A DNA stretch of 64,000 bases, taken from the sequence record MH560358; one strand, written 5' to 3'. The notes under the pieces are model-generated. The model saw nothing but the letters and a program-made list of their open reading frames with translations, was not told the DNA's origin and did no database searches. Origin of the DNA: Escherichia virus KFS-EC. This document shows, piece by piece, positions 1 to 64,000 of this stretch. A program made the position numbers and the translations under genes. Numbering within the stretch: position 1 is the stretch's first letter; every line of letters begins with the position of its first letter.

Positions 1-16
1 GGTTGCAGATGACCTT

Positions 17-2566
17 ATGTGGAGTAATACCGCAAACTATTTCGATGACCCGACCGCACGAAATCTTGATAAATTTGGGGCATTTCGTACTAATGATATG
101 GATGGTCATCTAGCACTTGCTTTGCATATTCCCCATCCTAGCGGTATAAATCATGCTCGTGGGTTTGATTTTACTTATGGTTCTAACGTTGTTCCTACTG
201 TAAAAACCTATGGTTATAACGCTGATGGTGTATTGGCATATTCATATCGCATGTATCACGAAGGTGATAAGCCTAGTCCGTCAGAATTAAATGTATACAG
301 CAAACAAGAAGTAGACCGGATGTTCCAGAAGACCATCAACTTTGGTGTAGAAACTGGATGGTTTAAAATTGCTACCGCCTTTATTCCGCAAAATGATGGA
401 CGTAGCTTGAAAATTAGATTGATTGGTGGAAGTGGGTGGAACGTAGGACAAACTGGACAATGTAATATTATTGAACTTGTTATAAGGACTAGCAACGGTT
501 CGCCTAAAGGAATTAACTTTGTTGCGTATCATCATGTTTCTGGTTACGAAAATCAATTTTGTGCCATTAATACAGGTGATGACACTTATGATATCTATGC
601 ATATTACTTCGAATTTACTAATATGGTAATGGCTGAATATCAAGCGTCCAGCGGTGTTAATTTAACTGTACTTGATCGACCTGAATATGTCGGCGAAAAA
701 CCTGTAGCTGATCATATCTATGATGCATATACAATATACTCCTTTAACAGTTTCAGTAACCGTGGAACGTTAAATTTTGCTGGAAACCCTCAAGGCCAAT
801 ATGACATTGAGCATTTGAACGTGCAACAAACTAACAGCAAAAAGATGTTGCGTCGCTTCCGTAGTTCTGGTCCTGCCACTATCTGGCATGAGACAGTTGA
901 TGATAACCAGTATCGTCTTGCTACTGGATACGAAGATACAAATCAGGAATTATTGCTGACAGCAACATCCGGGTTACATGTCAAGAAATTAACATTGGAT
1001 GGCGGTGTCACTGGAAATTCTGGTATTGATATTCGTCGAGGACCAAACGAATCAAGCCATTTTAATTTCATGGATTATCGCACTGGACAAGATGTTCGTA
1101 ATGGTTGGTTTGGTTTTGGTGATGGAACAACCAAAGATTTTATTTGGTGGAACGATAACGGTCAAAACTCTATAAACCTGATTGAAGACGGTGAATTACA
1201 TATTACTGGCGGTAGAGGCCAGAAAATTGTAATGAATAGCGAAGTTGCATTATCTGAAAATGCTCGTTTGGCTGTTAAAGGTGGCAATTATGGCTTAATT
1301 TTTAGAAATGATGGCGTTGGCTTCCATATTCTTACCACAGATCTCGGTGATTCATTTGGACCGTGGAATACTCGTAGACCATTCAGCTATGATTTTGCGG
1401 ACGGTGGATTGTATTTAGGTGGTACTGCAACCGCTCGTTGTTTGCATCTGGGAATTGATGGTAGCACTCGTCTCGAAGACAACCTTTTCTTTAAAGCTGG
1501 TTCTCGTCAATCTATGGACTATATGGAACTAGTCCATTGGGGGGCAAGCAATACAGGTCGAAATAACGTTTTAAGTCTTCGTGACTCAAAAGGATTTTTC
1601 GCAGAATTTGAACGATTGGGTGATGATACCATTAAAAACACCTTCTTCGGGAAACTTAAAGTTAATCGTGGTTCTGACGCAATCGTCATGAATGCCGAAA
1701 CGGGTGATTCGTCTATATATTTGCTGGGTACTTGTGCTGATAATAACAACTGGTATATCGGTAAAGGTGGTGCTGATAATGGATTAGCGTTCTATAGCTA
1801 TGCTACTAATGCTGCTATCAATATTACAAACGCTGGTGATATCGCGCTAAGTCCAAAAGGTGTCGAAATGACTCATGTCAATAACGTTCGATTCTATGTT
1901 CATGGTGAACGTTGGACTGCTAGCCAATCTGGAGGCTGGGGCGATCAATGGGGATTAGAAGCGCCGATATTTGTCGATCATGGTTATGTTGGACCAGATA
2001 GCTATTATCCAATTATTAAAGGAAGAAGTTTAATCACCAATCAAGGGTATACAACTGCCGTCGATTTTGGTCTTCGTCGTGTTCCTCAAAATTGGGGGCA
2101 AGCTATTATTCGTGTTGGATCTGCGGATGCATCGCCAGCGGCTGGTCATCCTCAAGCTGTATTCGAGTTCCATCATGATGGTACTTTCTATTCTCCTGGT
2201 AATGGTAACTTTAACGATGTTTATATTCGTTCCGATGGTCGTCTGAAAATTAATGTTGAAGATTACGAAGAAAATGCGGTGGATAAGGTAAATAAACTCA
2301 AAGTTAAAACCTACGATAAAGTTAAATCTCTTAATGACCGAGAAGTTATAGGTCATGAGATTGGTATTATCGCACAGGATTTACAAGAGGTATTACCGGA
2401 AGCTGTTAAAACCGCAAAAATTGGTGGTCTTGATAACCCAGAAGAAATTTTAACAATTTCAAACTCCGCAGTGAACGCGCTTTTAATTAAAGCGGTCCAA
2501 GAAATGAGCGAAGAAAATAAACTTCTTCGTGAACGTCTTGCTGCAATTGAAGCTAAATTAGGGTAA
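17..2566 (+). CDS. tail fiber protein, 3' portion (gp37-like long tail fiber distal subunit) with C-terminal intramolecular chaperone domain; 5' end lies outside the window
   Basis: 849-aa ORF open to window start; last ~130 aa (DKVKSLNDREVIGHEIGIIAQDLQEV... then coiled coil) fit the tail-fiber/endosialidase intramolecular chaperone pattern; sits just upstream of holin t as gene 37/38 does in T4. Confidence 0.6.
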   Translation: MWSNTANYFDDPTARNLDKFGAFRTNDMDGHLALALHIPHPSGINHARGFDFTYGSNVVPTVKTYGYNADGVLAYSYRMYHEGDKPSPSELNVYSKQEVDRMFQKTINFGVETGWFKIATAFIPQNDGRSLKIRLIGGSGWNVGQTGQCNIIELVIRTSNGSPKGINFVAYHHVSGYENQFCAINTGDDTYDIYAYYFEFTNMVMAEYQASSGVNLTVLDRPEYVGEKPVADHIYDAYTIYSFNSFSNRGTLNFAGNPQGQYDIEHLNVQQTNSKKMLRRFRSSGPATIWHETVDDNQYRLATGYEDTNQELLLTATSGLHVKKLTLDGGVTGNSGIDIRRGPNESSHFNFMDYRTGQDVRNGWFGFGDGTTKDFIWWNDNGQNSINLIEDGELHITGGRGQKIVMNSEVALSENARLAVKGGNYGLIFRNDGVGFHILTTDLGDSFGPWNTRRPFSYDFADGGLYLGGTATARCLHLGIDGSTRLEDNLFFKAGSRQSMDYMELVHWGASNTGRNNVLSLRDSKGFFAEFERLGDDTIKNTFFGKLKVNRGSDAIVMNAETGDSSIYLLGTCADNNNWYIGKGGADNGLAFYSYATNAAINITNAGDIALSPKGVEMTHVNNVRFYVHGERWTASQSGGWGDQWGLEAPIFVDHGYVGPDSYYPIIKGRSLITNQGYTTAVDFGLRRVPQNWGQAIIRVGSADASPAAGHPQAVFEFHHDGTFYSPGNGNFNDVYIRSDGRLKINVEDYEENAVDKVNKLKVKTYDKVKSLNDREVIGHEIGIIAQDLQEVLPEAVKTAKIGGLDNPEEILTISNSAVNALLIKAVQEMSEENKLLRERLAAIEAKLG

Positions 2567-2573
2567 TTGGAAA

Positions 2574-2591
2574 GCGGGGAGAAATCTCCGC
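2574..2591 (+). other. stem-loop (GNRA-type loop) just after tail fiber stop; no T-tract
   Basis: gcggggagaaatctccgc forms a 7-bp stem with GAAA loop 8 nt after the stop codon; not followed by a U-run, so probably an RNA stability/processing structure rather than a terminator. Confidence 0.3.
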
Positions 2592-2604
2592 TAAGGATTC
2601 TTAT

Positions 2605-2928
2605 ATGGGATATTGGGTAAGTAGTGAAATTAATACTAAAATCGATGCTTTAAAATGGCATGTATTTGATATTCCTAACGGCTATGGTACTGCTCGTGCT
2701 GGTGTCGCTGTAATGCGTCATAATGCTGGTGGTGGGTGGTCTGATGCACATATTAACGTAGATGGTTTGACCGTTGCTCGTCGTCGTGGTGGGACCAATT
2801 GGGGATCTACTATAAATTCGTTTGTTCCTGCTGGCTGCACCGTCTCCTTTGGTTTAGGGGGTGAAGGTGGTGACTCAGAATTGCTTTTGCATGGCTTTTG
2901 TGTGTCTGGAAGTCATAAGGGGTCATGA
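2605..2928 (+). CDS. hypothetical protein, Gly-rich, in the position gene 38 occupies in T-even phages
   Basis: 107-aa ORF with AAGGA 8 nt upstream of ATG; co-directional with tail fiber gene. Confidence 0.4.
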   Translation: MGYWVSSEINTKIDALKWHVFDIPNGYGTARAGVAVMRHNAGGGWSDAHINVDGLTVARRRGGTNWGSTINSFVPAGCTVSFGLGGEGGDSELLLHGFCVSGSHKGS

Positions 2929-3087
2929 TTGGGGACAGATCCATTCTTGTATTGTGCCGCAGGGAGTAACGATCACGGTAACTACAAACAGGGGTATTTC
3001 CCATCTTCGTTATAGACGCTTGAGCAACCGTTAAAAAAAGAATTAAGGAAAACTCCCAGGGAAGGGAACTACTAAGGAGAAACGGCT

Positions 3088-3306
3088 ATGGTCTATAATA
3101 TCGTCATTGGTGCTTTGTCTAATTTCGGAATGAAACTATTGTCAAAGTTAATTAGTGAAAAGATGCTCACTAAAATTTTCTTCTATTGCGCTCGTCGTCT
3201 TGCGGCTTATACCAATACGCCAATTGATGATCGTTTTGTGGAAGAACTTTATAAGGAGTTTAATAAAGATCAGTCAGAAGATAGCAACGAGCAAAATAAA
3301 AAATAG
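3088..3306 (+). CDS. hypothetical small protein
   Basis: 72-aa ORF with strong RBS (AAGGAG, 7 nt spacing). Confidence 0.45.
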   Translation: MVYNIVIGALSNFGMKLLSKLISEKMLTKIFFYCARRLAAYTNTPIDDRFVEELYKEFNKDQSEDSNEQNKK

Positions 3307-3361
3307 TGATAGTCAAGTACCTAAATAAGAGTACACTGTCATAGTTATCTTAGGGCATTAT

Positions 3362-4018
3362 ATGCAAGTTTCTGAAAAAGGGAAAGACTTTTCTATCTCA
3401 AATGTCCTGCGCGCTATTTTCACAACTAAAAGCACGGAGTTGCTCGTACTTCGTGTTTTTGCTGCCGTCGTGTTGTCCATATTAGCATTTGTCGTTTATA
3501 GTAAAAACGAGTTATTTGCGCTTTATAAAGAGACTCGTTATGAGACTTATGCTCACGTTCTCCAGGTAGAGAAAGACCGCAATTTTGATAATGCAGCACA
3601 GGAGCAGTTACAGATAGTTCATGTGTCGGCTGATGCCGATTTTTCTGCTGTTTTTAGTTTTCGTCCGAAAAACCTAAACTATTTTGTTGATTTGGTGGCA
3701 TATGAAGGAAAGTTACCGCATACAATCGATGAAAAAAATTTAGGCGGATTCCCTATCAATAAAACGAGTGAAGAATATCGTAGGCATCTTTTAGGTAAAT
3801 CCTATTTTACCGATAAAGATTTCCAGTATATTCCATCAAGAGAAAAGAAATTAGAGAGTATCGATATAGGGGTTATGTATTCTTGTCCTATATTCAATCT
3901 CGACAATGTCTATTCTGGTAGTATCTCCATTGCATGGAAGAATAAACCGGATATTGACATTGAGAATTTAGATACTCTTTGCAATCAATCTGCCAGAATC
4001 CTCGGAAGGATTAGATAA
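3362..4018 (+). CDS. t: holin (T4 t-type, class III holin)
   Basis: 218 aa, same length as T4 T; single N-proximal TM segment; extended identity to T4 holin (EQLQIVHVSADADFSAVFSFRPKNLNYFVDLVAYEGKLP, SCPIFNLDNVYSGSI, ARILGR). Confidence 0.92.
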   Translation: MQVSEKGKDFSISNVLRAIFTTKSTELLVLRVFAAVVLSILAFVVYSKNELFALYKETRYETYAHVLQVEKDRNFDNAAQEQLQIVHVSADADFSAVFSFRPKNLNYFVDLVAYEGKLPHTIDEKNLGGFPINKTSEEYRRHLLGKSYFTDKDFQYIPSREKKLESIDIGVMYSCPIFNLDNVYSGSISIAWKNKPDIDIENLDTLCNQSARILGRIR

Positions 4019-4024
4019 CTTAAA

Positions 4025-4056
4025 GGGGAAGCCTTTCGGCCTCCCCTTCTTTTTAT
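4025..4056. terminator. bidirectional rho-independent terminator between convergent late (plus) and early (minus) units
   Basis: ggggaagcc-tttc-ggcctcccc hairpin followed by ttctttttatt; sits between holin stop (4018) and end of minus-strand ORF (4053). Confidence 0.65.
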
Positions 4057-4301
4057 TGGCGCATAGAAGCCCCTGAATCACATTTTGACGCTGTATGATG
4101 AAAACAGGTAGCGTACCAGTCATCGGCTTGTTTGTCTTCGTCAGAAAACGCGTAATTGCGTTGTATGCCGTTTTCTACTTTGACCAGTGCAATAGCTGTT
4201 TCTGGAAGATCAATCAATCGGACAAAATCACCATCTTCCCACTCTACACGAGCAATATCATAGCCCATCTCAAAGTATACAATCGCTTGTTCTAATTTCA
4301 T
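4053..4301 (-). CDS. hypothetical protein (82 aa)
   Basis: ORF in track; start overlaps stop of upstream gene (4298); last gene of minus-strand unit before terminator. Confidence 0.5.
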   Translation of the reverse strand: MKLEQAIVYFEMGYDIARVEWEDGDFVRLIDLPETAIALVKVENGIQRNYAFSDEDKQADDWYATCFHHTASKCDSGASMRQ

Positions 4302-4627
4302 TCTGGAAACTTCCCGTAAACATTCTCTGCCAGCTTACGTGCATCTTTTACAATATCTTTCATATAATGACTATAATTTTTAGCTAGATCAATGATGCAA
4401 TCAACAAAGAAGTAATAGCGTCGCAGTGCTACCAGCTCAACATCTTCAAGATGACCATTTTCTCCAATCGCTGAAATATGTTTAAATTCCTTTCGGATCG
4501 CGTCCATCGCTACATTAACTTCTTTTATAATATCTTTCGTATTATATGCACCTCGACTAATCAAAATTTTGGTTAGGTCTTCTGCTTTTTCGTGAAAGTT
4601 GTCAATTTCAAACTCGATCATAATCAC
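4298..4627 (-). CDS. hypothetical protein, paralog of 4736..5068
   Basis: 109-aa ORF; C-terminal ...KDIVKDARKLAENVYGKF resembles ...TKIVDEARIMTENIFGKF of the neighbouring gene. Confidence 0.5.
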   Translation of the reverse strand: MIMIEFEIDNFHEKAEDLTKILISRGAYNTKDIIKEVNVAMDAIRKEFKHISAIGENGHLEDVELVALRRYYFFVDCIIDLAKNYSHYMKDIVKDARKLAENVYGKFPE

Positions 4628-4735
4628 CTCTCATAATTTCACGCTGTTGTTTCAACATTTTTTCGTGGTTTGCTAATTCTATACCTTGTAATAGCATAAC
4701 CAGTGCAATTTTCAATGATTCATCATCTTTCATAA

Positions 4736-5068
4736 TCAAAATTTACCGAAAATATTCTCTGTCATAATTCTTGCTTCGTCGACTATTTTCGTCATGTTCA
4801 TGGTGTAGTTATGATCATTTAGTGCCTTAATGACAACGAGCAAGGAATCTAAAAACACTCGATATCGGGTATATTCTACGCTATTTGTGAATACCGATGT
4901 TTTCTCTACTTTATCGATCAGATAGCCTAAAGCCGATAGCGCCTCGTTTACTTCCCTTGTTACTTTATCGGCGCTAAACAACACCGGATAAAGACGCGGT
5001 GTGATTAACCGCGCTGCCTCTTTCAATTCGGTCGCTTTCCATGATTCATATTTGTCATAGTTAAACAT
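4736..5068 (-). CDS. hypothetical protein, paralog of 4298..4627
   Basis: 110-aa ORF; shared C-terminal motif with the adjacent gene. Confidence 0.5.
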   Translation of the reverse strand: MFNYDKYESWKATELKEAARLITPRLYPVLFSADKVTREVNEALSALGYLIDKVEKTSVFTNSVEYTRYRVFLDSLLVVIKALNDHNYTMNMTKIVDEARIMTENIFGKF

Positions 5069-5080
5069 TGTATAGTCTCC

Positions 5081-5413
5081 TTACAGATGAAAACCTGTTA
5101 CGATCACCGCGTCGATCATACCGCTAGGAATAAACGGTTCGCCCTCTTTTATTTCAACTTTGAATTGATGCCATTTCGCTAATACTTCTTCCGGTACACC
5201 CAGCGATTCGGCGTCTGCTTTAGTTTCATCCATAATCCAACTAGGCTGCATGAGAGCATAGTTTACATAGTCCATTTCTGGGGTCATGTCATCAATGTTA
5301 ATATATTTGCAGTTGACGCGTTTCAGAATTTCAAATTCTTTATTATCAACCTGTACCATGTATAATTCAGTAGTTTCTGGAATCAGTTCCCACACAATCA
5401 GTACATTTTTCAT
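5081..5413 (-). CDS. hypothetical protein
   Basis: 110-aa ORF, tightly packed co-directional. Confidence 0.5.
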   Translation of the reverse strand: MKNVLIVWELIPETTELYMVQVDNKEFEILKRVNCKYINIDDMTPEMDYVNYALMQPSWIMDETKADAESLGVPEEVLAKWHQFKVEIKEGEPFIPSGMIDAVIVTGFHL

Positions 5414-5421
5414 AGTTCACC

Positions 5422-5790
5422 TCACTTAACAAAGATTTTCTTTAATGCTTTCAGGATCGTTGCTTCCGGCGCTTCTTCCGGTGGAGGAAGCAATTCTACC
5501 ACTTCCTCTTCCAACTCGATATAGTCTACCAGATATTCTACATAGAATGCAAGTGCTTCCATGAAATTAGATGCTACATCCGATTCACCACACGCGCCTA
5601 CATGCATTGTATAAACATCACTGCGATCAAGTTTGTGGATGCTTCCAAGATAGTTTCGGTTATACCAGACTTCCCACACTTTCAACTTTCCGGTTTTGGT
5701 TGCTGTTTTATAATCGGTTTCGTAATGATGCAATTGACGTTGCAAATCATTGATAATAACACATTTTTCGTAATTGTTTTGAATTTCCAT
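5422..5790 (-). CDS. hypothetical protein with acidic Pro-rich C-terminus
   Basis: 122-aa ORF. Confidence 0.5.
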   Translation of the reverse strand: MEIQNNYEKCVIINDLQRQLHHYETDYKTATKTGKLKVWEVWYNRNYLGSIHKLDRSDVYTMHVGACGESDVASNFMEALAFYVEYLVDYIELEEEVVELLPPPEEAPEATILKALKKIFVK

Positions 5791-5800
5791 GATGTAATCC

Positions 5801-5992
5801 TCACTTATCGTTAAGAAGTTCTAAAACTTTCTGTCGTACTTTGTCAATATTAGTTGATTCAAAAACTGTACGGTATCCCCAGCTTTGACCGTATGAGCGG
5901 TTGCAATCTCCATATCCCCATTGTTCAACCTGATAGTATTCAAGGAATGGGTGCTGCCGAACTATGATACCATCGCGATTAAAAATTACCAT
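5801..5992 (-). CDS. hypothetical small protein
   Basis: 63-aa ORF. Confidence 0.4.
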   Translation of the reverse strand: MVIFNRDGIIVRQHPFLEYYQVEQWGYGDCNRSYGQSWGYRTVFESTNIDKVRQKVLELLNDK

Positions 5993-6015
5993 AATATAAT
6001 CCTCACGTCAACAAC

Positions 6016-6297
6016 TTATTTTCGGTTGTACTTCTGCCACTTTCGGTAATACTGCTTGTAAAATTGTTTTGCGTTTTCACCATCTTTACTATACATGTTA
6101 TCTACCATCAAGTCAATAAGACCTCCCGGTGTCTGGTAGTTCCCCGCTCGGATAAGTTCTTTAATTAAATTGTCCTGATGATCTTTGTATACTACGTTAA
6201 TGATGGTCTTTTCTGCTTTCTTCGTCCCGATCATCCGGTGATTAGCTTTCATCGCATCCCACCAATCTTTTGTGATCTTCATGTTATTGAATTGCAT
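6016..6297 (-). CDS. hypothetical protein
   Basis: 93-aa ORF. Confidence 0.45.
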   Translation of the reverse strand: MQFNNMKITKDWWDAMKANHRMIGTKKAEKTIINVVYKDHQDNLIKELIRAGNYQTPGGLIDLMVDNMYSKDGENAKQFYKQYYRKWQKYNRK

Positions 6298-6308
6298 AAT
6301 TTAACCTC

Positions 6309-7067
6309 TTACTTGCAAACGTATTGATCTACATCAATTGCGCCACCGAATGTAGGATGACGTTTTTCGAATCGAATAGTTCCGTCGTTTGGTTCGAAAA
6401 CGGAGTATTCATATAGATCTTTCTTGCCAACATTCTTATAAAACCCGCCTTTAGTCATAACGGTTTCTTGTACGTTTGCTTTGTGTACGTTGTATTCATC
6501 AATGTATACAAAATCAACCATCTTCCCATTTTTAATTGTTACTTTAAGATCTCCTGGTTGGTTTCCATATTTTGCATACAGTGGGGCTTCTTTAATTTTG
6601 GTGGAAATTCCATCTTTCATACTCCACTCATAACGAACGGTGCATTGATAGGTAAAAGTTTCGACCTTCGGTTCTTCTACAACTTTTGCTTCCTGTTTCG
6701 GTTGTTCTTCGTCAACCTTCGCAGAAGTCTCTGAATCGCTTTCCGACGCAGTTTCTTCTTTAGGTAATACATTCATCAAGTTTTGAATTTGAGCGTTATA
6801 TACAGCCTCCAGTGGCTGAATCTGCCCGATATTGATCATTGTATCACGAACAGTTTTATTCCAGTTGCGTTGCTCTTGTTTAAGCGACAGATCAATCTTA
6901 ACAGCCTTAACATATACTTCATGAAGTTTAGAATCCAGTGCGGAGATTGACTCATTGGCACAAATAAACTTCTCTGATTTGGTAGTGGCTTTAGCGCAAT
7001 CAAAGGACGCAGCATTAGCACCGAAAGCAGTAGCAGAAAGAACGATAGCAGCGATAATGTTTTTCAT
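6309..7067 (-). CDS. secreted two-domain protein; N-terminal domain resembles the LprI/DUF1311 lysozyme-inhibitor-like fold
   Basis: Signal peptide MKNIIAAIVLSATAFGANA; then FDCAKATTKSEKFICANESISALDSKLHEVY...QRNW (CxxAxT...E..IC...LD..L..Y...Q..W pattern), acidic linker, ~110-aa C-terminal domain; RBS GAGGAA. Confidence 0.6.
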   Translation of the reverse strand: MKNIIAAIVLSATAFGANAASFDCAKATTKSEKFICANESISALDSKLHEVYVKAVKIDLSLKQEQRNWNKTVRDTMINIGQIQPLEAVYNAQIQNLMNVLPKEETASESDSETSAKVDEEQPKQEAKVVEEPKVETFTYQCTVRYEWSMKDGISTKIKEAPLYAKYGNQPGDLKVTIKNGKMVDFVYIDEYNVHKANVQETVMTKGGFYKNVGKKDLYEYSVFEPNDGTIRFEKRHPTFGGAIDVDQYVCK

Positions 7068-7095
7068 AATATATTCCTCAATGTTTTGTCTTGAT

Positions 7096-7130
7096 GGGAG
7101 TATCTTACTACTCCCTTAATCCGGTGTCAA
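7096..7130 (-). promoter_or_regulatory. early sigma70-type promoter with stem-loop over -10 (PeSL-like)
   Basis: minus strand TTGACA-17 bp-TAAGAT; GGGAGTA/TACTCCC inverted repeat encloses the -10; upstream of 6309..7067. Confidence 0.55.
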
Positions 7131-7137
7131 CTACTTT

Positions 7138-7293
7138 TTAAATTTCTTCTACAGTAAAGTCTTCAATGTTGTTGTGCTCGGAGAACGTTGCCAGACCAGC
7201 ATTCCATGCATCATCCTCAGAGAAGAATACACCGTAACGTTCATATCCTTTAGCGCCTTCAAATTTAATCATTAATTTGTGAGTATGTTTCAT
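7138..7293 (-). CDS. hypothetical small protein (51 aa)
   Basis: ATG at 7293 preceded by GGAG RBS; longer track ORF (to 7356) runs through the promoter so the internal start is used. Confidence 0.45.
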   Translation of the reverse strand: MKHTHKLMIKFEGAKGYERYGVFFSEDDAWNAGLATFSEHNNIEDFTVEEI

Positions 7294-7324
7294 TTTGATT
7301 CTCCTTCGTTGTCTTGATGGGTTT

Positions 7325-7354
7325 AGTATAGGGGATCGCCGATCCCCTGTCAAC
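7325..7354 (-). promoter_or_regulatory. early sigma70-type promoter with palindromic spacer (PeSL-like)
   Basis: minus strand TTGACA + GGGGATCGGCGATCCCC (17-bp perfect palindrome) + TATACT. Confidence 0.6.
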
Positions 7355-7363
7355 ATCTATTTT

Positions 7364-7576
7364 TTAATTTTTACCCGCTCGTGCATTAATACGCATTTTC
7401 TGCATAGCCATGATCTGGCTTACTGCTTCTTCTTTACGTTCTTGCGTGATAACGTGACCAGATTCCGCAAACTCTCCCGCAACTTCTTCTACGATCTCGC
7501 GAACTTGAGAACGTCCAAAGATGCGGTTTCCTTCGTAGCTCATAAATTCAGTCACTACTTGCTCAATAGATTTCAT
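7364..7576 (-). CDS. hypothetical small protein (70 aa)
   Basis: ATG at 7576 with GGAG RBS; track ORF N-terminus overlaps promoter. Confidence 0.45.
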   Translation of the reverse strand: MKSIEQVVTEFMSYEGNRIFGRSQVREIVEEVAGEFAESGHVITQERKEEAVSQIMAMQKMRINARAGKN

Positions 7577-7595
7577 GTGATTCTCCTTTCGTTTG

Positions 7596-7634
7596 GTATG
7601 GGAGTATAATACTACTCCCATTTCTTTACGTCAA
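7596..7634 (-). promoter_or_regulatory. early sigma70-type promoter with stem-loop over -10 (PeSL-like)
   Basis: minus strand TTGACG-17-TATTAT with GGGAGTA..TACTCCC inverted repeat around -10. Confidence 0.55.
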
Positions 7635-7637
7635 CAA

Positions 7638-7799
7638 CTATTTTAAATTATTTTCGACCTTCACCCATTCCGCGTATTCTTGCGCGGCTACTTTCGGATT
7701 TAGTCCGTCTTCGTACATTGCATCAAGTAATTCTTTGTCGGTGGGCTTATACCCTAGATAAGCCTCCACCTGATTTTTCCAAATTTTATACCAGTTCAT
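7638..7799 (-). CDS. hypothetical small protein (53 aa)
   Basis: internal ATG at 7799 (MNWYKIW...) chosen because the upstream gene ends at 7804. Confidence 0.4.
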   Translation of the reverse strand: MNWYKIWKNQVEAYLGYKPTDKELLDAMYEDGLNPKVAAQEYAEWVKVENNLK

Positions 7800-7803
7800 A
7801 TTA

Positions 7804-8076
7804 TCACCAATCAAGAGCGCGTGTCTCTGCGTCTTCCCATGCTTGATCCATAACAGCCTTGAAAACATATTCTAGAGTATCATCTTTAGAGAATCCGAAG
7901 ACTTTAGACGGAATATCTTCGATTGCTACTCCCGCAACTTCTGCATTACGCGCTTGGCAATAATGCAACTCTAAGTTATCGAGATAGCGACCGCCTAATT
8001 TCTCCATATCATCCCAGCATTTCCAGTAACCTACTTTATTTGCAATTGCTAACACTTTGCTGTTTTCGTTGCTCAT
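7804..8076 (-). CDS. hypothetical protein (90 aa)
   Basis: ATG at 8076 downstream of promoter at 8107..8136. Confidence 0.45.
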   Translation of the reverse strand: MSNENSKVLAIANKVGYWKCWDDMEKLGGRYLDNLELHYCQARNAEVAGVAIEDIPSKVFGFSKDDTLEYVFKAVMDQAWEDAETRALDW

Positions 8077-8106
8077 CTTTGATTCTCCTTTTGTTTGGTA
8101 TGTGTG

Positions 8107-8136
8107 TATTATGCGAGGCTGGATTCGTGAAGTCAA
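8107..8136 (-). promoter_or_regulatory. early sigma70-type promoter
   Basis: minus strand TTGACT-18-ATAATA directly downstream of terminator hairpin. Confidence 0.5.
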
Positions 8137-8139
8137 CAA

Positions 8140-8176
8140 CTTTTTAAAATAAAAAAGCCGACCACAAGGATCGGCT
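8140..8176 (-). terminator. rho-independent terminator (minus strand)
   Basis: AGCCGA tccttgtgg TCGGCT hairpin followed on the minus strand by TTTTTTATTTT; after stop of 8187..8582. Confidence 0.6.
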
Positions 8177-8186
8177 TAATAATCAG

Positions 8187-8582
8187 TTACTTACTAAATT
8201 TCTTTTTGGCTTCGTCTACCGCATGAGATGCCAGTACCGCAGCCGCATGTGCACTTTTATCTGTGTTGCAGAGAACGCCCAGATAAACATCACGCCAAAG
8301 TTTAATCATCTCGTAGATCATATCAATATCATTTTCTTGTTTGTTGGCGATGCTATTCGTCGTTATCTGGTAAGGTAACGGCTTGATCTGTACTGGTTCC
8401 GCCATCGGGCTAATCGGTTTCGGATCAGTCATAATAGGTGCTGTTGTGGGTGGTGTTTTCCATACATCATTATTCCACGGTTTAATCGTTGTGTCGTAAA
8501 GTTTATAAGGATTTTTGTCTGGGTCAACCATCCATGCATGATGAGTACCCAAACCATTTGAAGTGATGCGTCGTTCAGTCAT
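8187..8582 (-). CDS. hypothetical protein, Pro-rich central region
   Basis: 131-aa ORF. Confidence 0.5.
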   Translation of the reverse strand: MTERRITSNGLGTHHAWMVDPDKNPYKLYDTTIKPWNNDVWKTPPTTAPIMTDPKPISPMAEPVQIKPLPYQITTNSIANKQENDIDMIYEMIKLWRDVYLGVLCNTDKSAHAAAVLASHAVDEAKKKFSK

Positions 8583-8784
8583 ACTTTCCCTCCAAAAATT
8601 CTTTCATCAAATAGTCTATCGTTGCTCTGTGTTCTGGTGTGTTTGTTATCTCTGCTAACTTATTCAGAGATTCAATAGTGATCCGGTTGGCTTCTTCCAT
8701 AGTCTCAACGACCATTGGCACAATCTTTTTATTGTTGTACACAAATGCAATATAACCGCCTTCTGGATATTCTTTCATAATCAA
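8575..8784 (-). CDS. hypothetical small protein
   Basis: 69-aa ORF overlapping both neighbours by 4-8 nt (translational coupling). Confidence 0.45.
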   Translation of the reverse strand: MIMKEYPEGGYIAFVYNNKKIVPMVVETMEEANRITIESLNKLAEITNTPEHRATIDYLMKEFLEGKYD

Positions 8785-10142
8785 CCCTTCTTAAGTTCTT
8801 TAAGATCTTTCTTATATTCCTTCATTGCGGTCGTCTTTGTCCAATACTCATATTCACTATGATGTTTATCGGCATCTTTGACCAGTCGATCATACTCTTC
8901 TTGAGTAACGCTATATAATGGCATAGAAACTAGCTTATCGGCGTATGGACGCAGTTTTTCATGTCCATTTATGGATTGCATTACCTCGGCCTTTTTCTTG
9001 CCCTGTAGCTCGATTTCGCCCTTAATTACGCGATCGATAAATTCGGCTTTAGCCATTGCATAATTGTATGCTTCCAGCGTTTCCGCTTGCATCAATTCAA
9101 TGCGTTTATCGACATACCCTAATCGGATTTCGACGAATCGACGGATCAGATCGCTCGCTTTCTCGAATACTTCTACTAAACCACGTTCGTTAACTACTAC
9201 GATATTCTGGGCTACTAACTGCGTTAGTTTAAAATCCTTCATGATTTGCTCATGTCGAGCGGATTCATCTTCGCTTTTGAAATAATCGCGTTTCAGTGTT
9301 ACTTCAAATCTGAATCCGTCCTTAGAGCAACGGTCATTATACGATACAATCAGATCTTTTTCTTCCAGTGCATCCAGTACCGCTACATATTCTTCACGGT
9401 CGAACTTATAAGGAACTTCTGATATTGTCAGTTTAGTCTTGCCGTTTAGTTCATATGTACCCTCAAGAATCACACCATCGCGATCATCTCGCGGGATAAC
9501 TTTACCTGTGAATTTCGGGAATTGAACACTAGGTTCTTTATCCAGTTTTCCGGCAAGTGCTAGCTCTGTGCATTCAATAAGGCTTTCCAGTGAATGCGGT
9601 AAAATGTCAGTTTTATACCCTGTAGCAATACCACTAATACCATTAGCCAATACCATTGGCACAACTGGCAAGTAGAAAGCTGGCGGGATGTGTTCCAGAT
9701 CTTCGTGCTTAGGTGCGCAATTCATATCTTTATAGATTTTAAAGAAGTTTTCATGCACACGAGCAAAGATATAACGTGCCGCACCTGCTTTCTGGACTAA
9801 ACGCGATCCGAAGTTACCTTGACCGTCAAGCAGTGGAGTATTATTGCTCCATGTATTCGCCATGAGTGATCCGGCTTCTACGGCATTAGTTTCCCCGTGG
9901 TGATAACCCAACTCAGCAACACCAGATCCAATATCTGCCATCTTACGGAATTTCTTACGGTCGCCTTTACTCTTTTGCAAAGCACATTCCATAACAAAGC
10001 GTTGCACTGGTTTAAGTCCGTCTACCAATTGAGGAATCCCGCGTTCCTCGGCAGAATAGATCGCATATTCCTTAGCTTCATTATGTACAATGCTTTCAAG
10101 GCTGCGGTAAGTAACTGATTTATTCATCTTCACCTCATACAC
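8781..10142 (-). CDS. 52: DNA topoisomerase II medium subunit (GyrA-like), T4 gp52 homolog
   Basis: 453 aa (T4 gp52 about 442); GyrA-type N-terminal motifs (LKPVQRFV, active-site region); conserved position near rIIB. Confidence 0.88.
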   Translation of the reverse strand: MYEVKMNKSVTYRSLESIVHNEAKEYAIYSAEERGIPQLVDGLKPVQRFVMECALQKSKGDRKKFRKMADIGSGVAELGYHHGETNAVEAGSLMANTWSNNTPLLDGQGNFGSRLVQKAGAARYIFARVHENFFKIYKDMNCAPKHEDLEHIPPAFYLPVVPMVLANGISGIATGYKTDILPHSLESLIECTELALAGKLDKEPSVQFPKFTGKVIPRDDRDGVILEGTYELNGKTKLTISEVPYKFDREEYVAVLDALEEKDLIVSYNDRCSKDGFRFEVTLKRDYFKSEDESARHEQIMKDFKLTQLVAQNIVVVNERGLVEVFEKASDLIRRFVEIRLGYVDKRIELMQAETLEAYNYAMAKAEFIDRVIKGEIELQGKKKAEVMQSINGHEKLRPYADKLVSMPLYSVTQEEYDRLVKDADKHHSEYEYWTKTTAMKEYKKDLKELKKG

Positions 10143-10497
10143 GCTTACAAATCACATTCTTTACTTTATCAGATTTATCAGCCCAATCCAATAGCCATTT
10201 TAACGGAAGGATTGAAACAATAAACGGGGCAGCAATCAAAGCAAACATGATACACCGGATAATCAGGAAAGCGCAAGTAACAAAGCTAGCGATACTGATC
10301 CCGACAAAACAAAATACCATAGAAAACAGAGTAATGATATAGAAAGGCCAGAATACCCACTCCCGCATCTTAACGCCTTTGTATTCTCTGAATTGCTTAA
10401 AATCTACAAACAACTCTCGGATAGACGCATACAGGACCGAAAAATCATCTTTCATTGCTCTGAATGAGCAATCTTCTATTTTAGAATGACCTAGCAT
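10135..10497 (-). CDS. hypothetical membrane protein
   Basis: 120 aa with two strongly hydrophobic segments. Confidence 0.5.
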   Translation of the reverse strand: MLGHSKIEDCSFRAMKDDFSVLYASIRELFVDFKQFREYKGVKMREWVFWPFYIITLFSMVFCFVGISIASFVTCAFLIIRCIMFALIAAPFIVSILPLKWLLDWADKSDKVKNVICKRV

Positions 10498-10499
10498 TA

Positions 10500-10793
10500 T
10501 TAACCGCCTTTCATCATTGATACTGGAATTGTTTTCTGATTTGTGTATAATTGGCCTACTTCAATTTTTTCTTGAATCACCACGACGTTACAATATCCAC
10601 TGTCTTTAAGTTTTCTGATAATGACTCGCTTTTGTTCGTCGGTAATAGGATTGACTGTTCTCACCAATTCACCGCAAATAATAGCACCATCTTTACAATT
10701 ACCAGTAACTTTCATGCTACGACCGTGAACAACAACCACGTCACCGTAAATCACATTTTCGTCGTCGTATTTGGTAATAACCGTTACCGTCAT
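10500..10793 (-). CDS. hypothetical protein
   Basis: 97-aa ORF; RBS AGAGGGAA; preceded by hairpin ggccgcgcaaagcggcc (10814..10830). Confidence 0.5.
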   Translation of the reverse strand: MTVTVITKYDDENVIYGDVVVVHGRSMKVTGNCKDGAIICGELVRTVNPITDEQKRVIIRKLKDSGYCNVVVIQEKIEVGQLYTNQKTIPVSMMKGG

Positions 10794-10838
10794 AATGTAT
10801 TCCCTCTAAGAAAGGCCGCGCAAAGCGGCCTATGTTGA

Positions 10839-11165
10839 TTATTGTTCTACAGTATAGCCGTTGTTTTCAAGCCATGCAATAACAATCTTTTCACCAATTT
10901 CATCGAGCATTTCATCAGCGCCATATTCTTTGATGAAAATCGATGGATCATTATTGCTTACTACGTGCTGGATCACAACATGTTCAGGAATTGCGTCTAG
11001 CAGTTCGCTATGATCATACTCATTAACGATATCTTCAACACTAACACTATTAACCAAATCAACATCATCCATAGTCACAGTAACGCGACCGGACGGACGA
11101 AGTGAATATTGGCTACTTTCAACTTCAACATGTGCACTTTCGCAAGTAACTTTCATATCAACCAT
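10839..11165 (-). CDS. hypothetical acidic protein
   Basis: 108-aa ORF. Confidence 0.5.
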   Translation of the reverse strand: MVDMKVTCESAHVEVESSQYSLRPSGRVTVTMDDVDLVNSVSVEDIVNEYDHSELLDAIPEHVVIQHVVSNNDPSIFIKEYGADEMLDEIGEKIVIAWLENNGYTVEQ

Positions 11166-11179
11166 AATTAATTCCTCTG

Positions 11180-12172
11180 TTAGTAATGGCTAAAACCTTC
11201 GGTTACATCTTCAACCACATAGTAACGATGACAGCGCATTTTGGCATTCGCATAATCTTTCGGAATACTTACAACATGACGCGGATCAACTTTACATTTA
11301 ATGATTCGGCCTCTTCCACCGCCATAGTGCGGAATATAGTGTTTCGCTGCAACGTGGAGGCCATTAGAGCAAGTGCGATCATCATCTGGGTCCACGTCTT
11401 TACGCTTCATTTTAACCGTGCGCCCTGGGCTATTATCAAACGTATGCGTAAAGAAATCTTTATAATCAACATCAACACGTTTCCATGCATAGAAACAACC
11501 ATCTTCCCCGATCTCAATGTCGTTGTGCTCTAAGAAGTCAAACAGACGATCTACGGCCTTACGGCTAGGGTTTTTCTTGCACTTCTCAAAGAAGTTCAGA
11601 TAGTGCGTATATGGCTTATTCTCTTTAATCGACTCCACAACTCGACGAGTCAGATTATTATCAAGAACAATATTATGATAATACACAATACCATTTTCGA
11701 TACGGAAAGCGCCGTGATAATATACTTCAACCGCTTTCTTAATGTCAATCAGCGTAATTGCTTTAATAAAATCATTCTGCTTAACCGCTTCCAGTGCTTC
11801 ATTAAAGTTAACATGTGATGGATCAGCAGTATAAACAATGTCACCACATGTAATAGTAATAAACTTAGTTGAGGCTATGGCTACGATTTTTGAGGAAGTA
11901 GTCACGGGCTTTTTTGCGCGTTCACCGCCTTTTCCTTTACTGGTTTTACGGCGTGCTTTACGTTTTTCTAGTGCCTTGCGACCTTCCGCTACTGCGTCTT
12001 TCTGAATCAGTAATACGCGGGAAGCAGTACGACGAGATACACCAAATGCTGCCGCAAGTGCTTCGCGGGTAGTAAACTTACCTTCGCCCCACTGTTTAGC
12101 CAGTTTGATTTGTTTTTCAGAATCCAGGCATTGAACGTTACGGTCAGAGACGGTGATTTTTGCTTTAGTCAT
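11180..12172 (-). CDS. rIIB: rIIB protein
   Basis: Strong similarity to T4 rIIB (SRLFDFL, FDNSPGRTVKMKR.DV.PDDDRTCS.GLHVAAKHYI.HYGG.RGRI.KCKV.PR.VVSIP.DY.NAKMR); start taken at ATG 12172 with AGAGGA RBS 9 nt upstream. Confidence 0.92.
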   Translation of the reverse strand: MTKAKITVSDRNVQCLDSEKQIKLAKQWGEGKFTTREALAAAFGVSRRTASRVLLIQKDAVAEGRKALEKRKARRKTSKGKGGERAKKPVTTSSKIVAIASTKFITITCGDIVYTADPSHVNFNEALEAVKQNDFIKAITLIDIKKAVEVYYHGAFRIENGIVYYHNIVLDNNLTRRVVESIKENKPYTHYLNFFEKCKKNPSRKAVDRLFDFLEHNDIEIGEDGCFYAWKRVDVDYKDFFTHTFDNSPGRTVKMKRKDVDPDDDRTCSNGLHVAAKHYIPHYGGGRGRIIKCKVDPRHVVSIPKDYANAKMRCHRYYVVEDVTEGFSHY

Positions 12173-12234
12173 AGTATTCATTCCTCTATTAGTTGGGCGA
12201 CTATCGCCGCCCGATTCACATCATTATACCAGAA

Positions 12235-12366
12235 TTATTTTGCTTCGACAACCTTGCGGATTGTGCGGTCTGATACATTATAGATTCGTGCCAGTTCGCC
12301 TTTAGTCAAGCCGCGAGCGTATTGTTTACGGATGGTTTCTTTCTGGATAGCGGTCAGTTTAGTCAT
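12235..12366 (-). CDS. unannotated small helix-turn-helix protein (43 aa) between rIIA and rIIB, resembling the rIIB N-terminal segment
   Basis: MTKLTAIQKETIRKQYARGLTKGELARIYNVSDRTIRKVVEAK; GAGGTGA RBS 4 nt from ATG; aligns with rIIB residues ~20-60 (EKQIKLAKQWGEGKFTTREALAAAFGVSRRTASRVL); below the 60-aa track cutoff. Confidence 0.5.
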   Translation of the reverse strand: MTKLTAIQKETIRKQYARGLTKGELARIYNVSDRTIRKVVEAK

Positions 12367-12377
12367 AATATCACCTC

Positions 12378-14486
12378 TTAAAATTTAACATTCTTAACCA
12401 GTTTCATAAAGTCTTGTGCGCGTTTGTCATTATGCAGAATACGATACCAGTTATCTACAATATCATACAGTAACGGGCTATTCTCTTTAAACTTCGCACA
12501 AACTGCTTTAATTCGTTCGTTTGCTACCGTGAATTTTTCATCACAAATCTTTTTAGTTTCTTCGTCCATAATCCAACGAGTACGAAGGAGTAACTTGGAA
12601 ACCTCTTTATTATAATGACGACCGTACAGTCTGTCAATAAATTCTGGAACACAGCGTTCTAGTTCATCGTCATGAAACAACATAGTGATCACACCCAGAT
12701 ATTCGCCATACCCCAGATGATTGGTCTTAACCTTCTTAGCCAGACCAGCCAGCTTACCGCAAACAAATTCTAGCGCACATTCCAATTGTTCGTCAACGAG
12801 ATATTTTTGTGTCTCGTTTCGAGTAATAATATACTTTGTTACCCCGAAGTAGTCAAGCGCCGTGTGTAATGTATTTTCACTATGGATCGATTTACGACTA
12901 CGGCTTTCGAATGCATCACCTACGCGGAACATGTGCAAGCCTGATAACTCGCGAATCTCTGCCGCTTTCATGTGATGGCTGGTTTTATGCCAATTGTCAC
13001 CAATCTTTTCCATAATATACACGTTAGGCAGCTTGGGAGTAGCTTCACGTTGTGTACGCTCGGTCTTTTCCGGTTTAACTGCTTTAGCACGCAGATCATC
13101 GGCCTCAGACACTTTAATCACGGTCATTTCAGAATCATCATAATACTGTTTGATGTACTCGAAAGTCTCCATATGTTTTTCGTTGTTCTGACGGAACACC
13201 AGTACCTTTTTATTGATTCCGTATTCCTGGACCATGCCGTTAAGAGTCAGTGCACGCAGTTTCGGTTTATCTGTATCATCAATAAGACACGTAATATCTT
13301 CTTTATGCATCCATACAAAATGCGTAATGTTGTATTGACTGCTAACGAAAGCAGGGCGCAATTTACTGATTGTGTGACGAGTACGATACAGAGTATACAC
13401 CTGACCTTCTACGTCATTTGGCGAATCTTTACCAGCATTCACAAACTTATTATAGATTGCTACCGGATCATCCCACTGACCGATCTTACCCATCTTGCTA
13501 ATAATATTGCGTTGCGTCGATGAATACTCGCTCATAAATTGAGCAAGTTTACGCTCTGTTTTAATGTTGGCGATCTTTTCTTTAACCTTTTCCAACATCA
13601 TTTCATTGATTTCTGCAATGCGTTTTTCGATGTTCGCTTTAGTCTCAATTGACAAGTGAACTTCTTCACGCGATGGCATAAGGTCCAGATCACCCAACTC
13701 AAAATTAATGTAAATGGTCTGGTGCTGGCGGTTTACAGCTTCTAACCATGTTCCGCGAACATATTCATACGGGATCGGATACTGGATCTTACCCATGATT
13801 GCATATACTACATAGGAATCGTTATCACGCCCATTACAAACATAATAATTATCAAAGCTAGGGAAATAATTAATTTCGATTGCATTGATATTAGGTTTGT
13901 GTTCCCCAAAATGACGCAGTACAAATTGCGCTTCTCGATGCCATGTCTGAATGTCTTTTTCTTTCACCGGAATAGTGATTTTCAGACCATTGTCTTCATA
14001 GGTCGGTTCGTCGAAAATCTGCACCATTTTCGGCATCGAGTTTTGCACAAATGCCGTAAAGCCATAAGCGCGACCATTGTAATAGTTTACGATTGTAAAG
14101 GTGTCGGTATAGCTATAAGCAGATTTCGCACCTAAACCAAAAGATCCGATATAATCATTAGTCTGGTCTTTTGTTGATTCAAAGTAAACCGTAAACAGTT
14201 GTTCTAATTCTTTCTTAGACGGAATACCAGTACCATAATCACGCACAGAAAAATACGGTTCGATTGCAGTCGGTAAATGAATATCAAACGGACGATCTAA
14301 GGTTCCGGCTTCTTTGTGAGTGTCGGTAGCATTGCACGAATACTCACGGACGCAAGCACGCTCACAATATTGATAAGTGTTCTTAGAAAGCACCATAAAA
14401 GCCTTGCTACTTGCTTTCAGTGAAAAATCAACCGCACCGCTCAAGTCACTGCCAAATACTTCTTCATTATCAATATGCATTTTCAT
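12378..14486 (-). CDS. rIIA: rIIA protein (GHKL-type ATPase domain)
   Basis: 702 aa (T4 725); N-terminal histidine-kinase-like ATPase motifs (DYGTGIP, GSFGLGAKSAY); adjacent to rIIB in T4 order; RBS GAGGA. Confidence 0.92.
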   Translation of the reverse strand: MKMHIDNEEVFGSDLSGAVDFSLKASSKAFMVLSKNTYQYCERACVREYSCNATDTHKEAGTLDRPFDIHLPTAIEPYFSVRDYGTGIPSKKELEQLFTVYFESTKDQTNDYIGSFGLGAKSAYSYTDTFTIVNYYNGRAYGFTAFVQNSMPKMVQIFDEPTYEDNGLKITIPVKEKDIQTWHREAQFVLRHFGEHKPNINAIEINYFPSFDNYYVCNGRDNDSYVVYAIMGKIQYPIPYEYVRGTWLEAVNRQHQTIYINFELGDLDLMPSREEVHLSIETKANIEKRIAEINEMMLEKVKEKIANIKTERKLAQFMSEYSSTQRNIISKMGKIGQWDDPVAIYNKFVNAGKDSPNDVEGQVYTLYRTRHTISKLRPAFVSSQYNITHFVWMHKEDITCLIDDTDKPKLRALTLNGMVQEYGINKKVLVFRQNNEKHMETFEYIKQYYDDSEMTVIKVSEADDLRAKAVKPEKTERTQREATPKLPNVYIMEKIGDNWHKTSHHMKAAEIRELSGLHMFRVGDAFESRSRKSIHSENTLHTALDYFGVTKYIITRNETQKYLVDEQLECALEFVCGKLAGLAKKVKTNHLGYGEYLGVITMLFHDDELERCVPEFIDRLYGRHYNKEVSKLLLRTRWIMDEETKKICDEKFTVANERIKAVCAKFKENSPLLYDIVDNWYRILHNDKRAQDFMKLVKNVKF

Positions 14487-14500
14487 AATATAATCCTCAC

Positions 14501-14758
14501 TTAATTAAAATCTTCTTTGTCCATCTCTGCGTAGATTACATCCCACGCCCATAAATCAATAAACGCATTATATGTCACGGTGCAATCGTTGTCAATCACT
14601 TCTTTCGCATATTTCTTGATGTTTTCGTAGGAAACTTGCGGATCAATTTTGTGTTTACGAAGGTGTGCATATTCATACCTCAAACATTTCATAAACAGGT
14701 CCATCGATTTCTTTTCTCGATGACACTTGGCGATCAGAAAATCAAAACTTCGACTCAT
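14501..14758 (-). CDS. hypothetical protein (rIIA.1 position)
   Basis: 85-aa ORF directly upstream of rIIA. Confidence 0.5.
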   Translation of the reverse strand: MSRSFDFLIAKCHREKKSMDLFMKCLRYEYAHLRKHKIDPQVSYENIKKYAKEVIDNDCTVTYNAFIDLWAWDVIYAEMDKEDFN

Positions 14759-14768
14759 TTTCTACTCC

Positions 14769-14963
14769 TTATACATTTTCAATCACCCATTGCAGATGGG
14801 CTTCTGCGTCAACCAGTTCAGCGCGGCTTTTCTCTAAACACTTGCTGTATTCTTTACGTTCCCAATCAGCAATTTCGTTTTTCAGGACTTCTTCATAGTA
14901 AGCAATTACGCCTTTCAGGTCTGAAACTTTACGGCTTGCCAGTTCGATGTAATGGTTACGCAT
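14769..14963 (-). CDS. hypothetical small protein
   Basis: 64-aa ORF. Confidence 0.4.
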   Translation of the reverse strand: MRNHYIELASRKVSDLKGVIAYYEEVLKNEIADWERKEYSKCLEKSRAELVDAEAHLQWVIENV

Positions 14964-15159
14964 TTTGATTCTCCTTTGTTACTAGATAACGAATTTGGTC
15001 TTGCATTGCGATCAGTTCCCAGCGTGCTACTTTCATCATGGAAACCGACTCTTTGAACATAATATTAGCTTTTTCCTTATTCCCTGTCAAGTAGATTTCT
15101 GCAATTTTTTCACAAAATTTTTGAGTTTCTTCATTCTTAAACGGTTTCATATAAGTCAA
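14956..15159 (-). CDS. hypothetical small protein
   Basis: 67-aa ORF; first codon in track is TTG, true start may be ATG at 15150. Confidence 0.4.
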   Translation of the reverse strand: MTYMKPFKNEETQKFCEKIAEIYLTGNKEKANIMFKESVSMMKVARWELIAMQDQIRYLVTKENQNA

Positions 15160-15174
15160 CCTTTTGTTTTCGAT

Positions 15175-15209
15175 GGGGACATTATGATATATCCCCGATC
15201 CAGTGTCAA
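15175..15209 (-). promoter_or_regulatory. early sigma70-type promoter with stem-loop over -10 (PeSL-like)
   Basis: minus strand TTGACA-17-CATAAT; GGGGA...TCCCC inverted repeat spans the -10. Confidence 0.5.
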
Positions 15210-15216
15210 CAGATTT

Positions 15217-15597
15217 TTAATCTTTTTTCAGTACATCCATTACTCGCTCTGCGATCAGTTCTCGTAAGCACTGATAACCATGATATTTGATGGCAATGTC
15301 ACGCAGATCATTAACCAGTTCCCGTACTTCATGGTCTTTCAGATCGTCTCTGTATTTCGATTTAACCGTGTCTTTAGGTGGACTGTGGATAACCTGAAAA
15401 CCTTGTTCTGCAATCACTGCGGCTTCTCGCTGGCGTTCATGTTGTACTGTATTTTTGATCAGGTCTGCTTCCATGAACTTTGCCATACTCATCATCATGT
15501 TATTCTTTTTGCTCATTATTAAATCCTCATAAAAGAAAAGGGAGACTCCCATTATAGAGAATCTCCCTTGTATGTCAAGTGTTATGATTGCATCCAA
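15217..15597 (-). CDS. hypothetical protein
   Basis: 126-aa ORF immediately downstream of topoisomerase gene; start may be internal (MSKKNN...). Confidence 0.45.
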   Translation of the reverse strand: MDAIITLDIQGRFSIMGVSLFFYEDLIMSKKNNMMMSMAKFMEADLIKNTVQHERQREAAVIAEQGFQVIHSPPKDTVKSKYRDDLKDHEVRELVNDLRDIAIKYHGYQCLRELIAERVMDVLKKD

Positions 15598-17405
15598 ATT
15601 TTGCGTTGATCTGCATCTTCACTATAGAGCAAATCGAATAGCTCTTTATAGTTTTCCGGCAACGTGATGATCTCCATGACAGGATCGTTGATCACGCGAT
15701 GATAGTCTGATTCTGTGAGCGATGCTAAACCTTTGATATATCGAATGTTGTAACCTTTGATATTATCTCGGTCGTTCTCGAAATCTTCTAGGTCATAATA
15801 CCATCGAACATCATCACCTTTCTTTGGTTCCGCAATGATAATAGGTGTTTTGATAAACCGGATTCGTCCATCTTCGAACAATTCAGGCCAACGTGCAAAG
15901 AAAGAGATCAGACTAGGTTTAATAGACCCGATGCCGTCAGTATCAGCGTCAGTCATAATCGCAATATTTTTGTATTGCATAACTTCCAATGCATCAACAC
16001 CAAATTGCAAGCCAGTGATCGCCATGATGTTAAAAATTTCGGCGTTCTTAACGATCTTTGCCTCCGGTTGTTCCCACGTTGTAAGAGTTTTGCCTCGCAA
16101 CGGGAAACCGCCATGTAAATCTTGGTCACGTACAGAGATCAGATAGTTGATCGCGGAATCACCTTCCGTCAAAAACAGGGTAGTTTCTGCGTCAGTTCCA
16201 ATAAGGTTAGCTTTAACGTGTTTTGACACCTTAGCCCGTTTTGCTGCCTTTGCTGCCTTAGTCGCTGCCGCTTTATCTGCTGCCTCTTTGCGTGCCAGGA
16301 CTACAGCAATAATAGGCATGATAATGTTTTCTTTCTTCGCAATGACTTTAGCCAGCTTTTTAAAATCAAGATCAATATGACGCTTGATATCACCAGTCGG
16401 GTTAGTCAAGCGTTCTTTTGTCTGTGAATCAAAACGAAGGTTAGGCAATTCACGAACAATAAGAATACAGGTCAATCCAGATTTAACCGCAGCTTTAGTA
16501 ACATCAACCTTATATTCTTTCTTGATTCGTTTTACAATCTCTTCACAAAGATCATCTGTCACATAATCAACGTGTGTTCCCCCGTTTTTGGTAAACAGAC
16601 CGTTAGCAAAGGATACTGATTTAAAACCTTCTCCCTCGACCGCCGGAACTAGGGCAAGTGAAAAGTTTTTATCTTCAATGACAAACGGATCATCATTGTA
16701 TAGTTTAGCATAATCCTTGAACTTACTAACAATACGTTTACCATTAAACTTAAACGTGATCTTAGGAAATATTACGCTCAATGATTGCAGACGATCATGA
16801 ACAATATCTAAAACAGAGTTGTCCATCATATAACCTTCGAAGTGGTCGAAGTCTGGACAAAATGTAACCTTCGTTCCCTTCAATTTTGATGGTTTTGATG
16901 ACCATGTGACATTTTCAGCACCGTTTGTGCATTGAACGGTCATTTCTGTTTCGCCGTCACAGGTCACACCAGTAAACCAATCGCTAAAGAAATTTGATAA
17001 CGACGACCCAACACCGTTCATCCCTTGCGTTAATCGATTGGTATCATCAAAGTTAGACCCTGCTTTTGTTCGTGTCCATGCGGCTACAGGTTGCGGAATC
17101 TGCGTACCCTCTGGGGTAGTAACCATATGTTGAGGAATACCGCGACCATTGTCTGTTACCGTAACAATATTGTTTTGGATATCGACGCTAATCACATTGG
17201 CAAATTCAAAGTTAGTGCGGATCGCCTCGTCTACAGAGTTGTCGATGATCTCATCAATGATTTTAACCAGTCCTGGAACATATGAAATTTTTGTCCATTT
17301 ACCGAACAGGAAACGTTGATGTTCTTCGTAAGTTGTTGATCCTATATACATTCCTGCACGCTTAAGGACATGTTCACGATCAGATAAAATGCGAAACTCA
17401 CTCAT
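15582..17405 (-). CDS. 39: DNA topoisomerase II large subunit (GyrB-like), gp39 with the gene-60 segment fused in one ORF
   Basis: 607 aa; near-colinear with T4 gp39 (ILSDREHVLKRAGMYIGS, VPGLVKIIDEIIDNSVDE, DNGRGIP, GMNGVGSS) and continues through the region that is separate gp60 in T4; RBS GAGG. Confidence 0.93.
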   Translation of the reverse strand: MSEFRILSDREHVLKRAGMYIGSTTYEEHQRFLFGKWTKISYVPGLVKIIDEIIDNSVDEAIRTNFEFANVISVDIQNNIVTVTDNGRGIPQHMVTTPEGTQIPQPVAAWTRTKAGSNFDDTNRLTQGMNGVGSSLSNFFSDWFTGVTCDGETEMTVQCTNGAENVTWSSKPSKLKGTKVTFCPDFDHFEGYMMDNSVLDIVHDRLQSLSVIFPKITFKFNGKRIVSKFKDYAKLYNDDPFVIEDKNFSLALVPAVEGEGFKSVSFANGLFTKNGGTHVDYVTDDLCEEIVKRIKKEYKVDVTKAAVKSGLTCILIVRELPNLRFDSQTKERLTNPTGDIKRHIDLDFKKLAKVIAKKENIIMPIIAVVLARKEAADKAAATKAAKAAKRAKVSKHVKANLIGTDAETTLFLTEGDSAINYLISVRDQDLHGGFPLRGKTLTTWEQPEAKIVKNAEIFNIMAITGLQFGVDALEVMQYKNIAIMTDADTDGIGSIKPSLISFFARWPELFEDGRIRFIKTPIIIAEPKKGDDVRWYYDLEDFENDRDNIKGYNIRYIKGLASLTESDYHRVINDPVMEIITLPENYKELFDLLYSEDADQRKIWMQS

Positions 17406-17504
17406 TATTAAACCTCTTCATAACATAACCATAACTTACTGCAACCGCCACAAAGACGGCTGCAACAATCATATTAAAAATTGAGTGATTGTCAAGTATA
17501 TGAC

Positions 17505-17678
17505 TCATGACACGCGCACATTTTTATCATAGTACCCGCCATTAATCCCGCGCGGGGCAGTTAATCCCTGTTTGCATTCTTTACCACATTCAGGGCATTC
17601 TGCCTTTTCACGCTCGGAAATTTTGCGGATTTTCTGAAATTGACCGTGTTCTTCACAAGAATAATCGTATAATGGCAT
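17505..17678 (-). CDS. FmdB-family zinc-ribbon protein
   Basis: MPLYDYSCEEHG...CPECGK: two CxxC pairs in the FmdB arrangement; ATG 17678 with AAAGGGGA RBS; track ORF start (17759) overlaps dexA. Confidence 0.5.
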   Translation of the reverse strand: MPLYDYSCEEHGQFQKIRKISEREKAECPECGKECKQGLTAPRGINGGYYDKNVRVS

Positions 17679-17679
17679 A

Positions 17680-18348
17680 TTATCCCCTTTGTTTCTTAAC
17701 TGAATTTGGATCTGGATTTTCTGGTAGGTCTTCCAGACCCATAGCATAACGTTGTGCATAGATTAGCATAAGAATATCGCGAGCGCAATCATGAATTGCA
17801 TCATGTGCGATAAAACCATCTAGCGTACCCATTGGTAACGGACACTCACACATCCCGCGATGCATCAATGTACGCTCAATGGCGGTGCGAACATCTCGGA
17901 TATTCCAGAATCGCACAGGTTCAAGGCTGAACGTCTCTCGTGTATTGTGTGCACGGCGGATCATATCAACTAGTAACGGAATATCAAACGCATTACCGCG
18001 TGACCACAATACGGATTTAACCGGATCTACTCCTACGGCTTCATAGAATGCGTTAAAACGCGCTAAACCTTCTTTAGTTGATACTTCCGTACCATTTGTG
18101 ATTAATTGCTTTCTCATGCCTTCTGAGGCGGTATTCTTCCACCATTCAACCACACCATGATCAAACACCCTTACACCTTTCTGGGAAGGAATATCAAATT
18201 TTACCAGAAAGGAATTGTCAACCAGTTCTTTAAATGTAGGTGGATTGTGCGGATCTTCTTTAAATCCGATTGCCGCCATATTGATAACCGCCCCATCAGG
18301 CGGATAACCTAAACTTTCAAAGTCAATCATTAAATCCACTGGAAGCAT
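17680..18348 (-). CDS. dexA: exonuclease A (DnaQ-like 3'-5' exonuclease), DexA homolog
   Basis: 222 aa (T4 227); N-terminal MLPVDLMIDFESLG exonuclease motif I; position between 39 and dda; GGAGG RBS before ATG 18348. Confidence 0.8.
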   Translation of the reverse strand: MLPVDLMIDFESLGYPPDGAVINMAAIGFKEDPHNPPTFKELVDNSFLVKFDIPSQKGVRVFDHGVVEWWKNTASEGMRKQLITNGTEVSTKEGLARFNAFYEAVGVDPVKSVLWSRGNAFDIPLLVDMIRRAHNTRETFSLEPVRFWNIRDVRTAIERTLMHRGMCECPLPMGTLDGFIAHDAIHDCARDILMLIYAQRYAMGLEDLPENPDPNSVKKQRG

Positions 18349-18349
18349 T

Positions 18350-18589
18350 TTAAATATCCTCCGCGATGTGCCGGAATAACTCCAGATCATTTTTATCTAA
18401 CACTAGATTGCATTTGGTTGACCGATAATTGCAAACATTAATCAGTAAACTTTCCATCGCCTGTACCGACTGTACTTTATGTCGAAAAGACATTACATGT
18501 TGTGCATAATCAGCGTGAATTTTATCACGATGGAATGTTACGATGGCATCTAAACATAACAGTTTATCAATTTCATCAATAATCATCAT
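18350..18589 (-). CDS. hypothetical small protein
   Basis: 79-aa ORF between dda and dexA. Confidence 0.4.
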   Translation of the reverse strand: MMIIDEIDKLLCLDAIVTFHRDKIHADYAQHVMSFRHKVQSVQAMESLLINVCNYRSTKCNLVLDKNDLELFRHIAEDI

Positions 18590-18590
18590 A

Positions 18591-18773
18591 TCAGTAACCC
18601 CGCTTAGTGAAGTGATCTATCATGGAATTAATACAATCGGCCTCGCTGATTCCAGATATACCCCATCCGTAGTTACCCCACCTGAAATGCATGTATACAC
18701 ATTCGCCATGATACGATACTTTCACTTCGTCAAATTCTGGGATACTTCGCATAATCATAATAATATTCCTCAA
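18591..18773 (-). CDS. hypothetical small protein
   Basis: 60-aa ORF overlapping dda stop. Confidence 0.4.
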   Translation of the reverse strand: MRNIIMIMRSIPEFDEVKVSYHGECVYMHFRWGNYGWGISGISEADCINSMIDHFTKRGY

Positions 18774-20161
18774 ATATAGTCTACACGATACCGAGCACGG
18801 GTAACACCAACATATAATAACTGCATTGCCAATTCAAAGTCAACATTGTCTGTACACATGCAAGGGGTATACAGGAACACGCGGTCTACGCTGATCCCTT
18901 GTGACTTATGAATGGTGCAAGCTGGTAATGCTTTTACATTCAAGAACATACGCCTCATCGTCCAGAAGGAATCCCAATCTGGTTTAAATTTTGGATTCTC
19001 TTTCTTCATTTCGCGATATTGTCCGGCGACCGTATTCAGATAGATAGAGAAAATGTTCTTCTGACGTTGTTCTGTCAGAATGTTGATTTCTACTAAATCC
19101 GGTTTATCTGTAGTGATTCCGACTGCATCTAAACCGACTTTCTGATTTAGGATTTCTTTGTCTTCGTCATCATCGACGCTTTCCACTTTCAGAGTATAGC
19201 CTAAAACTGGTTGCGGATCTACCCCCGTGCAACGTAATGTAAATTCGCGCGGGATGACCTCTTTAACTCGGATCATCTCACCATTGTTAAAAATAACATT
19301 GGGAATCTTCTTCCCGCGTTCATCTCGCAGATATTCGATCAACGGTTCCTGAGTAACCAGAATTTCATCTACAATCACTGGTTCATCGGTGTTATAAACG
19401 CGCTTACGTACAATTTCATTGAGTTTTTCGACGCTCTTGTTAGTGTAGGCCAGAATACGGTTTTCTAGAAGGTCTTCCGGCGTTTTAACGGTTTCGAAAT
19501 AATGCTTCATAAACTCCGGCAGAGTTGAGCTATGGAATACACCCTCGTTACCGCACTGCTTTTCGAATACCCATTTACCGTTACGGACAGCGGTCGCCAC
19601 ATCAATTATTGGCGCATTAGATCGTTTAATCTCTGTAAGTTCTACATTCTGGAACCTTTCATCGGTGAAGAAAGGAGAGATCGACGTTGCACCGCTCGTA
19701 TCAACTGGTCGTAACTGGTACAGATCACCCACAGCAATAATAACAATTCGACCGTTAATACTCTTCATGAGGATATCAAATAGTTTCTTATCGACCATAC
19801 TCGCTTCATCAACAATGATGATCTGAACATCATCAAGTTTAGGAGTATCTTTTTGCTCAAATACTTGAGTGTCTTCATAGTTGGTCGGATTGAGTCGCAG
19901 AAGTGCATGTAAGGTAAACGCTTGACGGCCTACCGCCTTACTCAAAACTTTTTTAGCCTGGTGGGTAGGCGTTGCCAAAACCACACCAGTTACACCACGG
20001 CGGACCATTTCCTGAACAATGAATTTCATCATTGCGGTTTTACCAGTACCCGCCGCACCACGGACAGTTGTATGCTTCTTTTGTTCAATACGTTTCATTA
20101 GAACATCAAAAGCATGTTTTTGCCCGTCTGTTAACATATCGAAAGTTAATACTCTGCTCAT
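18770..20161 (-). CDS. dda: Dda DNA helicase (SF1)
   Basis: 463 aa; Walker A GAAGTGKT, Walker B IIIVDEASM, SF1 motifs; T4 order dexA-dda. Confidence 0.9.
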   Translation of the reverse strand: MSRVLTFDMLTDGQKHAFDVLMKRIEQKKHTTVRGAAGTGKTAMMKFIVQEMVRRGVTGVVLATPTHQAKKVLSKAVGRQAFTLHALLRLNPTNYEDTQVFEQKDTPKLDDVQIIIVDEASMVDKKLFDILMKSINGRIVIIAVGDLYQLRPVDTSGATSISPFFTDERFQNVELTEIKRSNAPIIDVATAVRNGKWVFEKQCGNEGVFHSSTLPEFMKHYFETVKTPEDLLENRILAYTNKSVEKLNEIVRKRVYNTDEPVIVDEILVTQEPLIEYLRDERGKKIPNVIFNNGEMIRVKEVIPREFTLRCTGVDPQPVLGYTLKVESVDDDEDKEILNQKVGLDAVGITTDKPDLVEINILTEQRQKNIFSIYLNTVAGQYREMKKENPKFKPDWDSFWTMRRMFLNVKALPACTIHKSQGISVDRVFLYTPCMCTDNVDFELAMQLLYVGVTRARYRVDYI

Positions 20162-20475
20162 TATCCTAAAATCCTCACCTTGCGAACACAGATAGTATTG
20201 AGTTCTCGCCGTACCCGTTCTTTTTCATATTCAGGAATTTTATATTCGATACCATCCCGAACAATTTCAGAAGACCGGATTATGCCAAATTTTCGTTTAG
20301 GTACAACCTTGTATTTCGGTTCACCCGCCAATAGACTCTCACAATAATCTATCTGATCACACATTGACGCTAACGCAGCATCATGTGTTTCGCAAGTTAG
20401 GACGCGACCCTTCGCGTCCACTGAGTATTGAAAGAATCCGTCTTTATCACGATAACATATAGCAAATACATGCAT
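20161..20475 (-). CDS. hypothetical protein
   Basis: 104-aa ORF, start/stop overlaps with neighbours. Confidence 0.5.
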   Translation of the reverse strand: MHVFAICYRDKDGFFQYSVDAKGRVLTCETHDAALASMCDQIDYCESLLAGEPKYKVVPKRKFGIIRSSEIVRDGIEYKIPEYEKERVRRELNTICVRKVRILG

Positions 20476-21230
20476 TATAAACCTACCTTCGCTTTCATCA
20501 ATTCAATCCACGACGCATCAATCGGAAGCCCGTATTTCACGCGTTCTTTTTGTGCTGGCGTTAAGTTCTCATACTTAGAAAGAGATTCAATCAAAACGCT
20601 GGTATATTTTAGCACGATTTCGGTATTGTTTGCAATAGCCTTAAGTTTTTCTTCTTTCTTGTTGATTTCGCTAAGGGCTTGCTTGAGATCTGCAATTTTC
20701 TGATAACGTTCTTCCATACGGAAGAGAGTATTTTTAATCGCTCGCTCGGCTGCCTCTGCTTTCTCCGGTTCGTTGTGCTTTTTGTGGCGCTCGATTGCTA
20801 ATTTCTTTTCTTCGATTGCTATTTCCTGATTTTTGATGCGATTCTCGTTAAGTTCGATCCACTCGATGTACTTCGCACGTAGGGTAATTTCATCATCAGA
20901 AAGTTTACCGTTAGTTCCTAGTTCCTGGATCTCTTTAAGAGATTCGATAGTGTGATTGCCACGGAAAGAATTGTATTTCCGTTTAACCGGAATTACATTG
21001 CCATCAACATATCCTAGATTGCAATCAATGCGCTCTAAGGAGAGTCCATCATCACCTTCACCGAACGCTTCACCTGAATATGCGCAATGAGTCTGACGGT
21101 AAATGTTACGCACAGTGACTAAGCTCATAGAGAAGTCTTTGTTGCGACGTGAAGCGCCAGTCATGATAGAGTTCAGACGGAAAACAACCAGCGCCAATTC
21201 TTCGTTAGATTTAAAAGCAAACAGTTTCAT
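20475..21230 (-). CDS. hypothetical protein with degenerate HNH-like N-terminal motif and C-terminal coiled coil (occupies the srd-like position)
   Basis: 251 aa; HCAYSGEAF..DGLSLERID..GYVDGNVIPV resembles an HNH core lacking the catalytic His; Lys/Glu-rich C-terminal half. Confidence 0.5.
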   Translation of the reverse strand: MKLFAFKSNEELALVVFRLNSIMTGASRRNKDFSMSLVTVRNIYRQTHCAYSGEAFGEGDDGLSLERIDCNLGYVDGNVIPVKRKYNSFRGNHTIESLKEIQELGTNGKLSDDEITLRAKYIEWIELNENRIKNQEIAIEEKKLAIERHKKHNEPEKAEAAERAIKNTLFRMEERYQKIADLKQALSEINKKEEKLKAIANNTEIVLKYTSVLIESLSKYENLTPAQKERVKYGLPIDASWIELMKAKVGL

Positions 21231-21258
21231 AATTGATTCTCCTTAGTTGGTATGTGTG

Positions 21259-21289
21259 TATTATTGTCTATCTGGTTTGTGCTGTCAAC
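21259..21289 (-). promoter_or_regulatory. early sigma70-type promoter
   Basis: minus strand TTGACA-18-ATAATA, followed by conserved leader and AAGGAGAATC RBS of 20475..21230. Confidence 0.5.
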
Positions 21290-21291
21290 AC

Positions 21292-21795
21292 TTAAATTAA
21301 AGAAAATTTGTAAATCTCTATCAGATCGCCATTACACGCGTAAACTTCCTCGATCTCATCAAGGATCATGGTCGTCCCTGTCTTGTATATGCACTCGCGC
21401 TCATCTGCCAACATAGCATACAAAGACAGTCGAGTAGTTGGATTGTCATACTCTTTAGACACCACTCGGTCAATAGCATGTTCGTAATAATTCATGCAAG
21501 GCTTGGTAGGTTTTATTGCAATAATCTTTCCTGTTGCATAAACATCGGTTGCAAAGTCCTCTGCTGTTGATTGCAGTGGCGTAAAGCTCATAGGACGCTC
21601 TACAACGAAAGAATCACCCACAATTAAGGTATCCAGCTTACGGCCTTCTCTTTTGCTCACACCGCGATACAAGGCTTCATGATGCACTAACCGCTCAGTC
21701 TTTTCGATCAATCCATTAAGGATCGACATATCGATATTTTCTTTAGAGTTCATCACTTCATCAATGATGTTAAGTTCTTCTGGTGTAAATTGCAT
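21292..21795 (-). CDS. ADP-ribosyltransferase, ModA/ModB-like (R-S-E class)
   Basis: 167 aa; motifs in order YRG, STAED (S-T-S-like) and ERE; located between dda and gene 56 as modA/modB in T4. Confidence 0.55.
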   Translation of the reverse strand: MQFTPEELNIIDEVMNSKENIDMSILNGLIEKTERLVHHEALYRGVSKREGRKLDTLIVGDSFVVERPMSFTPLQSTAEDFATDVYATGKIIAIKPTKPCMNYYEHAIDRVVSKEYDNPTTRLSLYAMLADERECIYKTGTTMILDEIEEVYACNGDLIEIYKFSLI

Positions 21796-21802
21796 AATAA
21801 AA

Positions 21803-21857
21803 AAGCCTCCAATCTTTCGACGGGAGGCATAATAAAACCATTATAGAGTAGTGTCAA
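21803..21857 (-). promoter_or_regulatory. early promoter followed by leader hairpin that includes the RBS of the ModA-like gene
   Basis: minus strand TTGACA (21852..21857)-17-TATTAT (21829..21834), then GCCUCC-12 nt-GGAGGC hairpin (21805..21828) and UUUUUUAUU immediately before the ATG at 21795. Confidence 0.45.
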
Positions 21858-21864
21858 CTAATTT

Positions 21865-22383
21865 TTAGTAGCCGCGTTCTTGACGGGCGAAGTTTTCAGC
21901 ATTTTTCAGATAGTACAGCTTGAAGATATCCTTAGCGGTTAAACCTAAGCCCAGCATTTTAATCAGCACAAAATGCCAGATATCGATCAATTCCATCGAA
22001 ATTTCGGTTTTATCGTCATCTGACAGGTCAGCAAATTTACGCGATCGTGCTTCGCCGTGGTTTTTCTTCCACACTTTAGTAATTGCGCTTGCATCTTTGC
22101 CATTTGACATGCCACCCAGGGCAACATAAAGTTCTCGTGTCTCGTCGTCGATTGCGTCATCCCACAACTTCATCCAGTCAAGGATTTCTCCACAAGTTTC
22201 CAGCTTATCAGGATGCGGCACCCACTCAAATTTATCAGCTAGTGCGACCTGTAATCCTTTTTGCATATCTAACATTACTTGCAGCGGATCTTTGCCGCTA
22301 GTGATTGCCTCGGAATACGCAATACCAGCTTTAGACATAGTTTCATCATTAACAAGACCAGCACAAGAATTAAATTCACTCAT
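21865..22383 (-). CDS. 56: dCTP pyrophosphatase (MazG-like), gp56 homolog
   Basis: 172 aa from ATG 22383 (T4 gp56 171 aa); MazG-type EExxE motifs (ELIDIWHF); longer track ORF starts upstream. Confidence 0.8.
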   Translation of the reverse strand: MSEFNSCAGLVNDETMSKAGIAYSEAITSGKDPLQVMLDMQKGLQVALADKFEWVPHPDKLETCGEILDWMKLWDDAIDDETRELYVALGGMSNGKDASAITKVWKKNHGEARSRKFADLSDDDKTEISMELIDIWHFVLIKMLGLGLTAKDIFKLYYLKNAENFARQERGY

Positions 22384-22393
22384 AATAAACCTC

Positions 22394-22957
22394 TCAAATA
22401 ACATTAAACACTGCAAATTCACCGTGATACTTATACGCATAGTCATTATATACTATTGCGGCGTCTATTTCTAGGTCAAATTGTCCTATATAGACTTTAT
22501 TTCCTTCATTGTCCCTTATCTGGGCGACCCATTTACCCGAACGACTATTATAATGCACTCCTTTAAAATTGCTAGTTTTAGTTTGGTTATTTCTTCTCAT
22601 ATTTTGGGTATTCTGTTTTTGTGTCGCCTCTCTTAAGTTTGGAGGGTCGTTGTTTTCTGGATTCCCGTCAATATGGTCAATGACAGGTGGGCAATACCCA
22701 TGCTCTAAGAAGAATACTATTCTATGCACAAGCTCAAAATATTGTTTTCCTTCAAAAGAAAACGAGACTTTTAGGTGTCCGGCTGTGACTTTAGATACCT
22801 TTACTATATCACCAACCTTATAAAACTGGCCTTCTTTCGTCGTTCGGCTTGCTTTGCTGTTTGTTTTATGAATCAATATACCACTTTCGTGTCTATATCT
22901 TCGACGTATTTCATCCTTTAGTTCATCGCTCCATTCTTTGGCTTTCCTTACCCTCAC
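22394..22957 (-). mobile_element. free-standing homing endonuclease gene, HNH nuclease plus AP2 DNA-binding domain
   Basis: 187 aa; HNH core IDHIDGNPENNDPPNLREATQKQN; AP2-like FKGVHYNSRSGKWVAQI...YIGQF; GTG start with GAGGG RBS; inserted between genes 56 and 61. Confidence 0.75.
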
Positions 22958-22974
22958 AATACAACCCTCATTAA

Positions 22975-24003
22975 TTAAAATTTACAATATTTCATAAACC
23001 GCATTTTAGCCATCAGACCTTGTACGGTGTTCTCTTTGATATATTCCATGATCTGGTCGCGTGTAGCGCCCTCGTCCTGAATCATGGCGTTAACGTCTTT
23101 AGAATGCCACGGGCAACGGTCCCACAATACAATCTTTTCCCCTGCATTGATAAACTTTTCCAGTCGGTGCATTGTATCGGCAGACCGTGGTTCCGCATCA
23201 AGTACAAACACTCGCTGGTCTGGGAAAGGGATTTCATCTAATCCCAAAGTACCGCCAGTAATTGCACACCCGTTATCAATAAACAATGAATCGATCGGAC
23301 CTTCTAAGAAATACACTGGTTTACTCGGATCGGCGCGTTCAAGACCATAGACCTTACTCGCTAACTCGTGAGTTTTAATCGTCATATATTTGGTCTTTCC
23401 GTAATCCTTTCTCAATGCTCGCCCCTGAATGGATTCTATCTTGTTCTCGCGGTTAAAGATAGGAATCACTAAACGTGGTTCAGGTTGTGGATTCTTGAAA
23501 GTATCAGCCTTAATGTGATTTGCTACCTTTTGCCATTCTCTCGTGAAATACAGAAGATCCCATTTATCGTGAGGGATGCAACGATCACTGACATACTTTA
23601 TTATAGGATGATTAGCCGGAAGAGTATCTAATCTCTCGCAGAAAGGCAATGTTTGCACTTTCTTAATCTCCGACTTTTCTACCTTTTTCAGTGGCTTGAA
23701 CGTGGTGTTCTTGTGGTCGCCTTGTTCCTTCCGTCGTTCCATAAGCCATTCCCTGAATAGGTCCGGCTTATACTGTTTGAGAAATTCACCTAACGGCTGA
23801 TTGTAGTTACAGTTGAAACAGCCGCAACGCAAACTATCCTTATAGGTATAGATACGGAATCGCGCTTGAGTATGATTTTTCTTTGAGTCACCGCAGATCG
23901 GACAACTACAGACCAGCGTAAATGAGCTAGTATGCAACCGTTTAAAATTTCGTTCGCCGTATATGGCTTTTTCCGCTATTTCATAATCTGCGTAGTAAAT
24001 CAT
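22975..24003 (-). CDS. 61: DNA primase, gp61 homolog
   Basis: 342 aa (same as T4 gp61); N-terminal zinc ribbon CPICGDS...CFNC; TOPRIM region. Confidence 0.88.
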   Translation of the reverse strand: MIYYADYEIAEKAIYGERNFKRLHTSSFTLVCSCPICGDSKKNHTQARFRIYTYKDSLRCGCFNCNYNQPLGEFLKQYKPDLFREWLMERRKEQGDHKNTTFKPLKKVEKSEIKKVQTLPFCERLDTLPANHPIIKYVSDRCIPHDKWDLLYFTREWQKVANHIKADTFKNPQPEPRLVIPIFNRENKIESIQGRALRKDYGKTKYMTIKTHELASKVYGLERADPSKPVYFLEGPIDSLFIDNGCAITGGTLGLDEIPFPDQRVFVLDAEPRSADTMHRLEKFINAGEKIVLWDRCPWHSKDVNAMIQDEGATRDQIMEYIKENTVQGLMAKMRFMKYCKF

Positions 24004-24012
24004 AATAACCTC

Positions 24013-24216
24013 TTATAGCTCAAATTTCATGAAAGTTCCTACACTTTCATTTTCATTCTCTCCGTTTTCATCTAAGCCAAATTTGTAGACACTACCATCT
24101 GGCGATGTGTAAGAGAATACACGAAAACGGCCTACCGAATCAAGTTCTGTAAATTCATATTCTTTTCCGGCTTCAAAAAGTGCATATGTGCTTTTAAGAC
24201 ATTTCATCGTAATCAT
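24013..24216 (-). CDS. hypothetical small protein
   Basis: 67-aa ORF; ATG overlaps the stop of the small membrane ORF upstream (ATGA). Confidence 0.45.
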   Translation of the reverse strand: MITMKCLKSTYALFEAGKEYEFTELDSVGRFRVFSYTSPDGSVYKFGLDENGENENESVGTFMKFEL

Positions 24217-24371
24217 TTAAGCGCCACCGACAACAGAATGAGAACTACACCAACATACATTGTGATCTCGGATAACTTTTCTGTTTTTGTTTTGTGTCCA
24301 GATAATCCGAAAACAACAACACCGATAATAGCGGACAGCAAGCCAACGATAAACATGATGATACTAAGCAC
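24213..24371 (-). CDS. unannotated small membrane protein (about 52 aa, two hydrophobic segments)
   Basis: GTG 24371 (AAGGAG 7 nt upstream) or ATG 24356; VLSIIMFIVGLLSAIIGVVVFGLSGHKTKTEKLSEITMYVGVVLILLSVALK; stop overlaps next ATG; the overlapping plus-strand track ORF 24238..24594 is antisense. Confidence 0.4.
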   Translation of the reverse strand: MLSIIMFIVGLLSAIIGVVVFGLSGHKTKTEKLSEITMYVGVVLILLSVALK

Positions 24372-24536
24372 CGTCTTTCTCCTTTTTGCGTTTTTCTTTA
24401 CCCGCTACACTAGGTCCACGATTGGTAATAGATCCGCTCGTTTCACCTGCTGCGATCTTCTCAGGATTGCCGCCAGCATCGCCAGTGGTCATATCTTCTT
24501 TGAGTTTATTTTCTTCAACAAACTGTTTAAATCCAA

Positions 24537-24914
24537 TCATAGAATAATCTCTTTCAGTAAGTCAACAATCTGGTCTTTCGTCAGTTTATCCTGATTCTCT
24601 ACAATCTTGATAACACAAGCATTAACATCTTTTCGAGTCACGCGGGAGATCGTTTTAATACGATGAAACGGTTCGTAGAAATATACTGCTTCATTATAGA
24701 GCGCAGCAATTTTTCGACGCATTTGATCTTTATCTGACAAGAAAACAAGTGCTGTTTTATGACCTTCTACACCCGCCACGTTATATAGTTCAGCAACACC
24801 CCAGCGACCTTCCGGTTCAATCATTCCGGCGTGTTTACCGTCGATAAAAATAAGAATATCTCCGTTGAATGCGGTTTTGAATGCTACATCTTCCGGCGTA
24901 ATCATATTTTTCAT
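24537..24914 (-). CDS. hypothetical protein
   Basis: 125-aa ORF. Confidence 0.5.
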   Translation of the reverse strand: MKNMITPEDVAFKTAFNGDILIFIDGKHAGMIEPEGRWGVAELYNVAGVEGHKTALVFLSDKDQMRRKIAALYNEAVYFYEPFHRIKTISRVTRKDVNACVIKIVENQDKLTKDQIVDLLKEIIL

Positions 24915-24944
24915 AATATAGTCTCCTTAGAGTTTCATTATAGA

Positions 24945-25580
24945 TCAAGCGAATGTAGAAAGCAAATGTTTTGTTTCTTTCAGTTGTCGTTCAAGATCTT
25001 TGCGTTTCTCTTTAAGTTGCATTTTAGCATTATTTCGCTGTTTTTCAACATCTTTATCAATACTCTTATTCCAGTTATCAATATCAGAATAAGTTGGCAT
25101 ACCCAATTCTAGACCTAATGCGGTTGGATACAAGGTAACAGTCCATAAACCGCTAATCTTCTTAAATAGGTCGGGGTGTAGTGTACTATCTACATCTTCC
25201 GGTGTCAACTCTTTTTCTTCTTTCAGTGGTGGGATCTCGTCATATGGTTCCAGTGCATTTACTTTAATGTCAGATACCTCATCAAAGAATCCGCGTACAT
25301 CCGCAGGAAATACACAAGCAATTTCCCAACCGTGATCACGCAGAGAAGTAATATTTTTCACTCCCCCACCATGTGTGATGATTGATGTGACATTGCCATC
25401 AAGGTCCACCGAATTTACGAGAAATGGCTTATCGTCTGTCAGATCATTATAAAACTGTGCTTCGGCTGTAGTCATCTCCAGAAACAGATCTCGGATCGGA
25501 CGACCATCAGGTGCGTTACCTTCCTTGAGAGTATAAAAGCGACTTACGATCCATTTTGGCGGTAAAGCATTAGCGATCAT
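24945..25580 (-). CDS. hypothetical protein with C-terminal coiled coil
   Basis: 211-aa ORF directly downstream of gene 41. Confidence 0.5.
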   Translation of the reverse strand: MIANALPPKWIVSRFYTLKEGNAPDGRPIRDLFLEMTTAEAQFYNDLTDDKPFLVNSVDLDGNVTSIITHGGGVKNITSLRDHGWEIACVFPADVRGFFDEVSDIKVNALEPYDEIPPLKEEKELTPEDVDSTLHPDLFKKISGLWTVTLYPTALGLELGMPTYSDIDNWNKSIDKDVEKQRNNAKMQLKEKRKDLERQLKETKHLLSTFA

Positions 25581-25630
25581 GTTATATCTCCTATCAAATC
25601 ATTCACCAGCGCCCCGCAGGGCGCATTTTA

Positions 25631-27043
25631 TTAGAAAGTCATGTTATTTGCTAGCTCGTCGAGTTTTTCTCGTTTCTCGGCTTGCTGTGCGCTTTGTGGT
25701 TTAACCTGTGCATTCTCCTGATCTGCGATCTGGTTTGGGACTTCATACCAACGCTGATTGCCTTTTTTCACACCAACGTTAAACCGTGAATAATAGTTCT
25801 TATCACCGTAACGAGACTTGATCTGCTTCATGAGTTGGACGCCCATTTTAGCCAGGTCTTCGGTTTCGATAACACCCAACATAAAGTCGGCAGTAGCCGG
25901 AAGACCTGCCGATTCAGCGGTATCACTCATGTTAAGGTCGGAAGCATCCCAACCCGCGCGGGTAGTCTGTGCCGCAGTCCAACCAACAACATCCCACTTA
26001 ACAAAAAATCCTCGCAGTTCTTCCGCAATCGCCTTAACTAGTGTGTAACTATTTTCAGAGTATACACGCAAGCGAGACGATGCGCAAATCCCAAGATAGT
26101 CAACAATCACAACATCAGGTTTAAACTGTTTCTTGAGTCGCAATTCATTCATTAACGCCTCAAAGTGATTGGAGTTCGCGCCACCAGTCGGATACTGCTT
26201 GATCATCAATTTTCCAACCGGACGATCTCCGTTCTTCTTATTCTTAACCCGCTTCATACGTGCGGAATATTCCGCAAAAGAAACATTACCATTATCCAAT
26301 TCATCTAATGTAATGTCAAGCAAGTTTGCGTCAATACGTTTGGCTACGACATGCTCTGCCATCTCCATTGAGATATACAATACATCATAACCACATTCCA
26401 TATAATCCGCAGCAAGAGAACACAGTCCAAGCGATTTGCCAACGTTTACACCAGCAAGCAACACATTTAGCGTTTTTCTTTCCGCCCCTCCTTTCGTGAT
26501 TTTATTCAACATCGGCAGCTTAAATGGGATCTTATTCGCCTTAGTCTGATATAACAGGAATCGTTTTTCAAAGTCATTAAACCAGTCATGACCTACATCA
26601 GAATCAAACGTAATGGATAGTGCTTCCTGCATAATTTCAGGAATAGCGCCCTCACTAGGCAATTTCTTATTCTGTTTCTCTTTTGGTAGTTGTGCGTTCG
26701 CCTGAATCTCTAGCGCCCGTGACATTGCATTGTACATAGCACGGTCACGAATAAATTTTTCGGTTTCCTTCATTAACCAATCAAGGTCTTCCGGTGTATT
26801 CTCCAGCGAATCGAGAAGAGTTTTAGCCCCTTCATATGTTGTCTGATTGCCTCTCTCCTTGTCTAAAGCAATCTGTAATGCAGTTGGCGTAGGAATATTG
26901 GAATATTCGTCTACGTGCTTTTTAATCAGCTTATAAATCAGTTTTTCTTCGTCTTCGGTGAAGTAGTCCGCTTTAAGGTGAGGCCATACATTCGTAAAGA
27001 ATGCGCCATTGTAAATCAACTGTGAAAAGATAGTTTTAATCAT
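25631..27043 (-). CDS. 41: replicative DNA helicase (DnaB-like), gp41 homolog
   Basis: 470 aa (T4 475); Walker A GVNVGKS, RecA-fold helicase motifs; position between uvsX/40 and 61. Confidence 0.9.
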   Translation of the reverse strand: MIKTIFSQLIYNGAFFTNVWPHLKADYFTEDEEKLIYKLIKKHVDEYSNIPTPTALQIALDKERGNQTTYEGAKTLLDSLENTPEDLDWLMKETEKFIRDRAMYNAMSRALEIQANAQLPKEKQNKKLPSEGAIPEIMQEALSITFDSDVGHDWFNDFEKRFLLYQTKANKIPFKLPMLNKITKGGAERKTLNVLLAGVNVGKSLGLCSLAADYMECGYDVLYISMEMAEHVVAKRIDANLLDITLDELDNGNVSFAEYSARMKRVKNKKNGDRPVGKLMIKQYPTGGANSNHFEALMNELRLKKQFKPDVVIVDYLGICASSRLRVYSENSYTLVKAIAEELRGFFVKWDVVGWTAAQTTRAGWDASDLNMSDTAESAGLPATADFMLGVIETEDLAKMGVQLMKQIKSRYGDKNYYSRFNVGVKKGNQRWYEVPNQIADQENAQVKPQSAQQAEKREKLDELANNMTF

Positions 27044-27357
27044 ACGTAGCCCCCAACTACACGCATAACAAAGGTCTTGAGTTTATACCAGAAAGTTTCT
27101 TTTTTCAACTTTTCTTCTGCTTCTTTGATCTGCGCGGTTAACGCCTTAATGACGTGTGGATATACCACATCACGATCTGACGGCGTGGAGTAGTCGACCA
27201 CAATACCTTTAGTGTCTGGATCGTATTCAACATTATGAATATAGACAATATGATGTTCTCCCTCTTCATCAACAATTATCAGTTCCTGAATAACTGTCTT
27301 CATTGCTTCTTGAATCAAGCTGTGTGCTTCTTCTAAACTTGTTGGTTTCTTATCCAT
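27040..27357 (-). CDS. hypothetical protein in the gene-40 position
   Basis: 105-aa ORF, ATGA overlap with gene 41; called by position only. Confidence 0.45.
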   Translation of the reverse strand: MDKKPTSLEEAHSLIQEAMKTVIQELIIVDEEGEHHIVYIHNVEYDPDTKGIVVDYSTPSDRDVVYPHVIKALTAQIKEAEEKLKKETFWYKLKTFVMRVVGGYV

Positions 27358-27398
27358 AATATAATCCTCTCAGTCAAAATATCATTTTACTACTTTAA

Positions 27399-28148
27399 TT
27401 ATTCTATGTCAACAAATTTCCAATTTGGAAAGTCTGGACTCATACAACGACGCCGAACGGTTCCGCGCTCGTTTCCTAGTACCTTAGATACTTCCGATAC
27501 AGATTTATAAATCACACCATCAACAAATACAGCCTTTCGGTCTTTCCTGTTTTGGTTTTTGCTCTTTTCTCTTCTGGCTTCTACGTTATCCGAATCATTC
27601 CATTGTCTCTTTGCTGTCTCTCTGGAAGATATTGCCTTTTGTTCTTTAACAATATCTTTAACGAGTTGTTCTTGTCCTGTTATCTTCGCCCACACATTAA
27701 CAGACTGGATAGCATTAGCCTCACTCATTCCCCAGCGTTTGCCGGATATATTCTTACGACGCACGCGTAGAAATTCGTTAAAGACTTCTTCGCATTGGTG
27801 CATATAATCACGAAATCCATATTTCTTAGCCCATGCCTCTTTAATTGCATCAGACATATTTTCGGCAATACGTCTACGCATCCATGCATACTCCTTATTA
27901 TTGCGACCGTGACTGGTCATGCACATCATACGCGAAGCCATAATAAGACCCACATGTTTAGGATACATTTTAGCTAAAAGTAGATGTGCTGTAAAGTGTT
28001 CCTCTGGAGTCAATGGAACGAGATTTTCGTGGTCATCGGTTCCACCCATACAACGTGGTTTAACGTGATGGATCTCTACATATCCGGTCGGCTTCTCGCG
28101 GGTTCTTGCTCGTTCAATCAATTTTTCGTAATGTGCTTTGTAGTTCAT
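27399..28148 (-). mobile_element. free-standing HNH homing endonuclease gene
   Basis: 249 aa from ATG 28148 (GGAGGA RBS); HNH core YVEIHHVKPRCMGGTDDHENLVPLTPEEHFTAH; basic C-terminal DNA-binding tail; inserted between gene 40 position and uvsX. Confidence 0.75.
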
Positions 28149-28163
28149 GTGATCCTCCATATG

Positions 28164-28183
28164 AAAAAGGGGCATAACGCCCC
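28164..28183 (-). terminator. rho-independent terminator after uvsX
   Basis: minus strand GGGGCGUUAUGCCCC hairpin followed by UUUUU, 16 nt after uvsX stop. Confidence 0.55.
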
Positions 28184-28199
28184 TTAACTGTCACTGATA

Positions 28200-29270
28200 T
28201 TATGCTAACATATCTTCGATTTCTTTGTCAACTGCTTCGTCGCTGATAATCTGGCCTAACTGATAATGATCGTTGATTGCTTTCTGGAAGTGCTCATTGG
28301 TCAGTAGAGGTTTCCAGAACTCCACACTGTCAGTGTCTTTTGCACGCACCTTGCGGTCTTCAACTTCCATTTCTCCGGTCTCCTCGTTAAGAATAGCGCG
28401 AGAATACCAGCCATTTGATGGTTTAACTACCCAACCCAACTCCACCGCAAGATCCAGCAATCCAGAATAAGGATCGATGCCACCACTAAACGTTACGCTA
28501 ATCGGGAACTTTGATCCCTCTCTAACCGTTCGTGATTTCTCGGCTTTCAGAATAAAGTCATAACCCGTAACCTCGGTTCCTTCTTTCTGCTGGCGACGCC
28601 CAATGATGAAAATTTCATTGGAAGAGTAAACGCCACCAGTACCGCCACCCATGATATCTTTCGGGTAAAGATCCATTGAGCTATAAACGTGGTTAATCGC
28701 AATGCACGGAATATCATTCATGGTCAGATACGGCGTAATCATACGGAACAAGCCTTTAAGTGCTTTAGCTCTCGTCATATCCTGCGCCGATTTCTCATTA
28801 ATCGCGTCTTCAACTTCTTTTTTACTTGCCAAGTTACCGATTGAGTCAATAAAGATGATCACTTTATCTTCACGGGTAATTTGCTCAAGCTGGTTCATGA
28901 TCTCAAATTTAAGTTCTTCGATGTTCTTGATTGGAACGTGCACCACTCGATCAGGATCTACACCCATAGATGACAGATACGCGGAAGTAATGCCAAATTC
29001 TGAATCAAAGAACAAACAAGCCGCATCTGGATTCTGTTTCATGTATGCACTAACACAAGTTAATCCCATGTTTGATTTAAAGTGCTTAGACGGACCAGCA
29101 AAGAAAATCAGACCAGATTGAAAGCCTTTTTTAAGATCACCAGAAAACGCAATATTCAGCATCGGGTTCTTAGTGCGAGTATTTGTTTTTTCGTTAAAGA
29201 AGCTGGATTTAGACAGTACCGCAGTAGTTTTCAGGGTAGAGTTCTTTTTCAGTTTTTCCAGTACAGACAT
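28200..29270 (-). CDS. uvsX: UvsX recombinase (RecA-like)
   Basis: 356 aa; RecA-fold Walker A (GPSKHFKSN) and conserved core; T4 order 41-40-uvsX. Confidence 0.88.
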   Translation of the reverse strand: MSVLEKLKKNSTLKTTAVLSKSSFFNEKTNTRTKNPMLNIAFSGDLKKGFQSGLIFFAGPSKHFKSNMGLTCVSAYMKQNPDAACLFFDSEFGITSAYLSSMGVDPDRVVHVPIKNIEELKFEIMNQLEQITREDKVIIFIDSIGNLASKKEVEDAINEKSAQDMTRAKALKGLFRMITPYLTMNDIPCIAINHVYSSMDLYPKDIMGGGTGGVYSSNEIFIIGRRQQKEGTEVTGYDFILKAEKSRTVREGSKFPISVTFSGGIDPYSGLLDLAVELGWVVKPSNGWYSRAILNEETGEMEVEDRKVRAKDTDSVEFWKPLLTNEHFQKAINDHYQLGQIISDEAVDKEIEDMLA

Positions 29271-29281
29271 TATTAATACCT

Positions 29282-29509
29282 CTATTCAGTTAATCCGTAA
29301 TACTTTAATTGCTTCATTGTTATTCGATCTTTGTAGTGCTCTTGAATTAACTTTTTCATCACATCAACATCGATCGTCACAAATACTTCGTTGCTGTGAT
29401 TTCCGTGAACTTTCTTGAAATGCTCTATGCCTTCCTCACGTTCACGTTTAATCTTTTCAATGTCTCTCATAATATATTTCTCACATTGGCGGGTATCGTA
29501 ACCCAACAC
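29282..29509 (-). CDS. hypothetical small protein
   Basis: 75-aa ORF between DNA polymerase and uvsX (where beta-gt/42/imm sit in T4). Confidence 0.45.
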   Translation of the reverse strand: MLGYDTRQCEKYIMRDIEKIKREREEGIEHFKKVHGNHSNEVFVTIDVDVMKKLIQEHYKDRITMKQLKYYGLTE

Positions 29510-29531
29510 CCGCCATTATACACACTTTATC

Positions 29532-32210
29532 TTAAATGTCAAACAGGTCCGTAAGCGATGCCACCTTTTCATATTGCAGCTTTGCAGCCGTGGTAATGTT
29601 CTCCAGTGGTTTGACGAAAGTCTTATTAAACAACAAAGGCCAGTCCAACCACTTCAACACCTCTGATTCAATTTCTGGAGGAATACGAGTACCAGACAAC
29701 CAACCAAAACAGATTTCTCCAAACGGATTTCGATCTTTAAGCGGTACAATCATAACCTTCTCGCCTTCACGAATCGGATCTAGTCCGAATTTTCGAGCAT
29801 TACGATTATAACACAATACACTCTTAACCGCATACGGACAACCCTTAATCGGATACCCGTTTGAATCGCTGTATTTCTGTAGGTTGTTTGCAGATGATAC
29901 CGCAGCAACATCAAGATAGTCAAGTTTTCTAAATTCTTGCTCAAAAATACCGTAGTATTCCTGCAATGACTCTTCACCTTCCTGCAACATACGGCGAATA
30001 CATTCTTTCAGTGATTTCTGACATGCTTTAGGGGTGGAGCTACGTTGCGTTTCCAAGCCCATGATTTTTAGCTTAGGTTCAGCAAAGCGCGTTCCTTCCA
30101 TATCCCAAACATTAAGAGCATAACGCTTTTTGCCAGTCCAGAATCCACCGATACCCGCAGATTTCAACGGAGGACCAGCAATTGCCTCACGGTCCATAAA
30201 CATCAAGTGCTCATAGTTATTCATGTACTCGCATAACTCGCGATATCCCTTGTCGATAATAGGTTCCATCCGATGTTTACCGAAATTATCAAGGAAGTCA
30301 ACAAGTTTTTCGGTATCGTCGAAACGATCTTCCCCGCCAACCTTATCAACAACATTGTTAACCAGCACATAAACGGAGTCAGTATCACAATAACGAACAT
30401 ATGCAAAATCGGTTGTTCCGCAAAGCTCGTTTAAGTATTCGTTAATCTTACGCTCAATCCACTGAATTGCAAGCTGACCAAACAAGGTGATCGCACTAGC
30501 GTTACGGAGATCATAAAAACGGAATTTAGGATTCCCCAACGCACCATAAAGGGAGTTGATCAAAACTTTTCGAGAAAGCTGGTTTGTATTGCACAAGATC
30601 GACTCGTCTTTACATTCTTCCAGCAATTTCTCTAAGGCATCTTTACTTAATTCAGAAAGCATCGATTTAAACGCTTCATCAAAGTCGTGACGCACTTCAA
30701 CGCTATAGCTAATGGTTCCCCCATAAACATGATTTTCATCGTGTAGAATCGCTTTACAGAGTTCAGCATTGCGATCACATGCCAGCATCATATTTTTGTA
30801 CTGCTTGCGCTGGTCGAATACCTTTTTAATCTCAATCGGTACGATACCATGAATATCTTTTCGATACATCCACCCGTTAGGCGAGCAAGAATACTCATCG
30901 CTCGGACGCGGGGCAGTTTTATTGATATACTCGTGCATCGGTGCAGCATCAAAAGATCCAGCGATTGTTTCCGGCGAAATGTTAACCTGACGGATGATTG
31001 ATGGATACAGACTTGTTAAGTCAAAGCTCATCATCCAGCGATAAGCATTAGGTACAGGTTCTTTTACAAAAGCACCTGGATAAGTCTGCTTAGGCTGTAT
31101 CTTGTTCTCCGGTACTACTTTACCCTCAGCTTTCAGAGATCCGAAAATAATAGCATCCCATACTTTCATCGGGTTATAAACATGGTTAAATTTAATCTTT
31201 GCATAGAAACATAGGCTATACACCAGATCGATAAATCCGCGCTTTTTATCAATCGCCAGCACACGATCAACGTCGCCGATGTTATAATCGATGTAAAGTT
31301 GATGGTTGTCATCACGCAATTTCTTTAACGGACCGTCATAATCAACCTTACCGATTCCTGTCTCATATTCAGCAACATAATCTAATGCATATGTTGGTTG
31401 AGTCGTAAAGCTAAATTTCTTGTACAGGTCAATATAATCAAGGCTTTCGATCCCCATGATCGTAAATGCTTCACGCTCGTTGCCAAAATCATCCTGTGAG
31501 ATTCGGGATTTAATCTTACCGCACGGGCTTAGACGGGTAGCGGTTCTACTTCCGAACTTATTACTGATACGCTTAATGATATATGGAATATCGAATGTTT
31601 CTGTGTTCCAGCCAGTGAAACCAACTGGTCGGTTTTCCTCAAAGAATCGGATGTATTCTAACAGCAATTCATCTTCTGTATCATAGACATTATAAACAAC
31701 GCGCTCTACAATATCTGGACGAAGAATGGATTTGCTTGCTTCCCAAGATTCACCGTTTTTTCCTTTCAAGTCAAATACAAAGAAACGATCATGTACGGAA
31801 TCATAATGCGTAATTGCATCGATAGGATATTTCGCTTCTTCTGGTTTAGGAAATTCCGGTGCAGTGACCTCAATATCAACCCAGGATACACGGATTTTAT
31901 TTCGGTCATATCGAATCTCACCTTTATATGTATCGGACAGATAGGAGATGATAAAATCATCCATCCCTAGTGCCTCCTGCCCCATTTCTCCCATCTTTTT
32001 ACGCCATTTGTTGGCCTCGTTCATAGATGGGAATTTTTTAGCAATGCAAGGCTTGCCATAGATATCTTTATAATTCGTAACCATACCAGGCGCGGCATGA
32101 TGAAATAAAGTTGGCGTATATTCAACGTAACGCTCTTGTTCTTGTCCAGCATCATCAATATAACGCTCGTAGATCTTATCACCTACTCGCTCACATGACA
32201 GAAAATACAT
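29532..32210 (-). CDS. 43: DNA polymerase (family B), gp43 homolog
   Basis: 892 aa from ATG 32210 (AAGGAG 8 nt upstream); extensive colinearity with T4 gp43 (FPSMNEANKW, DIEVT, YSCSPNGWMY, SLYPSIIRQVNISPET, NSLYGALG, CDTDSVYV). Confidence 0.95.
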   Translation of the reverse strand: MYFLSCERVGDKIYERYIDDAGQEQERYVEYTPTLFHHAAPGMVTNYKDIYGKPCIAKKFPSMNEANKWRKKMGEMGQEALGMDDFIISYLSDTYKGEIRYDRNKIRVSWVDIEVTAPEFPKPEEAKYPIDAITHYDSVHDRFFVFDLKGKNGESWEASKSILRPDIVERVVYNVYDTEDELLLEYIRFFEENRPVGFTGWNTETFDIPYIIKRISNKFGSRTATRLSPCGKIKSRISQDDFGNEREAFTIMGIESLDYIDLYKKFSFTTQPTYALDYVAEYETGIGKVDYDGPLKKLRDDNHQLYIDYNIGDVDRVLAIDKKRGFIDLVYSLCFYAKIKFNHVYNPMKVWDAIIFGSLKAEGKVVPENKIQPKQTYPGAFVKEPVPNAYRWMMSFDLTSLYPSIIRQVNISPETIAGSFDAAPMHEYINKTAPRPSDEYSCSPNGWMYRKDIHGIVPIEIKKVFDQRKQYKNMMLACDRNAELCKAILHDENHVYGGTISYSVEVRHDFDEAFKSMLSELSKDALEKLLEECKDESILCNTNQLSRKVLINSLYGALGNPKFRFYDLRNASAITLFGQLAIQWIERKINEYLNELCGTTDFAYVRYCDTDSVYVLVNNVVDKVGGEDRFDDTEKLVDFLDNFGKHRMEPIIDKGYRELCEYMNNYEHLMFMDREAIAGPPLKSAGIGGFWTGKKRYALNVWDMEGTRFAEPKLKIMGLETQRSSTPKACQKSLKECIRRMLQEGEESLQEYYGIFEQEFRKLDYLDVAAVSSANNLQKYSDSNGYPIKGCPYAVKSVLCYNRNARKFGLDPIREGEKVMIVPLKDRNPFGEICFGWLSGTRIPPEIESEVLKWLDWPLLFNKTFVKPLENITTAAKLQYEKVASLTDLFDI

Positions 32211-32242
32211 AATATAAACTCCTTCACTTACGAAAGACACTC

Positions 32243-32281
32243 ATTATAGGGGAATCGACCTAGTTTGTCAATACCCCTATC
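32243..32281 (-). promoter_or_regulatory. early sigma70-type promoter for gene 43 with inverted repeat enclosing the -35 box
   Basis: minus strand TTGACA-17-TATAAT; ATAGGGG ... CCCCTAT arms flank the -35 and spacer. Confidence 0.55.
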
Positions 32282-32292
32282 CCATCAGTATC

Positions 32293-32655
32293 TTATCGCC
32301 CGATTTGATATTTCTCTATCAGTGTCCATTCTTCTTTCTGTTTGAAAGACAGTACACGGAAATTATTAACTTCGGTCGTTTCAAAATCACTATCAATCAG
32401 GGTACACAGATTCCACTGCGCCAGAAGTTTTGCAATGTTATTGCGGCGTAATTCATCTTCCCACGTCATTTTAACACTACGACCATCTAATTTCAACAAC
32501 TCCTTGAAATGAACGATGTAATAGCGCCCCTTCTTCTGGAGAATATGACAAGACTGATACAGTGTCTTGTCTCGATTGTTGGCAATGCCGCAGCGGGTTA
32601 AAGTCTCCTTAATTTTAAGGAAGTTTTCAGGACTAATCAAATTAATTTCAATCAT
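32293..32655 (-). CDS. regA: translational repressor RegA
   Basis: 120 aa; high identity to T4 RegA (KETLTRCGIANN.DK.LYQSCHILQKKG.YYIVHFKE, NNFRV.SFKQK). Confidence 0.93.
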   Translation of the reverse strand: MIEINLISPENFLKIKETLTRCGIANNRDKTLYQSCHILQKKGRYYIVHFKELLKLDGRSVKMTWEDELRRNNIAKLLAQWNLCTLIDSDFETTEVNNFRVLSFKQKEEWTLIEKYQIGR

Positions 32656-32656
32656 T

Positions 32657-33235
32657 TTACCACCTTTCTATAATCTTTTTAAGTCGTTTCCTTTCTGTCT
32701 GATTCTTAGTAACACCCGCCAAAAGTTCATCGGTCGCATACGGTTTAATGTGCTTCAATAACTTGTCCATATATCCCTTTTCATTAGCCAAATCGAGATA
32801 AAACCGGGCGTCATCCATATTTACACAATATGCTTTCGCCACTGCCATTAAAACCAATTTTTGGTCCAATTCTTCTGTTAGTTTAGCCCATTTACCGTAT
32901 CGTTTCCCCTTAGAAATACTCTGTAAGAGATAATCAAAATGCATTTGATCTGGGAGGCCATGACCGATTAAATTCATCACATACGCGCTATATAGGCAAT
33001 CTGCGTGCTGGGAAAGAGCGGTGTTAATCCATCTCTGGTTATATGCAGAATTGTTTCCCACATTAACGCGCTGTTTATCTAAGGTGATATGATCCATCAG
33101 AGCAAATAATGCATTGTCGGTTTTCTCGGTGAATGTGTCAGCTAATTCAGACACCTTTTCCCAATCACGAGAGCGCCATGCAATTTCATGCTCGTTTAAT
33201 TGTGTATCATCTTCACCGAAAAATTGACCTAACAT
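32657..33235 (-). CDS. 62: clamp loader small subunit, gp62 homolog
   Basis: 192 aa (T4 187); conserved position between regA and 44. Confidence 0.75.
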   Translation of the reverse strand: MLGQFFGEDDTQLNEHEIAWRSRDWEKVSELADTFTEKTDNALFALMDHITLDKQRVNVGNNSAYNQRWINTALSQHADCLYSAYVMNLIGHGLPDQMHFDYLLQSISKGKRYGKWAKLTEELDQKLVLMAVAKAYCVNMDDARFYLDLANEKGYMDKLLKHIKPYATDELLAGVTKNQTERKRLKKIIERW

Positions 33236-34224
33236 TATACGAACTCCAATTCAACCATTAATTGCATTAACAAAAAGACAATGTGAATCTCTTTATCAGC
33301 CGCGTGCGCAAACATCTGATTATTTTCACCGATAATCTCAGTGAGACGAATAATAGAAGCTGGCTTAACTTGAGTATACAACTCAGTATAAAGTTTCTTG
33401 ACAAATTGAGCGTATGTATTGGTATATCGCGGTGCAAGTTTACGCACATTAGCAAACTGTTTAGTTTTAAGTGCTTCCACCACATCGGTTACTTCGGTAT
33501 TGCTACTTTCGATAACCATGCTCAATACGCCAGCATCAATTTTACCGTGTTTAGCGTAGCGGTCCAAAAGTTTCATTACGCGTCGGAAGTCTGGGAAGTT
33601 CTGCTTAACCAGTTCCGCTAATACGCGCATTTCTTCGACTGGCACACCTTCTTTATCAAGAATTGCTTTACACCGGACGATCATTTCTTTCATCATGCGA
33701 AGCTGATCATCTTTAGTCGGAGATCCAAACGTGATGGGGTCAAATCGAGATCGTAACGCTGGGATAATACCTTCTAGATCGTTTGCTGTGATAATGAATG
33801 TCACGTTGTTTGAGTATGCCTCAGAGAAACTACGCAAGTGTCTTTGAGCGTCAGCCAACCCAGCTCGGTCATACTCATCGATAATAACAACTTTGCCTTT
33901 TTCTCTTTTTTCTTCATCGAGTGATACACTCTGCGCAAAGCGTGTAATCTCATCGCGGATAAAATCAATCTTACAATCTGCGCCGTTAACAAACAGATAA
34001 TCAACACCCACATCTTCGCAAAGCGCCTTAGCAACGGTTGTTTTACCAGTACCTGGCGATGGGCTATGCAGGATCATAGAAGGGATTCGGCCTTGCTTAA
34101 CAATCTGCGCGAAGATCTTTTTATCTGCTTCCGGCAGAATACATTCAGAAATTGATTTCGGACGGTATTTCTGTTCCCACTGAAACTCATTTTCATTAAC
34201 ACTCAGCATATAATCACCTCTCAC
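33235..34224 (-). CDS. 44: clamp loader ATPase subunit (AAA+), gp44 homolog
   Basis: 329 aa; Walker A SPGTGKTT, Walker B IIDEYD, SRF-like arginine finger region. Confidence 0.9.
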   Translation of the reverse strand: MRGDYMLSVNENEFQWEQKYRPKSISECILPEADKKIFAQIVKQGRIPSMILHSPSPGTGKTTVAKALCEDVGVDYLFVNGADCKIDFIRDEITRFAQSVSLDEEKREKGKVVIIDEYDRAGLADAQRHLRSFSEAYSNNVTFIITANDLEGIIPALRSRFDPITFGSPTKDDQLRMMKEMIVRCKAILDKEGVPVEEMRVLAELVKQNFPDFRRVMKLLDRYAKHGKIDAGVLSMVIESSNTEVTDVVEALKTKQFANVRKLAPRYTNTYAQFVKKLYTELYTQVKPASIIRLTEIIGENNQMFAHAADKEIHIVFLLMQLMVELEFV

Positions 34225-34274
34225 AAATTACATCATTAAAACGGGGAGTATTTACACTCCCCACAAACATTATA

Positions 34275-34964
34275 TTAGTCGGTGTAGCTGGAGTCAAGGT
34301 CACACGCGATCATATAAGATACGGTTTCACTTGCCAGCCATACAGCCTTACGGCGAGTGAAGCTCAGTTTGTAATCGCCGAAGTCAGTAGCAACCAGTTT
34401 CATGTTATCTTTACGAATAAAGAAATGGAAGTCGGCGGTTCCGGCATATTCGCCCATGTCAAGACAAAACATCTCATTAGGATTATTTTTGTCAATCTCT
34501 TCCCAACCTTTGATCATCAGACGACCATCAATCGGTAGAAATTCAAGGCGATCCACTTTAAGCTGATTGCTCATTTTCATAAGCTGTTTCAGATCGTCGT
34601 TGCTCAGTTCGTAATCTACATCGCTTGCAGGTGGAGTAACTCGGCCTTTCGGTGATACGATAGCAGCAGAACTAGCACCAGGATAATTAATTTTCAGACG
34701 ATCATTAGACACACGAATGTTTCCGGTGCGGTTATCAACCGTAATATCTGCTTCATCGCCCACCAGATTCAGAATGCCCAGGAAAGAGTTAAGATCATAG
34801 ATCCCGATTTCGTGTTCCAGTTCTTGATTCAGAGTCGCTTCACCATATACAACGTTTGTCATGTTTTTGGTGATTAGGACGTTTCCTTTTTTCAGGATGA
34901 TACCTGGGTTAATAGCGGAAAAGTTTTTCAGGGTAGCAATGGTTTCTTTAGTCAGTTTCATCAA
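34275..34964 (-). CDS. 45: sliding clamp, gp45 homolog
   Basis: 229 aa (T4 228); N-terminal MKLTKETIATLKNF..INPGI matches T4 gp45 MKLSKDTTALLKNF..INSGI. Confidence 0.88.
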   Translation of the reverse strand: MMKLTKETIATLKNFSAINPGIILKKGNVLITKNMTNVVYGEATLNQELEHEIGIYDLNSFLGILNLVGDEADITVDNRTGNIRVSNDRLKINYPGASSAAIVSPKGRVTPPASDVDYELSNDDLKQLMKMSNQLKVDRLEFLPIDGRLMIKGWEEIDKNNPNEMFCLDMGEYAGTADFHFFIRKDNMKLVATDFGDYKLSFTRRKAVWLASETVSYMIACDLDSSYTD

Positions 34965-34991
34965 ATCACCTTTATCATGTTAATCAATTAA

Positions 34992-35390
34992 TTACGGGTT
35001 TACTTCGTGCTCATTTTGAATCTTTAGCATTCTTTCGATAAATTTTTTCTCGGCTTCCTTATCGGATGAGTGAGTATACTTCAATCCAATGTAAGCTGTC
35101 AAGTATTGTTGCAGAGCATAGACAGTAACAGGATTCTTTGCGGTCTTTTTTCCGTCGAGATATACCAGATCACCACGAACATCAAACGCAAGTTTACGAC
35201 GAATCACATTATCAACAAATTTATCTAGGACAAAATACCACTCAATACACTCTATCCCGTGACGGTAGTTCATTACATCATTATCTTTGATATAGTCAAA
35301 CGGAATATGACATAATTTACTATTTTGTAGGATGAATAGCATTTGTTCTTTTAAGCTCATACGTTTCATTCTATCACTTCCCATCAGCAA
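34992..35390 (-). CDS. hypothetical protein in the rpbA position
   Basis: 132-aa ORF adjacent to gene 45; assignment by position only. Confidence 0.45.
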   Translation of the reverse strand: MLMGSDRMKRMSLKEQMLFILQNSKLCHIPFDYIKDNDVMNYRHGIECIEWYFVLDKFVDNVIRRKLAFDVRGDLVYLDGKKTAKNPVTVYALQQYLTAYIGLKYTHSSDKEAEKKFIERMLKIQNEHEVNP

Positions 35391-35766
35391 TTGCGATCAG
35401 ACGAGTTACTACTACGCTAGCGGCTTCAATCAGCAGTTCATCAGTGTCAATCTGATAACCCTTTTCGAGAATATCTTTACCTCGAATAGTTTTAGCGCCT
35501 TTAGCAATTGAATCATCGTAATACTTGCGCATTGCCGCGATCCATTCTTTTTGCACCATATCATCAATATGCGCGTACAGTTCAAAGCGTGCTTGCTGTG
35601 GGATAACCTTCATTTTAGCTTTCTCGCTTTCCGGCATTTGTAGTACCCACGCTTTACGGATCTTGTTCATTGCTCGGTCAAATTCGAGACTGGTTTTCTT
35701 GTTCTGAATGTCTGCTACAGTAATTTTAGCCAGGTTTGCGGAAGTAGTCATAATATTAATCTCCAA
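35374..35766 (-). CDS. hypothetical protein
   Basis: 130-aa ORF. Confidence 0.5.
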   Translation of the reverse strand: MEINIMTTSANLAKITVADIQNKKTSLEFDRAMNKIRKAWVLQMPESEKAKMKVIPQQARFELYAHIDDMVQKEWIAAMRKYYDDSIAKGAKTIRGKDILEKGYQIDTDELLIEAASVVVTRLIAIADGK

Positions 35767-35781
35767 AATAAAATCAGTATA

Positions 35782-36012
35782 TCACGTTCTAAAGTTTGTT
35801 GCAACCCCAGCATCAGGGTAATCAAGTTTATCAAAGTTGGGGACCAGCATAAACTCATGATGACGACAAGACAACATTTTTGTTATGTCTTCATCGCTGT
35901 ATATGCTGTTTTTCATATCCCCCATACTAACTACATATTCTTCACCGGAATATAGATTGATTAATGTATACAATTCTAACTCCGGCTGCGTTACTCTGTC
36001 AAATGTTAACAT
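35782..36012 (-). CDS. hypothetical small protein
   Basis: 76-aa ORF. Confidence 0.4.
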   Translation of the reverse strand: MLTFDRVTQPELELYTLINLYSGEEYVVSMGDMKNSIYSDEDITKMLSCRHHEFMLVPNFDKLDYPDAGVATNFRT

Positions 36013-37696
36013 TCATTTCAGTGAATCGCCCACGTTTAACCATCTTGAGATGACGGCTAAAATCATCAGGGTTATGGTCACGATGGCTGATAATATACAC
36101 GTTATCATCTAACTTGTCAATGATGGAATCAAGTGCTTTTACGCCCTGAACGTCCGTAGCCCCATCATAAATTTCGTCGAGTACCAACAAAGAAATATTA
36201 GTACCAGATACTTTACCAGCAACATCACGCCATGTAAAGAGCATCGCAAGGTCAATACGTGCCTTTTCGCCTTGACTGAACGATGTATACGAAAACGATT
36301 CACGCCCCCGTGATTTGATTGTTTCGTTAAACTCTTCATCTAGCGTAAAGATATAATCCGCTTCCATGATATCAAGATAATACGCAATCCGATCATTGAA
36401 ATATGGAATATATTTCTTGACGATAGACGCCTTAACACCGGAATCCTTCAACATTTCTGTTACAAATCCACGGTGATATTTTTCAAGAACTAGCTTTGAT
36501 TTTTCATTAGTGATCTCTACCAGTTCGTGTTCCAGTTTAGCAAGTTCTTCGGAATTGTCAACCCTTTCTTTTTGTAATTCCTGAATTGCTTTCTGGATCT
36601 GTTTAGCCCGACCGACAGATGCCGTTAAATTCGCTCTCTGTGACTCTATAGCGCGTTTAATTTCCAAGACCTTAGTTTGTGCTGTCTGGAAAGAATTTGC
36701 TTTCTCTGCGTATTCTACGCGTTTCTCGTCAATAAGAGACAGTTTATGTTCCGCTTGTGCTTTTTGTTCGCGTACAGCCTGATCATTACCCTGAATGATC
36801 GGTTGTGTGCACGTAGGACAGATCCCGCCTTTCTCGTGCATATGGATAACACGGTCAAAGTTCTGGATCTGCGCACCAATCTGTGCGATAGCAGTATTAA
36901 TTTTAGCCAATGCCGCGCTAGGATCTTCCGGCATAACAACAGCCAATAGCTCATCTGTCAAGCGTGTTTCTTCGGCTTTAAATGCTTTAGCCGATTCTAC
37001 CTCTTTATCATACATATTCTGTAAACGCTGTAGATTCTCGGCACTCGCCTTGCTAGCGTCTTCGATGTACTTTTTATGAGTATTGATTTGTTGCTGAACG
37101 TGATTAGCTTTCATTTCCTGCATTTGGATATTCTGGGTAATCTCGCGCACATACGCTTTATTCAGTTTATCCATTTCGCCTAGAGTAGCAATATCAAGCA
37201 AATCCTCGACCAGTTTACGGCGACCCGCTGCCGGAAGACTCATAAACGGAACATAACCAGCAGTGCCTAAAACAACGATCTGTTTAAAGCTGGCTAGGTT
37301 CATTCCTATGATACCTTCAAAATATTCCTGAAAGTCTTTGGTGCTTGCGCTCTCGTCGATCTTTTGACCGTCGCGATGCACTTCGAATACTTCCGGTTTT
37401 TGACCACGTTTGATATAAAACTCTTTCCCGTCCAGATCAAACCAGACTTCGACTAACAGTTTCTTTTTGTTGACGCTGTTAATCAATTGGCCTTTCTTGA
37501 TACTACGAAACGGTTTACCGAACAACACAAAGCAAAGCGCCTCGATCATTGTTGATTTACCAGCACCGTTAACACCAGTGATTAGTGTCTTTTTGAATCC
37601 GTCTAGCTGAATCTCAACAGGTTCAGCACCCACGCTCATTATATTTTGATAGCGCAAGGTTTTAAAATTTAACTTTGCCATTAATCCACTCCGCAA
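35999..37696 (-). CDS. 46: recombination endonuclease subunit (SbcC/Rad50-like), gp46 homolog
   Basis: 565 aa (T4 560); Walker A GVNGAGKST, long coiled-coil with CPTC zinc hook, C-terminal signature/D-loop. Confidence 0.9.
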   Translation of the reverse strand: MRSGLMAKLNFKTLRYQNIMSVGAEPVEIQLDGFKKTLITGVNGAGKSTMIEALCFVLFGKPFRSIKKGQLINSVNKKKLLVEVWFDLDGKEFYIKRGQKPEVFEVHRDGQKIDESASTKDFQEYFEGIIGMNLASFKQIVVLGTAGYVPFMSLPAAGRRKLVEDLLDIATLGEMDKLNKAYVREITQNIQMQEMKANHVQQQINTHKKYIEDASKASAENLQRLQNMYDKEVESAKAFKAEETRLTDELLAVVMPEDPSAALAKINTAIAQIGAQIQNFDRVIHMHEKGGICPTCTQPIIQGNDQAVREQKAQAEHKLSLIDEKRVEYAEKANSFQTAQTKVLEIKRAIESQRANLTASVGRAKQIQKAIQELQKERVDNSEELAKLEHELVEITNEKSKLVLEKYHRGFVTEMLKDSGVKASIVKKYIPYFNDRIAYYLDIMEADYIFTLDEEFNETIKSRGRESFSYTSFSQGEKARIDLAMLFTWRDVAGKVSGTNISLLVLDEIYDGATDVQGVKALDSIIDKLDDNVYIISHRDHNPDDFSRHLKMVKRGRFTEMNVNI

Positions 37697-37925
37697 TCAC
37701 ACATTCCATAATATTAAATGCTAACACATCTTCATCAATGTTGTAAACACTTGCTGCCTTCACTTTAACTAATGTGTCTCTGCGATCTGGCAGCATGATC
37801 ACATAATCCAGTGTCGCAGGATCATATGTCATAAAGGGATCAACATAAATCCCTTTATTCAATGCCAGATATTCGCGAAGACCTTCTATAACCCTGTGTC
37901 TAAGGTAGGTCATCGATAGAATCAT
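37662..37925 (-). CDS. hypothetical small protein
   Basis: 87-aa ORF. Confidence 0.4.
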   Translation of the reverse strand: MILSMTYLRHRVIEGLREYLALNKGIYVDPFMTYDPATLDYVIMLPDRRDTLVKVKAASVYNIDEDVLAFNIMECVIAEWINGKVKF

Positions 37926-38518
37926 TTTAGTTTATGTTCCTCTAAAAATTCTTCAATTTCACCTTGCAGGTCTTCCGCTTGTTGTTCCAGAATATCGCGA
38001 AATTCACCTACAGTCAAGCGATAATCACACTTCACCAGTCGATGTGGGAGAATATACCCTTTATACATTGTCTCTGACGCTTCCAGGAATACCCCACTAT
38101 GCATGACAGAGATCCAACCTGTTAACGTCAATGGAGTATTCGGAAAATAATACTTGCTGGATTGTTTCCACTGTACGAAAGCACCATATACAATCGGATT
38201 ATATTCACCAACCACACTCTTAATAATGGATTCTACTTTGTCTTTTACAAAGTCGCCAATGCCCATAGTCACCATCAATTCTTGTGGGTGAATCACTTTA
38301 AGGTAACGACGGTAGCCGTCATCATACCACAGCTTAACCACTGGCTGACCCCACATTTTAGCAATACGCGCTTTCAGATAACCATAGATCGGATTCTTGT
38401 AATATGATTGTTTTAGTGTGTACGCGTGCACCAATTCAATAAAATATTCCATTGCTATCGAATCAGGATCAGCCGCGACCATAGTCGTATTCATAATATG
38501 TTCCTCGTTCAATTTCAT
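37922..38518 (-). CDS. hypothetical protein
   Basis: 198-aa ORF. Confidence 0.5.
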   Translation of the reverse strand: MKLNEEHIMNTTMVAADPDSIAMEYFIELVHAYTLKQSYYKNPIYGYLKARIAKMWGQPVVKLWYDDGYRRYLKVIHPQELMVTMGIGDFVKDKVESIIKSVVGEYNPIVYGAFVQWKQSSKYYFPNTPLTLTGWISVMHSGVFLEASETMYKGYILPHRLVKCDYRLTVGEFRDILEQQAEDLQGEIEEFLEEHKLK

Positions 38519-38786
38519 ATTGTTTCAGGTCTTCTAAAAGTTCATCCACTGCTTGTTTCAGCACATGACGCAGCGTAAAGTAATAGCTTTCATCAAATTC
38601 TATTTCCTCGCGAGGAATAGAGCGAAACTTGCACTTAACGGTAGTATCAGTGAGTCGCTTTTCGACCATCATCCGAACTTCTTCATGCTCTTTGGAATAC
38701 CATACATCAACGGAGATCCCCTTGCGTCGAGCAAACATAGGCAATGCCGCATTAAATTCCATTACCTTTTGTGCAAGTGTTTTCAT
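38469..38786 (-). CDS. hypothetical protein
   Basis: 105-aa ORF. Confidence 0.45.
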   Translation of the reverse strand: MKTLAQKVMEFNAALPMFARRKGISVDVWYSKEHEEVRMMVEKRLTDTTVKCKFRSIPREEIEFDESYYFTLRHVLKQAVDELLEDLKQYEIERGTYYEYDYGRG

Positions 38787-39046
38787 CGTACAGACTCCAT
38801 AGACCCACGAGCAATAACATTCTGGGTAATATCAGCAACCTTACGGGATACGATGTTTGTTAGCCCCTCTTTGGTGATATTTTCACGATCAAATGGGATT
38901 TCGTCATGAGTCCACAAACCATAGTTAGACCGAAATGATAGCATATACTGACCATCTCGCACAACCTCAAATACATGAATCTTAGTGAATTTCGATAAAC
39001 CTTCGTTGATTTCTTTCAGTGCATTAGTAATCATAACAACCTCCAA
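38783..39046 (-). CDS. hypothetical small protein
   Basis: 87-aa ORF. Confidence 0.45.
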   Translation of the reverse strand: MEVVMITNALKEINEGLSKFTKIHVFEVVRDGQYMLSFRSNYGLWTHDEIPFDRENITKEGLTNIVSRKVADITQNVIARGSMESVR

Positions 39047-39088
39047 TCAATTTTTAGAGAGTATAACGGGGATTTCTCCCCGCGTCAA

Positions 39089-40114
39089 CTAACTTTTTGC
39101 GTTATTTACTTCGGCTAAAAGTTCATCAGAAATACGCTTGACCGCCGCAAGTTCTTCCGGTTCTAGGTTTTGTTCTTCCAGATATTCATAGACCATCTGA
39201 ATAGTGCTTTTAACTTCAATAACACCTGTTTCCTGTGATGCGCTACTCTCCAGTTTATGGACCACTTTTAGCTTGTGTACAACGGCCTCTAACGCGCTTT
39301 CTAACTTAGTTAATCCATTATCAGCGACCGTTGCGATAAGACGCACACTAAGCCCTTTAAATCGTTCTACATCGATTTTATCGTCTGACGGGTAAGTGAT
39401 ACGCACATGATAAGTTTTGTCATTCTGGATAAACTCTTTTTTGTGTGTATCGGTATCGAATACCCAAAAACCACGCGGATCGTTTTCGTCACCCGCCGTT
39501 AGTGTGTATGGTGTACCAATATACGTTACGTTACCGCCATCACTAATAGTATGAAAATGACCAGAAAACACTTCACGGTATTTCTTGAGGAAGTCCGCGC
39601 TATAACCTTCGGATTTTAGCCCTTTATAGAAATAGTAACCGGACAATTCCCAATGGCCTACACAATATTCGCTGAATGAGTTTTGAATAAACTCTAAAAT
39701 CTCTGATTTATTGTCATCACAAAACCACGGGAACAGATCAAATGATACACCATCAAAGGTAACTGTTTCAGGTTTATCAATGACCTTAATGCAATCATAC
39801 TGGCTTAACACTTCACGCGGTGCGTTAGGCTGGATCTTGTTTCGTTTAAACATATCATGATTCCCGACCGTGGTATAACAAGTAATACCAGCCTCTTCCA
39901 GTAACGGGATGACCTTAGTACGGTTAAATTTCATGGTTTCATGGGTAATTGCTTTTCGGCAATCAAACCAATCCCCTGTTTGAATCCATGTCTTAATATT
40001 ATGCTCTTTGGAGTATTCAACCGCTTTCTTGATGGTATCAAGAATATACTCATGCACCCACGGATCATCGCCACCGATACCAGTATGCAGATCACCTAAA
40101 AGCAAAATTTTCAT
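39089..40114 (-). CDS. 47: recombination endonuclease subunit (SbcD/Mre11-like), gp47 homolog
   Basis: 341 aa (T4 339); calcineurin-like phosphoesterase motifs (LLLGDLH, GDWFD, GNHD, GHFH). Confidence 0.9.
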   Translation of the reverse strand: MKILLLGDLHTGIGGDDPWVHEYILDTIKKAVEYSKEHNIKTWIQTGDWFDCRKAITHETMKFNRTKVIPLLEEAGITCYTTVGNHDMFKRNKIQPNAPREVLSQYDCIKVIDKPETVTFDGVSFDLFPWFCDDNKSEILEFIQNSFSEYCVGHWELSGYYFYKGLKSEGYSADFLKKYREVFSGHFHTISDGGNVTYIGTPYTLTAGDENDPRGFWVFDTDTHKKEFIQNDKTYHVRITYPSDDKIDVERFKGLSVRLIATVADNGLTKLESALEAVVHKLKVVHKLESSASQETGVIEVKSTIQMVYEYLEEQNLEPEELAAVKRISDELLAEVNNAKS

Positions 40115-40154
40115 AGTCTCTTCCTCTCTTCGTTTTCGATGCTCTCACTATATC

Positions 40155-40182
40155 ACAGAAAAATAAAAAGGGAAACCCTTTT
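40155..40182 (-). terminator. candidate rho-independent terminator upstream of gene 47
   Basis: minus strand AAAGGG-uuu-CCCUUU hairpin followed by UUUAUUUUU. Confidence 0.45.
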
Positions 40183-40204
40183 CAGAGTCTCCCTTATAAA
40201 GCCA

Positions 40205-40492
40205 TTACAGCATACTTAATACCGTTTGCCGTGTACTAATCCACATAGCAGAAAGCAGTTCTGGCGTGTGTGGCTGTTTGTAGATATCACGTAATTTTCC
40301 GATAGCGTAGATATACGCATCACGGTTATCATCGATGATAGCTTGTTCAGCCCACCGCTTAAGGCGTGCAATCTCTCGCGAGTTCTTACGCAAGATCTTT
40401 TCCGCTTTCTTAGCGGCTTTAGCCTCTAGTTCTGCTTGTACTTTGTCTACTTCATTCACCGCAATCTGGTCATGCTGTTCATCGTAAGTCAT
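40205..40492 (-). CDS. hypothetical protein
   Basis: 95-aa ORF. Confidence 0.45.
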   Translation of the reverse strand: MTYDEQHDQIAVNEVDKVQAELEAKAAKKAEKILRKNSREIARLKRWAEQAIIDDNRDAYIYAIGKLRDIYKQPHTPELLSAMWISTRQTVLSML

Positions 40493-40728
40493 GTTATTTT
40501 TCCTTCTGGGATATAGTCGATGATTAAAGAAAATTCATCTTCTGATACATTATAGCTATGTGAGATTGTACCCGTCAAGACCTCAAGATCCGGTGATTTG
40601 ATATTGCACGGATCGATAATCACCGGAACGCCGCAATCTCTCAAAAATAATTTGGCGAAATACGGCACGAGGTCAGTTTCAAACTCTGCTTCTTCCAGCA
40701 AACGGGAAATGTTAATTTTCAATCTCAT
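40489..40728 (-). CDS. hypothetical small protein
   Basis: 79-aa ORF overlapping gene 55 stop. Confidence 0.45.
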
Positions 40729-41245
40729 AAAATTGGTCCAGGCTAGGCAATTCCTCGGTCAATACATCTTCAACCTTTGGCGCTTTCGGTTTATTGACCG
40801 ATTCCTCGTAGTTGTTGATTTTATCGTAAATGTCCTGTATGAATGCCTCATCAGCAATCTGGCACATATCAGCGTCGCGTTCGTCATATACATGATGCAC
40901 AAAATATTTGTATTTTGCGGCTGTCGCTGTTCTCTCTTTTTTAATGCGCTGTACAAAAGCATTAAAGCACGCTTGCGTGATGTAAGCATGAGGATTTTTA
41001 TACTTTGTCTCGTCAAAATTAATCAAACCCTTGACCGCCGCTTCGATTCCGTCGTCGATCATTTCTTCGCGCCATGTTTGACTATAACCAGAAAAGTTAA
41101 AACGACGTGATAGATTTTTAGAGATTTGCATAATTGCTAGGCCGATTTGATCGCTCATTGGAACTTGCCGACCTTCTGCTGCAATTTGTTGTTTCCAACG
41201 GCAAATTTCTTCGTAAAGCTCTTTATTGTTTACATAATCAGACAC
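40712..41245 (-). CDS. 55: late-transcription sigma factor gp55
   Basis: 177 aa; near-identity blocks with T4 gp55 ([80 protein letters not shown]). Confidence 0.95.
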
Positions 41246-41285
41246 TTCGCACCCTCGCTATTATTTAGGAAATAACCCTTTCGGG

Positions 41286-42755
41286 CTATTCCCCATTGCC
41301 ATTATACTTTCTTTGCTTAGTTATCCACACTCTAACCATCTCTACTGATTCACCGTCAGACGGATCAAGAGTTTTTCCCTTTTTCTTCATGCGGTACTTA
41401 AATCCGTTAAATCTTGCATTCTCTTGCTCGTTAAAATCGAACATCTTTTTAAATGATTTTCGCCCTTTACGCTCACCACATTCTAGCGGAATCATTCGGT
41501 CTGTTATTACATTGGCATTAGGTAGAAACGTTTTTAGATAATCTACCAACGCCCAATCAGGAACATATAGATTAACATTCTCCTTGCTCTCGTTGTCTCT
41601 CAGGTTACAACGCAAACATAATTGAAATGCTGGTTCCAGATAATCAGACACATGACGCGCTTTCAAAAACTCATTTGTCGGGAGATCACAACTATTAGCA
41701 AGACCTTTTAAAATATCAATCTCCCATCGTTGAGGGTTAAAGCTGAACATCACAGCAACATTTTTATGATGAATGTAAGAGTTAAGACCATAAGACCCGT
41801 AAGGTATCCGCTCGCCAATACCATTTGTGCACGCTTCACGGTCCCGATTCACGGTATAAATGAAGTCATCACCACATTCATTTTTAACCATATCAACAAG
41901 ACGTTCAAAGGTATTGTTTGTTTCTGACTGGTGACGCGACCATCGTTCGGAGTCCGTCATAAGGATGATGTTAACTCTATCTGTATTTTTATACTCTTTG
42001 AAATATAGTCTGGATTCTAGCGCACTCGGAACAAAATCGCAATTTGCATAGTATCGTAGATACTTCCCGCTATATGTATCAAAGAGATTTGCACATGCTA
42101 TCGTAACCTTTTTAAAGTCTCCCCACGTACCGTGTTTGTTATCGTTCAAGAAAACAATTTTCGACCCATTCTTCCGGTGTCCTTCGTTATGTTTTACCAT
42201 AACGTTGATTTTCTTCTCTAATAACGCCTCATAAAGCCCTCTAAGAGAAGAATCGATCATATCAGTACCATCCTTTGCACTTTCTATCTTTTCTTTGATA
42301 GCGGCCTTCTCAGAGTCTTTTAGAACTAAGTTCTGTAGGCATTCCGATTCGTCGGCGATTGGTTCGCAATGCTTCGTGATAAGTTCAAGATTAGACTTAA
42401 ACGGATACTCATTAAATTCAACCAGTTGAGGAACTTCATCAATGTAAAGAGCATATTCACCAAACATTTTTGAACGTTCCATATTAGATAACGCTGTATG
42501 TGTAATGAATATCACATCAGCACCGTCTTTAACTGATTGCATTATCGACGCTTGCACTGTCTTAAGGCTTCTTAGTCTGGTGCTATCAATCAAGACAGCA
42601 CGACCGCCCATTCTTTTAAACTTATTGTAAGATTGTTCACTTAAAACACGAGATGGCGAAGCAATAACCGCTTTTTCTTTTGTCTCTAGGACGTGGGAAA
42701 GTATAGCATCAGTTTTCCCCGCCGCTGGCAATGCGATTAATGTTTCAATCTTCAT
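41286..42755 (-). CDS. P-loop NTPase of unknown function
   Basis: 489 aa; N-terminal Walker A ALPAAGKT (res 8-15) and Walker B-like LYIDEV (~res 103); remaining ~370 aa Cys/Trp-rich without recognised motifs. Confidence 0.55.
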   Translation of the reverse strand: MKIETLIALPAAGKTDAILSHVLETKEKAVIASPSRVLSEQSYNKFKRMGGRAVLIDSTRLRSLKTVQASIMQSVKDGADVIFITHTALSNMERSKMFGEYALYIDEVPQLVEFNEYPFKSNLELITKHCEPIADESECLQNLVLKDSEKAAIKEKIESAKDGTDMIDSSLRGLYEALLEKKINVMVKHNEGHRKNGSKIVFLNDNKHGTWGDFKKVTIACANLFDTYSGKYLRYYANCDFVPSALESRLYFKEYKNTDRVNIILMTDSERWSRHQSETNNTFERLVDMVKNECGDDFIYTVNRDREACTNGIGERIPYGSYGLNSYIHHKNVAVMFSFNPQRWEIDILKGLANSCDLPTNEFLKARHVSDYLEPAFQLCLRCNLRDNESKENVNLYVPDWALVDYLKTFLPNANVITDRMIPLECGERKGRKSFKKMFDFNEQENARFNGFKYRMKKKGKTLDPSDGESVEMVRVWITKQRKYNGNGE

Positions 42756-43060
42756 TAGAAACCCTTACGTCGTGCTTTCTGGCATTTCTTGATCATTTTA
42801 TCAGAAATTTCGCGCTTAGGTGCAATCTCTTTCACACCGAAAGCACTAATGCCAAATTCAGAGAGAATATATTCAACCAACAATTCACGCACACGCGATT
42901 TACCGATATTCACGCCGTTATTTTTCAGATATGTCTGGCCTTCGACTTGCATCAGATCTAAATCTGCGTCGGTAATATTGATTTCTTCCATGCGCCCAAA
43001 TCGAGAATAAACCATGTGTGCGATTGCATTGTGTACTAACATAATATATTCCTCACTCAA
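42755..43060 (-). CDS. hypothetical protein
   Basis: 101-aa ORF coupled to the NTPase gene (ATG/stop overlap). Confidence 0.45.
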   Translation of the reverse strand: MSEEYIMLVHNAIAHMVYSRFGRMEEINITDADLDLMQVEGQTYLKNNGVNIGKSRVRELLVEYILSEFGISAFGVKEIAPKREISDKMIKKCQKARRKGF

Positions 43061-43063
43061 GAA

Positions 43064-43222
43064 TTACTTAATGATACTTACTTTACCAGATCCATGACAA
43101 TGAGCGCAACACCCATCACCACGCAATCCTGTTCCGTTACAGTGTTTACACTTCTTCAACGGTAAAGTCATTATAGCAAATAAAGCAATAATGAACACCG
43201 AAACTAAATTCTCAATAATCAT
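43064..43222 (-). CDS. unannotated small protein: N-terminal hydrophobic segment plus DnaJ-type zinc finger (2 x CxxCxGxG)
   Basis: 52 aa: MIIENLVSVFIIALFAIMTLPLKKCKHCNGTGLRGDGCCAHCHGSGKVSIIK; ATG 43222 overlaps nrdH stop; below track cutoff. Confidence 0.45.
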   Translation of the reverse strand: MIIENLVSVFIIALFAIMTLPLKKCKHCNGTGLRGDGCCAHCHGSGKVSIIK

Positions 43223-43481
43223 AAATCGCCCTCAGTTCTTTATAGCCTCCAATGTGCTCGTTGTCAATGAATATCTGGGGGTATACAAACCGGAGGCTCT
43301 TTGAGTTTAGCCTCCCCGCCAGTTCTTCAATCATATCACGGTCGGGAATAATGTCAACCCCGACCTGCTTGAATACTGGTTTAAGTGTATACGGAATACC
43401 CAGATCATCCAGTAGCTTCATTGCACTAATACAACCATAACAATGATAAGCCTCTTTCGGTATACCGTATATCTCGATCAT
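43212..43481 (-). CDS. nrdH: glutaredoxin-like protein NrdH
   Basis: 89 aa; CYGC redox motif near N-terminus; adjacent to nrdG/nrdD. Confidence 0.7.
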   Translation of the reverse strand: MIEIYGIPKEAYHCYGCISAMKLLDDLGIPYTLKPVFKQVGVDIIPDRDMIEELAGRLNSKSLRFVYPQIFIDNEHIGGYKELRAIYDY

Positions 43482-43978
43482 TTCTCAGCCTTTAATCTTT
43501 CTAGTTCTTCTTCCAGTTCCTTGATCCGTTGGTCACGTTCAAAGTCACGCTGCAACTTAATGGCGAATACTCGTTTAAACTGATTGTAATCATCGATTTT
43601 AAACACTTCTTCTTCGCCATAGCGACGCACAGAAACTTCGTAGTTATTGAAGAATTGTTGCATCATTGCTTCGGATGATAGCTCTGCTGATACCACTTTA
43701 AAATATTGATCTTCTGTAGGCGAAAACCAATTACAAGCATAAAGATAAACCTTTTCATTGTCTGGACACTGGTAAGCCTTACCATCGATTTCAATCACAG
43801 AAACATATTCAGGTATACTAGATGAATCAATAGCTAAGACTTTAAACGCACGGTCCCCGATAAACTCGGAGATCACACGATTCGCATCACTGGTTGCAAA
43901 TGCTTTACGCGCTTGTTCGTTTTTCCACTGATAGGTCATACCAACAACAAACATATTACCAACCTCGCTCTTTACCAA
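43478..43978 (-). CDS. hypothetical protein, one copy of the WxxGKTYxWKD/IEIDG repeat module plus coiled-coil tail
   Basis: 166 aa; shares module with 43956..44780, 44793..45266 and 49663..50841. Confidence 0.55.
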   Translation of the reverse strand: MVKSEVGNMFVVGMTYQWKNEQARKAFATSDANRVISEFIGDRAFKVLAIDSSSIPEYVSVIEIDGKAYQCPDNEKVYLYACNWFSPTEDQYFKVVSAELSSEAMMQQFFNNYEVSVRRYGEEEVFKIDDYNQFKRVFAIKLQRDFERDQRIKELEEELERLKAEK

Positions 43979-44780
43979 TCAAAAATTCAACTTCACGACG
44001 TTTAATGTCTTCTTGAAGGTCTTTAATCTTCTGGCGATCTTGCATTATTTCGTCCATCTTGTCAAGTGCTGCGATGAAATCATCGAAACGTTCAAAGGTT
44101 TTACCTTCATTTGCTTCGCCAAATTTAACCATTGTCAGGCCGTAACGACTACTAAACAGACGTTTCAACTGTCCAACGATTTTAGAATCAGTGGTTATAA
44201 CTTCCAATTCTTCTACTTCACGAAAGAATTTTCTATCAGAATCAATAAACCAGCTAGTTCCTTTATGGTCTCTATCTTCGGTTGCGCTCATTAGAGTATG
44301 GTCTTTACCATCAATTTCAATTACATCAATTTGCCCACATGGACTAACATTTTTAACAGTAAAAGGTCTATAATTTATTGCTCGTGCAATAACATAATTA
44401 AGGTTAGATACGTTTTCAGCATAATGGCAGAAGTCGGTCATAGCATTCGCATCTTTCCAAGTATAAGTTTTACCAACTTCCCATTTCTGGGGAACTTCTT
44501 CAACTTCACGAAAGAATTTTCTATCGAATGGACTAAAGAAATATGTTGCAGTCCAAATGTCTTTTCCTGTAGCAGTTTTCGCCGTATGATAAACACCGTC
44601 TAGCTCTATTGCATTAATCCAACCGTTGCCATCAATCTCGATGATGGTAAATGGCTTGTCACCAATAGCTGCACTAATATCGCTGTTAAGTGGAGAAAGA
44701 ACACCTTCTCCGTTAGTAATAAACTCAGTTTTAGCGTTTTCGTCTTTCCAGGTGTAAGTTTTACCAATTTCCCATTTCAT
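43956..44780 (-). CDS. hypothetical protein, two tandem copies of the repeat module plus coiled-coil tail
   Basis: 274 aa; internal duplication (WEIGKTYTWKDENA...DRKFFREVEE and WEVGKTYTWKDANA...DRKFFREVEE). Confidence 0.55.
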   Translation of the reverse strand: MKWEIGKTYTWKDENAKTEFITNGEGVLSPLNSDISAAIGDKPFTIIEIDGNGWINAIELDGVYHTAKTATGKDIWTATYFFSPFDRKFFREVEEVPQKWEVGKTYTWKDANAMTDFCHYAENVSNLNYVIARAINYRPFTVKNVSPCGQIDVIEIDGKDHTLMSATEDRDHKGTSWFIDSDRKFFREVEELEVITTDSKIVGQLKRLFSSRYGLTMVKFGEANEGKTFERFDDFIAALDKMDEIMQDRQKIKDLQEDIKRREVEFLIGKERGW

Positions 44781-44792
44781 AATATATTCCCC

Positions 44793-45266
44793 TTAACCGA
44801 TTTTATCAAGTTCGTTTAATGCTTTCTCTGCTTCCTGTATAGCTTGCACCCTTTCCGGCATTTTGTCAAGAAAATCTTTCAACTCTTCAAAACTGGAGAT
44901 ATGACGCAAGGCGTTAGCACCGATAGCCGCATGTGATTTGCATTCAAAGCGGATTTTATAATTATCCATCGCCAACTTGAGAAGATCAATTAATTTAGAT
45001 TCTTCTGGAATAATAATTTCTTCAAATCTGCTACGGTCATGATCCAGAAACCAACAAGATAGACCTACATCGGTTGAACTCATATAAGTTCCATCATGAA
45101 GATAAACAGACCGCACGTATCCTTTTTTCGCATCAACCGACGCAACTTTAAACGGTAATCTCAGATATTTCAAATAATCAACATCATACCATTTAAAAAA
45201 TTGGTTTGCATCTTTTACATCTTTCCACGCATAGGTCTTACCAGCTTCCCATTCCATAATAATCAC
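44793..45266 (-). CDS. hypothetical protein, one copy of the repeat module
   Basis: 157 aa; MEWEAGKTYAWKD... same module family. Confidence 0.55.
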   Translation of the reverse strand: MIIMEWEAGKTYAWKDVKDANQFFKWYDVDYLKYLRLPFKVASVDAKKGYVRSVYLHDGTYMSSTDVGLSCWFLDHDRSRFEEIIIPEESKLIDLLKLAMDNYKIRFECKSHAAIGANALRHISSFEELKDFLDKMPERVQAIQEAEKALNELDKIG

Positions 45267-45267
45267 C

Positions 45268-45777
45268 TCAAATAATTTTCACTGGAATACTATTAACAAT
45301 CTTGTATTGTACTTGATTGTCAGACCCCCGCCACGGCTTCTTCGTTGGCATATCTTTAATATAACGCCCATCGATGAACACGTCAACTGATTCTACAATT
45401 TTTCTTTGCTCATCATTCAATTGGTCAAGGGTATAACCAGACCATAGCCAAATATCTTTATTTGGCATCCATGATTTTACTTCATCGATGATCCGCTGTA
45501 CACCCTTTAAATTGCGTTTATACAGTGGATCGCCACCTAAGAATGTTAGCCCCTGAATAAAATCAGGTCTAAGCAGATCCAGAATCAATCCCATTGTATC
45601 ATCGGTGAATGGTTCCCCGTTCTTAGGATTGAGTAGGCTAGCATTAAAGCAACCATCACATGCGTGTGAACATCCGGTAACGTAAAGGGAGACTCTCACT
45701 CCCTCACCGTTAACCATATCACAATCTTTAATATCGGCATAGCGTAGTTTGCCGTATGTATCAGAACTCATATTCAA
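45268..45777 (-). CDS. nrdG: anaerobic ribonucleotide reductase activating protein (radical SAM)
   Basis: 169 aa; radical-SAM cluster CSHACDGC; adjacent to nrdD. Confidence 0.85.
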   Translation of the reverse strand: MNMSSDTYGKLRYADIKDCDMVNGEGVRVSLYVTGCSHACDGCFNASLLNPKNGEPFTDDTMGLILDLLRPDFIQGLTFLGGDPLYKRNLKGVQRIIDEVKSWMPNKDIWLWSGYTLDQLNDEQRKIVESVDVFIDGRYIKDMPTKKPWRGSDNQVQYKIVNSIPVKII

Positions 45778-45913
45778 TTACCCCGAACTCGTTTACAATC
45801 TGCGCTTTATAGTAACCACCGCGAGATGCCAATAGATAAGCTGGGCTTAGGTATTCGTATTCACGGATTTCTACTTGTGCGTTTTCAGTTTCCCAAATCA
45901 GTAAAGTCCACAT
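45761..45913 (-). CDS. hypothetical small protein (50 aa)
   Basis: ATG 45913 with GGAG RBS downstream of promoter 45955..45984; track ORF N-terminus is read-through of the promoter. Confidence 0.35.
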   Translation of the reverse strand: MWTLLIWETENAQVEIREYEYLSPAYLLASRGGYYKAQIVNEFGVIEYEF

Positions 45914-45954
45914 ATTTGATTCTCCTGTAAAGTTGTATCTCGTCTTGATGTGTG

Positions 45955-45984
45955 TAGTATAGGGGATCTCGCGATCCCCGTCAA
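45955..45984 (-). promoter_or_regulatory. early sigma70-type promoter with palindromic spacer (PeSL-like)
   Basis: minus strand TTGACG + GGGATCGCGAGATCCCC + TATACT. Confidence 0.55.
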
Positions 45985-45988
45985 GCAT

Positions 45989-46555
45989 TTATTTAAATTT
46001 TTCGAGAGATTTCAACCACAGGCGGCCTGGTAGGTACTCTCCGGCAAACATGAAATTGTCATCTGGATAAGAACGCAGCATATTCAAAATAAACTTCCGG
46101 CACTCTTCGTAATCTTTACGTTTAAGATAAATCACATTCTCGCCAGTACCGATCACACCTTTGCTGTATCCATGCTCTTTACGCACAGACCATTGTACAG
46201 TATCCTTTTTAACCCGAATCACAACAGGTTCCCAATACCCAGCGCATCCGGCTACACCACACGAACAGGTGAGGAAGTATTGACCTTTTGCTTTGTTTTC
46301 CTCCCACCCGATATTAACCGGATGCCATTCGTGAAACAAGGCTAAAGCATCGTGTGTCTCTTCGATCTGTTTATTGTCAATTCTTACCGTAACCATCCAT
46401 ACAGGGATCTTATTTGTTGGTTCATCATCATAACATGAATCATCATAACATGAATCATCATCAATATGTTCTAATGTCATATCAACATTAATTGATTTTG
46501 CGTGTTCCAGGTGTCGTTGTGCTTTACGTTTACGGTTTAATGATTTCATAGTCAC
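45989..46555 (-). CDS. hypothetical protein (Cys-rich), contains in-frame 15-bp tandem duplication
   Basis: 188-aa ORF; DSCYDDSCYDD encoded by catcataacatgaat x2 at 46426..46455; true start may be internal. Confidence 0.45.
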   Translation of the reverse strand: MTMKSLNRKRKAQRHLEHAKSINVDMTLEHIDDDSCYDDSCYDDEPTNKIPVWMVTVRIDNKQIEETHDALALFHEWHPVNIGWEENKAKGQYFLTCSCGVAGCAGYWEPVVIRVKKDTVQWSVRKEHGYSKGVIGTGENVIYLKRKDYEECRKFILNMLRSYPDDNFMFAGEYLPGRLWLKSLEKFK

Positions 46556-46566
46556 CTCACATTATT

Positions 46567-47106
46567 TCAAAGATCGCGATATTGTACATTATGAAAATGA
46601 GAACTTGCATTACCAATATTGTAGATAACAAATTCTTCATCCGGCGCTTGCGCTACAAATTGAGTATGAGCAACCGCTACGACTTTAAAAATACGATCCG
46701 TGATCTTGTGCTTAATTTCTGCCCCTACTTCCATAGGAACATATTCATTTGTTTCTGTTTCAGTCGCAAAACAGCCATCTTCTTCATAAGCACGAACAAA
46801 TCGGTCGCAATCAGTACGCTTAACAAATTCAAGAGTATATAATTCTCGTGAATTGTCGGTATAGACCAATACAGAATTATTATGATAGCGAATCACATAC
46901 AGGTTATTATCATCGTCAATTACGCAAAAGCTACGGATTCCTTCGCCTTGACTCCAGCAGATATTAACCACCGTTCCTCTAATAAAAAAACTTTCCTTTA
47001 AATTAAAACTAGTCAATGTGCTAGCGTGCATTTTAACAACAACACCATCACCAATTTCCAGTTTACGAAGTTTAACTTCTTTGCTCAGTACACAAAACAT
47101 CATCAT
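46567..47106 (-). CDS. hypothetical protein
   Basis: ATG triplet at 47100-47106 with AGAGAGGA RBS downstream of promoter; track ORF extends to 47154. Confidence 0.5.
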   Translation of the reverse strand: MMMFCVLSKEVKLRKLEIGDGVVVKMHASTLTSFNLKESFFIRGTVVNICWSQGEGIRSFCVIDDDNNLYVIRYHNNSVLVYTDNSRELYTLEFVKRTDCDRFVRAYEEDGCFATETETNEYVPMEVGAEIKHKITDRIFKVVAVAHTQFVAQAPDEEFVIYNIGNASSHFHNVQYRDL

Positions 47107-47134
47107 ATTGTCCTCTCTTTGTTTCGATGTGAGC

Positions 47135-47162
47135 ATTATACATGAGCTAATCATGTTGTCAA
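47135..47162 (-). promoter_or_regulatory. early sigma70-type promoter
   Basis: minus strand TTGACA-16-TATAAT immediately after terminator hairpin. Confidence 0.55.
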
Positions 47163-47169
47163 CACCCCA

Positions 47170-47200
47170 AAACGAAAAAGCCGACCCTTTCGGATCGGCT
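47170..47200 (-). terminator. rho-independent terminator after nrdD
   Basis: minus strand AGCCGA..TCGGCU hairpin followed by UUUUUCGUUUU, 6 nt after nrdD stop. Confidence 0.6.
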
Positions 47201-47205
47201 AAAAA

Positions 47206-49068
47206 TTACATGTGCTTAACGCGGTTTACCATCTCGGAGTGTTTCCCGTGGTTAAATGGACGCAGATCAACAGATCCAAGATATCCACTAACGCGACGGA
47301 TAACATTCATCTTTTCCAGATTGTCATTTCCGCAATCAGGGCAAACAAAACCAGACTCGGTCGCTCTCATTTCCTTATTAGATCCGCATACATGACATAC
47401 ATCAGAAGGAGTATTAACACCGAAGTAGTGCAATTTATCCATTGCATAGTCTACTACAGTTTCAAGACCTTTCAGGTTGTTTTTCATGTCTGGGAACTCA
47501 ACATAAGAGATCATGCCACCGGACGCCAGCCAGTGATAATCTTTCTCAAAGTCGATTTTCTCAAATGGAGTGACTTTCCGGTCTACGTCAAGGTGGAATG
47601 AGTTGGTGTACCAGTCTTTATCGGTAGCACCCTTAACAATACCAAATTGCTCTCTGTCCAGTCGATTAAATCGATAGCAAAGGCTCTCGGCTGGCGTACC
47701 GTAAAGACTAAACCCAAGTCCGGTTTCATCCTTCCATTTTTCAGTATAATGACGCAAGATCTTAAGAATATGTTTACCGTATCGCTGCGCATCTTCCGAA
47801 TCAAACGGATGAACACCAAACAGGACGCTCAATACCTCATGTAAACCAATATATCCAATAGAGATACTAGCGCGACCATCTTTCAACACTTCCAAAATTT
47901 CATCGTTTTGATGAATACGGAAAAATGCACCTTCGGTATACAGTACAGGAGCAACATTGGCTTTAGCGCCTTTTAAAGCGTCTACGCGACTCATGAGCGC
48001 ATCAAAACAAATAGGCATACGATTAGCTAGCTCTTGTTCGAATAGCTCAATTCTGCGCATTACAGACGCTTTACCAGCACGACGCGCGGCAATAAGAGCA
48101 ATACGCGGAAGATTCAGAGTCACAACACCCAAGTTATTACGTCCGTCTAATACTTCTTCGCCTTTCTCATTATGCCACACACCCAGGAAGCTACGACAAC
48201 CCATCGGGCTAACCGGAACACTAGATCCGGTGATACTACGGTTATTCTTCGCAGAGATATAATCAGGGTAAAGACGCTTACTAGAACATTCCAATGCAAG
48301 TTGCTTAATGTCGTAGTTCGGATCTTCCGGTTTAAGGTTTAATCCTTCTTCTAAGAACATCACCAGCTTAGGAAACACCGGAGTGATACCATCTTTACCT
48401 AAACCTTTAGTTCGAACTTTCAGGATCGCTTTCTGAATCAGTTTTTCTTCCCAGCTAGTCCCCATACCAAATGTTAAAGTCACAAAAGGTGTTTGACCGT
48501 TGGTGGAGAACAAAGTGTTGATTTCATATTCCAACGCTTGATACCCGTCTAGCGTTTCTTTTTCTGTCTTCTCTTGTGCATAGAGAGTATCCGCTTTGAT
48601 TCCGTAGGTTTCGGCATCAGCAAGGTGTTTATGATATGTTTTCTCAACGTATGGCGCTAAAACCTGATCGATGTTTGCAATTGTGGTCCCGCCATATTGA
48701 TGACTTGCCACCTGTGCGATAATTTGAGCGGTTACAGCACAAGCAACGCCGATTGATTTCGGACTTTCGATTTGTGCGCTACCCAATTTAAAACCATTCT
48801 CTAACATGTCTTTGAGATTAACAAGACAGCAGTTAGTAAACGGCATAGCGGGTGCATAATCCATATCATGATAATGAATGTCACCGTCTACATGCGCTTT
48901 ATAGATGTGCTCAGGTAACACGGTTTTAGCAATCTGTTTAGACACAGCACCAGCAATCAGATCTCGACGTGTCGGGAATGTTCGCGCGTCTTTGTTCGCG
49001 TTCTCTTTGCTTACTTCGTTTTCTTTACCCGTTGCGATCTCTGTAATGTCTTTGATTAGTTTTTCCAT
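47206..49068 (-). CDS. nrdD: anaerobic ribonucleoside-triphosphate reductase
   Basis: 620 aa (T4 605); C-terminal glycyl-radical motif RVSGYLGS and zinc-ribbon CPDCG...C; uninterrupted (no intron). Confidence 0.92.
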   Translation of the reverse strand: MEKLIKDITEIATGKENEVSKENANKDARTFPTRRDLIAGAVSKQIAKTVLPEHIYKAHVDGDIHYHDMDYAPAMPFTNCCLVNLKDMLENGFKLGSAQIESPKSIGVACAVTAQIIAQVASHQYGGTTIANIDQVLAPYVEKTYHKHLADAETYGIKADTLYAQEKTEKETLDGYQALEYEINTLFSTNGQTPFVTLTFGMGTSWEEKLIQKAILKVRTKGLGKDGITPVFPKLVMFLEEGLNLKPEDPNYDIKQLALECSSKRLYPDYISAKNNRSITGSSVPVSPMGCRSFLGVWHNEKGEEVLDGRNNLGVVTLNLPRIALIAARRAGKASVMRRIELFEQELANRMPICFDALMSRVDALKGAKANVAPVLYTEGAFFRIHQNDEILEVLKDGRASISIGYIGLHEVLSVLFGVHPFDSEDAQRYGKHILKILRHYTEKWKDETGLGFSLYGTPAESLCYRFNRLDREQFGIVKGATDKDWYTNSFHLDVDRKVTPFEKIDFEKDYHWLASGGMISYVEFPDMKNNLKGLETVVDYAMDKLHYFGVNTPSDVCHVCGSNKEMRATESGFVCPDCGNDNLEKMNVIRRVSGYLGSVDLRPFNHGKHSEMVNRVKHM

Positions 49069-49112
49069 TGTATCACCTATGAAAAAGCGGGATTTCTCCC
49101 GCTCGTTGATAG

Positions 49113-49607
49113 TTATTTTACCAGTTCTGCTAATTCTTTTTCCGCCGCTTCCAGTTCAGCTTTCAGTTGTTTGATCTCTTGTCGCTTCTTATTAGCGGCT
49201 TCCTGCTTACTATTTCGGATAATCTGATCTAGATATGAATCCCACTCCTGAATATTTTTGATAATGTAACCGTCAACATTAATTGGTCGTAGATTCAGTA
49301 CAGCTTCCAGTTTAGTCGCAAAAACTTTAATTGCTGGGGTGAAGTATTCATATTCGTTATCTTCAAACCAATAACCTAGACTTGCATTCTCAATACGAAG
49401 ACGAAGTTTAAGATCAAGGTCTTTATCTTCGGTGTAAAGATCTTTCACCTGCCCCATCGAGCTAACAACAACTTTAAAACGAATTTTATCTACACCGCCA
49501 AAAACATCTTCAAGAATATCAGCAATTGAGCTATTAGCGCAAGATTGGTCGCTGAATGCGTCAAGATTTTCTTTAGTTACAGTATACCAAATATCTTGTT
49601 TCCACAT
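49113..49607 (-). CDS. hypothetical protein with C-terminal coiled coil
   Basis: 164-aa ORF downstream of promoter 49633..49666. Confidence 0.5.
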   Translation of the reverse strand: MWKQDIWYTVTKENLDAFSDQSCANSSIADILEDVFGGVDKIRFKVVVSSMGQVKDLYTEDKDLDLKLRLRIENASLGYWFEDNEYEYFTPAIKVFATKLEAVLNLRPINVDGYIIKNIQEWDSYLDQIIRNSKQEAANKKRQEIKQLKAELEAAEKELAELVK

Positions 49608-49632
49608 AATATAATCCTCTCGTTGTTAAGTT

Positions 49633-49666
49633 GGGAGTATTATAGCATACTCCCTTCGCATGTCAA
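49633..49666 (-). promoter_or_regulatory. early sigma70-type promoter with stem-loop over -10 (PeSL-like)
   Basis: minus strand TTGACA-16-TATAAT inside GGGAGTAT..ATACTCCC inverted repeat. Confidence 0.55.
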
Positions 49667-50841
49667 GCACTAACTTTTTTCTTTACTGCTTTCACCTTCT
49701 GGCGAATTGCTCGAATCTCTTCGATCTCTTTTTCAGTCTCTTTAACAATTTCTTTGCGATTCTGAATATCTGTATCTAGATTCTCATCGAGTTTAGGAAG
49801 CATGTCGATCAAGAACTTTTTAAAGTCTTTCAGGTTTCGGATAACAGCACCTTCACCCATTACCGCAACACCCACACCATCCGGCAGATCACCAAACAGC
49901 TTAACCAGTTCAGACAGATGATCATAGTCTTCTAATGCTTCCTCCGGTTCAGATGGCAGTTCAACAAAGTTATAACGTTCATCATTGCTGATCAAGTGAT
50001 ACCAGCAAAGCCCGAAAGATTTCGGTGTATATTCTACACCATCAATTTCAACCGCGTCAACACTTCCATAATCATCTACTTTAGTTACCTTAAATCCTTG
50101 TCCCAGCTTTTGAACAATTTCAACAACATGACTTGATACAGTTTCAGCGGTAAACCAATATGGCAAATTATGCTGATTTGGCTTGTAGCGTTCACCTACT
50201 TTAAATCTCTGACCATCCGCTTGCATAGCATGAAATTGTTGTTTCGTGATTTCCGCGAAGTATTCAAATTCGCTACCGTCAAACAAGCAATTCCATTGAC
50301 CACAAAAACGGTCCGCCTTGACGGTTTCACCTTTCGCGGTGATCATGGTAGCTGATCCGTGCAATTCTTCTTCAACTAAAAAGCCATATTCGACAAAATC
50401 AACAAGTTTCATAGCTTCTTTGTGATCTGGATCATGCTCTCCCCAGAATCTCTTAAATTCTTGCAAACCTTCTGGTGTAAACGAATAACATTTACCTTTT
50501 TCAAAGTAAGTCGGCATTGCATCCTCTTTCTTGTTCATCGCTTCGTATGCCTCTTTTGATATACGTTTAAAGTATTTGCGCTCATTGTGCATAATCATAG
50601 TAGACCAATAATAAACGATATCCTCAGCGGAATAAACTACATCTCCAGCTTCAATAGTAATAACATGACCGTGGTCATCTTTTTCTAATACTTTAAAGCC
50701 CTTTTCGACGATTTCAGCAACCCGAATATGACCACGGCGCGAAGCATCGGTCAGAATAATTGAATAGCGAGAAAAGTCTAGAAACTCATCTTTACCGCCT
50801 TCACGGAATGCATAGTAATGACCTTCAAAGAATTTAGCCAT
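49663..50841 (-). CDS. hypothetical protein with three copies of the repeat module and a coiled-coil tail
   Basis: 392 aa; modules related to those in 43478..45266; GAGGA RBS. Confidence 0.55.
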   Translation of the reverse strand: MAKFFEGHYYAFREGGKDEFLDFSRYSIILTDASRRGHIRVAEIVEKGFKVLEKDDHGHVITIEAGDVVYSAEDIVYYWSTMIMHNERKYFKRISKEAYEAMNKKEDAMPTYFEKGKCYSFTPEGLQEFKRFWGEHDPDHKEAMKLVDFVEYGFLVEEELHGSATMITAKGETVKADRFCGQWNCLFDGSEFEYFAEITKQQFHAMQADGQRFKVGERYKPNQHNLPYWFTAETVSSHVVEIVQKLGQGFKVTKVDDYGSVDAVEIDGVEYTPKSFGLCWYHLISNDERYNFVELPSEPEEALEDYDHLSELVKLFGDLPDGVGVAVMGEGAVIRNLKDFKKFLIDMLPKLDENLDTDIQNRKEIVKETEKEIEEIRAIRQKVKAVKKKVSA

Positions 50842-50866
50842 AATAGAATCCTCTCGTTGTTTATAT

Positions 50867-50901
50867 GGGAGTATCTTACTACTCCCATTTCATGCTGTCA
50901 A
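50867..50901 (-). promoter_or_regulatory. early sigma70-type promoter with stem-loop over -10 (PeSL-like)
   Basis: minus strand TTGACA-17-TAAGAT inside GGGAGTA..TACTCCC inverted repeat; near-identical to element at 7096..7130. Confidence 0.55.
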
Positions 50902-50904
50902 CTA

Positions 50905-51378
50905 CTATCTTAATCTTTGTATAAATTGTTTCTTATACTTCTTCGTGATCTCTTCTCTTGTATCAGCGTCACAATAATCGAAACCTTCTGCGTCCATAAT
51001 AGCAAGCATCTCCGCGCGTGTCAAGCGTGAAAATCGTTTTACTTTATCAACAGCATATTGAGGATGTAAATGATTGTCGGTGTAGTCTCCTTTGATGTAA
51101 TTAACATAGTTTGTAGCCCAAACAACGAAATCAGCACCTAAAGCACCAACACCAAACCGTTTAAAGTCTCCGGTCAACGATCCTTCTAGGCGGTTGCAAC
51201 ACGAATGAAGCAATCCCCTTACGCGGCCTTGCCCTTTACCATCGAGATCGTGGTCGTGGTCAAGATGGTTTTTGCTCATATCCTCAAAAAGTGGCAATTG
51301 ACAAAGGGGGCAAATGCCCCCCTGTTTTTCGAATAGTTCTTGTTTGTACTCTTTAGCACTCTTAGCAGTCAGTAACAT
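50905..51378 (-). CDS. 49: recombination endonuclease VII (Holliday junction resolvase), gp49 homolog
   Basis: 157 aa from ATG 51378 (GGAGGG RBS); CPLC...NHLDHDH...GKGQGRVRGLL...CN motif block as in T4 Endo VII. Confidence 0.88.
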   Translation of the reverse strand: MLLTAKSAKEYKQELFEKQGGICPLCQLPLFEDMSKNHLDHDHDLDGKGQGRVRGLLHSCCNRLEGSLTGDFKRFGVGALGADFVVWATNYVNYIKGDYTDNHLHPQYAVDKVKRFSRLTRAEMLAIMDAEGFDYCDADTREEITKKYKKQFIQRLR

Positions 51379-51402
51379 AAATTCACCCTCCAAAGAAGGT
51401 AT

Positions 51403-51696
51403 TTAACCATTAATCTTGTTTTTGACTACAAAGGATCGGAACTCATCAAAACCACCGATATAATCACCATTATAGAAAATCTGCGGCATGGTGGCAATAA
51501 CTTCTACCCCTGCGCGATCCTGAATATCGGCAATGATATAATCAATCTTTACCGGACGACCGTTTTCGTCCACACCATCATTAACCGGAATGTAGATGTA
51601 AGGGATCTTACGCGCTTCACAAAGGCGCTTTGCATTCTGGCAATACTTACAGTTGTAACCTTCAAAACCAAAAATTTCTACCATGTTATACCTCAA
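51403..51696 (-). CDS. nrdC: thioredoxin/glutaredoxin NrdC
   Basis: 97 aa; CKYCQNAKRL redox motif and TMPQ.F..G..IGGFD as in T4 NrdC. Confidence 0.8.
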   Translation of the reverse strand: MRYNMVEIFGFEGYNCKYCQNAKRLCEARKIPYIYIPVNDGVDENGRPVKIDYIIADIQDRAGVEVIATMPQIFYNGDYIGGFDEFRSFVVKNKING

Positions 51697-52505
51697 TCTA
51701 CGTTAGTTACATAAACTTCTTGCGTATCAGAAGACTTACCACCTGAACGATCTAGGCAATAGGTCTTATTCAACAGGACGCAGTTTAAATCATTCCGCTT
51801 GATAAAGTCAAGGAGATGATCATTTACCTTTCCCTTATGATGTGTGACATTACTGATACCAAACCGAAAACCACGCTCCATAATAGATTCTACCCACTGA
51901 TAGAATTTAATCTCTTCCTCGTCACTCCAGAACTTATTATATTCCGCAGAAGTGATAAGGTACGGCGGGTCCAAATAAACGAAATCACCTGGCAAGATCT
52001 CGATCTCGTCATAGCGACCAGACGTAAAACTGATTCGACCGTCTTTGTTTTCTTCCTTAAAATTCAGGACACGCTCTACCGCGTTTTCGTTAAAAGTCCG
52101 GCGACCAAAATTAGCATTAAATTCTCCCTTCCTGTTATGGCGGTTAATGTTGCTAAAACTGTGCTGAATCAGAACAAACAGAGATAGCGGATCTGGATTC
52201 TCGTTATACTTCTTGCGGAATGCCATATAAGAATCTTTATCATCACGAGACAAACCATTTTCGGCAATGATACGCTTGATCGTAGAAACCGGATCAGGAC
52301 ACTCGTCAATCTCTTTGTACGCGTCAATTAAGCGGTGATCATAGTCATTAGCCAGAACATCCCCTTCGACGTACAGAGACACGCTCAAGCCGCCACAAAA
52401 GGCATCAACAAAGCGGTTATAGTGCTTAGGGAAATACTTACTAACACTAGGCAATAACTTTTCCTTATTGCCAGTATAGGGAATTAAACCTAATGCTTTC
52501 TTCAT
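51693..52505 (-). CDS. dam: DNA adenine methyltransferase (Dam)
   Basis: 270 aa from ATG 52505 (TAATG coupling with upstream gene); motifs YTGNK, FVD.FCGGLSV, DFVYLDPPY, YNKFWS.EEE as in T4 Dam. Confidence 0.9.
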   Translation of the reverse strand: MKKALGLIPYTGNKEKLLPSVSKYFPKHYNRFVDAFCGGLSVSLYVEGDVLANDYDHRLIDAYKEIDECPDPVSTIKRIIAENGLSRDDKDSYMAFRKKYNENPDPLSLFVLIQHSFSNINRHNRKGEFNANFGRRTFNENAVERVLNFKEENKDGRISFTSGRYDEIEILPGDFVYLDPPYLITSAEYNKFWSDEEEIKFYQWVESIMERGFRFGISNVTHHKGKVNDHLLDFIKRNDLNCVLLNKTYCLDRSGGKSSDTQEVYVTNVD

Positions 52506-52936
52506 TATCCCTTCCTCAAATAAGTTCTCTCGATCTCTACCAGTTCGAAAAATTCTTGCCAATCACACGGAAAATTGCAGTTTCCGAAATGATCCTCTTT
52601 GTAAAGTTCTTTACCGGATGGCAGCTTAATATCTGTTACGCTGTAGTATCCGCAACAATCGCAATCACCATCTGTATATTCTGTTTTAGTCGGAATATCC
52701 ATCATTGCCAGATACAAAGGTACATCGTCTTGCTCAAAGTTCATGTAACCTTCATGGTCGAATGAAACAAAGTTATCATCGCCACCGAAAGGGATATAAT
52801 GGTCATAATCGGTTACAGGTTGACCGTGCAATTCCCATTCTACAATTTTAACATTACCACTAAACTTTATACCCATAATTTCAACAAGAAAATGAGTATC
52901 GTCAATGTAAATCTTACTAGGGGTTGGATAAACCAT
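52505..52936 (-). CDS. hypothetical Cys-rich protein
   Basis: 143-aa ORF translationally coupled to dam. Confidence 0.5.
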   Translation of the reverse strand: MVYPTPSKIYIDDTHFLVEIMGIKFSGNVKIVEWELHGQPVTDYDHYIPFGGDDNFVSFDHEGYMNFEQDDVPLYLAMMDIPTKTEYTDGDCDCCGYYSVTDIKLPSGKELYKEDHFGNCNFPCDWQEFFELVEIERTYLRKG

Positions 52937-52946
52937 TATATAATCC

Positions 52947-53243
52947 TCATATCTCAGAGAATAGAATCTCTGTTAGCTTCACTGACTGCTCTCTGAATGT
53001 TAGCGTATACTCGAAAGGAAAGTCAACACCCAACTTCAAAAGAGAATAGCCTACATCCTCTTTATGCTTATCGGTTAGGGCAATCCTAACCAATTCCCGT
53101 TGAATCTCTTTAGGCGGTGAATGGATAGTAACACGGGTATCATGCAATGTCCAGTCACCATTACGAATCAAGATTAACGGTTTATCGTCATTGAAGATCA
53201 CCGACCCCTTTCCGGTCGGTGAGTGTTTTATACTAATCATCAA
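52947..53243 (-). CDS. hypothetical protein
   Basis: 98-aa ORF. Confidence 0.45.
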   Translation of the reverse strand: MMISIKHSPTGKGSVIFNDDKPLILIRNGDWTLHDTRVTIHSPPKEIQRELVRIALTDKHKEDVGYSLLKLGVDFPFEYTLTFREQSVKLTEILFSEI

Positions 53244-53454
53244 ATTCTAAGAAATATTCTGGAACGATATACCCGTTAAAGTCATTGCACTTATAAAAAC
53301 GTGGTGCATTCAATGCTGAATGAGCATTAGTAAAGAGTTTACCCTCTAGAAACAGAATGTAATTAATAGGTCTAATACCGACAGAATCAGGGTCTAAACC
53401 TTTTTCTTTCAGTTCAGCCAGCGTTAAAACTCGGCCAGATCGTAACTTAGCCAT
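53233..53454 (-). CDS. hypothetical small protein
   Basis: 73-aa ORF. Confidence 0.4.
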   Translation of the reverse strand: MAKLRSGRVLTLAELKEKGLDPDSVGIRPINYILFLEGKLFTNAHSALNAPRFYKCNDFNGYIVPEYFLEFDD

Positions 53455-53740
53455 GATTTACCCCTAATTCATCAAGATTATGTCGCAGCATTTCAGAGTA
53501 TTTTTCTACTTCCTTGATCTTAGTGTGGATCTCCACGATCTCATCTTCACTATCAGAAAGTTTAATGGCAATTGCTAGCATGCTTTTACCAGCTTTCATA
53601 GTCTCTTTCCGTTCAACCAATAGATCCGCGTGTTTCAGTAGCAGTTCTTCACGTCGAACATAAGCAACAGTTAGAGCTTCATCAGCGATTTCTAAAGCAT
53701 TTTCAGCGACACCAACAACCATTTTACGAGTAGACAGCAT
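53447..53740 (-). CDS. hypothetical protein
   Basis: 97-aa ORF. Confidence 0.45.
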   Translation of the reverse strand: MLSTRKMVVGVAENALEIADEALTVAYVRREELLLKHADLLVERKETMKAGKSMLAIAIKLSDSEDEIVEIHTKIKEVEKYSEMLRHNLDELGVNHG

Positions 53741-53754
53741 AAATTCACCTCACA

Positions 53755-54063
53755 TTATTTCACGTTAACGCCGTCATCAATCCAGCCGACGCTATTTGGT
53801 TTAACAGTTTTACCATAGGATGCATACTTAATCAAGCATGGTTTAACATCATTATCAAATCTTCCTAAACGTACTCCCAAATCAGGAATATCCATGTATG
53901 CGGCTTTATATCCCCATGTGCCATATTCAGAATCAATCTCAACCGGACGGCCTTTAAAAGCATACACTACACCGTGACGGTCAACGATAACATAACAATA
54001 ACCAGCCGGAAGATACACAGTTTCGCCGTAAACTTTAACTGGAGTAGCAGAAGAGATAAACAT
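53755..54063 (-). CDS. hypothetical protein
   Basis: 102-aa ORF. Confidence 0.45.
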   Translation of the reverse strand: MFISSATPVKVYGETVYLPAGYCYVIVDRHGVVYAFKGRPVEIDSEYGTWGYKAAYMDIPDLGVRLGRFDNDVKPCLIKYASYGKTVKPNSVGWIDDGVNVK

Positions 54064-54132
54064 AATATAATCCTCACATCGTTCATTTGATGCGGTTATT
54101 ATATGATAACCGCATTTTCATGTCAACAGTTT

Positions 54133-54441
54133 TTAAAAATCTTCTTCCGGTTTATATCGACCGTCATCGACTGGTTTTGGACTGAATCCTTTATGCGTGC
54201 GCGGCTTCGCTTCCGGTTTACCAGCAATCATCAAACCAAAACATTTCAGCCCCTTATAACACATAACAATATCAACCACGGTCCACGTTATAGGCCATAC
54301 GATTGCAGCAATACAAAATGCTCCTGTATCGACCTCTTTGGTGTCCTTGTCGAATCTGGCGTACAAGCAGAATACTAGATACGAGATCATTGCACCAGTA
54401 GTCCAGATATAAAGCACATTAACAATATCTTGTGTTGTCAC
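54133..54441 (-). CDS. hypothetical membrane protein
   Basis: GTG 54441 with AAGGAGG RBS (5-nt spacing); two TM segments; track ORF (to 54555) would overlap the upstream gene by 100 nt. Confidence 0.4.
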   Translation of the reverse strand: MTTQDIVNVLYIWTTGAMISYLVFCLYARFDKDTKEVDTGAFCIAAIVWPITWTVVDIVMCYKGLKCFGLMIAGKPEAKPRTHKGFSPKPVDDGRYKPEEDF

Positions 54442-54451
54442 ATTATCCTCC

Positions 54452-54730
54452 TTACATGTCTTGCAGTGCATAAAAGCATTTTTCTTCATAGTCATAGAAA
54501 ATGTCAAAGTATGCTTTTTCCACATACTCGCCATTAATCCAAGCGGCAGTAACAATCAGAGTGGTCCAGTTAGATCCGCTCTCAACGGTAAAGGTTTTAA
54601 TACCCAGCTTCGCTGCCAAGTCGAACGCAAACCGGACGCAACCACGGCAGGAAGTGATATTGGAAGTTTTGATTTTAAAGCCACCGCGAGTTTTAGAAAT
54701 TTCTACTTTAGCGAAAGACAGGTTGATCAT
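54452..54730 (-). CDS. hypothetical protein
   Basis: ATG 54730 with GGAG RBS downstream of promoter 54772..54801. Confidence 0.45.
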   Translation of the reverse strand: MINLSFAKVEISKTRGGFKIKTSNITSCRGCVRFAFDLAAKLGIKTFTVESGSNWTTLIVTAAWINGEYVEKAYFDIFYDYEEKCFYALQDM

Positions 54731-54771
54731 TTTGATTCTCCTTAAGAAAGTGTGTTTCGTTTTGATGTGTG

Positions 54772-54801
54772 TAGTATAGGGGATCACCGATCCCCTGTCA
54801 A
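54772..54801 (-). promoter_or_regulatory. early sigma70-type promoter with palindromic spacer (PeSL-like)
   Basis: minus strand TTGACA + GGGGATCGGTGATCCCC + TATACT. Confidence 0.6.
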
Positions 54802-54810
54802 CAACTTTTT

Positions 54811-55140
54811 TTATGATTTTAGTGAATTAACCACTACATCAAAATGATGTACAGAGCACACCTTACGAAACACATATTCATCATGTTTCGGAATCGCCCC
54901 CAACCGCTTTATTTCGCTCGCCGACACGATAAACCGTTTATCAGGTGCATTTACCTTATATGCTTCAACAACGCACGGAAAACGCGTTTTAGAGAGTTCG
55001 GGATAGTTTTCTGACTCCATCAGGACAATGAATACCCTATTACATTGATTGTAGAATCCGGTTTTTGATTTCATCAAGTTTTCTTCTCTGTGAAATTCGT
55101 GCAATCTTCCTTTCATGATTTCGTTGGTTCTCGTCTTCAC
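54811..55140 (-). CDS. hypothetical protein (start uncertain)
   Basis: 109-aa track ORF; overlaps upstream ORF by 100 nt, so a later in-frame start (55074 or 55020) is likely. Confidence 0.4.
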   Translation of the reverse strand: MKTRTNEIMKGRLHEFHREENLMKSKTGFYNQCNRVFIVLMESENYPELSKTRFPCVVEAYKVNAPDKRFIVSASEIKRLGAIPKHDEYVFRKVCSVHHFDVVVNSLKS

Positions 55141-55381
55141 AGTTTACCCACTCAACAAGGTCTTTACCTAACTCGAAAGCCCATTCTCGGTCCTGCTTTA
55201 CGTTTTGTAGGTATGGACTTTCCGACACTCGACGAAGTGATCTTGTCGTAACAAGAATGATCCCAGGAATGTTCGGATGTTCCTTTCCATATACAATAGG
55301 ACGCGAGTCACTATCAATACCCTGTAAGAAGGTGTATCCCGAATCACTTAGGATCATATACATTTTCATTTCATCCATCAC
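55040..55381 (-). CDS. hypothetical protein
   Basis: 113-aa ORF. Confidence 0.45.
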   Translation of the reverse strand: MMDEMKMYMILSDSGYTFLQGIDSDSRPIVYGKEHPNIPGIILVTTRSLRRVSESPYLQNVKQDREWAFELGKDLVEWVNCEDENQRNHERKIARISQRRKLDEIKNRILQSM

Positions 55382-55638
55382 AGTTTCCTCAACCAGTTAT
55401 TAAAGCGAGTAAACCATGATGCTTTTCGTGCTTCTTCTTCGGCTTTGCACGCACGCAAACCACTGAAACACCATTCATAATCATCACTGAAACATGATTC
55501 AACAGGAACACCCGCATTTCGTAGTTCTCTGGTCGTTATCATGAATCCTTGACATAATGGGCGACCTTCAACAATGATAGGAAGTTTAACTTTTTCCATG
55601 AAAGTATACCCAGCACGGTCAATAATTTCAATCTTCAT
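55378..55638 (-). CDS. hypothetical small protein, MKIEIID family member 1
   Basis: 86 aa; MKIEIIDRAGYTFMEKVKLPIIVEGR...; paralog of 55657..55854 and 57973..58194. Confidence 0.5.
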   Translation of the reverse strand: MKIEIIDRAGYTFMEKVKLPIIVEGRPLCQGFMITTRELRNAGVPVESCFSDDYEWCFSGLRACKAEEEARKASWFTRFNNWLRKL

Positions 55639-55656
55639 AATATAATCCTCAATTAG

Positions 55657-55854
55657 TTATACCGCCCAGGCTTCATTTGCACGAAAACACCATTCATACT
55701 CAGGAAAATAACCTTTAATTGGTACGCCAGCTTTTTGTAGTTCCTGCGTTTCTACAAGATAATCAAGCCCATATCGACGACCTTCCACGATGATAGGAAG
55801 TTTAACGCCATTCATGAAAGAAAATCCACCATCATCAATAATTTCAATTTTCAT
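55657..55854 (-). CDS. hypothetical small protein, MKIEIID family member 2
   Basis: 65 aa; MKIEIIDDGGFSFMNGVKLPIIVEGR... Confidence 0.5.
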   Translation of the reverse strand: MKIEIIDDGGFSFMNGVKLPIIVEGRRYGLDYLVETQELQKAGVPIKGYFPEYEWCFRANEAWAV

Positions 55855-56099
55855 TTGACATTATCTCCATAGATCTTTCCATCAATATCAATTTCACCAG
55901 CGCGAACATCTAGGATAAGATGTGGTAGGTGTATGCAGTTTTCCCACCCTACGCGCTTCATTTCTTCTACGGTAACGTAAGCCCATCCGTTCGCTGTAAT
56001 AAAGTCTACTTCAACCTTGAGAGGAAAGCAAGACTTTTCTATGTCTTCGAATCCGATAATGTGTTTTGTCGTTGAATATGGAATATATCCGGTGATCAT
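55851..56099 (-). CDS. hypothetical small protein
   Basis: 82-aa ORF. Confidence 0.4.
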   Translation of the reverse strand: MITGYIPYSTTKHIIGFEDIEKSCFPLKVEVDFITANGWAYVTVEEMKRVGWENCIHLPHLILDVRAGEIDIDGKIYGDNVK

Positions 56100-56557
56100 T
56101 TTGTGATCTCCTTATACTCAACACACCATAAGCGGGTAGCCCATGATAAACGCTCATAACGCTGGCAGAAATCGGACCATAGATATTGTGCACCGTTCGG
56201 CATAGTTGAAATATGCGTTTTCTCACCTACTTTCACGAAAGAAGTATTCGATTTTGTGATCTCGACCGGAGTATATCCGAAAGCTGGTTCCAAGTCAACA
56301 TCTGAACTAAATGCTAATTTAACAGAATTTGTTTTTCTGACCGCTGTCCTGTTTCCTTCCGGGTATAACACAGCAGGTTTAGCGCCTAAGCGGATAAACT
56401 CAGTATTTTTAATGAACAGAATATCATGATAACCGTCATATTCCGACACTTCCATAGTAACAGGAAAATCGATATGTGCTAAACCTGGTAGATCTCGCAT
56501 ATCATGAAATGTAGCCATAAGCTTTTTCATTCTATATTCCTCACTCTTCTGTTTCAT
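56096..56557 (-). CDS. hypothetical protein
   Basis: 153-aa ORF. Confidence 0.5.
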   Translation of the reverse strand: MKQKSEEYRMKKLMATFHDMRDLPGLAHIDFPVTMEVSEYDGYHDILFIKNTEFIRLGAKPAVLYPEGNRTAVRKTNSVKLAFSSDVDLEPAFGYTPVEITKSNTSFVKVGEKTHISTMPNGAQYLWSDFCQRYERLSWATRLWCVEYKEITK

Positions 56558-56738
56558 TTCTTTTATATGGTACTATAACAGGATTAATACAGCAAGCACC
56601 AATTACGTTATGAGCACCACAATTTAAACATTTATAGTCATGGAACTTATTAAGGAATCGACCAAACTCATAGCCGACTAACGCCGCATGTACTTGAGTC
56701 TCGATCTCATCCATATCAGCCAATGTTTTAACCTTCAT
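56541..56738 (-). CDS. hypothetical small Cys-containing protein
   Basis: ATG 56738 with GAGGA RBS; track ORF start (56777) overlaps upstream gene. Confidence 0.4.
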   Translation of the reverse strand: MKVKTLADMDEIETQVHAALVGYEFGRFLNKFHDYKCLNCGAHNVIGACCINPVIVPYKRNETEE

Positions 56739-56748
56739 AATATAATCC

Positions 56749-57039
56749 TCAAATTGTAGTTTTGCGAAGATGGTCATTACATGCTTTTAATGCATCGGTC
56801 GCGGTGTCATAGCGAGTATTATCATAGCACCAATAACCATCTGTCAACTGATAAATTAATCCATCCTTTTTAGCTTCGATGAAAGACAATTCTTTGAAAG
56901 TTTCTACTTTCTTTGCTGATACTCCACGGTCACGGCGCTTATAGAGTTTAGCCAAAATGCGTTCAGCTTGTTCCTCTTTATCACCAGACAGATCCCAGAT
57001 GATGTTTCGGATATGCTTGATTAATTGTTCAGTGGTCAT
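56749..57039 (-). CDS. hypothetical protein
   Basis: 96-aa ORF downstream of promoter 57069..57096. Confidence 0.45.
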   Translation of the reverse strand: MTTEQLIKHIRNIIWDLSGDKEEQAERILAKLYKRRDRGVSAKKVETFKELSFIEAKKDGLIYQLTDGYWCYDNTRYDTATDALKACNDHLRKTTI

Positions 57040-57068
57040 CTTTGATTCTCCTTAGTTGGTATGCGTGC

Positions 57069-57096
57069 ATTATAGCATTGTGATTATCTTTGTCAA
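57069..57096 (-). promoter_or_regulatory. early sigma70-type promoter
   Basis: minus strand TTGACA-16-TATAAT, followed by leader ...AACTAAGGAGAATC and ATG 57039. Confidence 0.55.
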
Positions 57097-57097
57097 C

Positions 57098-57133
57098 ACC
57101 CAAAAACAAAAAAGGCTACCCCGAAGGATAGCC
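57098..57133 (-). terminator. rho-independent terminator after the gp38-like gene
   Basis: minus strand GGCUAUCC-uucg-GGGUAGCC hairpin followed by UUUUUUGUUUUUG. Confidence 0.55.
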
Positions 57134-57140
57134 CATAAAA

Positions 57141-57917
57141 TTACACGCGAGCACCGTAGATCGTGCCTACTTTATCCCAGCGTGGAGCATTACCAGTAAC
57201 GGCTTTACCAGCAGCACCACCGTTATATTCTGTACCGTTACCCTGAGTATTACATCTTCCTCCAGCAGCACCAACGTTACCGCCCGCACCGCCTGTATAT
57301 GCACTAAGAGACCCCTTACCAACAGATCCTTTACCCGGAGCGGAAATGGAGCCAGCGGTTGCACCAGAACCCATATTAGAGGAAGACCCGGCAGCACCGA
57401 ATGGGCAACCACCGCCGCCACCAAATACTAGTCGACCCCTGTTACCGCCGCCACCGCCGCCACCGCCGCCAGCGATAGCACCGTTATTTGTAATTCGTAG
57501 ACGTGTACCGATAGCGTTATTGATTGCGTTTCCACCAGCAGCGCCAGCAGCGTTACTACCACCATTACCCCCACGTCCGTAGACAGTCACACCGGAGTTA
57601 ATGATCAATGTTACATATTCGTTTGTTAACGAGCTAGGGAAGTCAAGACAAGGAACGCCAGTAGATTGGGAAACAATATTACCTGTGATAGTAATTACTA
57701 CCGGAGTAGATCCTTGTGCTTTCATCCAGTTAATAAGAGTGTCTTTATTGTAAGAGTTACTAGCACCAATGCTATAATGAATCTCTTTAGAGCGTCCGAC
57801 CATTGCCGACATATACGCCGGACGACCTAAGCGTACAGCTTGCATTGCGGCGCTCATCCACCGTTGACCAGTCTCGGACACAGCAGATGATCCTACCCAT
57901 CCAGAAGATATTGCCAT
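57141..57917 (-). CDS. glycine-rich gp38-type tail-fiber adhesin-like protein
   Basis: 258 aa; N-terminus GWVGSSAVSETGQRWMS...GRSKEI resembles the gp37-binding region of T2-type gp38 as recalled; then YGRGGNGGSN..GAAGGN, NNGAIAGGGGGGGGG and further Gly-rich blocks separated by short variable segments; GAGGA RBS. Confidence 0.6.
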   Translation of the reverse strand: MAISSGWVGSSAVSETGQRWMSAAMQAVRLGRPAYMSAMVGRSKEIHYSIGASNSYNKDTLINWMKAQGSTPVVITITGNIVSQSTGVPCLDFPSSLTNEYVTLIINSGVTVYGRGGNGGSNAAGAAGGNAINNAIGTRLRITNNGAIAGGGGGGGGGNRGRLVFGGGGGCPFGAAGSSSNMGSGATAGSISAPGKGSVGKGSLSAYTGGAGGNVGAAGGRCNTQGNGTEYNGGAAGKAVTGNAPRWDKVGTIYGARV

Positions 57918-57972
57918 AAAATTTCCTCATAAGAAAAGCCCCAATTAAGGGGGCATTGATTGATAATATTAC

Positions 57973-58194
57973 TTAGATGACCTCTGCTTCACCATCCAGG
58001 AAGAAAGACCATGTTTTGTTAGGATAGCGAAGCGCCCATGATTCAGCAGTTTTAACACCCGCTTCGAACAATTGACGGCTGGTTACTTTAGCCATACCAT
58101 CTTCGATGGCAACGTTTTCAATAATCATCGGGTACTTAGCGCCACGCATGAAACCGAAACCAGCGGAAGATTTGATAATTTTAACAGTTGCCAT
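57973..58194 (-). CDS. hypothetical small protein, MKIEIID family member 3
   Basis: 73 aa; MATVKIIKSSAGFGFMRGAKYPMIIEN...; followed by hairpin GCCCC..GGGGC + U-run (57933..57960). Confidence 0.45.
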   Translation of the reverse strand: MATVKIIKSSAGFGFMRGAKYPMIIENVAIEDGMAKVTSRQLFEAGVKTAESWALRYPNKTWSFFLDGEAEVI

Positions 58195-58234
58195 TTTTGA
58201 TTCTCCTAGAAAGTGTATCTCGTTTCGATGGGTG

Positions 58235-58264
58235 TATTATGCAATAACACCGGATCGCTGTCAA
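58235..58264 (-). promoter_or_regulatory. early sigma70-type promoter
   Basis: minus strand TTGACA-18-ATAATA with conserved leader and GGAGAATC RBS. Confidence 0.5.
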
Positions 58265-58281
58265 CACTTTCTAAGAAATTT

Positions 58282-58566
58282 TTAAACTAATCGAATATAG
58301 CCCAGAATTTCAGCACTTTTAGCCAGATCTAAAACTTCCCATTCAAGGTCTCCATAGTCATAATTTGCAACCATCAACTGACCATTTTTCATGCAGCAAT
58401 CATGAGAGAAAATTTGCCCCGCATAAACTACGATAGTGATAAACTTTCCTGATTCTGGCGGTGTGGAAGACAAAGCGACCATATGACCATTCAGCTTAGT
58501 CACCAGTGATGGAACAATAAAATTCGGGCTTACCTTAATACCGTTAAATTCGTTTGTGTCTTTCAT
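58282..58566 (-). CDS. hypothetical protein
   Basis: 94-aa ORF. Confidence 0.45.
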   Translation of the reverse strand: MKDTNEFNGIKVSPNFIVPSLVTKLNGHMVALSSTPPESGKFITIVVYAGQIFSHDCCMKNGQLMVANYDYGDLEWEVLDLAKSAEILGYIRLV

Positions 58567-58913
58567 GCCAGACCTCGCAAAATACTAATAGCATAATCAT
58601 GCTGGTTATTCATAATATCAATTGCATTGTGATAACGAGCTAAACCATCAAGGATAAATTCTTGTTTATCCTGTTTCAGTTTGGTATCACGCGCAGCCAT
58701 AAGAGCATCAAGAACAGGTCCAAAGTGATTATCTAATTCATCTTCGGTTGCAATGTTTCCTATTGCCTCGTCGATCCGTGATTCTAATGCTTGCTTTTCG
58801 TTGATCACTTGCTGGGTATATTCCAACACATCAAGAATATCGCGGGTAACGTCGCCATGATAAGGTATTCCCGCATGAAGATGATCAATTAGTCGTTGAA
58901 TGTCAATGTTCAT
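58563..58913 (-). CDS. hypothetical protein
   Basis: 116-aa ORF. Confidence 0.45.
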   Translation of the reverse strand: MNIDIQRLIDHLHAGIPYHGDVTRDILDVLEYTQQVINEKQALESRIDEAIGNIATEDELDNHFGPVLDALMAARDTKLKQDKQEFILDGLARYHNAIDIMNNQHDYAISILRGLA

Positions 58914-59248
58914 TTGTAACCCTCCTCTGAAAGCACATCCCAGATCGTTGAGTCAAGGTGCATTAAATTCCACATAATAGAGTCATAACTACCGAAGCCA
59001 GAAGTAAAAATTACATCACACTGGCGATATGTCTTATGAAAATCGGTGGCTGTCTCTGCATCAATAGGCATATCGTCACCTGAAAGCACCAGACATTTAA
59101 GAATCATAACTCTGTTAGCCGTTGGCGCTTGCTTAGTCTTTTCAGCATATTTTTCGATGATCCGTTTTGCCTTTTCTTCTTTGATACGTCCAGACCAAAT
59201 CCGGTTTCTATATTGATTCATAATAATTTCAATCACATCATTTTGCAT
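58910..59248 (-). CDS. hypothetical protein
   Basis: 112-aa ORF. Confidence 0.45.
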   Translation of the reverse strand: MQNDVIEIIMNQYRNRIWSGRIKEEKAKRIIEKYAEKTKQAPTANRVMILKCLVLSGDDMPIDAETATDFHKTYRQCDVIFTSGFGSYDSIMWNLMHLDSTIWDVLSEEGYK

Positions 59249-59447
59249 TCTTCACGGTCTCCATAATTGTTTTGTAAGCCAGTTTAAGATGGTCACCGAA
59301 AAACTTTGCGGTGTTACCCTTCGGATCGCGGAGCATGGTTTCTACGATCTCATCGGCAGTAACAATTTCTCCTTTCTTTGCTGCATGTTCTACCATATAC
59401 TTCAAAGTTTCTTCGGAAGCAAGTGCTGCGGCTACTGGATTAATCAT
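59238..59447 (-). CDS. hypothetical small protein
   Basis: 69-aa ORF downstream of promoter. Confidence 0.4.
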   Translation of the reverse strand: MINPVAAALASEETLKYMVEHAAKKGEIVTADEIVETMLRDPKGNTAKFFGDHLKLAYKTIMETVKNAK

Positions 59448-59475
59448 TTTGATTCTCCTTTGTTGTCGATGTGTG

Positions 59476-59505
59476 CATTATGCTATACCCTATTCCGGTT
59501 GTCAA
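59476..59505 (-). promoter_or_regulatory. early sigma70-type promoter
   Basis: minus strand TTGACA-18-ATAATG, followed by GGAGAATC leader. Confidence 0.5.
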
Positions 59506-59521
59506 CACCTAAAAACGAAAA

Positions 59522-59541
59522 AGCCACCCTTTCGGATGGCT
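59522..59541. terminator. bidirectional-looking hairpin terminator
   Basis: AGCCA ccctttcgga TGGCT hairpin with A-run upstream and T-run downstream. Confidence 0.5.
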
Positions 59542-59775
59542 TTTTGATTATATTTTATTCACGTCCATTTGTATAGTAGTGTTTGAATCGACCTTTGCTA
59601 AACTAGTTAAACATAGTAACCAATTCACCATCCCTTTCCAATGATAACACTTCCTCGTCTTAGACGGGTCTTCTGATTCGGCAGTAATTGAACACGCGAA
59701 AGTATGAGGAAGCCAAATAGTTGTGTTGATGCTAGTATTCTTTTACTTCTGGTATGTATCCCAATGTGACTAACA

Positions 59776-60174
59776 TTAAGCCAATCGAGTGAGTTTATAA
59801 ATTGTTTTAAAGCATAGAGCTTTGATATCGTCTAAAACGCTCTGTAACGAGCTATCAACATCATTATAAATCTCACTAGCCATTTGCGTTAACTCTTGCA
59901 AATAGGCAATTTCGCTCATCTCCTTGCGGACGACCAACGTTGGCTGATAACGACCAGTGATCCCAATATTGGTTTCAGTGAAATCATCAACCAATTCTTG
60001 CATTTCAAGATAGAACTCTTCTAGAGCCTTATGTTTTGCATAAGATCCAGGACCAGTTACTCCAAAATGCGCAGAATGCATATAAGTAACACTCATCAGA
60101 CATTCACCGATAAAGCGGTCAACTTTATTAGCTTTCCCCTCTTCGGACGTCTTTAGAAAATCAATGAATTTCAT
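59776..60174 (-). CDS. ferritin/Dps-like protein
   Basis: 132 aa from ATG 60174 (GGAG RBS); MHSAHFGVTGPGSYAKHKALEEFYLEMQELVDDF resembles the Dps HW.VKGP.F..LHE.FEE.Y helix; start overlaps stop of upstream gene by 14 nt. Confidence 0.45.
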   Translation of the reverse strand: MKFIDFLKTSEEGKANKVDRFIGECLMSVTYMHSAHFGVTGPGSYAKHKALEEFYLEMQELVDDFTETNIGITGRYQPTLVVRKEMSEIAYLQELTQMASEIYNDVDSSLQSVLDDIKALCFKTIYKLTRLA

Positions 60175-60463
60175 GTTCTCTATTCTCCATATTATGCAAC
60201 ATAACAAACTGTTGTGCGGCATATTCCCCCATAATAAAACACTGCTTAGAATCCATACATTTACTACGAGCATACATCTTCATAATATGGGCATGAAATT
60301 TCTGGCTGGTTTCAATGGAAGGAGATATTTTGTTTACATATACTATCATTGCACCGTCGAAATAATCAGTAAAGTCACCAGTTGGATCATATTGATCAGC
60401 ACTGACACTTCCGACCGCAGTCAAGCATATTGCCGCTGTTAGAGTTTTACGAATAAATGACAT
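60161..60463 (-). CDS. secreted/periplasmic hypothetical protein
   Basis: 100 aa; signal peptide MSFIRKTLTAAICLTAVGSVSA. Confidence 0.5.
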   Translation of the reverse strand: MSFIRKTLTAAICLTAVGSVSADQYDPTGDFTDYFDGAMIVYVNKISPSIETSQKFHAHIMKMYARSKCMDSKQCFIMGEYAAQQFVMLHNMENREHEIH

Positions 60464-60531
60464 AAGTCATTCCCCCAGATTTAAAATATTCAGTTATATT
60501 TATAATCTGGGGCTTTATTTATGATTAACTC

Positions 60532-61128
60532 TTAGTTGGTAGTGCCATCAATAAAATGTTTACGGCACACAGAAACATATTTATCCTCTGCACCAACTTC
60601 GATTTGAGCACCATCGCGAATAACATTACCCTCTTTATCTACACGAAGGACCATTGTTGCTTTCTTGCCACAATGACAAATACCCTTCATTTCGACCAGT
60701 TTATCAGCAAATGCCATCAATGCCGCAGATCCTTCAAATAGATTGCCCTGAAAGTCAGTGCGAAGGCCATAGCACAGTACAGGGATATTTGCATCATCAA
60801 CAAGCGCACACAAGCCTAAAACATGCTCTTTAGTCATAAATTGGGCTTCATCTACAAATACAGCATCAGGACGCCAGCGATCTGGTCTACGCTTACCTAA
60901 CGATTCACGATAAACCAAGTCGAAAAGATCATCCGATTCAGTGAAGGTGATCGCTGGAGCACTTAGACCAATTCGGGAAACAACTTCACTTTCTGAATCT
61001 CGATTATCAATCGCTGGCTTAAGAATTAATACTCGCATATCACGTTCGGTATAGTTATAAGCACTTTGTAACAGAGAAGTTGATTTGCCAGCGTTCATAG
61101 ATGCATAGTAGAAATATAATTGCGCCAT
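60532..61128 (-). CDS. tk: thymidine kinase
   Basis: 198 aa (T4 193); P-loop MNAGKST, VDEAQF, C-terminal zinc-binding CHCG...C. Confidence 0.92.
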   Translation of the reverse strand: MAQLYFYYASMNAGKSTSLLQSAYNYTERDMRVLILKPAIDNRDSESEVVSRIGLSAPAITFTESDDLFDLVYRESLGKRRPDRWRPDAVFVDEAQFMTKEHVLGLCALVDDANIPVLCYGLRTDFQGNLFEGSAALMAFADKLVEMKGICHCGKKATMVLRVDKEGNVIRDGAQIEVGAEDKYVSVCRKHFIDGTTN

Positions 61129-61421
61129 TAATTAATCTCCAAAAATCCAGCAAGACCTAAACCGATATAAGTCCAGATACCAATAAAAAAGATGTTAATG
61201 CTCATGGCAAGGATAAACCCTTTTAGCGTTTTAGGATATCCAACCCAATATTCCAGACCATCTTCTAACCGGATCAGTTTATTGCCCTGAGAGTCCATAT
61301 CGACTACAACATGTTTATTTCGAGATTGCAATAGATATTGTTTTACAATCTCTACACCCGCCATAATAACAATAACGAAAATAAAAGTCCACACAACAAG
61401 ATTAATGATAGTCTCAAGCAT
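61128..61421 (-). CDS. hypothetical membrane protein
   Basis: 97 aa with N- and C-terminal TM segments; stop overlaps tk start. Confidence 0.5.
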   Translation of the reverse strand: MLETIINLVVWTFIFVIVIMAGVEIVKQYLLQSRNKHVVVDMDSQGNKLIRLEDGLEYWVGYPKTLKGFILAMSINIFFIGIWTYIGLGLAGFLEIN

Positions 61422-61656
61422 TTTCTATCACCTCCACCCAATCAGGTGTTTCCTGAAAGACTCCTTCACCTTCATGATGGTCGCAACCTTTATTGCTGCA
61501 ATACATCCACCAATCCCACATTCCCCACGGTAAACGCTGCATATCGTCGTTACAGCAAGTGAAGATGATAGGCCAACCACATCTACCACAACGGCAGTTT
61601 TCCTTCATGTGAGCGGTATTAGGCTTCTTCATAGATGACTCCAATATAATCGACAT
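61414..61656 (-). CDS. hypothetical Cys/Trp-rich protein
   Basis: 80-aa ORF; CRCGRCGW and CSNKGCDHH clusters. Confidence 0.45.
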   Translation of the reverse strand: MSIILESSMKKPNTAHMKENCRCGRCGWPIIFTCCNDDMQRLPWGMWDWWMYCSNKGCDHHEGEGVFQETPDWVEVIENA

Positions 61657-61859
61657 TTACATTTAGGGCAATGCGGTTCTTTAATATAATACCCGTCTGT
61701 CTTTGGAACACTAACAGGAGCGGTTTTTATATTGTATTCAATGAAACAACGAAAACAAGTTACGTTTTCTACAGACTGACGTTTCACCCAATCACCGGAA
61801 TATAGATCATTTTTATTTGTCATATTCAACCACCACAATGTTAATGTCTGGAGTAGCAA
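61629..61859 (-). CDS. hypothetical zinc-ribbon protein
   Basis: 76-aa ORF; CFRC...CPKCKC. Confidence 0.45.
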   Translation of the reverse strand: MLLQTLTLWWLNMTNKNDLYSGDWVKRQSVENVTCFRCFIEYNIKTAPVSVPKTDGYYIKEPHCPKCKCRLYWSHL

Positions 61860-62268
61860 TATTAATGATCTCTTCTACACATTCCCACTCAAGGCCACCG
61901 ATACCGCAACCGATTTTAGGAATATAGAAAGGCTGTATAGCACCCTCAAAAACATCATTGAGAGACTCAAATCCTTTCAGGATAGCACCATATTCAGCAT
62001 TTGGACCCGGTCGGAATTGGGTATAGAGATTCACCCCGCACCAGTTATAACCATTAACTTGATGCGTCCAGACACTAAACCCACCCAGCTTTTCGACCTT
62101 ACCGCGAGAAGTTTGCTTGTCAATCTCTAACGCTTGCGGGAACTCTTTCGCGATCTTCGCAGCAATACCAGCGCCCATAGTATGAAAACAATTACAACCA
62201 TGAATTAAATGACCGTTTCCTTGTTTAAACAGGGCGATGAGATCGCCCTTTACAGTATCAATAATCAT
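61813..62268 (-). CDS. macro-domain protein (ADP-ribose binding/processing)
   Basis: 151 aa; HGCNC...MGAGIA...G.....GG matches the macro-domain N-terminal signature. Confidence 0.6.
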   Translation of the reverse strand: MIIDTVKGDLIALFKQGNGHLIHGCNCFHTMGAGIAAKIAKEFPQALEIDKQTSRGKVEKLGGFSVWTHQVNGYNWCGVNLYTQFRPGPNAEYGAILKGFESLNDVFEGAIQPFYIPKIGCGIGGLEWECVEEIINIATPDINIVVVEYDK

Positions 62269-62283
62269 AATATAAACCTCACA

Positions 62284-62643
62284 TTAGTCACGGGAAGACA
62301 ACCCAGCCATAAAACGGCTTAACAGTGTGTCGCGATAAGCAAAGCATAATTGCTTATCAGGGGCAGTATCACACAGGTTACGTTTTGTTTTAGCAAAGCT
62401 GGCAATACTCAGATCCCACGCTCGATTTTTTCGTTTTTCGTCTCGACCTTGTTTGTATGCTTCATCAAGTTCGAGCGCGATAAAATCACTACACATGTTA
62501 TCATCATCACAGAAAGTTTTAATGATCTTTTTGTTGATCTCAAATCCTTTGTATTCGAACTTTGGATAAGGGCGCTCATTACTAGCAAGCGCACCAGCAG
62601 AGAACATCATAGCAATCATAGCAATTATTGTCAACTTTTTCAT
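62284..62643 (-). CDS. secreted/periplasmic hypothetical protein
   Basis: 119 aa; signal peptide MKKLTIIAMIAMMFSAGALA; four Cys. Confidence 0.5.
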   Translation of the reverse strand: MKKLTIIAMIAMMFSAGALASNERPYPKFEYKGFEINKKIIKTFCDDDNMCSDFIALELDEAYKQGRDEKRKNRAWDLSIASFAKTKRNLCDTAPDKQLCFAYRDTLLSRFMAGLSSRD

Positions 62644-62650
62644 ATATTCC

Positions 62651-63241
62651 TCAATAGCGTTTAGTCTTAAGAATGCCTTTACTCTTTAGATGGTTAGCCT
62701 TTTTTAGTACGTCATCAGCATAACCTAATCCGGCTTTATAGTTCCATCCAGCATTGTAAGAAGCTAGCGCGAGTCTGATATTACCGTTTCGAATATCCAG
62801 CCAGTATGCTAACTCATCCATCGCGTAGAATGCAGAAACCTCGCGATTCATGATAAAGTTGATAGTCTGGCGATCACTCATTTTAACACCGCGCTTTGCA
62901 TTTTTCGCTTTCACCGTTTTAAGGTAATTTTGAAATAATCCATAAGCATGATGATTTTTCTTTGGTGCTAAGTTTGCACCCGCGCTTGATTCTTGCCATG
63001 CGATACCCGCCAGGATGTGACCTAAACCCTTTCCGTTATAGCGAATATTCGGATGGTACTTTTTCAACTTACCGCTTTTCTCGAATTGCTCGCCGTATTG
63101 ATAGGCGAAATGTAAATTATCTAGTTGGTGTGCTGTAAAGTTGTCTATCGGCGCTTTTTTGATCGGTGCGCTAGTCGATGCGTGTGTAGCACCAACGGCT
63201 AGTGACAGACTCAATACTATCGCTTTTAGAACTTTTAACAT
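62651..63241 (-). CDS. secreted lytic transglycosylase (SLT domain)
   Basis: 196 aa; signal peptide MLKVLKAIVLSLSLAVGATHA; SLT motifs GIAWQESS, GLFQ, AYNAG. Confidence 0.7.
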   Translation of the reverse strand: MLKVLKAIVLSLSLAVGATHASTSAPIKKAPIDNFTAHQLDNLHFAYQYGEQFEKSGKLKKYHPNIRYNGKGLGHILAGIAWQESSAGANLAPKKNHHAYGLFQNYLKTVKAKNAKRGVKMSDRQTINFIMNREVSAFYAMDELAYWLDIRNGNIRLALASYNAGWNYKAGLGYADDVLKKANHLKSKGILKTKRY

Positions 63242-63326
63242 TAATTTCTCCTGTTTGGCTTAACTTTCTGATTCCATAATATAGCCCTATCACCAGAAAG
63301 TCAAGCATTAATTTAACCAATTTCCA

Positions 63327-63749
63327 TTATTGGTCTACCTTCAAAACAACAGCCGACATTTTACCCGCCAGTCGTTTTGGATTCTCTATAATCATTCGGC
63401 AGCATAGACCGTGATATGGCTTACCATCTTCGATTAGATCTACTGTCATCCCGATCCACATGTTACCGTCAGTAATTTCTAATCGATTAGGTCGGTCTTC
63501 CATTTTCAGGAAGTCGAAGATCTCCGGCAAACGAGTTTCTATCTTATTGAATAGTTCCATTGTCTTATGTTCATCGATATGACGATCGGTTAGACGGTCG
63601 ATCATATGCGGACTAAAGCGAATGAAAATATACTCACCATAACCATCATTCAAGCACTTTTCTTTGATCTGCGCATTGGTTTTGCGCATTTCGGTTTCGA
63701 AGAATCTACGCAGCTTACTACGGCGAACATGTACGTTAATTGTTTCCAT
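63327..63749 (-). CDS. regB: site-specific RNA endonuclease RegB
   Basis: 140 aa from ATG 63749; VRRSKLRRFFE near N-terminus and RLEITDGNMW...CRM...RL.GK block resemble T4 RegB as recalled; T4 order tk-(vs)-regB. Confidence 0.65.
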   Translation of the reverse strand: METINVHVRRSKLRRFFETEMRKTNAQIKEKCLNDGYGEYIFIRFSPHMIDRLTDRHIDEHKTMELFNKIETRLPEIFDFLKMEDRPNRLEITDGNMWIGMTVDLIEDGKPYHGLCCRMIIENPKRLAGKMSAVVLKVDQ

Positions 63750-63753
63750 TTTA

Positions 63754-63981
63754 TTATCCTTTCTTAAACAAATTGCGAAGCCAGTATACAAACGGGATTT
63801 CTTTAAACTTGAATTTCTCTATAGTTAATTCTTTAGTAGCAAGATGAATACCATAAGCATCATGTGTCACGATATGCCATTTTCTATAGTCCAAATGTGA
63901 ACAACCGTCTGGATCTAGGTTAATAAGAGTTTCTCGCTCACTAGGATTATTTTTCCACAATTTTGTAATAGGATCGCACAT
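63754..63981 (-). CDS. hypothetical small protein
   Basis: 75-aa ORF, start close to window edge. Confidence 0.4.
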   Translation of the reverse strand: MCDPITKLWKNNPSERETLINLDPDGCSHLDYRKWHIVTHDAYGIHLATKELTIEKFKFKEIPFVYWLRNLFKKG

Positions 63982-64000
63982 AATTCGACCTAGCGTACCA

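Follow-up and report, generated by a model that had tools for sequence, protein, structure and literature searches.

How does a phage recognise its receptor when the gene for the distal subunit of its long tail fibre is not followed by gene 38? The window analysed here, a 64,000-nucleotide stretch of Escherichia virus KFS-EC (MH560358), an RB49-like member of the genus Krischvirus, opens in the distal end of the long-tail-fibre operon and poses this question at its left edge. The first-pass annotation, made from the sequence alone, had described a fibre gene ending in an intramolecular chaperone (IMC) domain, followed before holin t by a 107-aa and a 72-aa ORF rather than a recognisable gp38, and had suggested that the receptor-recognition module was rearranged. 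All of the ORFs that it described are present, at the coordinates given below. We consider it probable that KFS-EC carries a gene 37/gp38 tip typical of RB49-like phages together with the decayed remains of a cassette of three small genes, A, B and C, that elsewhere may serve as a tip module alternative to gp38.

Gene 37 and its chaperone domain

Gene 37, which encodes the distal long-tail-fibre subunit, occupies positions 2–2566 on the plus strand (854 codons plus stop). Because the frame is open from base 2 and the kvi gp37 alignment to the window begins 198 nt inside the kvi gene, gene 37 extends beyond the left edge of the window, with about 66 codons lying outside it; the ATG at position 17 was accordingly rejected as its start. 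The 849-aa ORF counted from that ATG (17–2566) matches phrog_1699, 'long tail fiber protein distal subunit' (E 2e-112), the gene product matches the Pfam families Gp34_trimer and Peptidase_S74, and at the nucleotide level the gene is 84% identical to kvi and MIZ4 gp37 over positions 1–2521.

The IMC domain (Peptidase_S74/ICA) comprises the last 111 aa of gp37 (2231–2563, plus strand), with a coiled-coil-like tail at its end, and thus forms the extreme C-terminus of a fibre that matches long-tail-fibre families and Gp34_trimer. The PF13884 model is matched over its full length (model 1–58 of 58, aa 739–798 of the 849-aa ORF) at 53 bits (cut-off 22; E 4e-14). A profile of the domain compared with PDB entries matched S16 gp37 (6F45_A, E 3e-27), the ICA domain of MYRF (7DC3, E 2e-8), 8JOV (E 2e-8) and the IMC of the GA-1 neck appendage (3GUD, E 4e-3). 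These matches bear out the chaperone domain proposed in the first-pass annotation, and the Ser–Lys dyad that would be expected of it is also present: the motif SDGRLK places the predicted catalytic serine at 2231–2233 and the lysine at 2246–2248 on the plus strand, five residues apart in the S-D-x-R-x-K spacing.

The predicted autocleavage site, DVYIR^SDGRLK (2216–2248, plus strand), is identical in motif to the published site DVYIR^SDGRLKI of the fPS phages, which carry gp38 (PMC7917993). The pattern D(V/I)YIR^SDxR(L/V)K was common to all 14 related fibres compared, with SDxRxK invariant; DVYIR^SD occurs in kvi, MIZ4, FL15 and RB49, all four of which encode gp38, and a phmmer alignment to 6F45_A pairs the KFS-EC site with DLNVS^SDRRIKK of S16. 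Autoproteolytic release of the IMC has been reported for S16 (Dunne et al. 2018, as summarised in PMC7917993), and in S16 and T2-like phages removal of the IMC exposes the surface on which gp38 docks (PMC7917993). By analogy, KFS-EC gp37 would be cut between the R and S of this motif, and DVYIR (2216–2230, plus strand), which immediately precedes the cut, is predicted to be both the new C-terminus and the gp38 docking tip. If homology with S16 is a guide, the chaperone domain would assist folding of the gp37 trimer and then cut itself off, leaving a flat DVYIR tip to which a separately encoded gp38 adhesin could dock.

The two sides of this site differ in their closest relatives. The 213 aa preceding the IMC are 94% identical to MIZ4 and 28% identical to G37-3, whereas the IMC shares 91–93% amino acid identity with the IMCs of G37-3, L009, L011 and L014 and 65–67% with those of kvi, MIZ4 and FL15. 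As the IMC is close to the G37-3 group and the preceding 213 aa are close to MIZ4, gene 37 is a recombinant with its crossover exactly at the cleavage site. On these identities the mature tip is of the gp38-associated MIZ4/kvi type, and the chaperone domain and the DNA downstream of it of the type associated with A, B and C.

A distant gp38 and a variable slot downstream of gene 37

In the KFS-EC window no gp38 was found between gene 37 and holin t, as the first-pass annotation had noted. Gene 38 instead lies approximately 55 kb from gene 37 (57141–57917, minus strand) and encodes a 258-aa tip adhesin with both an N-terminal attachment domain (Gp38_N, E 4e-18) and a glycine-rich GP38 domain (E 5e-71). 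The DNA of this locus is 99.7% identical to ELT3 and 97–98% identical to RB49, Phi1 and JSE, and the position is the standard one in RB49, Phi1, JSE, GEC-3S and ELT3, where 96–99.7% identical DNA is annotated as gene 38. Both positions of gp38 within Krischvirus are already on record (PMC12032242). The proposed rearrangement of the receptor-recognition module was therefore not borne out, the distant gp38 being the RB49-type norm and IMC cleavage serving gp38 docking in S16 and T2-like phages. Because IMC cleavage of the T2/S16 type exposes the gp38 docking tip, the IMC and gp38 are partners rather than alternatives. The module is complete and typical of the genus, adjacency of gene 38 to gene 37 is a feature of synteny rather than a functional requirement, and by analogy gp38 would dock on the cleaved KFS-EC gp37 tip. 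An IMC on gp37 with gp38 elsewhere is thus already known: the mechanism is that published for S16/T2, and the gene order that published for RB49.

Among the annotated Krischvirus regions compared, the slot between gene 37 and dc5 varies: RB49 has nothing there, kvi, MIZ4 and FL15 carry gp38, and G37-3, G2248 and UPWr_E1 carry three tandem paralogues of approximately 100 aa (A, B and C). In KFS-EC the gap between gene 37 and the first small ORF contains a GC-rich stem-loop, read from the sequence (2574–2591), that went uncalled by a consensus terminator scan; the G2248 annotation has a putative terminator at the homologous position. The two small ORFs follow at 2605–2928 (107 aa) and 3088–3306 (72 aa), both on the plus strand, and then holin t (3362–4018, plus strand; Pfam Phage_holin_T, E 3e-60; phrog_860, E 2e-87).

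The 72-aa ORF was rejected as a substitute for gp38, as it is a conserved homologue of Dc5 (RB49 dc5/ORF251w; phrog_402, E 4e-20) and syntenic with RB49. A Dc5 homologue is annotated in RB49 and kvi and precedes holin t in all of the relatives examined. The KFS-EC product has 72 aa rather than 79, an A6 run (3298–3303) replacing A5 and the additional A shortening the protein by 7 aa; this 72-aa variant was found on 3 contigs in the protein collection.

The A/B/C cassette and its relic in KFS-EC

The 107-aa ORF proved to be of a different nature. Its sequence is an in-frame fusion of codons 1–89 of gene A (2605–2872) to gene C from codon 48 onwards (2873–2922), with gene B deleted and a premature stop. 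G37-3 A is near-identical to the 107-aa ORF up to GLGGEGG, the gene A portion shares 93% nucleotide identity with G37-3, and codons 1–98 of G2248 A align to the ORF at 68%. Overlapping BLAST segments against G37-3 (2212–2872 on the A side and 2857–4100 on the C side), together with the raw sequences, place the deletion junction at 2866–2872 on the plus strand, in the microhomology GGTGGTG, which occurs both at the 3' end of A and in the middle of C. Relative to G37-3, approximately 478 nt are absent (the final 9 codons of A, the whole of B and the first 47 codons of C), and the fusion remains in frame.

Downstream of the junction, a G4 run (2919–2922, plus strand) stands where relatives have G3 (the comparison with G2248 reads AAGGGGTCATGA versus AAGGGTCATGA), and the resulting +1 frameshift ends the ORF at 2926–2928. 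The remainder of gene C, codons 63–100, continues out of frame at 2921–3034 on the plus strand with 97% protein identity to G2248 C, and tblastn of the same G2248 codons matched window positions 2918–3031 at 97%. This second frame (2861–3034), which carries on from the 107-aa ORF past the single-nucleotide frameshift, had been missed in the first-pass annotation. A family HMM of approximately 99 positions, built here from alignment A2, matched the 107-aa ORF over model positions 1–88 only, and positions 62–98, as a C-type copy, in the other frame. What is left in the slot is approximately 470 nt lacking B, with a truncated A and a C that is both truncated and frameshifted. These features indicate that a microhomology-mediated deletion fused codon 89 of A to codon 48 of C and removed B, and that the additional G afterwards shifted the rest of the cassette out of frame, leaving the 107-aa ORF as a relic.

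The intact cassette belongs to a narrow family. The proteins are unnamed and carry no annotation beyond hypothetical protein, a Pfam search with them gave no match, and the three-gene set is previously undescribed. The family forms 19 clusters among 1.84 billion representative proteins and appears in 3 of 50,697 phage records, with 30, 34 and 31 unique members of A, B and C, respectively. At each intact locus examined, an S74-bearing fibre gene is followed directly by exactly three tandem members, be it in the three Krischvirus isolates, in siphovirus-like elements of E. coli and Salmonella assemblies or in T7-like contigs; the scanned loci other than KFS-EC have three tandem members each, with gene A frameshifted in two error-prone SRA contigs. 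The three gene positions correspond to three separate clades, always in the same order, and both E. coli and Salmonella are represented in every clade. Against a tip role, the N-terminal Trp is not conserved in distant members, and a search of the 1.84 billion representative proteins found no fibre protein fused to an A/B/C-like domain, so Rosetta-stone support for A/B/C as part of a fibre is lacking. By tblastn and phmmer, a gp38 homologue is absent from the complete genomes of G37-3 and G2248, the two of the three A/B/C-bearing isolates in which this was checked in full, and no gene 38 occupies the distant locus either in the phages with gp38 beside gene 37 or in any of the three with A/B/C.

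Alternative explanations, proposed function and known systems

Might the 107-aa ORF be a functional new gene, its chimeric A::C product acting alone, for example by capping the tip as a single subunit or by modulating how gp38 docks? In favour of this, the reading frame is preserved across the junction, with the start codon and an AAGGA ribosome-binding site still in place, and the AlphaFold2 model (pLDDT 73.7) retains the A fold, its last strand formed by the grafted C segment and its residues 100–107 disordered; the alignment behind this model, however, consisted of intact A sequences and so biases it. The partial HMM coverage, the absence of B, the frameshift in C, the retention of all three genes at every other locus and the record of this exact protein (YP_010097273.1) on the KFS-EC contig only make this quite improbable. 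The relic is probably non-functional, and may nonetheless not be inert given that the modelled chimera still folds. It is still less probable that the deletion and frameshifts are assembly or sequencing artefacts and that the real phage has intact A, B and C. Both small indels do fall in homopolymers (G3 to G4 at 2919–2922 and A5 to A6 at 3298–3303), and two SRA assemblies have a further frameshift in a neighbouring G5 run of gene A (P0001). However, the junction partners share only about 13 nt of near-identity, which we judged too short for an assembler collapse losing 478 nt, and the shortened Dc5 recurs on its 3 contigs. Moreover, 117 of 131 matched ORFs in the window are intact relative to G37-3, and each of the 7 listed splits is a short ORF on the plus strand where the annotated genes are on the minus strand; by our reading, frameshifts relative to G37-3 split no genuine gene elsewhere in the 64-kb window, which argues against a sequencing artefact at the additional G. 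Were that G nevertheless an error, as it could be, the ORF would become a 143-aa A::C fusion.

A further pair of alternatives concerns the function of A, B and C themselves. The three proteins, as well as the relic, could be non-structural fibre assembly factors beside the IMC (compare T4 gp38/gp57A and Tfa) rather than tip adhesins, KFS-EC having acquired a tip type that no longer needs them. In keeping with this, the cassette strictly adjoins the IMC-bearing fibre gene in all contexts, that of KFS-EC travelled with the IMC and not with the mature tip, and the genes for fibre chaperones often lie directly 3' of fibre genes (PMC9608196). Yet the fibres concerned already carry their own chaperone, no similarity to the Tfa or gp38 families was found (no Pfam match; hhalign probability against gp38 0.4%), and three conserved paralogues with a predicted C1q/TNF-like fold suit a structural heterotrimer better than a catalytic chaperone. 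Assembly factors would also leave G37-3 and G2248 without a dedicated adhesin, though a bare gp37 tip could bind receptor, as in T4. On balance we regard this explanation as unlikely. Very unlikely, in our estimate, is that A, B and C have nothing to do with the fibre and are accessory genes, for superinfection exclusion or anti-defence, say, hitch-hiking in a recombination hot spot beside the fibre gene, for which the variability of the gp37-to-holin interval and the hypothetical-protein annotation of all family members might speak. The same three clades in the same order stand beside S74 fibres in three virion architectures at 37–40% identity, which points to a functional link with the fibre and not to coincidental hitch-hiking; gp38 and A/B/C are mutually exclusive in their pattern; and inspection of the A/B/C sequences revealed no signal peptide or lipobox, as receptor masking would want.

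We therefore infer that A, B and C form a fibre-tip module alternative to gp38. The gene A product is predicted to be a C1q/TNF-like jelly roll, and the invariant triplet and clade structure point to assembly as a (hetero)trimer, so that intact A/B/C would be tip components, most likely a 1:1:1 C1q/TNF-like knob in the role of gp38; the KFS-EC cassette may have decayed because gp38 already supplies that role. More tentatively, the three paralogous proteins of approximately 100 aa could constitute a new kind of receptor-binding tip, a 1:1:1 knob on the exposed D(V/I)YIR that is interchangeable with monomeric gp38 and moves with the chaperone domain as one cassette among myo-, sipho- and podoviruses of enterobacteria, KFS-EC being a case in which gp38 displaced A/B/C and left a fused, frameshifted relic.

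The 107-aa ORF thus leads to a narrow, unannotated three-gene family that is always found beside self-cleaving fibres and replaces gp38 in complete Krischvirus genomes. Should A, B and C be tip adhesins, they would represent a second solution to tip binding after the chaperone has departed, host-range tools that seek gp38 or gp37 tips would miss a determinant of specificity, and fibre retargeting would gain a new portable module in the cassette. For KFS-EC, a biocontrol candidate, specificity most likely derives from the distant gp38 and not from the relic.

Among known systems, the S16/T2-type tip is matched by KFS-EC in the gp37 C-terminus (the 6F45 fragment), an equivalent cleavage motif and a T2-type gp38 with both of its domains, and the same mechanism, docking of a monomeric gp38 after IMC release, is predicted by analogy. 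It differs in that gene 38 lies directly downstream in S16/T2-type phages, the S16 shaft before the tip is unrelated to that of KFS-EC, and the KFS-EC IMC has been swapped by recombination for that of an A/B/C-type cassette. RB49, Phi1 and JSE share with KFS-EC the genome backbone, the distant gp38 locus near tk/rI, the dc5–holin t order after gene 37, the DVYIR^SD site and the IMC; however, RB49 has nothing between gene 37 and dc5 where KFS-EC has its cassette remnant, and the RB49 gp37 body is only about 40% identical to that of KFS-EC. In G37-3, G2248 and UPWr_E1 the cassette occupies the same gene 37–dc5 position but retains A, B and C, and G37-3 and G2248 lack gp38 genome-wide, whereas KFS-EC has it. 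For A/B/C, the nearest known systems would be C1q/TNF-like trimeric heads (C1q A/B/C, the NC1 domains of collagens VIII and X, BclA and phage fibre tips with C1q domains). The IMCs of the K1F endosialidase, T5 pb1 and GA-1 gp12 have in common with that of KFS-EC the Pfam family, the SDxRxK Ser–Lys motif and a C-terminal place on a trimeric fibre, but they are distant in sequence, only that of GA-1 having been reached by profile, and unlike these fibres that of KFS-EC would be expected to receive a separate adhesin after cleavage.

The distal fibre subunit and its chaperone domain

By DNA similarity, positions 1-4100 of the window fall within Krischvirus (RB49-like Straboviridae), with kvi, G37-3, and MIZ4/5 as the closest relatives; the complete KFS-EC genome comprises 164,715 bp and is cited elsewhere as NC_055757 (PMC11767321). 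All of the ORFs listed in the first-pass annotation were found at the positions it gave. The large ORF is gene 37, which encodes the distal subunit of the long tail fibre (phrog_1699, E 2e-112; Pfam Gp34_trimer and Peptidase_S74). Because the frame is already open at base 2 and the alignment to kvi gp37 begins 198 nt into the kvi gene, gene 37 is truncated at the left end of the window and does not start at the ATG at 17.

Downstream of gene 37 are a 107-aa ORF (2605-2928, +; YP_010097273.1), a 72-aa ORF (3088-3306, +; YP_010097274.1), and holin t (3362-4018, +; Pfam). The 72-aa ORF encodes a homologue of Dc5 (phrog_402, E 4e-20), whose gene lies ahead of holin t in RB49, kvi, MIZ4, G2248, and others. 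It is 72 rather than 79 aa long, having lost seven codons to a run of six A residues at 3298-3303 that numbers five in relatives such as G37-3. As three contigs in the protein collection carry the same 72-aa form, the extra A is probably a real polymorphism. Around the small ORFs, searches for the T4-type late promoter TATAAATA, sigma-70 promoters, and intrinsic terminators returned nothing above chance, and these ORFs are thus presumably co-transcribed with gene 37.

The C-terminus of gp37 matches Peptidase_S74 over its full length (Pfam, E 4e-14), and its Ser-Lys motif, SDGRLK, is directly preceded by DVYIR. The first-pass annotation had predicted an intramolecular chaperone (IMC) here, and both the domain match and the dyad bear this out. 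A single-sequence search of the PDB matched S16 gp37 (6F45_A), aligning from the cleavage motif to the GxIAQE helix, and a profile built from six C-termini recovered the same structure at E 3e-27, along with the MYRF ICA domain (2e-8), the tail fibre 8JOV (2e-8), and, at 4e-3, the GA-1 neck-appendage IMC (3GUD). The accompanying implication, that this chaperone is found in place of gp38, was mistaken, since T2/S16-type fibres use the two jointly.

A chimeric ORF between gene 37 and dc5

In the annotated regions of relatives, the slot between gene 37 and dc5 is empty (RB49), holds a gp38 of 259-260 aa (kvi, MIZ4, and FL15), or holds tandem genes of 98, 99-101, and 100 aa (G2248, UPWr_E1, and G37-3), hereafter A, B, and C. 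Codons 1-89 of the KFS-EC 107-aa ORF correspond to gene A, being near-identical to A of G37-3 and matching an SRA-derived A at 99%, and the next 17 codons correspond to codons 48-64 of gene C. The two are fused in frame within a GGTGGTG microhomology at 2866-2872; compared with G37-3, the fusion lacks approximately 478 nt, which cover the last part of A, the whole of B, and C up to and including codon 47. At 2919-2922, four G residues in place of three shift the frame such that the ORF stops at 2926-2928, and the remainder of C (codons 63-100, 97% identity to G2248 C) lies in the frame of a 57-aa ORF that extends to 3034. A family HMM scan confirms this structure, with model positions 1-88 and 62-98 matched in different frames. 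An AF2 prediction, which is alignment-biased, suggests that the 107-aa product could keep the A fold (pLDDT 73.7, versus 83.3 for intact A), with its last 8 residues disordered.

We also considered whether the 107-aa ORF might be a degenerate gp38. This was rejected, as a gp38 tblastn search was blank at 2605-3034 and hhalign of the family against gp38 gave a probability of 0.4%. The N-termini of A, B, and C (MxxWV) briefly resemble the 'GWVGSS' Trp prong of gp38, a likeness that is no more than suggestive; distant members lack the Trp.

The frameshift at 2919-2922 is probably real, since comparison of all of the window's ORFs with G37-3 revealed no other genuine gene split in this way, which also led us to reject a generally error-prone assembly as its source; a raw list of indels was unusable owing to noise in divergent regions. 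In two independent SRA assemblies (L015, 5397-5735; L016, 633-971; protein P0001), gene A carries a -1 frameshift in a G5 run that corresponds to window positions 2857-2861; the KFS-EC deletion junction lies 5 nt downstream of this run. Taken with the extra G at 2919-2922 in KFS-EC, the frameshift suggests that G-runs coding Gly-rich loops are indel hot spots, the alternative being that the indels in gene A and at 2919-2922 are homopolymer sequencing errors.

Gene 37 itself is mosaic. Residues 531-743 of gp37, the distal tip as far as DVYIR, are 94% identical to gp37 of MIZ4, a phage in which gp38 adjoins gene 37, but only 28% identical to that of G37-3. The IMC, in contrast, is 91-93% identical to those of G37-3 and of siphovirus-like loci that bear A/B/C, and 65-67% identical to those of kvi, MIZ4, and FL15. 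A MIZ4-like tip joined to a G37-3-like IMC places the crossover at the conserved cleavage motif, and the IMC and A/B/C DNA were either acquired or retained together as a single block.

gp38 at the distant locus

KFS-EC encodes gp38 at 57141-57917 (-), as identified by tblastn (Pfam GP38, E 5e-71; Gp38_N, E 4e-18). The first-pass annotation had viewed this "orphan" gene as a sign of a rearranged receptor-recognition module. Instead, the arrangement is typical of the genus: the locus and its flanks are 96-99.7% identical to those of ELT3, RB49, Phi1, JSE, and ECD7, in which gene 38 is annotated, and the separation of gp38 from the holin in some Krischvirus phages has already been noted (PMC12032242).

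In kvi, FL15, FL20, MIZ4/5, Skers, G2248, G37-3, and UPWr_E1, the distant gp38 is missing and the flanks alone match. Searches of the complete G37-3 and G2248 genomes with two gp38 queries, using tblastn and phmmer, gave no hit stronger than E 6, against 1e-52 to 1e-168 for the positive controls. Among the genomes checked, intact A/B/C and gp38 are thus mutually exclusive, and both are found in the same slot behind fibres with the same D(V/I)YIR^SD tip, where ^ marks the predicted autocleavage site. KFS-EC is the exception in having gp38 together with a wrecked A/B/C cassette, as would be expected if gp38 and A/B/C were functionally redundant or incompatible.

Several features surround the distant gene, a late-function gene located in an early-gene region. 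Just downstream of gp38 (57040-57140, -), a near-consensus sigma-70 promoter (TTGACA, 17 nt, TATAAT) comes directly after a strong stem-loop, GGGCTATCC-TTCG-GGGTAGCC, that carries a T-run. We take this combination to resemble the promoter-early-stem-loop cassettes reported as gene shufflers in RB49-type phages. Upstream (57918-57972), there is a hairpin only, and the late promoter TATAAATA is absent. Small ORFs at 55378-55638, 55657-55854, and 57973-58194 (-) look like paralogues of one another, sharing MKIEIID.(A/G)G(Y/F).FM..VKLPIIVEG... or variants of this pattern, and gp38 lies between two of them. As the flanking genes directly adjoin in phages without the distant gp38, these small ORFs may be recombination substrates for its gain and loss. 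Within gp38, a nine-glycine run (within 57346-57582, -) is a possible slippage site inside the adhesin's glycine-rich motif; the corresponding DNA in the record of a related phage, TB34, is annotated as a tandem ACCGCCGCC repeat.

The A/B/C family and its putative role

A, B, and C are paralogues with approximately 25-32% identity between types and an invariant FxIPNG motif. The family is rare. A set of 5.8 billion clustered proteins contains 52 homologues, every one of them enterobacterial and labelled hypothetical; 19 clusters occur among 1.84 billion representatives, and the genes are carried by 3 of the 50,697 phage records. No curated family covers them: Pfam and PHROG assigned none to the 107-aa ORF or to intact A, B, and C, and the only PHROG match found, to a 'tail protein' at 0.009, was regarded as noise. 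Likewise, no description was found in the searchable literature on Krischvirus/gp38, IMC/C1q/tail fiber, UPWr_E1, or KFS-EC. A profile search of the 1.84 billion representatives found no fibre with a fused A/B/C-like domain; the long proteins it matched were repetitive, with partial matches only.

In a six-frame HMM scan, each intact locus had three tandem members, no more and no fewer, even where the gene caller gave two. A neighbour-joining tree places the three positions in separate clades, and both E. coli and Salmonella are represented in each. Unique members number 30 for A, 34 for B, and 31 for C. Neighbouring genes are separated by 2 nt or overlap by 1 nt, a spacing compatible with coupled translation. 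Position-wise entropy, obtained in part for the A and B clades, gave no clear pattern of gp38-like concentration of variability in one set of loops.

The family also occurs outside Krischvirus, in genomic surroundings that vary very little. In siphovirus-like elements from E. coli and Salmonella assemblies, A/B/C follow a Peptidase_S74 fibre of 1030-1230 aa with 77-87% nucleotide identity to large parts of the window's gene 37. These elements (L008-L014 and L021-L024) encode a lambda-type portal, an S78 protease with an HK97-type capsid, and a GpJ-like tail tip, the 1030-1230-aa protein being a lateral fibre; one stretch of its DNA is 96% identical to gp37 of Tequatrovirus RB32/RB33. Against the phage collection, the fibre gene alone matched known phages, all T4-like, and no phage record matched the rest of the element at the nucleotide level, so this type of element is unrepresented among sequenced isolates. 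The pattern is evidence that virus families have recently exchanged fibre modules. In T7-like contigs, A/B/C belong to the same three clades in the same order and follow a gene-17-type fibre (Phage_T7_tail and S74) with the site NDVQVR^SDKRLK; the ORF downstream is, we presume, a T7 17.5-type holin. Two such Logan SRA contigs, L025 (3.1 kb) and L026 (2.5 kb), encode a fibre with the T7 N-terminal domain, a T-even-like distal tip (...NGSFNDVQVR^SDKRLK), and the S74 chaperone, an arrangement absent from the sequenced isolates in the 50,697-record collection.

Homology supports a model in which gp37 would trimerise with the aid of its own IMC, which would then cut itself off after DVYIR, allowing gp38 from the distant gene to dock on the gp37 tip and bind the receptor. 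In phages with intact A/B/C, comparative genomics and the predicted fold suggest that the three proteins could sit on the same tip as a 1:1:1 C1q/TNF-like knob, replacing gp38. In KFS-EC, the 107-aa ORF would be a relic with no required function. We hold the overall description of the region with good confidence. The assignment of A/B/C as the tip adhesin is tentative, with a likelihood somewhat short of even; its chief rival is a role for A/B/C as additional factors in assembly.

The IMC, its cleavage motif, the partnership with gp38, and the distant gp38 locus are already described. [quoted passage not shown] Conceptually, A/B/C, of which the window itself holds a remnant only, would be tip proteins encoded apart from the fibre and docking once the IMC has been released.

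Follow-up and report, generated by a model that had tools for sequence, protein, structure and literature searches.

Why would a virulent T4-type phage carry a gene for an apparently exported protein with a DUF1311/LprI-like domain, and what would such a protein do in the periplasm? Only a few of the proteins behind superinfection exclusion and envelope protection in T4-type phages are understood, among them Imm, Spackle, and T5 Llp. The gene that raises the question lies at 6309..7067 on the minus strand of the window, by which we mean the 64,000-nucleotide stretch of Escherichia virus KFS-EC DNA analyzed here (MH560358). An open reading frame check of the window showed that 252 codons plus a stop fill exactly these bounds. 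The source phage is a Krischvirus, that is, an RB49-like, virulent T4-type coliphage, which bears out the lytic setting assumed in the original prediction. Over the surrounding 1.9 kb, the window matches about 60 Krischvirus genomes at 92-97% identity, and the gene itself was present and intact in 57/57 Krischvirus records found by tblastn. The window and RB49 copies differ by 14 synonymous and 3 nonsynonymous codons; hence, the gene is under purifying selection. On these sequence comparisons, we conclude that 6309..7067 is a real gene and no chance ORF. What was previously known is the gene as a database entry (its orthologs RB49p262 and phi1p262 are labeled "hypothetical," and phrog_14799 "unknown function") and a weak DUF1311 link, on record for the RB49 gene since 2006 (E = 0.2; PMC1524935).

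Is the gene expressed early? It sits in a hyperplastic region rich in ORFans and in PeSLs (promoter-early stem-loops), and the intergenic stretch upstream of it, 70 nt long, carries the promoter sequence TTGACA-17-TAAGAT. A promoter scan, an RNA fold, and a composite pattern count delimited a PeSL cassette at 7096..7130 (minus strand). Its -35 element TTGACA (7130-7125) is separated by a 17-nt spacer from the -10 element TAAGAT (7107-7102), which overlaps a 7-bp stem-loop, GGGAGTA-GTAAGA-TACTCCC (7115-7096; fold, -13.3 kcal/mol; z, -2.2). The composite pattern occurs in three copies in the window, against zero expected, with the other two at 7600-7634 and 50867-50901. Compared with the PeSL definition of Arbiol et al. 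2010 (PMC2839356), the element has a sigma-70 consensus promoter, an AT-rich upstream region, an adjacent stem-loop, and a position 5' of a hyperplastic-region ORFan. The same paper describes RB49 and Phi1 elements that function as early promoters and terminators. Reading the sequence further, we found a Shine-Dalgarno element, GAGGA (7075..7079, minus strand), 7 nt 5' of the ATG. The promoter and the published PeSL activity in RB49 and Phi1 back the earlier claim of early, promoter-driven expression, and early transcription of the gene from its PeSL is supported by sequence and by analogy.

The N terminus of the product points to export. By hydrophobicity and an AXA site, residues 1-19 (7011..7067, minus strand), MKNIIAAIVLSATAFGANA, followed by ASFDC, form a predicted Sec/SPase I-type signal peptide: an n-region, MK, precedes a 13-residue hydrophobic core, IIAAIVLSATAFG, and the cleavage site ANA↓A. 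The AASFDC junction was identical in 21/21 aligned homologs. These features uphold the cleavable signal peptide proposed originally. There is no lipobox, because S-F-D precedes Cys24; the exclusion lipoproteins of the Llp/Cor type have one, whereas this protein reads ANA↓ASFDC. The four cysteines could pair as 24/36 and 142/251, each candidate pair lying within one domain. By such sequence heuristics (predicted signal peptide, no lipobox, paired cysteines), the protein shares the extracytoplasmic character of LprI/DUF1311 proteins. With its Sec-type signal peptide and its two candidate disulfides, the product should be a soluble periplasmic protein, and we conclude that it is probably exported to the periplasm.

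Residues 20-100 (6768..7010, minus strand) form a DUF1311/LprI-like N-module with three predicted helices, a Cys24/Cys36 pair, and a QRxW motif; the motif FDCAKATTKSEKFICANESISALDSKLHEVY...QRNW that had first drawn attention to the family is indeed present. The Pfam LprI profile (PF07007) matched residues 24-76 (E = 6e-5, 23.8 bits) above its gathering threshold of 22 bits, and the relatives in Phi1, JSE, P0019, VAC36, CC2, and SSU5 passed independently (23.3-28.4 bits). The match is a partial one, covering profile positions 1-71 of 106 in the query, and in the phage relatives all matches were likewise confined to positions 1 to ~70. Of the four conserved cysteines expected of DUF1311, as quoted in PMC7933661, only C24 and C36 are found. 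The second pair is missing: the canonical RNxC-x4-C is swapped for RDTMINIGQIQP, and a loop, TMINIGQIQP, stands in its place with the whole helix layout kept. This replacement explains why PF07007 matches only partially. AlphaFold2 on a deeper alignment placed helices at residues 30-58, 61-80, and 83-100 (pLDDT, 75-89); our reference for the DUF1311 helical fold was the crystal structure 3gi7. PDB sequence searches with the whole protein and with an N-domain profile gave no meaningful match. A word-indexed search with the N-domain profile returned 14 matches, and the survey of DUF1311 architectures is therefore shallow.

How close is this module to characterized PF07007 proteins? Like the periplasmic proteins of that family, EHEC Etsi4 and the Psi15-type proteins of Pantoea among them, it has a signal peptide and a predicted helical fold and scores above the Pfam cutoff, and it shares with them a mature N-terminal motif, SFDC...E..IC...L..LD..L...Y...QR.W...R. 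Unlike them, it lacks the second Cys pair, and a disordered linker connects it to a polymorphic beta-barrel. It also differs from the PF07007 immunity proteins of type VI secretion systems (T6SS) in being phage encoded and in having no adjacent effector gene. The lysozyme-inhibitor-like fold of the original prediction therefore stands in part. A DUF1311/LprI-like N-domain is present, as its above-threshold Pfam score indicates, but the inhibitor label leans on a Pfam name derived from Mycobacterium tuberculosis LprI, and the module is without the family's second Cys pair. As described in PMC7933661, this LprI combines DUF1311 with an MliC domain, and MliC, to which the inhibition is credited, suffices for lysozyme resistance. 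The Salmonella DUF1311 protein ScwA is periplasmic and plays no role in lysozyme resistance, and the "lysozyme inhibitor" annotation of DUF1311 is without experimental support (PMC7933661). A domain whose inhibitory mechanism is not biochemically proven, and whose member ScwA gives no lysozyme protection, counts against an exclusion role.

C-terminal to the N-module, composition, models, indels, and homology ends all mark residues 101-135 (6663..6767, minus strand) as a linker. It is acidic (pI 4.3), rich in E, K, P, and S, and largely disordered in both models, with pLDDT below 50 at residues 101-131 in the first and at residues 107-123 in the second. The acidic low-complexity linker described originally is thus confirmed, and so is the ~110-residue C-terminal domain, which proved to be a module of 117 residues (136-252; 6312..6662, minus strand). 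In the predicted model, this C-module is all beta, an approximately eight-stranded antiparallel barrel with pLDDT of 90-94 except for a single loop block at 68. The first strand has Cys142 near its start, and the last strand has Cys251 at its end. Their position on the barrel's first and last strands suggests a disulfide staple, which the pair may form.

Relatives of the barrel proved hard to find. A phmmer search against 1.84 billion representatives returned only its own family and two repeat-protein artifacts, and a profile built from 10 C-domains retrieved nothing from 5.8 billion proteins but a gene fragment, P0023. Foldseek of the model against the PDB gave no match at E ≤ 0.001, and searches of NCBIfam and PADLOC gave no significant match. 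Could the barrel be an MliC/PliC-type inhibitor? The predicted model does show the eight-stranded antiparallel beta-barrel of that fold, but the unrelated barrels Cap15, OmpW, FABP, and NHBA match it equally well or better. PF09864 (MliC/PliC) gave no match to the query at a cutoff of E ≤ 10, nor to three other barrel classes at E ≤ 1, and the C-module has no sequence or profile match to the MliC/PliC/PhiA/ACP barrel inhibitors of lysozymes and peptidoglycan hydrolases. The inhibitory loops of MliC/PliC carry the motifs SxSGxxY and YxxxTKG. The barrel of the window and RB49, which we call class A, contains MTKGG; this position is not conserved in the remaining classes, B to D. With M. tuberculosis LprI, as described in PMC7933661, the phage protein shares its two-module makeup of DUF1311 plus a small beta-barrel. 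LprI is a lipoprotein, whereas the phage protein is predicted to be soluble and its barrel is polymorphic, without an MliC sequence signal and similar in fold class only.

This polymorphism is extreme, and it is confined to one end of the protein. Among 15 homologs, mean pairwise identity was 97.6% in the N-domain, 72.5% in the linker, and 29.9% (minimum, 8.8%) in the C-domain; past residue ~118, the only invariant positions in the 15-sequence alignment were C142, G153, and C251. The barrels fall into at least four classes. Class A accounts for 43 GenBank records. Class B (P0003, P0005, P0007, and UPWr_E1) has C-domains 36-40% identical to those of class A, class C (Phi1/P0010 and P0012-14) 28-34%, and class D (JSE and P0015-20) 13-20%. 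Eleven records with 64-66% full-length identity are probably class C, Phi1 being the one checked. Ec_Makalu_001, classified as Krischvirus gec3s, has a class A barrel, and GEC-3S itself has the 65% type; hence, the alleles cross species lines.

How did such different tails come to share one head? The DNA of Phi1, JSE, and UPWr_E1 is 94-98% identical to the window until gene nt 402-408, which is the end of the linker. Over the barrel, these three showed no detectable DNA homology to the window, and homology resumes, at 94-98.5%, at or just past the stop codon. The linker also differs in length between alleles through indels, and recombination breakpoints fall within it. Hypermutation by a diversity-generating retroelement was considered and rejected: the window holds no second DNA copy of the C-domain, and the class A cassette is conserved like its flanks (97.2% versus 96.2-96.6%), with few amino acid changes and purifying selection within the class. 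A conserved cassette and the absence of a template repeat instead indicate old, discrete alleles moved by linker recombination. We conclude from the sequences compared that hypermutation is not required for C-domain diversity and that recombination in the repetitive linker suffices. PeSL-flanked ORFan cassettes of RB49 and Phi1 resemble this locus, where a canonical PeSL likewise precedes the gene in a hyperplastic region. In those cassettes, however, the unit of exchange is a whole ORF between two PeSLs, whereas here it is an intragenic segment running from the linker to the stop codon. To judge from the sequences, a frozen head with deeply divergent, recombining tail alleles looks like the product of molecular conflict.

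The same gene occurs outside virulent phages. In 26/5426 complete E. coli genomes, we found a copy that matches the phage gene at 94-96% identity over its first 371-408 nt and shows no homology beyond; for the window, homology ends at gene nt 371. In three strains, H2, 14EC029, and E275, the copy lies at the edge of the same prophage (with terminase, Rha, and other genes), adjoining a truncated hicB, a typical moron position, and the flanks are 92-98% identical among the three. The barrels they carry are of three different classes: B in H2, C in 14EC029, and D in E275. Thus, a lineage of virulent T4-type phages and a temperate element unrelated to it have the polymorphism in common. The nearest Krischvirus barrels are 48-56% identical to those of the prophage, and recent DNA-level exchange between phage and prophage, as read from the alignments, is limited to the head-plus-linker segment. 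The sharply bounded, highly polymorphic cassette common to phage and prophage is the most informative feature of the locus, and it was absent from the original prediction. The literature searched held no description of the constant-head/cassette-tail plan, its recombination boundaries, or its sharing with prophages.

Which partner might the barrel classes follow? Masking of the phage's own receptor was rejected as a role for the barrel: both main barrel classes co-occur with both gp38 adhesin classes, and the gp37 tip varies from 64 to 91% identity among class A phages alone. A toxin/immunity pair with a neighboring gene was also rejected, in that the holin and the adjacent upstream and downstream genes are 94-98.5% identical across barrel classes, with no covarying partner among them. 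Nor did the barrel covary with the phage's own gp5, which is at least 98.8% identical across all Krischviruses, whatever the barrel class. Because barrel class does not track gp38, the gp37 tip, gp5, the holin, or the neighbors, the partner is unlikely to be among these phage proteins. The pattern of sequence variation suggests that the target is probably external, a host or competitor molecule.

What, then, might the protein do? We tentatively favor a Spackle-like periplasmic immunity or superinfection exclusion factor with a polymorphic specificity module, a reading built on sequence and analogy to which we would give somewhat less than an even chance. Such a factor would act in infected cells and in lysogens with the prophage copy, where it would bind and neutralize envelope-attacking proteins that arrive from outside. 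Its likeliest targets would be peptidoglycan hydrolases of the lysozyme-like kind, for example, T6SS muramidases, pesticin-type bacteriocins, or the GH24 lysozymes in the tails of superinfecting T-even-type phages. Generic hydrolase binding or docking would fall to the conserved DUF1311 module, and the polymorphic barrel would determine or broaden the range of targets. The protein would be a functional analog of T4 Spackle, not a homolog.

Spackle (gp61.3), an early periplasmic protein of T4, inhibits the gp5 tail lysozyme (PMC7650644) and may be the closest model for how the Krischvirus protein works. Like Spackle, the Krischvirus product is predicted to be a small, early, soluble periplasmic protein of a T4-type phage, and both have a signal peptide, which in Spackle is cleaved (PMC7650644). 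They share no sequence similarity and differ in fold and size, and Spackle is a single domain without a polymorphic module. Krischvirus gp5 carries a PF00959 (GH24) lysozyme domain, and its conservation parallels that of the invariant N-module. The Krischvirus endolysin is an L-Ala-D-Glu peptidase and not a lysozyme (PMC10487532); hence, the phage could make a periplasmic lysozyme inhibitor early and still lyse its host unhindered. At the T4-syntenic sites, no homologs of Spackle or Imm were found, and Krischviruses appear to lack both there. With one probe, the VAC36 gene annotated as Spackle, no Spackle homolog was found in the ~74 kb searched: blastp against the N-module gave E = 0.9, and the best tblastn hit to the window and RB49 segments gave E = 0.87. 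The T4 imm-syntenic site has a small ORF (29282..29509), which was considered as a candidate Imm and rejected, being hydrophilic and not Imm-like.

DUF1311 proteins offer a second analogy. EHEC Etsi4, a DUF1311 protein, rescues cells from Etse4 toxicity when coexpressed (PMC12981562), and in Pantoea, signal-peptide LprI-domain genes lie directly 3' of T6SS effector genes of the lysozyme-like and pesticin-domain types (PMC9796082; bioRxiv 2026). Given DUF1311 immunity proteins against cell wall-targeting T6SS effectors, and given the Spackle precedent, envelope protection by the 6309..7067 protein, as suggested originally, is plausible by analogy. Against the Spackle-like reading, Klebsiella phage VAC36 encodes a two-module protein with an LprI domain and also carries a gene annotated spackle; the two types are therefore not mutually exclusive. 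If the barrel classes are exclusion or immunity specificities, they would influence interference among therapeutic Krischvirus cocktails and between cocktails and lysogens; DUF1311, a widespread but poorly characterized domain, would gain a testable role; and the classes would provide a compact binding scaffold already diversified in nature. If the protein is a simple housekeeping factor, the finding shrinks to the routine annotation of an exported protein of the DUF1311 family.

Other readings place the target elsewhere. ScwA, a soluble periplasmic DUF1311 protein, increases the amount of MltD, a lytic transglycosylase, and causes lysis when overproduced, with no protection from lysozyme (PMC7933661), and a P. 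aeruginosa YecT/DUF1311 gene scored beside peptidoglycan genes in a beta-lactam transposon screen. Might the phage protein likewise be a modulator whose DUF1311 module binds or stabilizes host lytic transglycosylases or other murein enzymes, with the barrel as an accessory? The invariance of the N-module is what a conserved host target would lead one to expect, but such a target fails to explain divergent, recombining C-module classes in both virulent phage and prophage, and ScwA differs in architecture, its LprI domain being C-terminal with four cysteines (PMC7933661). We consider this role unlikely, and we rate as equally unlikely its corollary that the wall is remodeled for the phage's benefit, for example, in lysis preparation, DNA entry, or assembly. 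Discrete polymorphic classes, a moron position in the prophage, and early expression would also fit receptor or channel masking in the manner of T5 Llp or Cor. The barrel would sit on the periplasmic face of an outer membrane or Tol/Ton-pathway protein that other phages or colicins exploit, with a different entry route blocked by each class, and T5 Llp is a precedent for a small, disulfide-containing periplasmic binder (PMC9586334). Llp and Cor have the lipobox that this protein lacks, barrel class is not coupled to the phage's own gp38 or gp37 and the phage's own receptor is thus not masked, and the strictly conserved DUF1311 module would be left without a role. To masking, too, we would assign a low probability.

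The position of the gene, ~2.3 kb from holin t and near rIIA/rIIB, together with periplasmic location and early expression like those of RI, brings to mind a lysis-timing accessory, that is, a periplasmic antiholin-like or lysis inhibition signal protein working with the t/rI/rIII system. That possibility is very slight: the holin neighborhood is conserved regardless of barrel class, the window has a separate rI homolog at 60161..60463, and the prophage copies are distant from any T4-type lysis genes. Could the protein be a classical LprI/MliC-type inhibitor of animal c-type lysozyme, one that shields infected cells or lysogens while they are in the gut? We find this highly improbable in view of the lack of an MliC Pfam signal in any class, for the query even at E ≤ 10, loop motifs not conserved across classes, and no specific link from Foldseek; moreover, one animal enzyme, itself conserved, would give no selection for polymorphic classes. 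Finally, a hyperplastic region full of PeSLs and ORFans, with neighbors all of unknown function, is where one would look for a dispensable ORFan with C-terminal variation that arose neutrally as a side effect of recombination at PeSLs or the linker. A dispensable gene would hardly be intact in every Krischvirus record found and under purifying selection, keep its structural Cys and Gly residues across all classes, and have the same classes maintained in an unrelated prophage, and we regard this explanation as scarcely credible.

Returning to the Spackle-like reading, its broadest form is a modular coliphage periplasmic immunity system. A constant DUF1311 "dock" would be joined to a swappable, disulfide-stapled barrel serving as a "specificity cassette." Balancing selection would maintain the cassette classes, which virulent T4-type phages and temperate prophages would exchange, each class neutralizing different incoming envelope attackers (tail lysozymes or tail tips, T6SS muramidases, bacteriocins). 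This scheme, drawn from the sequence patterns, is speculative, and we rather doubt it; if true, the Klebsiella, Aeromonas, and SSU5-like proteins with unrelated C-modules would belong to a general, so far unrecognized class of phage exclusion factors. The same layout of signal peptide, ASFDC-DUF1311 head, K/E/P-rich linker, and two-Cys C-module is found in Klebsiella Marfavirus VAC36 (250 aa), Aeromonas phage CC2 (239 aa), and the phage-plasmid SSU5 (232 aa), and in all three, the C-module is unrelated to the Krischvirus barrel.

The class-A phages share the C-barrel allele class of KFS-EC and RB49. Across the 1 kb immediately downstream of the target gene (window about 5309-6308, minus strand), an identity comparison split these phages into two haplotype groups, with identities of 87-89% versus 97-99%, and the window's own sequence was 88-92% identical to every class-A phage compared. 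Given both the two groups and the distance of the window from all of them, we conclude that a second local mosaic adjoins the target gene.

Mosaicism may also extend to the tail fibre. The distal subunit gp37 is encoded at 17-2566 (plus strand), and its receptor-proximal tip (aa 500-770) is atypical of the genus: among the matches listed, only MIZ4/MIZ5 reached 91% identity. The next-best matches were T6-like Tequatrovirus gp37 at about 68% and the other Krischviruses listed at 64-80%. These comparisons suggest that the KFS-EC tip is a cross-genus mosaic. The gp37 C-terminus resembles an intramolecular chaperone segment.

Within the target protein, the linker (window 6663-6767) differs in length, being 4 residues shorter in phage FL04 and 12 shorter in the homolog P0002, and other barrel classes carry extra (E/K/P/Q/V)n repeats there. 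This length variation is consistent with slippage or recombination within the repetitive linker DNA. We also observed that codon 60 (window 6888-6890) encodes Leu (CTG) in KFS-EC versus Pro (CCG) in all other family members examined. In the DUF1311 module, this residue sits at the turn that joins helix 2 to helix 3.

The early promoter/stem-loop cassette upstream of the target gene, PeSL, recurs in the window. A count of the pattern TTGACA-N9-GGGAGTA-N6-TACTCCC found two further copies, at 7600-7634 and 50867-50901 (both minus strand), where chance predicts 0. A crude scan for signal-peptide-like N-termini picked out two ORFs besides the target gene, at 62284-62643 and 62651-63241 (both minus strand). 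Their PHROG matches are phrog_1256, annotated "valyl tRNA synthetase modifier", for one of the pair and phrog_600, of unknown function, for the other. A homolog of the lysis-inhibition gene rI lies at 60161-60463. The sole ORF between uvsX and the DNA polymerase, the position syntenic with T4 imm, is 29282-29509 (minus strand). We rejected it as Imm because its 75-aa product is hydrophilic and has no membrane segment.

Our Spackle probe was a protein of Klebsiella phage VAC36 (L009, 107-421) annotated as "spackle periplasmic protein". Its N-terminus is signal-peptide-like. Several product names in that record look unreliable, such as a 55-aa "major capsid protein" and a 66-aa "DNA packaging ATPase", and hence the spackle label is putative.

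In the E. coli chromosomes L004, L012 and L013, the prophage bearing the homolog adjoins a hicAB toxin-antitoxin locus whose hicB is annotated as truncated; in strain 14EC029, hicA is frameshifted as well.

Follow-up and report, generated by a model that had tools for sequence, protein, structure and literature searches.

What are the promoter and hairpin elements that recur along one strand of the genome of Escherichia virus KFS-EC (MH560358), and are they involved in the exchange of the genes that they accompany? The window analyzed here, a 64,000-nt stretch of this record, belongs to a Krischvirus, an RB49-like T4-type coliphage approximately 97–98% identical to RB49, JSE, Phi1, and JEP8. 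A preliminary description had likened the elements to promoter-early stem-loop (PeSL) cassettes; they are real, and we put the probability at roughly 90% that they are indeed PeSLs, the early-promoter cassettes of RB49-type phages first defined in the RB49 and phi1 genomes (Arbiol et al., 2010; PMC2839356). They are of identical kind, with an anatomy that follows the published definition point by point. Since the phage is a relative of RB49 and PeSLs were published in 2010, the observation is a correct rediscovery rather than something new: elements already known from RB49-like phages are confirmed here, and their interpretation is supported.

Each unit is intergenic, spans approximately 55–110 bp, and lies on the early-transcribed strand. 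It comprises the stop codon of the upstream gene in an A/T-rich stretch (74% A+T upstream of the -35, vs. 60% in the whole window), followed by a near-consensus sigma70 -35 (TTGACA), a 16–18 nt spacer, and a TATAAT-like -10. After the -10 come a C-rich start region (aCaCaCATC) and a short leader, and either of two stereotyped ribosome-binding regions then leads to the ATG. RB49 and phi1 carry 51–52 such units per genome, with stem-loops in five positions (Arbiol et al., 2010). Curation of the window left 24 sigma70-type promoters in intergenic minus-strand sequence, along with two extended -10 variants, so that the earlier figure of at least 15 was conservative; one of the 24 (63304) lies beyond the range of 7096–59505 to which that figure referred. 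The strict pattern TTGACN(17-19)TAWWMT matched 29 times in the window, always on the minus strand (1.89 ± 1.38 matches expected), and a looser scan gave 57 minus-strand vs. 6 plus-strand matches. The curated promoters precede a start codon by 25–62 nt (21 of them by 25–44 nt), all 10 within 45984–63304 coincide with promoters already marked in the GenBank entry for phage GEC-3S, and the RB49 early-promoter consensus agrees with 5'-end mapping (PMC1524935).

A GC-rich stem-loop accompanies 21 of the 24 promoters, in one of five positions, which are the five subclasses of PeSL set out by Arbiol et al. (2010); all elements below are on the minus strand, with the -35 given before the -10. Arms of the form GGGAGTA(N4-8)TACTCCC enclose the -10 at exactly the four sites first described, 7096, 7600, 49633, and 50867 (0 expected), where they belong to the PeSLs at 7068–7137 (TTGACA 7130–7125, TAAGAT 7107–7102, stem-loop GGGAGTA/TACTCCC 7096–7115, start region GAGGAATATATTATG, ATG 7067), 7577–7637 (TTGACG 7634–7629, TATTAT 7611–7606, stem-loop 7600–7619, AAGGAGAATC, ATG 7576), 49608–49666 (TTGACA 49666–49661, whose TGA is the upstream stop codon, TATAAT 49644–49639, stem-loop 49633–49654, ATG 49607), and 50842–50904, a chimera (TTGACA 50901–50896, TAAGAT 50878–50873, stem-loop 50867–50886). 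Other stems also surround the -10, at 15151–15216 (TTGACA 15209–15204, CATAAT 15186–15181, GGGGATAT/ATGTCCCC 15175–15196, ATG 15150), 15517–15581 (TTGACA 15578–15573, TATAAT 15556–15551, a 13-bp stem-loop at 15538–15569 and then a T-run, likely ATG 15516), 54064–54132 (TTGACA 54126–54121, TATAAT 54103–54098, GCGGTTAT/ATAACCGC 54090–54115, ATG 54063), and, as a weak stem GGTGT/ACACC, 58195–58281 (TTGACA 58264–58259, CATAAT 58241–58236, leader end TAGGAGAATCAAAAATG, ATG 58194).

Within the spacer, the palindrome GGGGATCGNNGATCCCC occurs at 7331–7347 and 54779–54795 (0.05 chance matches expected), and a third copy, GGGGATCGCGAGATCCCC at 45962–45979, escaped the fixed-pattern search because its loop is one base longer; all three had been reported, and every coordinate cited at the outset proved correct. 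The corresponding PeSLs lie at 7294–7363 (TTGACA 7353–7348, GGGGATCGGCGATCCCC, TATACT 7330–7325, leader end AAGGAGAATCAAAATG, ATG 7293), 54731–54810 (TTGACA 54801–54796, GGGGATCGGTGATCCCC, TATACT 54778–54773, leader end TAAGGAGAATCAAAATG, ATG 54730), and 45914–45988 (TTGACG 45984–45979, TATACT 45961–45956, leader end CAGGAGAATCAAATATG, ATG 45913), and a further spacer stem-loop, CGGGGAGAAATCCCCG, at 39035–39091 (TTGACG 39088–39083, TATACT 39065–39060, ATG 39034). Upstream of the -35, terminators are found at 8077–8186 (canonical hairpin 8155–8177 with a T-run, TTGACT 8136–8131, CATAAT 8113–8108, AAGGAGAATCAAAGATG, ATG 8076), 47107–47205 (AGCCGATCCGAAAGGGTCGGCT with T-run 47179–47200, TTGACA 47162–47157, TATAAT 47140–47135, ATG 47106), 57040–57140 (GGGCTATCCTTCGGGGTAGCCT with T-run 57113–57134, TTGACA 57096–57091, TATAAT 57074–57069, AAGGAGAATCAAAGATG, ATG 57039), and 59448–59549 (AAAAAGCCATCCGAAAGGGTGGCTTTTT 59518–59545, TTGACA 59505–59500, CATAAT 59482–59477, AAGGAGAATCAAAATG, ATG 59447).

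Two PeSLs flank gene 43: the one upstream (32211–32292) has a stem-loop, TAGGGG..CCCCTA 32246–32280, that spans the -35 (TTGACA 32271–32266, TATAAT 32248–32243, ATG 32210), and the one directly downstream of the gene (29471–29542) has a GGCGGGTG..CACCCGCC-like stem-loop after the -10, at about 29488–29514 (TTGACA 29542–29537, TATAAT 29520–29515, ATG 29470). The hairpin likewise follows the -10 at 17406–17504 (TTGACA 17495–17490, TATGAT 17473–17468, a stem-loop with six G-U pairs at about 17436–17468, ATG 17405 of a gene 39 homolog), 21796–21864 (TTGACA 21857–21852, TATTAT 21834–21829, terminator-like GCCTCC..GGAGGC plus T6 at 21805–21828, ATG 21795), and 34210–34297 (TTGACT 34297–34292 within the upstream gene, TATAAT 34274–34269, GGGGAGTGTAAATACTCCCC 34243–34262, ATG 34209). 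No convincing hairpin was seen at the remaining three promoters, 21231–21291 (TTGACA 21288–21283, AATAAT 21265–21260, AAGGAGAATCAATTATG, ATG 21230), 27358–27412 (TTGACA 27412–27407, TAAAAT 27389–27384, GAGAGGATTATATTATG, ATG 27357), and 63242–63326, which follows the regB homolog and has only an AU-rich fold (TTGACT 63304–63299, TATTAT 63281–63276, ATG 63241). The variants comprise 12173–12234, upstream of an rIIB homolog (extended -10 TGgTATAAT, weak -35 TTGTCG, stem-loop GGGCGGCGATAGTCGCCC downstream), and 40115–40204, with a terminator hairpin AAGGGAGAC..GTTTCCCTT and T-run, extended -10 TGaTATAGT, no -35, and a leader beginning GAGAGCATCGAAAAC ahead of ATG 40114 of a gene 47 homolog.

The preliminary description also linked the elements to modular gene shuffling, and our comparisons support that link. 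Alignment with 14 loci from 13 related genomes reveals chimeras of one PeSL with another at the cassette gain or loss junctions 50857–50901, 7145|7342, 7642–7656, and 8073–8109, and the window itself probably carries products of such crossovers. At 50901, where an 865-bp two-gene cassette is absent from the window, the upstream half of the PeSL is that found before ORF060 in RB49 and the downstream half is that found before frd.2, with the crossover inside the 22-nt GGGAGTAGTAAGATACTCCCAT common to both. An ORF cassette at 7145|7342 is missing from MIZ4, phiS, and pEJ01; relatives carry insertions at 7642–7656 and 8073–8109, whose crossovers fall in the A/T-rich region and the leader; and FL15 is without the ORF at 14975|15168, with its junction in a leader.

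These junctions bear on the possibility that the elements are nothing more than strong early promoters and terminators of an ordinary kind in short intergenic gaps, devoid of any special recombination role, with indels concentrated there by selection against gene disruption. PeSLs make up approximately 4% of the sequence and are touched by 10 of 22 indel events (binomial p about 3e-6), but under the fairer null that indels survive only at gene junctions, approximately 20% of which have a PeSL, only a marginal excess remains (p about 0.06). Other routes account for about half of the indels: six homing-endonuclease events and, at junctions lacking a promoter, a crossover between the 5' ends of tandem paralogs (45232–45269) and a repeated 27-nt stop-SD-start linker (56526–56552). 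The claim that the elements bracket most accessory ORFs is too broad: some cassette borders do fall at PeSLs, but a PeSL directly precedes only about one-fifth of minus-strand genes (4 of the 15 in 4053–8778), the rest lying in polycistronic runs. We nevertheless regard a purely ordinary role as unlikely, for three reasons. The junctions are true chimeras with the crossover inside 15–45 nt common to two PeSLs; exact identity over 12 nt or more (24 nt at most) is seen in 40 of the 276 PeSL pairs; and the mini-circles obtained by inverse PCR in the published work were joined inside PeSLs, the crossover lying between the -10 and the SD/ATG, whereas genes without PeSLs gave none (Arbiol et al., 2010).

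The stem-loops raise a second issue, namely whether the spacer and -10 palindromes act as RNA hairpins or as double-stranded DNA sites for a dimeric phage protein, either a repressor of early promoters or a starter of site-directed recombination. Arbiol et al. (2010) speculated on a GGGG...CCCC-binding protein, and some arms do recur (GGGGATC three times, GGGAGTA four times), which can be ascribed to their spread by PeSL-PeSL recombination. A T-run follows only 7 of the 21 hairpins, so that for hairpins of the spacer and -10 types, action as intrinsic terminators is backed by a single published construct, the stem-loop of PeSL211/210, which cut lacZ expression comparably to the rrnB T1 terminator (Arbiol et al., 2010). 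Against a DNA site, the arms vary widely between elements (GGGGATC, GGGAGTA, CGGGGA, GCGGTTAT, AAGGGAGATTC), and the place of the hairpin is not fixed with respect to the promoter, a pattern consistent with selection acting on pairing and not on sequence. The 24 elements have a mean folding z-score of -2.2 (below -2 in 12), and in 17 of them folding is better for the sense strand than for its complement owing to G-U pairs, which occur in the sense orientation only and point to pairing at the RNA level. Among orthologs, loops vary freely whereas stems are conserved, with 1.5% of stem sites substituted vs. 3.3% in the surrounding element, half the rate (Fisher p = 6e-5). The 13 pairing-preserving stem changes are all one-sided, most of them to or from a G-U pair, and the 12 pair-breaking changes fall at terminal pairs or stem from loop-length change; no double compensatory stem changes were seen among these close relatives. 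A protein-binding DNA site is thus improbable.

The leader said to follow most promoters does exist, with nine exact copies of AAGGAGAATC, all on the minus strand, but leaders of this type follow only about 10 of the 24; a second stereotyped start region, GAGGAWTATATTATG, is found at 5–6 other promoters and at 12 promoter-less gene starts. In the simplest reading, the leader is a shared promoter start region joined to a stereotyped ribosome-binding site. Its block GGAGAATCAAA matches the RegB/S1 endoribonuclease target consensus of T4-type phages, GGAGRAYARAA (Durand et al., 2006; PMC1702504), at 10 of 11 positions and, like those targets, overlaps the SD of promoter-proximal early genes; position 8 is C rather than the preferred A, and these are putative sites known from sequence, in a window that encodes a regB homolog (63327–63749). 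That the leader is instead a distinct regulatory RNA, riboswitch-like or sRNA-binding and specific to this promoter family, is very improbable despite the recurrence of GGAGAATCAAA (8 occurrences vs. 1.35 expected for the looser GGAGRAYNRAA) and of the block aCaCaCATC(g/a)A(a/g)AC after the -10, as it spans only about 20–35 nt with no conserved fold, its 3' block is an SD plus spacer that fits the RegB/S1 consensus, and the second start region is common to promoter-less genes; an Rfam search gave no match.

With the elements taken as PeSLs, a mechanism can be proposed. Judging from the consensus match, host RNA polymerase with sigma70 would transcribe from them early in infection; promoter activity has been shown with a lacZ fusion, in that of two PeSLs cloned, one wild-type clone (PeSL206/205) was measured at about 13,000 Miller units, and the published PeSLs tested (ORFs 192/193, 205/206, and 210/211) all come from outside this window (Arbiol et al., 2010). 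The GC-rich hairpin, whether upstream of the -35, over it, in the spacer, around the -10, or just downstream, would fold in RNA arriving from upstream promoters and terminate, attenuate, or 3'-stabilize that RNA, so that each cassette may be insulated from its neighbors. The approximately 24 near-identical copies in the same orientation (about 50 per genome) account for the patches of 12–24 nt exact identity, which the T4-type recombination machinery would use, and crossovers between PeSLs would then delete, insert, or swap the flanked ORFs while every gene stays under a promoter.

Among known systems, the PeSLs of RB49 and phi1 (Arbiol, Comeau, Kutateladze, Adamia, and Krisch, 2010, Genome Biol Evol 2:140) match those described here in genus and in nucleotide sequence (97–98% identity), in the A/T-rich stop region, sigma70 -35/-10, GGGG...CCCC-type stem-loop in five positions, SD, and ATG, and in being intergenic, flanking gene 43, and being associated with indels between close relatives. 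There is no difference in kind, although the cassette content of the window is its own: a single chimeric PeSL stands at 50901 where RB49, Phi1, and JSE have two flanking two genes, and the cassette absent from MIZ4, phiS, and pEJ01 is an extra ORF at 7138–7293. PeSL-like elements of T4/PST and KVP40/nt-1 (Comeau, Arbiol, and Krisch, 2014, Genome Biol Evol 6:1611; PMC4122927) and elements of the T-even internal-protein (IP) locus (Repoila et al., 1994, via PMC2839356) are likewise composite promoter-terminator motifs that border variable genes in hyperplastic regions and are proposed as recombination linkers. The IP-locus elements are analogs rather than homologs, with T4-type early promoters that are not sigma70-like and weaker, more A/T-rich stems (PMC2839356). 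Morons (Hendrix et al., 2000) and the gene cassettes of integrons also carry accessory genes as self-contained units, which enter a phage or host genome with a promoter of their own (and, in morons, a terminator), but the flanks of morons are not believed to mediate mobility, and integrons depend on attC sites and an integrase. In RB49/phi1, no recombinase of the integrase type has been found (PMC2839356), so that PeSL exchange seems to depend on general homologous recombination between short stretches of shared sequence.

The early promoter elements of the window are promoter-early stem-loop cassettes (PeSLs; Arbiol et al., 2010; PMC2839356). The preliminary description had named the right family: in their sigma70 promoter, A+T content, stem-loop, SD/ATG region, location and indels, the elements have the features of PeSLs. 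It had proposed at least 15 minus-strand early promoters, with coordinates that are all correct, and a strict genome-wide pattern, TTGACN(17-19)TAWWMT, finds 29 matches in the window, every one of them on the minus strand; dinucleotide shuffles would give 1.9. Once every intergenic gap had been read, 24 intergenic promoters were counted (each named here by the first base of its -35 on the minus strand), the intergenic assignments being based on gene calling, reading of the gaps and the annotation of relatives. These 24 elements agree with the sigma70 consensus (-35 TTGACA, 16-18 nt spacer, -10 TATAAT) at 10-12 of 12 positions, and two variants with an extended -10 and without a good -35 lie at 12173-12234 and 40115-40204. 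TTGACA is directly preceded by the consensus aaaaaagtTG, and the roughly 20 nt before the -35 (-20 to -2) are 74% A+T, compared with 60% for the window; a C-rich block, aCaCaCATC, comes after the -10. In 21 of the 24, 25-44 nt with stereotyped SD regions separate the -10 from the start codon, and stop codons lie 0-25 nt away in most elements. For each of the ten window elements from 45984 to 63304, a promoter at the corresponding position is annotated in GenBank for phage GEC-3S.

Perfect or near-perfect sigma70 consensus promoters also occur within coding sequence, at 12609-12637, 14567-14595 and 40549-40578 (minus strand), 85-260 nt upstream of the next gene. Intragenic matches to the strict pattern number 13 on the minus strand and 0 on the plus strand, a bias that suggests real internal early promoters without stem-loops. 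At 15516-15556 (minus strand), ATG 15552, annotated as the start in relatives (111-aa product), falls inside the -10 hexamer of PeSL 15578, and an in-frame ATG at 15516 with a GAGGA SD sits downstream of the promoter and hairpin; to judge from this arrangement, 15516 is more likely to be the true start. Annotation pipelines for Krischvirus could flag PeSLs and mend such start codons (15552 vs 15516).

About 50 Krischvirus genomes (RB49, JSE, Phi1, GEC-3S, JEP8 and others) match at 95-99% identity when three parts of the window are compared by megablast with the phage collection, and the matches span almost the whole of each part. The RB49 gene 52 region is the counterpart of 7000-9500, and 40001-64000 corresponds to RB49 26275-52229 (gene 47 to regB). 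From about 4050 on, the minus strand, which in T4-type phages is the early-transcribed one, carries almost every gene. PeSLs cluster at 7068-8186 and 45914-59549, and PeSLs 32271 and 29542 flank the gene 43 homolog (892 aa).

Segments of about 130 nt around each promoter were folded, with z-scores from mononucleotide shuffles; the mean z-score was -2.2, and 12 of 24 fell below -2. Local hairpin extraction gave GC-rich hairpins (-10 to -23 kcal/mol) in 21 of the 24 minus-strand elements, and these occupy five positions. Four lie upstream of the -35 and, having a T-run, are canonical terminators (8136, 47162, 57096 and 59505); one spans the -35 (32271); four are within the spacer (7353, 39088, 45984 and 54801); eight enclose the -10 (7130, 7634, 15209, 15578, 49666, 50901 and 54126, with 58264 weakly so); and four are downstream of the -10 (17495, 21857, 29542 and 34297). 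No convincing hairpin was found by this extraction at the other three of the 24 promoters (21288, 27412 and 63304). The arms GGGAGTA...TACTCCC are exact at all four positions where they had been described (7096, 7600, 49633 and 50867), with none expected. The shared spacer palindrome holds for two identical copies of GGGGATCGNNGATCCCC, at 7331-7347 and 54779-54795 (0.05 expected), but the third, at 45962, reads GGGGATCGCGAGATCCCC and has a loop one base longer.

A T-run or U-tract directly follows the hairpin in only 7 of 21 elements (8136, 47162, 57096, 59505, 15578, 21857 and 34297), and spacer-type and most -10-type hairpins have tails of UAUACU or AUCAAG instead. For these two types the terminator label would be an extension from one published construct, and their role may rather be to attenuate transcription or to make 3' ends more stable. 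At 21796-21864 (minus strand), a perfect intrinsic terminator (GCCTCC...GGAGGC plus T6) comes directly after a consensus-like promoter; it includes the only SD-like sequence, and 3 nt separate its end from the ATG of the ModB-like gene. The arrangement looks like a built-in attenuator. A further intergenic hairpin, CCCCAGATT...AATCTGGGG, lies at 60464-60531 (minus strand) upstream of the rI homolog, and its loop contains TATAAATA, a T4-type late promoter motif. The whole window gave no RNA family in Rfam at gathering thresholds.

Whether the stems matter as RNA or as DNA can be judged from how they vary. Hairpin arms are highly variable among elements and are not in a fixed register with the promoter, which fits selection on pairing, not on a specific binding sequence. 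Among orthologs from 14 related loci, 1.5% of paired positions are substituted, compared with 3.3% elsewhere in the element (Fisher p = 6e-5). Of the stem changes, 13 retain a standard pair, each of them one-sided and most to or from G-U; 12 break a pair, and these affect outermost or loop-closing A-T pairs or are by-products of changes in loop length. Double compensatory changes were not seen in these alignments, which span a short evolutionary distance. In 17 of the 24 elements, G-U pairs make the fold of the sense strand more stable than that of the antisense strand (sign test p = 0.06). Arm variability, stem conservation and sense-strand folding together favour hairpins that would act at the RNA level, on read-through transcripts. 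That the palindromes are operators or other DNA-binding sites was rejected as the main explanation, since neither the sequence nor the position of the stems is constant, loops differ freely and G-T pairing is confined to the sense strand. A Dam methylation switch was considered, given the phage's own Dam and a pair of GATC sites in every spacer palindrome, but it gains no support: the number of GATC sites in the window is close to expectation (361 against 348.5; ratio 1.04). GGCC and AGCT are scarcer over the whole window than a Markov model predicts (observed/expected 0.58 and 0.64), unlike GATC, and this scarcity may reflect avoidance of restriction sites.

The exchange of cassettes was followed at 14 loci in 13 related genomes, whose blastn alignments were chained to the window and their junctions read. 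Chimeric junctions, with indels or crossovers in PeSLs, were found at 50857-50901, 7145/7342, 7642-7656, 8073-8109, 14975/15168 and 57063/57973. In 8 of 8 relatives, a two-gene cassette (865 bp) lies between two PeSLs where the window has the single PeSL 50901; its upstream half matches the relatives' upstream PeSL and its downstream half their downstream PeSL, and the crossover falls within the common GGGAGTAGTAAGATACTCCCAT. MIZ4, phiS and pEJ01 are without the window ORF 7138-7293 and its PeSL, and the joint falls in the A/T-rich region; several relatives are about 500 bp longer at 7642-7656; an extra 273 bp at 8073-8109 in pEJ01 and SSG23 has its crossover in the leader; FL15 is without ORF 14956-15150, and here the joint lies in a leader; and G2494 is without the g38 cassette (57063/57973) and has a different, spacer-type PeSL in its place. 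Exact identity of at least 12 nt, and up to 24 nt, is found in 40 of the 276 PeSL pairs within the window.

Accessory-gene boundaries in relatives coincide with the elements in several cases, and 10 of 22 definable indel events involve a PeSL. With PeSLs making up about 4% of the sequence compared, the binomial p is about 3e-6; if indels are viable at gene junctions only, about 20% of which have a PeSL, the excess is marginal (p of about 0.06). Enrichment was set aside as evidence for that reason, and it is the chimeric junction sequences that point to PeSL-mediated exchange. The idea that PeSLs bracket most accessory ORFs holds for the small ORFs at 7138-8076, which are individually flanked and gave no Pfam match, but accessory ORFs mostly stand in multi-gene runs between PeSLs, and a PeSL stands immediately before only about 20% of minus-strand genes (4 of 15 in 4053-8778, for example).

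The remaining events are six homing-endonuclease insertions, a crossover between tandem paralogs, a 27-nt linker repeat and replacements by divergent alleles. The ORF at 22394-22957 (minus strand), with HNH_3 and AP2 domains of a homing endonuclease, is also present in phiS and is missing from 5 of the 6 genomes compared there, relatives having 11 bp instead. At 44780-45269 (minus strand; 5940-6580 in the related-phage locus L001), tandem paralogous ORFs encode products that begin M(E/K)(W/L)E(A/I/V)GKTY, and relatives have one more copy (495 bp) between 38-nt repeats made of paralog 5' ends; the event at 45232-45269 is an unequal crossover between tandem paralogs with no PeSL involved. A 27-nt stop-SD-start linker, ACAGAAGAGTGAGGAATATAGAATGAA, at 56526-56552 (minus strand; locus L006, 17880-18220) borders an extra 219-nt ORF in G2494; a cassette was gained or lost here at a stereotyped junction that has no promoter. 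Upstream of PeSL 59505, a non-coding stretch of 328 nt (59448-59775, minus strand; compared with locus L003, 21040-21470, and locus L005, 21179-23326) has as its counterpart the small ORF 084.1 in Phi1 and a 715-aa ORF with a weak Ig-like match in Brandy and SSG23. The g38 adhesin gene (57141-57917, minus strand), missing in G2494, is a terminator-flanked cassette in a variable region; MIZ4, Skers, phiS and FL15 instead have an adhesin gene directly after gene 37, where the window has an unrelated 107-aa ORF (2605-2928, plus strand).

What had been called a conserved leader consists of two parts: the block after the -10 (aCaCaCATC...), which is part of the promoter and transcription start region, and a stereotyped ribosome-binding region at the 3' end. 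The AAGGAGAATC leader does recur, but behind about 10 of 24 promoters and not most. Start regions of two types recur. The first, GGAGAATCAAA, has 8 copies in the window, or 10 with two near variants, 9 of them promoter-proximal; the second, GAGGAWTATATTATG, has 18 copies, 6 behind PeSL promoters and 12 at promoter-less gene starts (9/10 vs 6/18, Fisher p = 0.006). In phages that encode RegB, the RegB/S1 target is a single-stranded 11-mer, usually over the SD of an early gene, with the consensus GGAGRAYARAA (Durand et al., 2006; PMC1702504). GGAGAATCAAA fits this consensus at 10 of 11 positions (position 8 is C), and the window encodes a regB homolog; we infer that the GGAGAATCAAA start region could tie promoter-proximal early genes to RegB inactivation.

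Taken jointly, these features may make the PeSL a complete temporal programme, with promoter-less start regions as extra linkers, a tentative reading to which we give roughly one chance in three. The sigma70 promoter would be on at infection, the hairpin would insulate the cassette and, in the GGAGAATCAAA subclass, a RegB/S1 site within the ribosome-binding site of the first cistron would turn expression off as RegB accumulates. GAGGAWTATATTATG and the linker at 56526-56552, both promoter-less, would serve as additional recombination linkers. If true, any ORF shuffled behind such a cassette would inherit early-on/early-off expression, and cassette shuffling would draw on all stereotyped intergenic sequence, beyond PeSLs.

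PeSLs are among the few concrete candidates for the "linker" sequences required by the modular theory of phage evolution. They were defined in RB49 and phi1, where 51 and 52 were counted, with a stable, often polyG...polyC stem-loop whose five positions define five subclasses, and they lie mostly in hyperplastic regions upstream of ORFans and flank gene 43 (PMC2839356). The published definition also has the SD and ATG of the following gene at the 3' end, and it ties PeSLs to insertions, deletions and replacements among near relatives that cross over within the element (PMC2839356). Two were cloned in lacZ fusions, one stem-loop cut lacZ expression comparably to the rrnB T1 terminator, and mini-circles were recovered with joints between the -10 and the SD/ATG; these promoter, terminator and mini-circle results concern other PeSLs of RB49 and phi1, not those of the window (PMC2839356). 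A passage of Nolan et al. (2006; PMC1524935) states that the predicted RB49 early-promoter consensus agrees with the 5'-end mapping of Desplats et al. (2002). A literature search on Krischvirus transcriptomics found nothing relevant. As the five positions, the gene 43 flanking and functional tests are already described (PMC2839356), the elements of the window, known since 2010 from the same phage genus, are a rediscovery. The additions are modest: PeSL-PeSL chimeras replicated with later-sequenced genomes, promoter-less stereotyped start regions that double as indel junctions, and one leader type that fits the RegB/S1 consensus and is a candidate target. With post-2010 genomes, gain and loss of cassettes in RB49-like phages often crosses over inside PeSLs, which supports the published model and adds no new kind of element. 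Set beside the PeSLs of RB49 and phi1, those of the window have their hairpins at the same five positions and flank gene 43 in the same way (PMC2839356).
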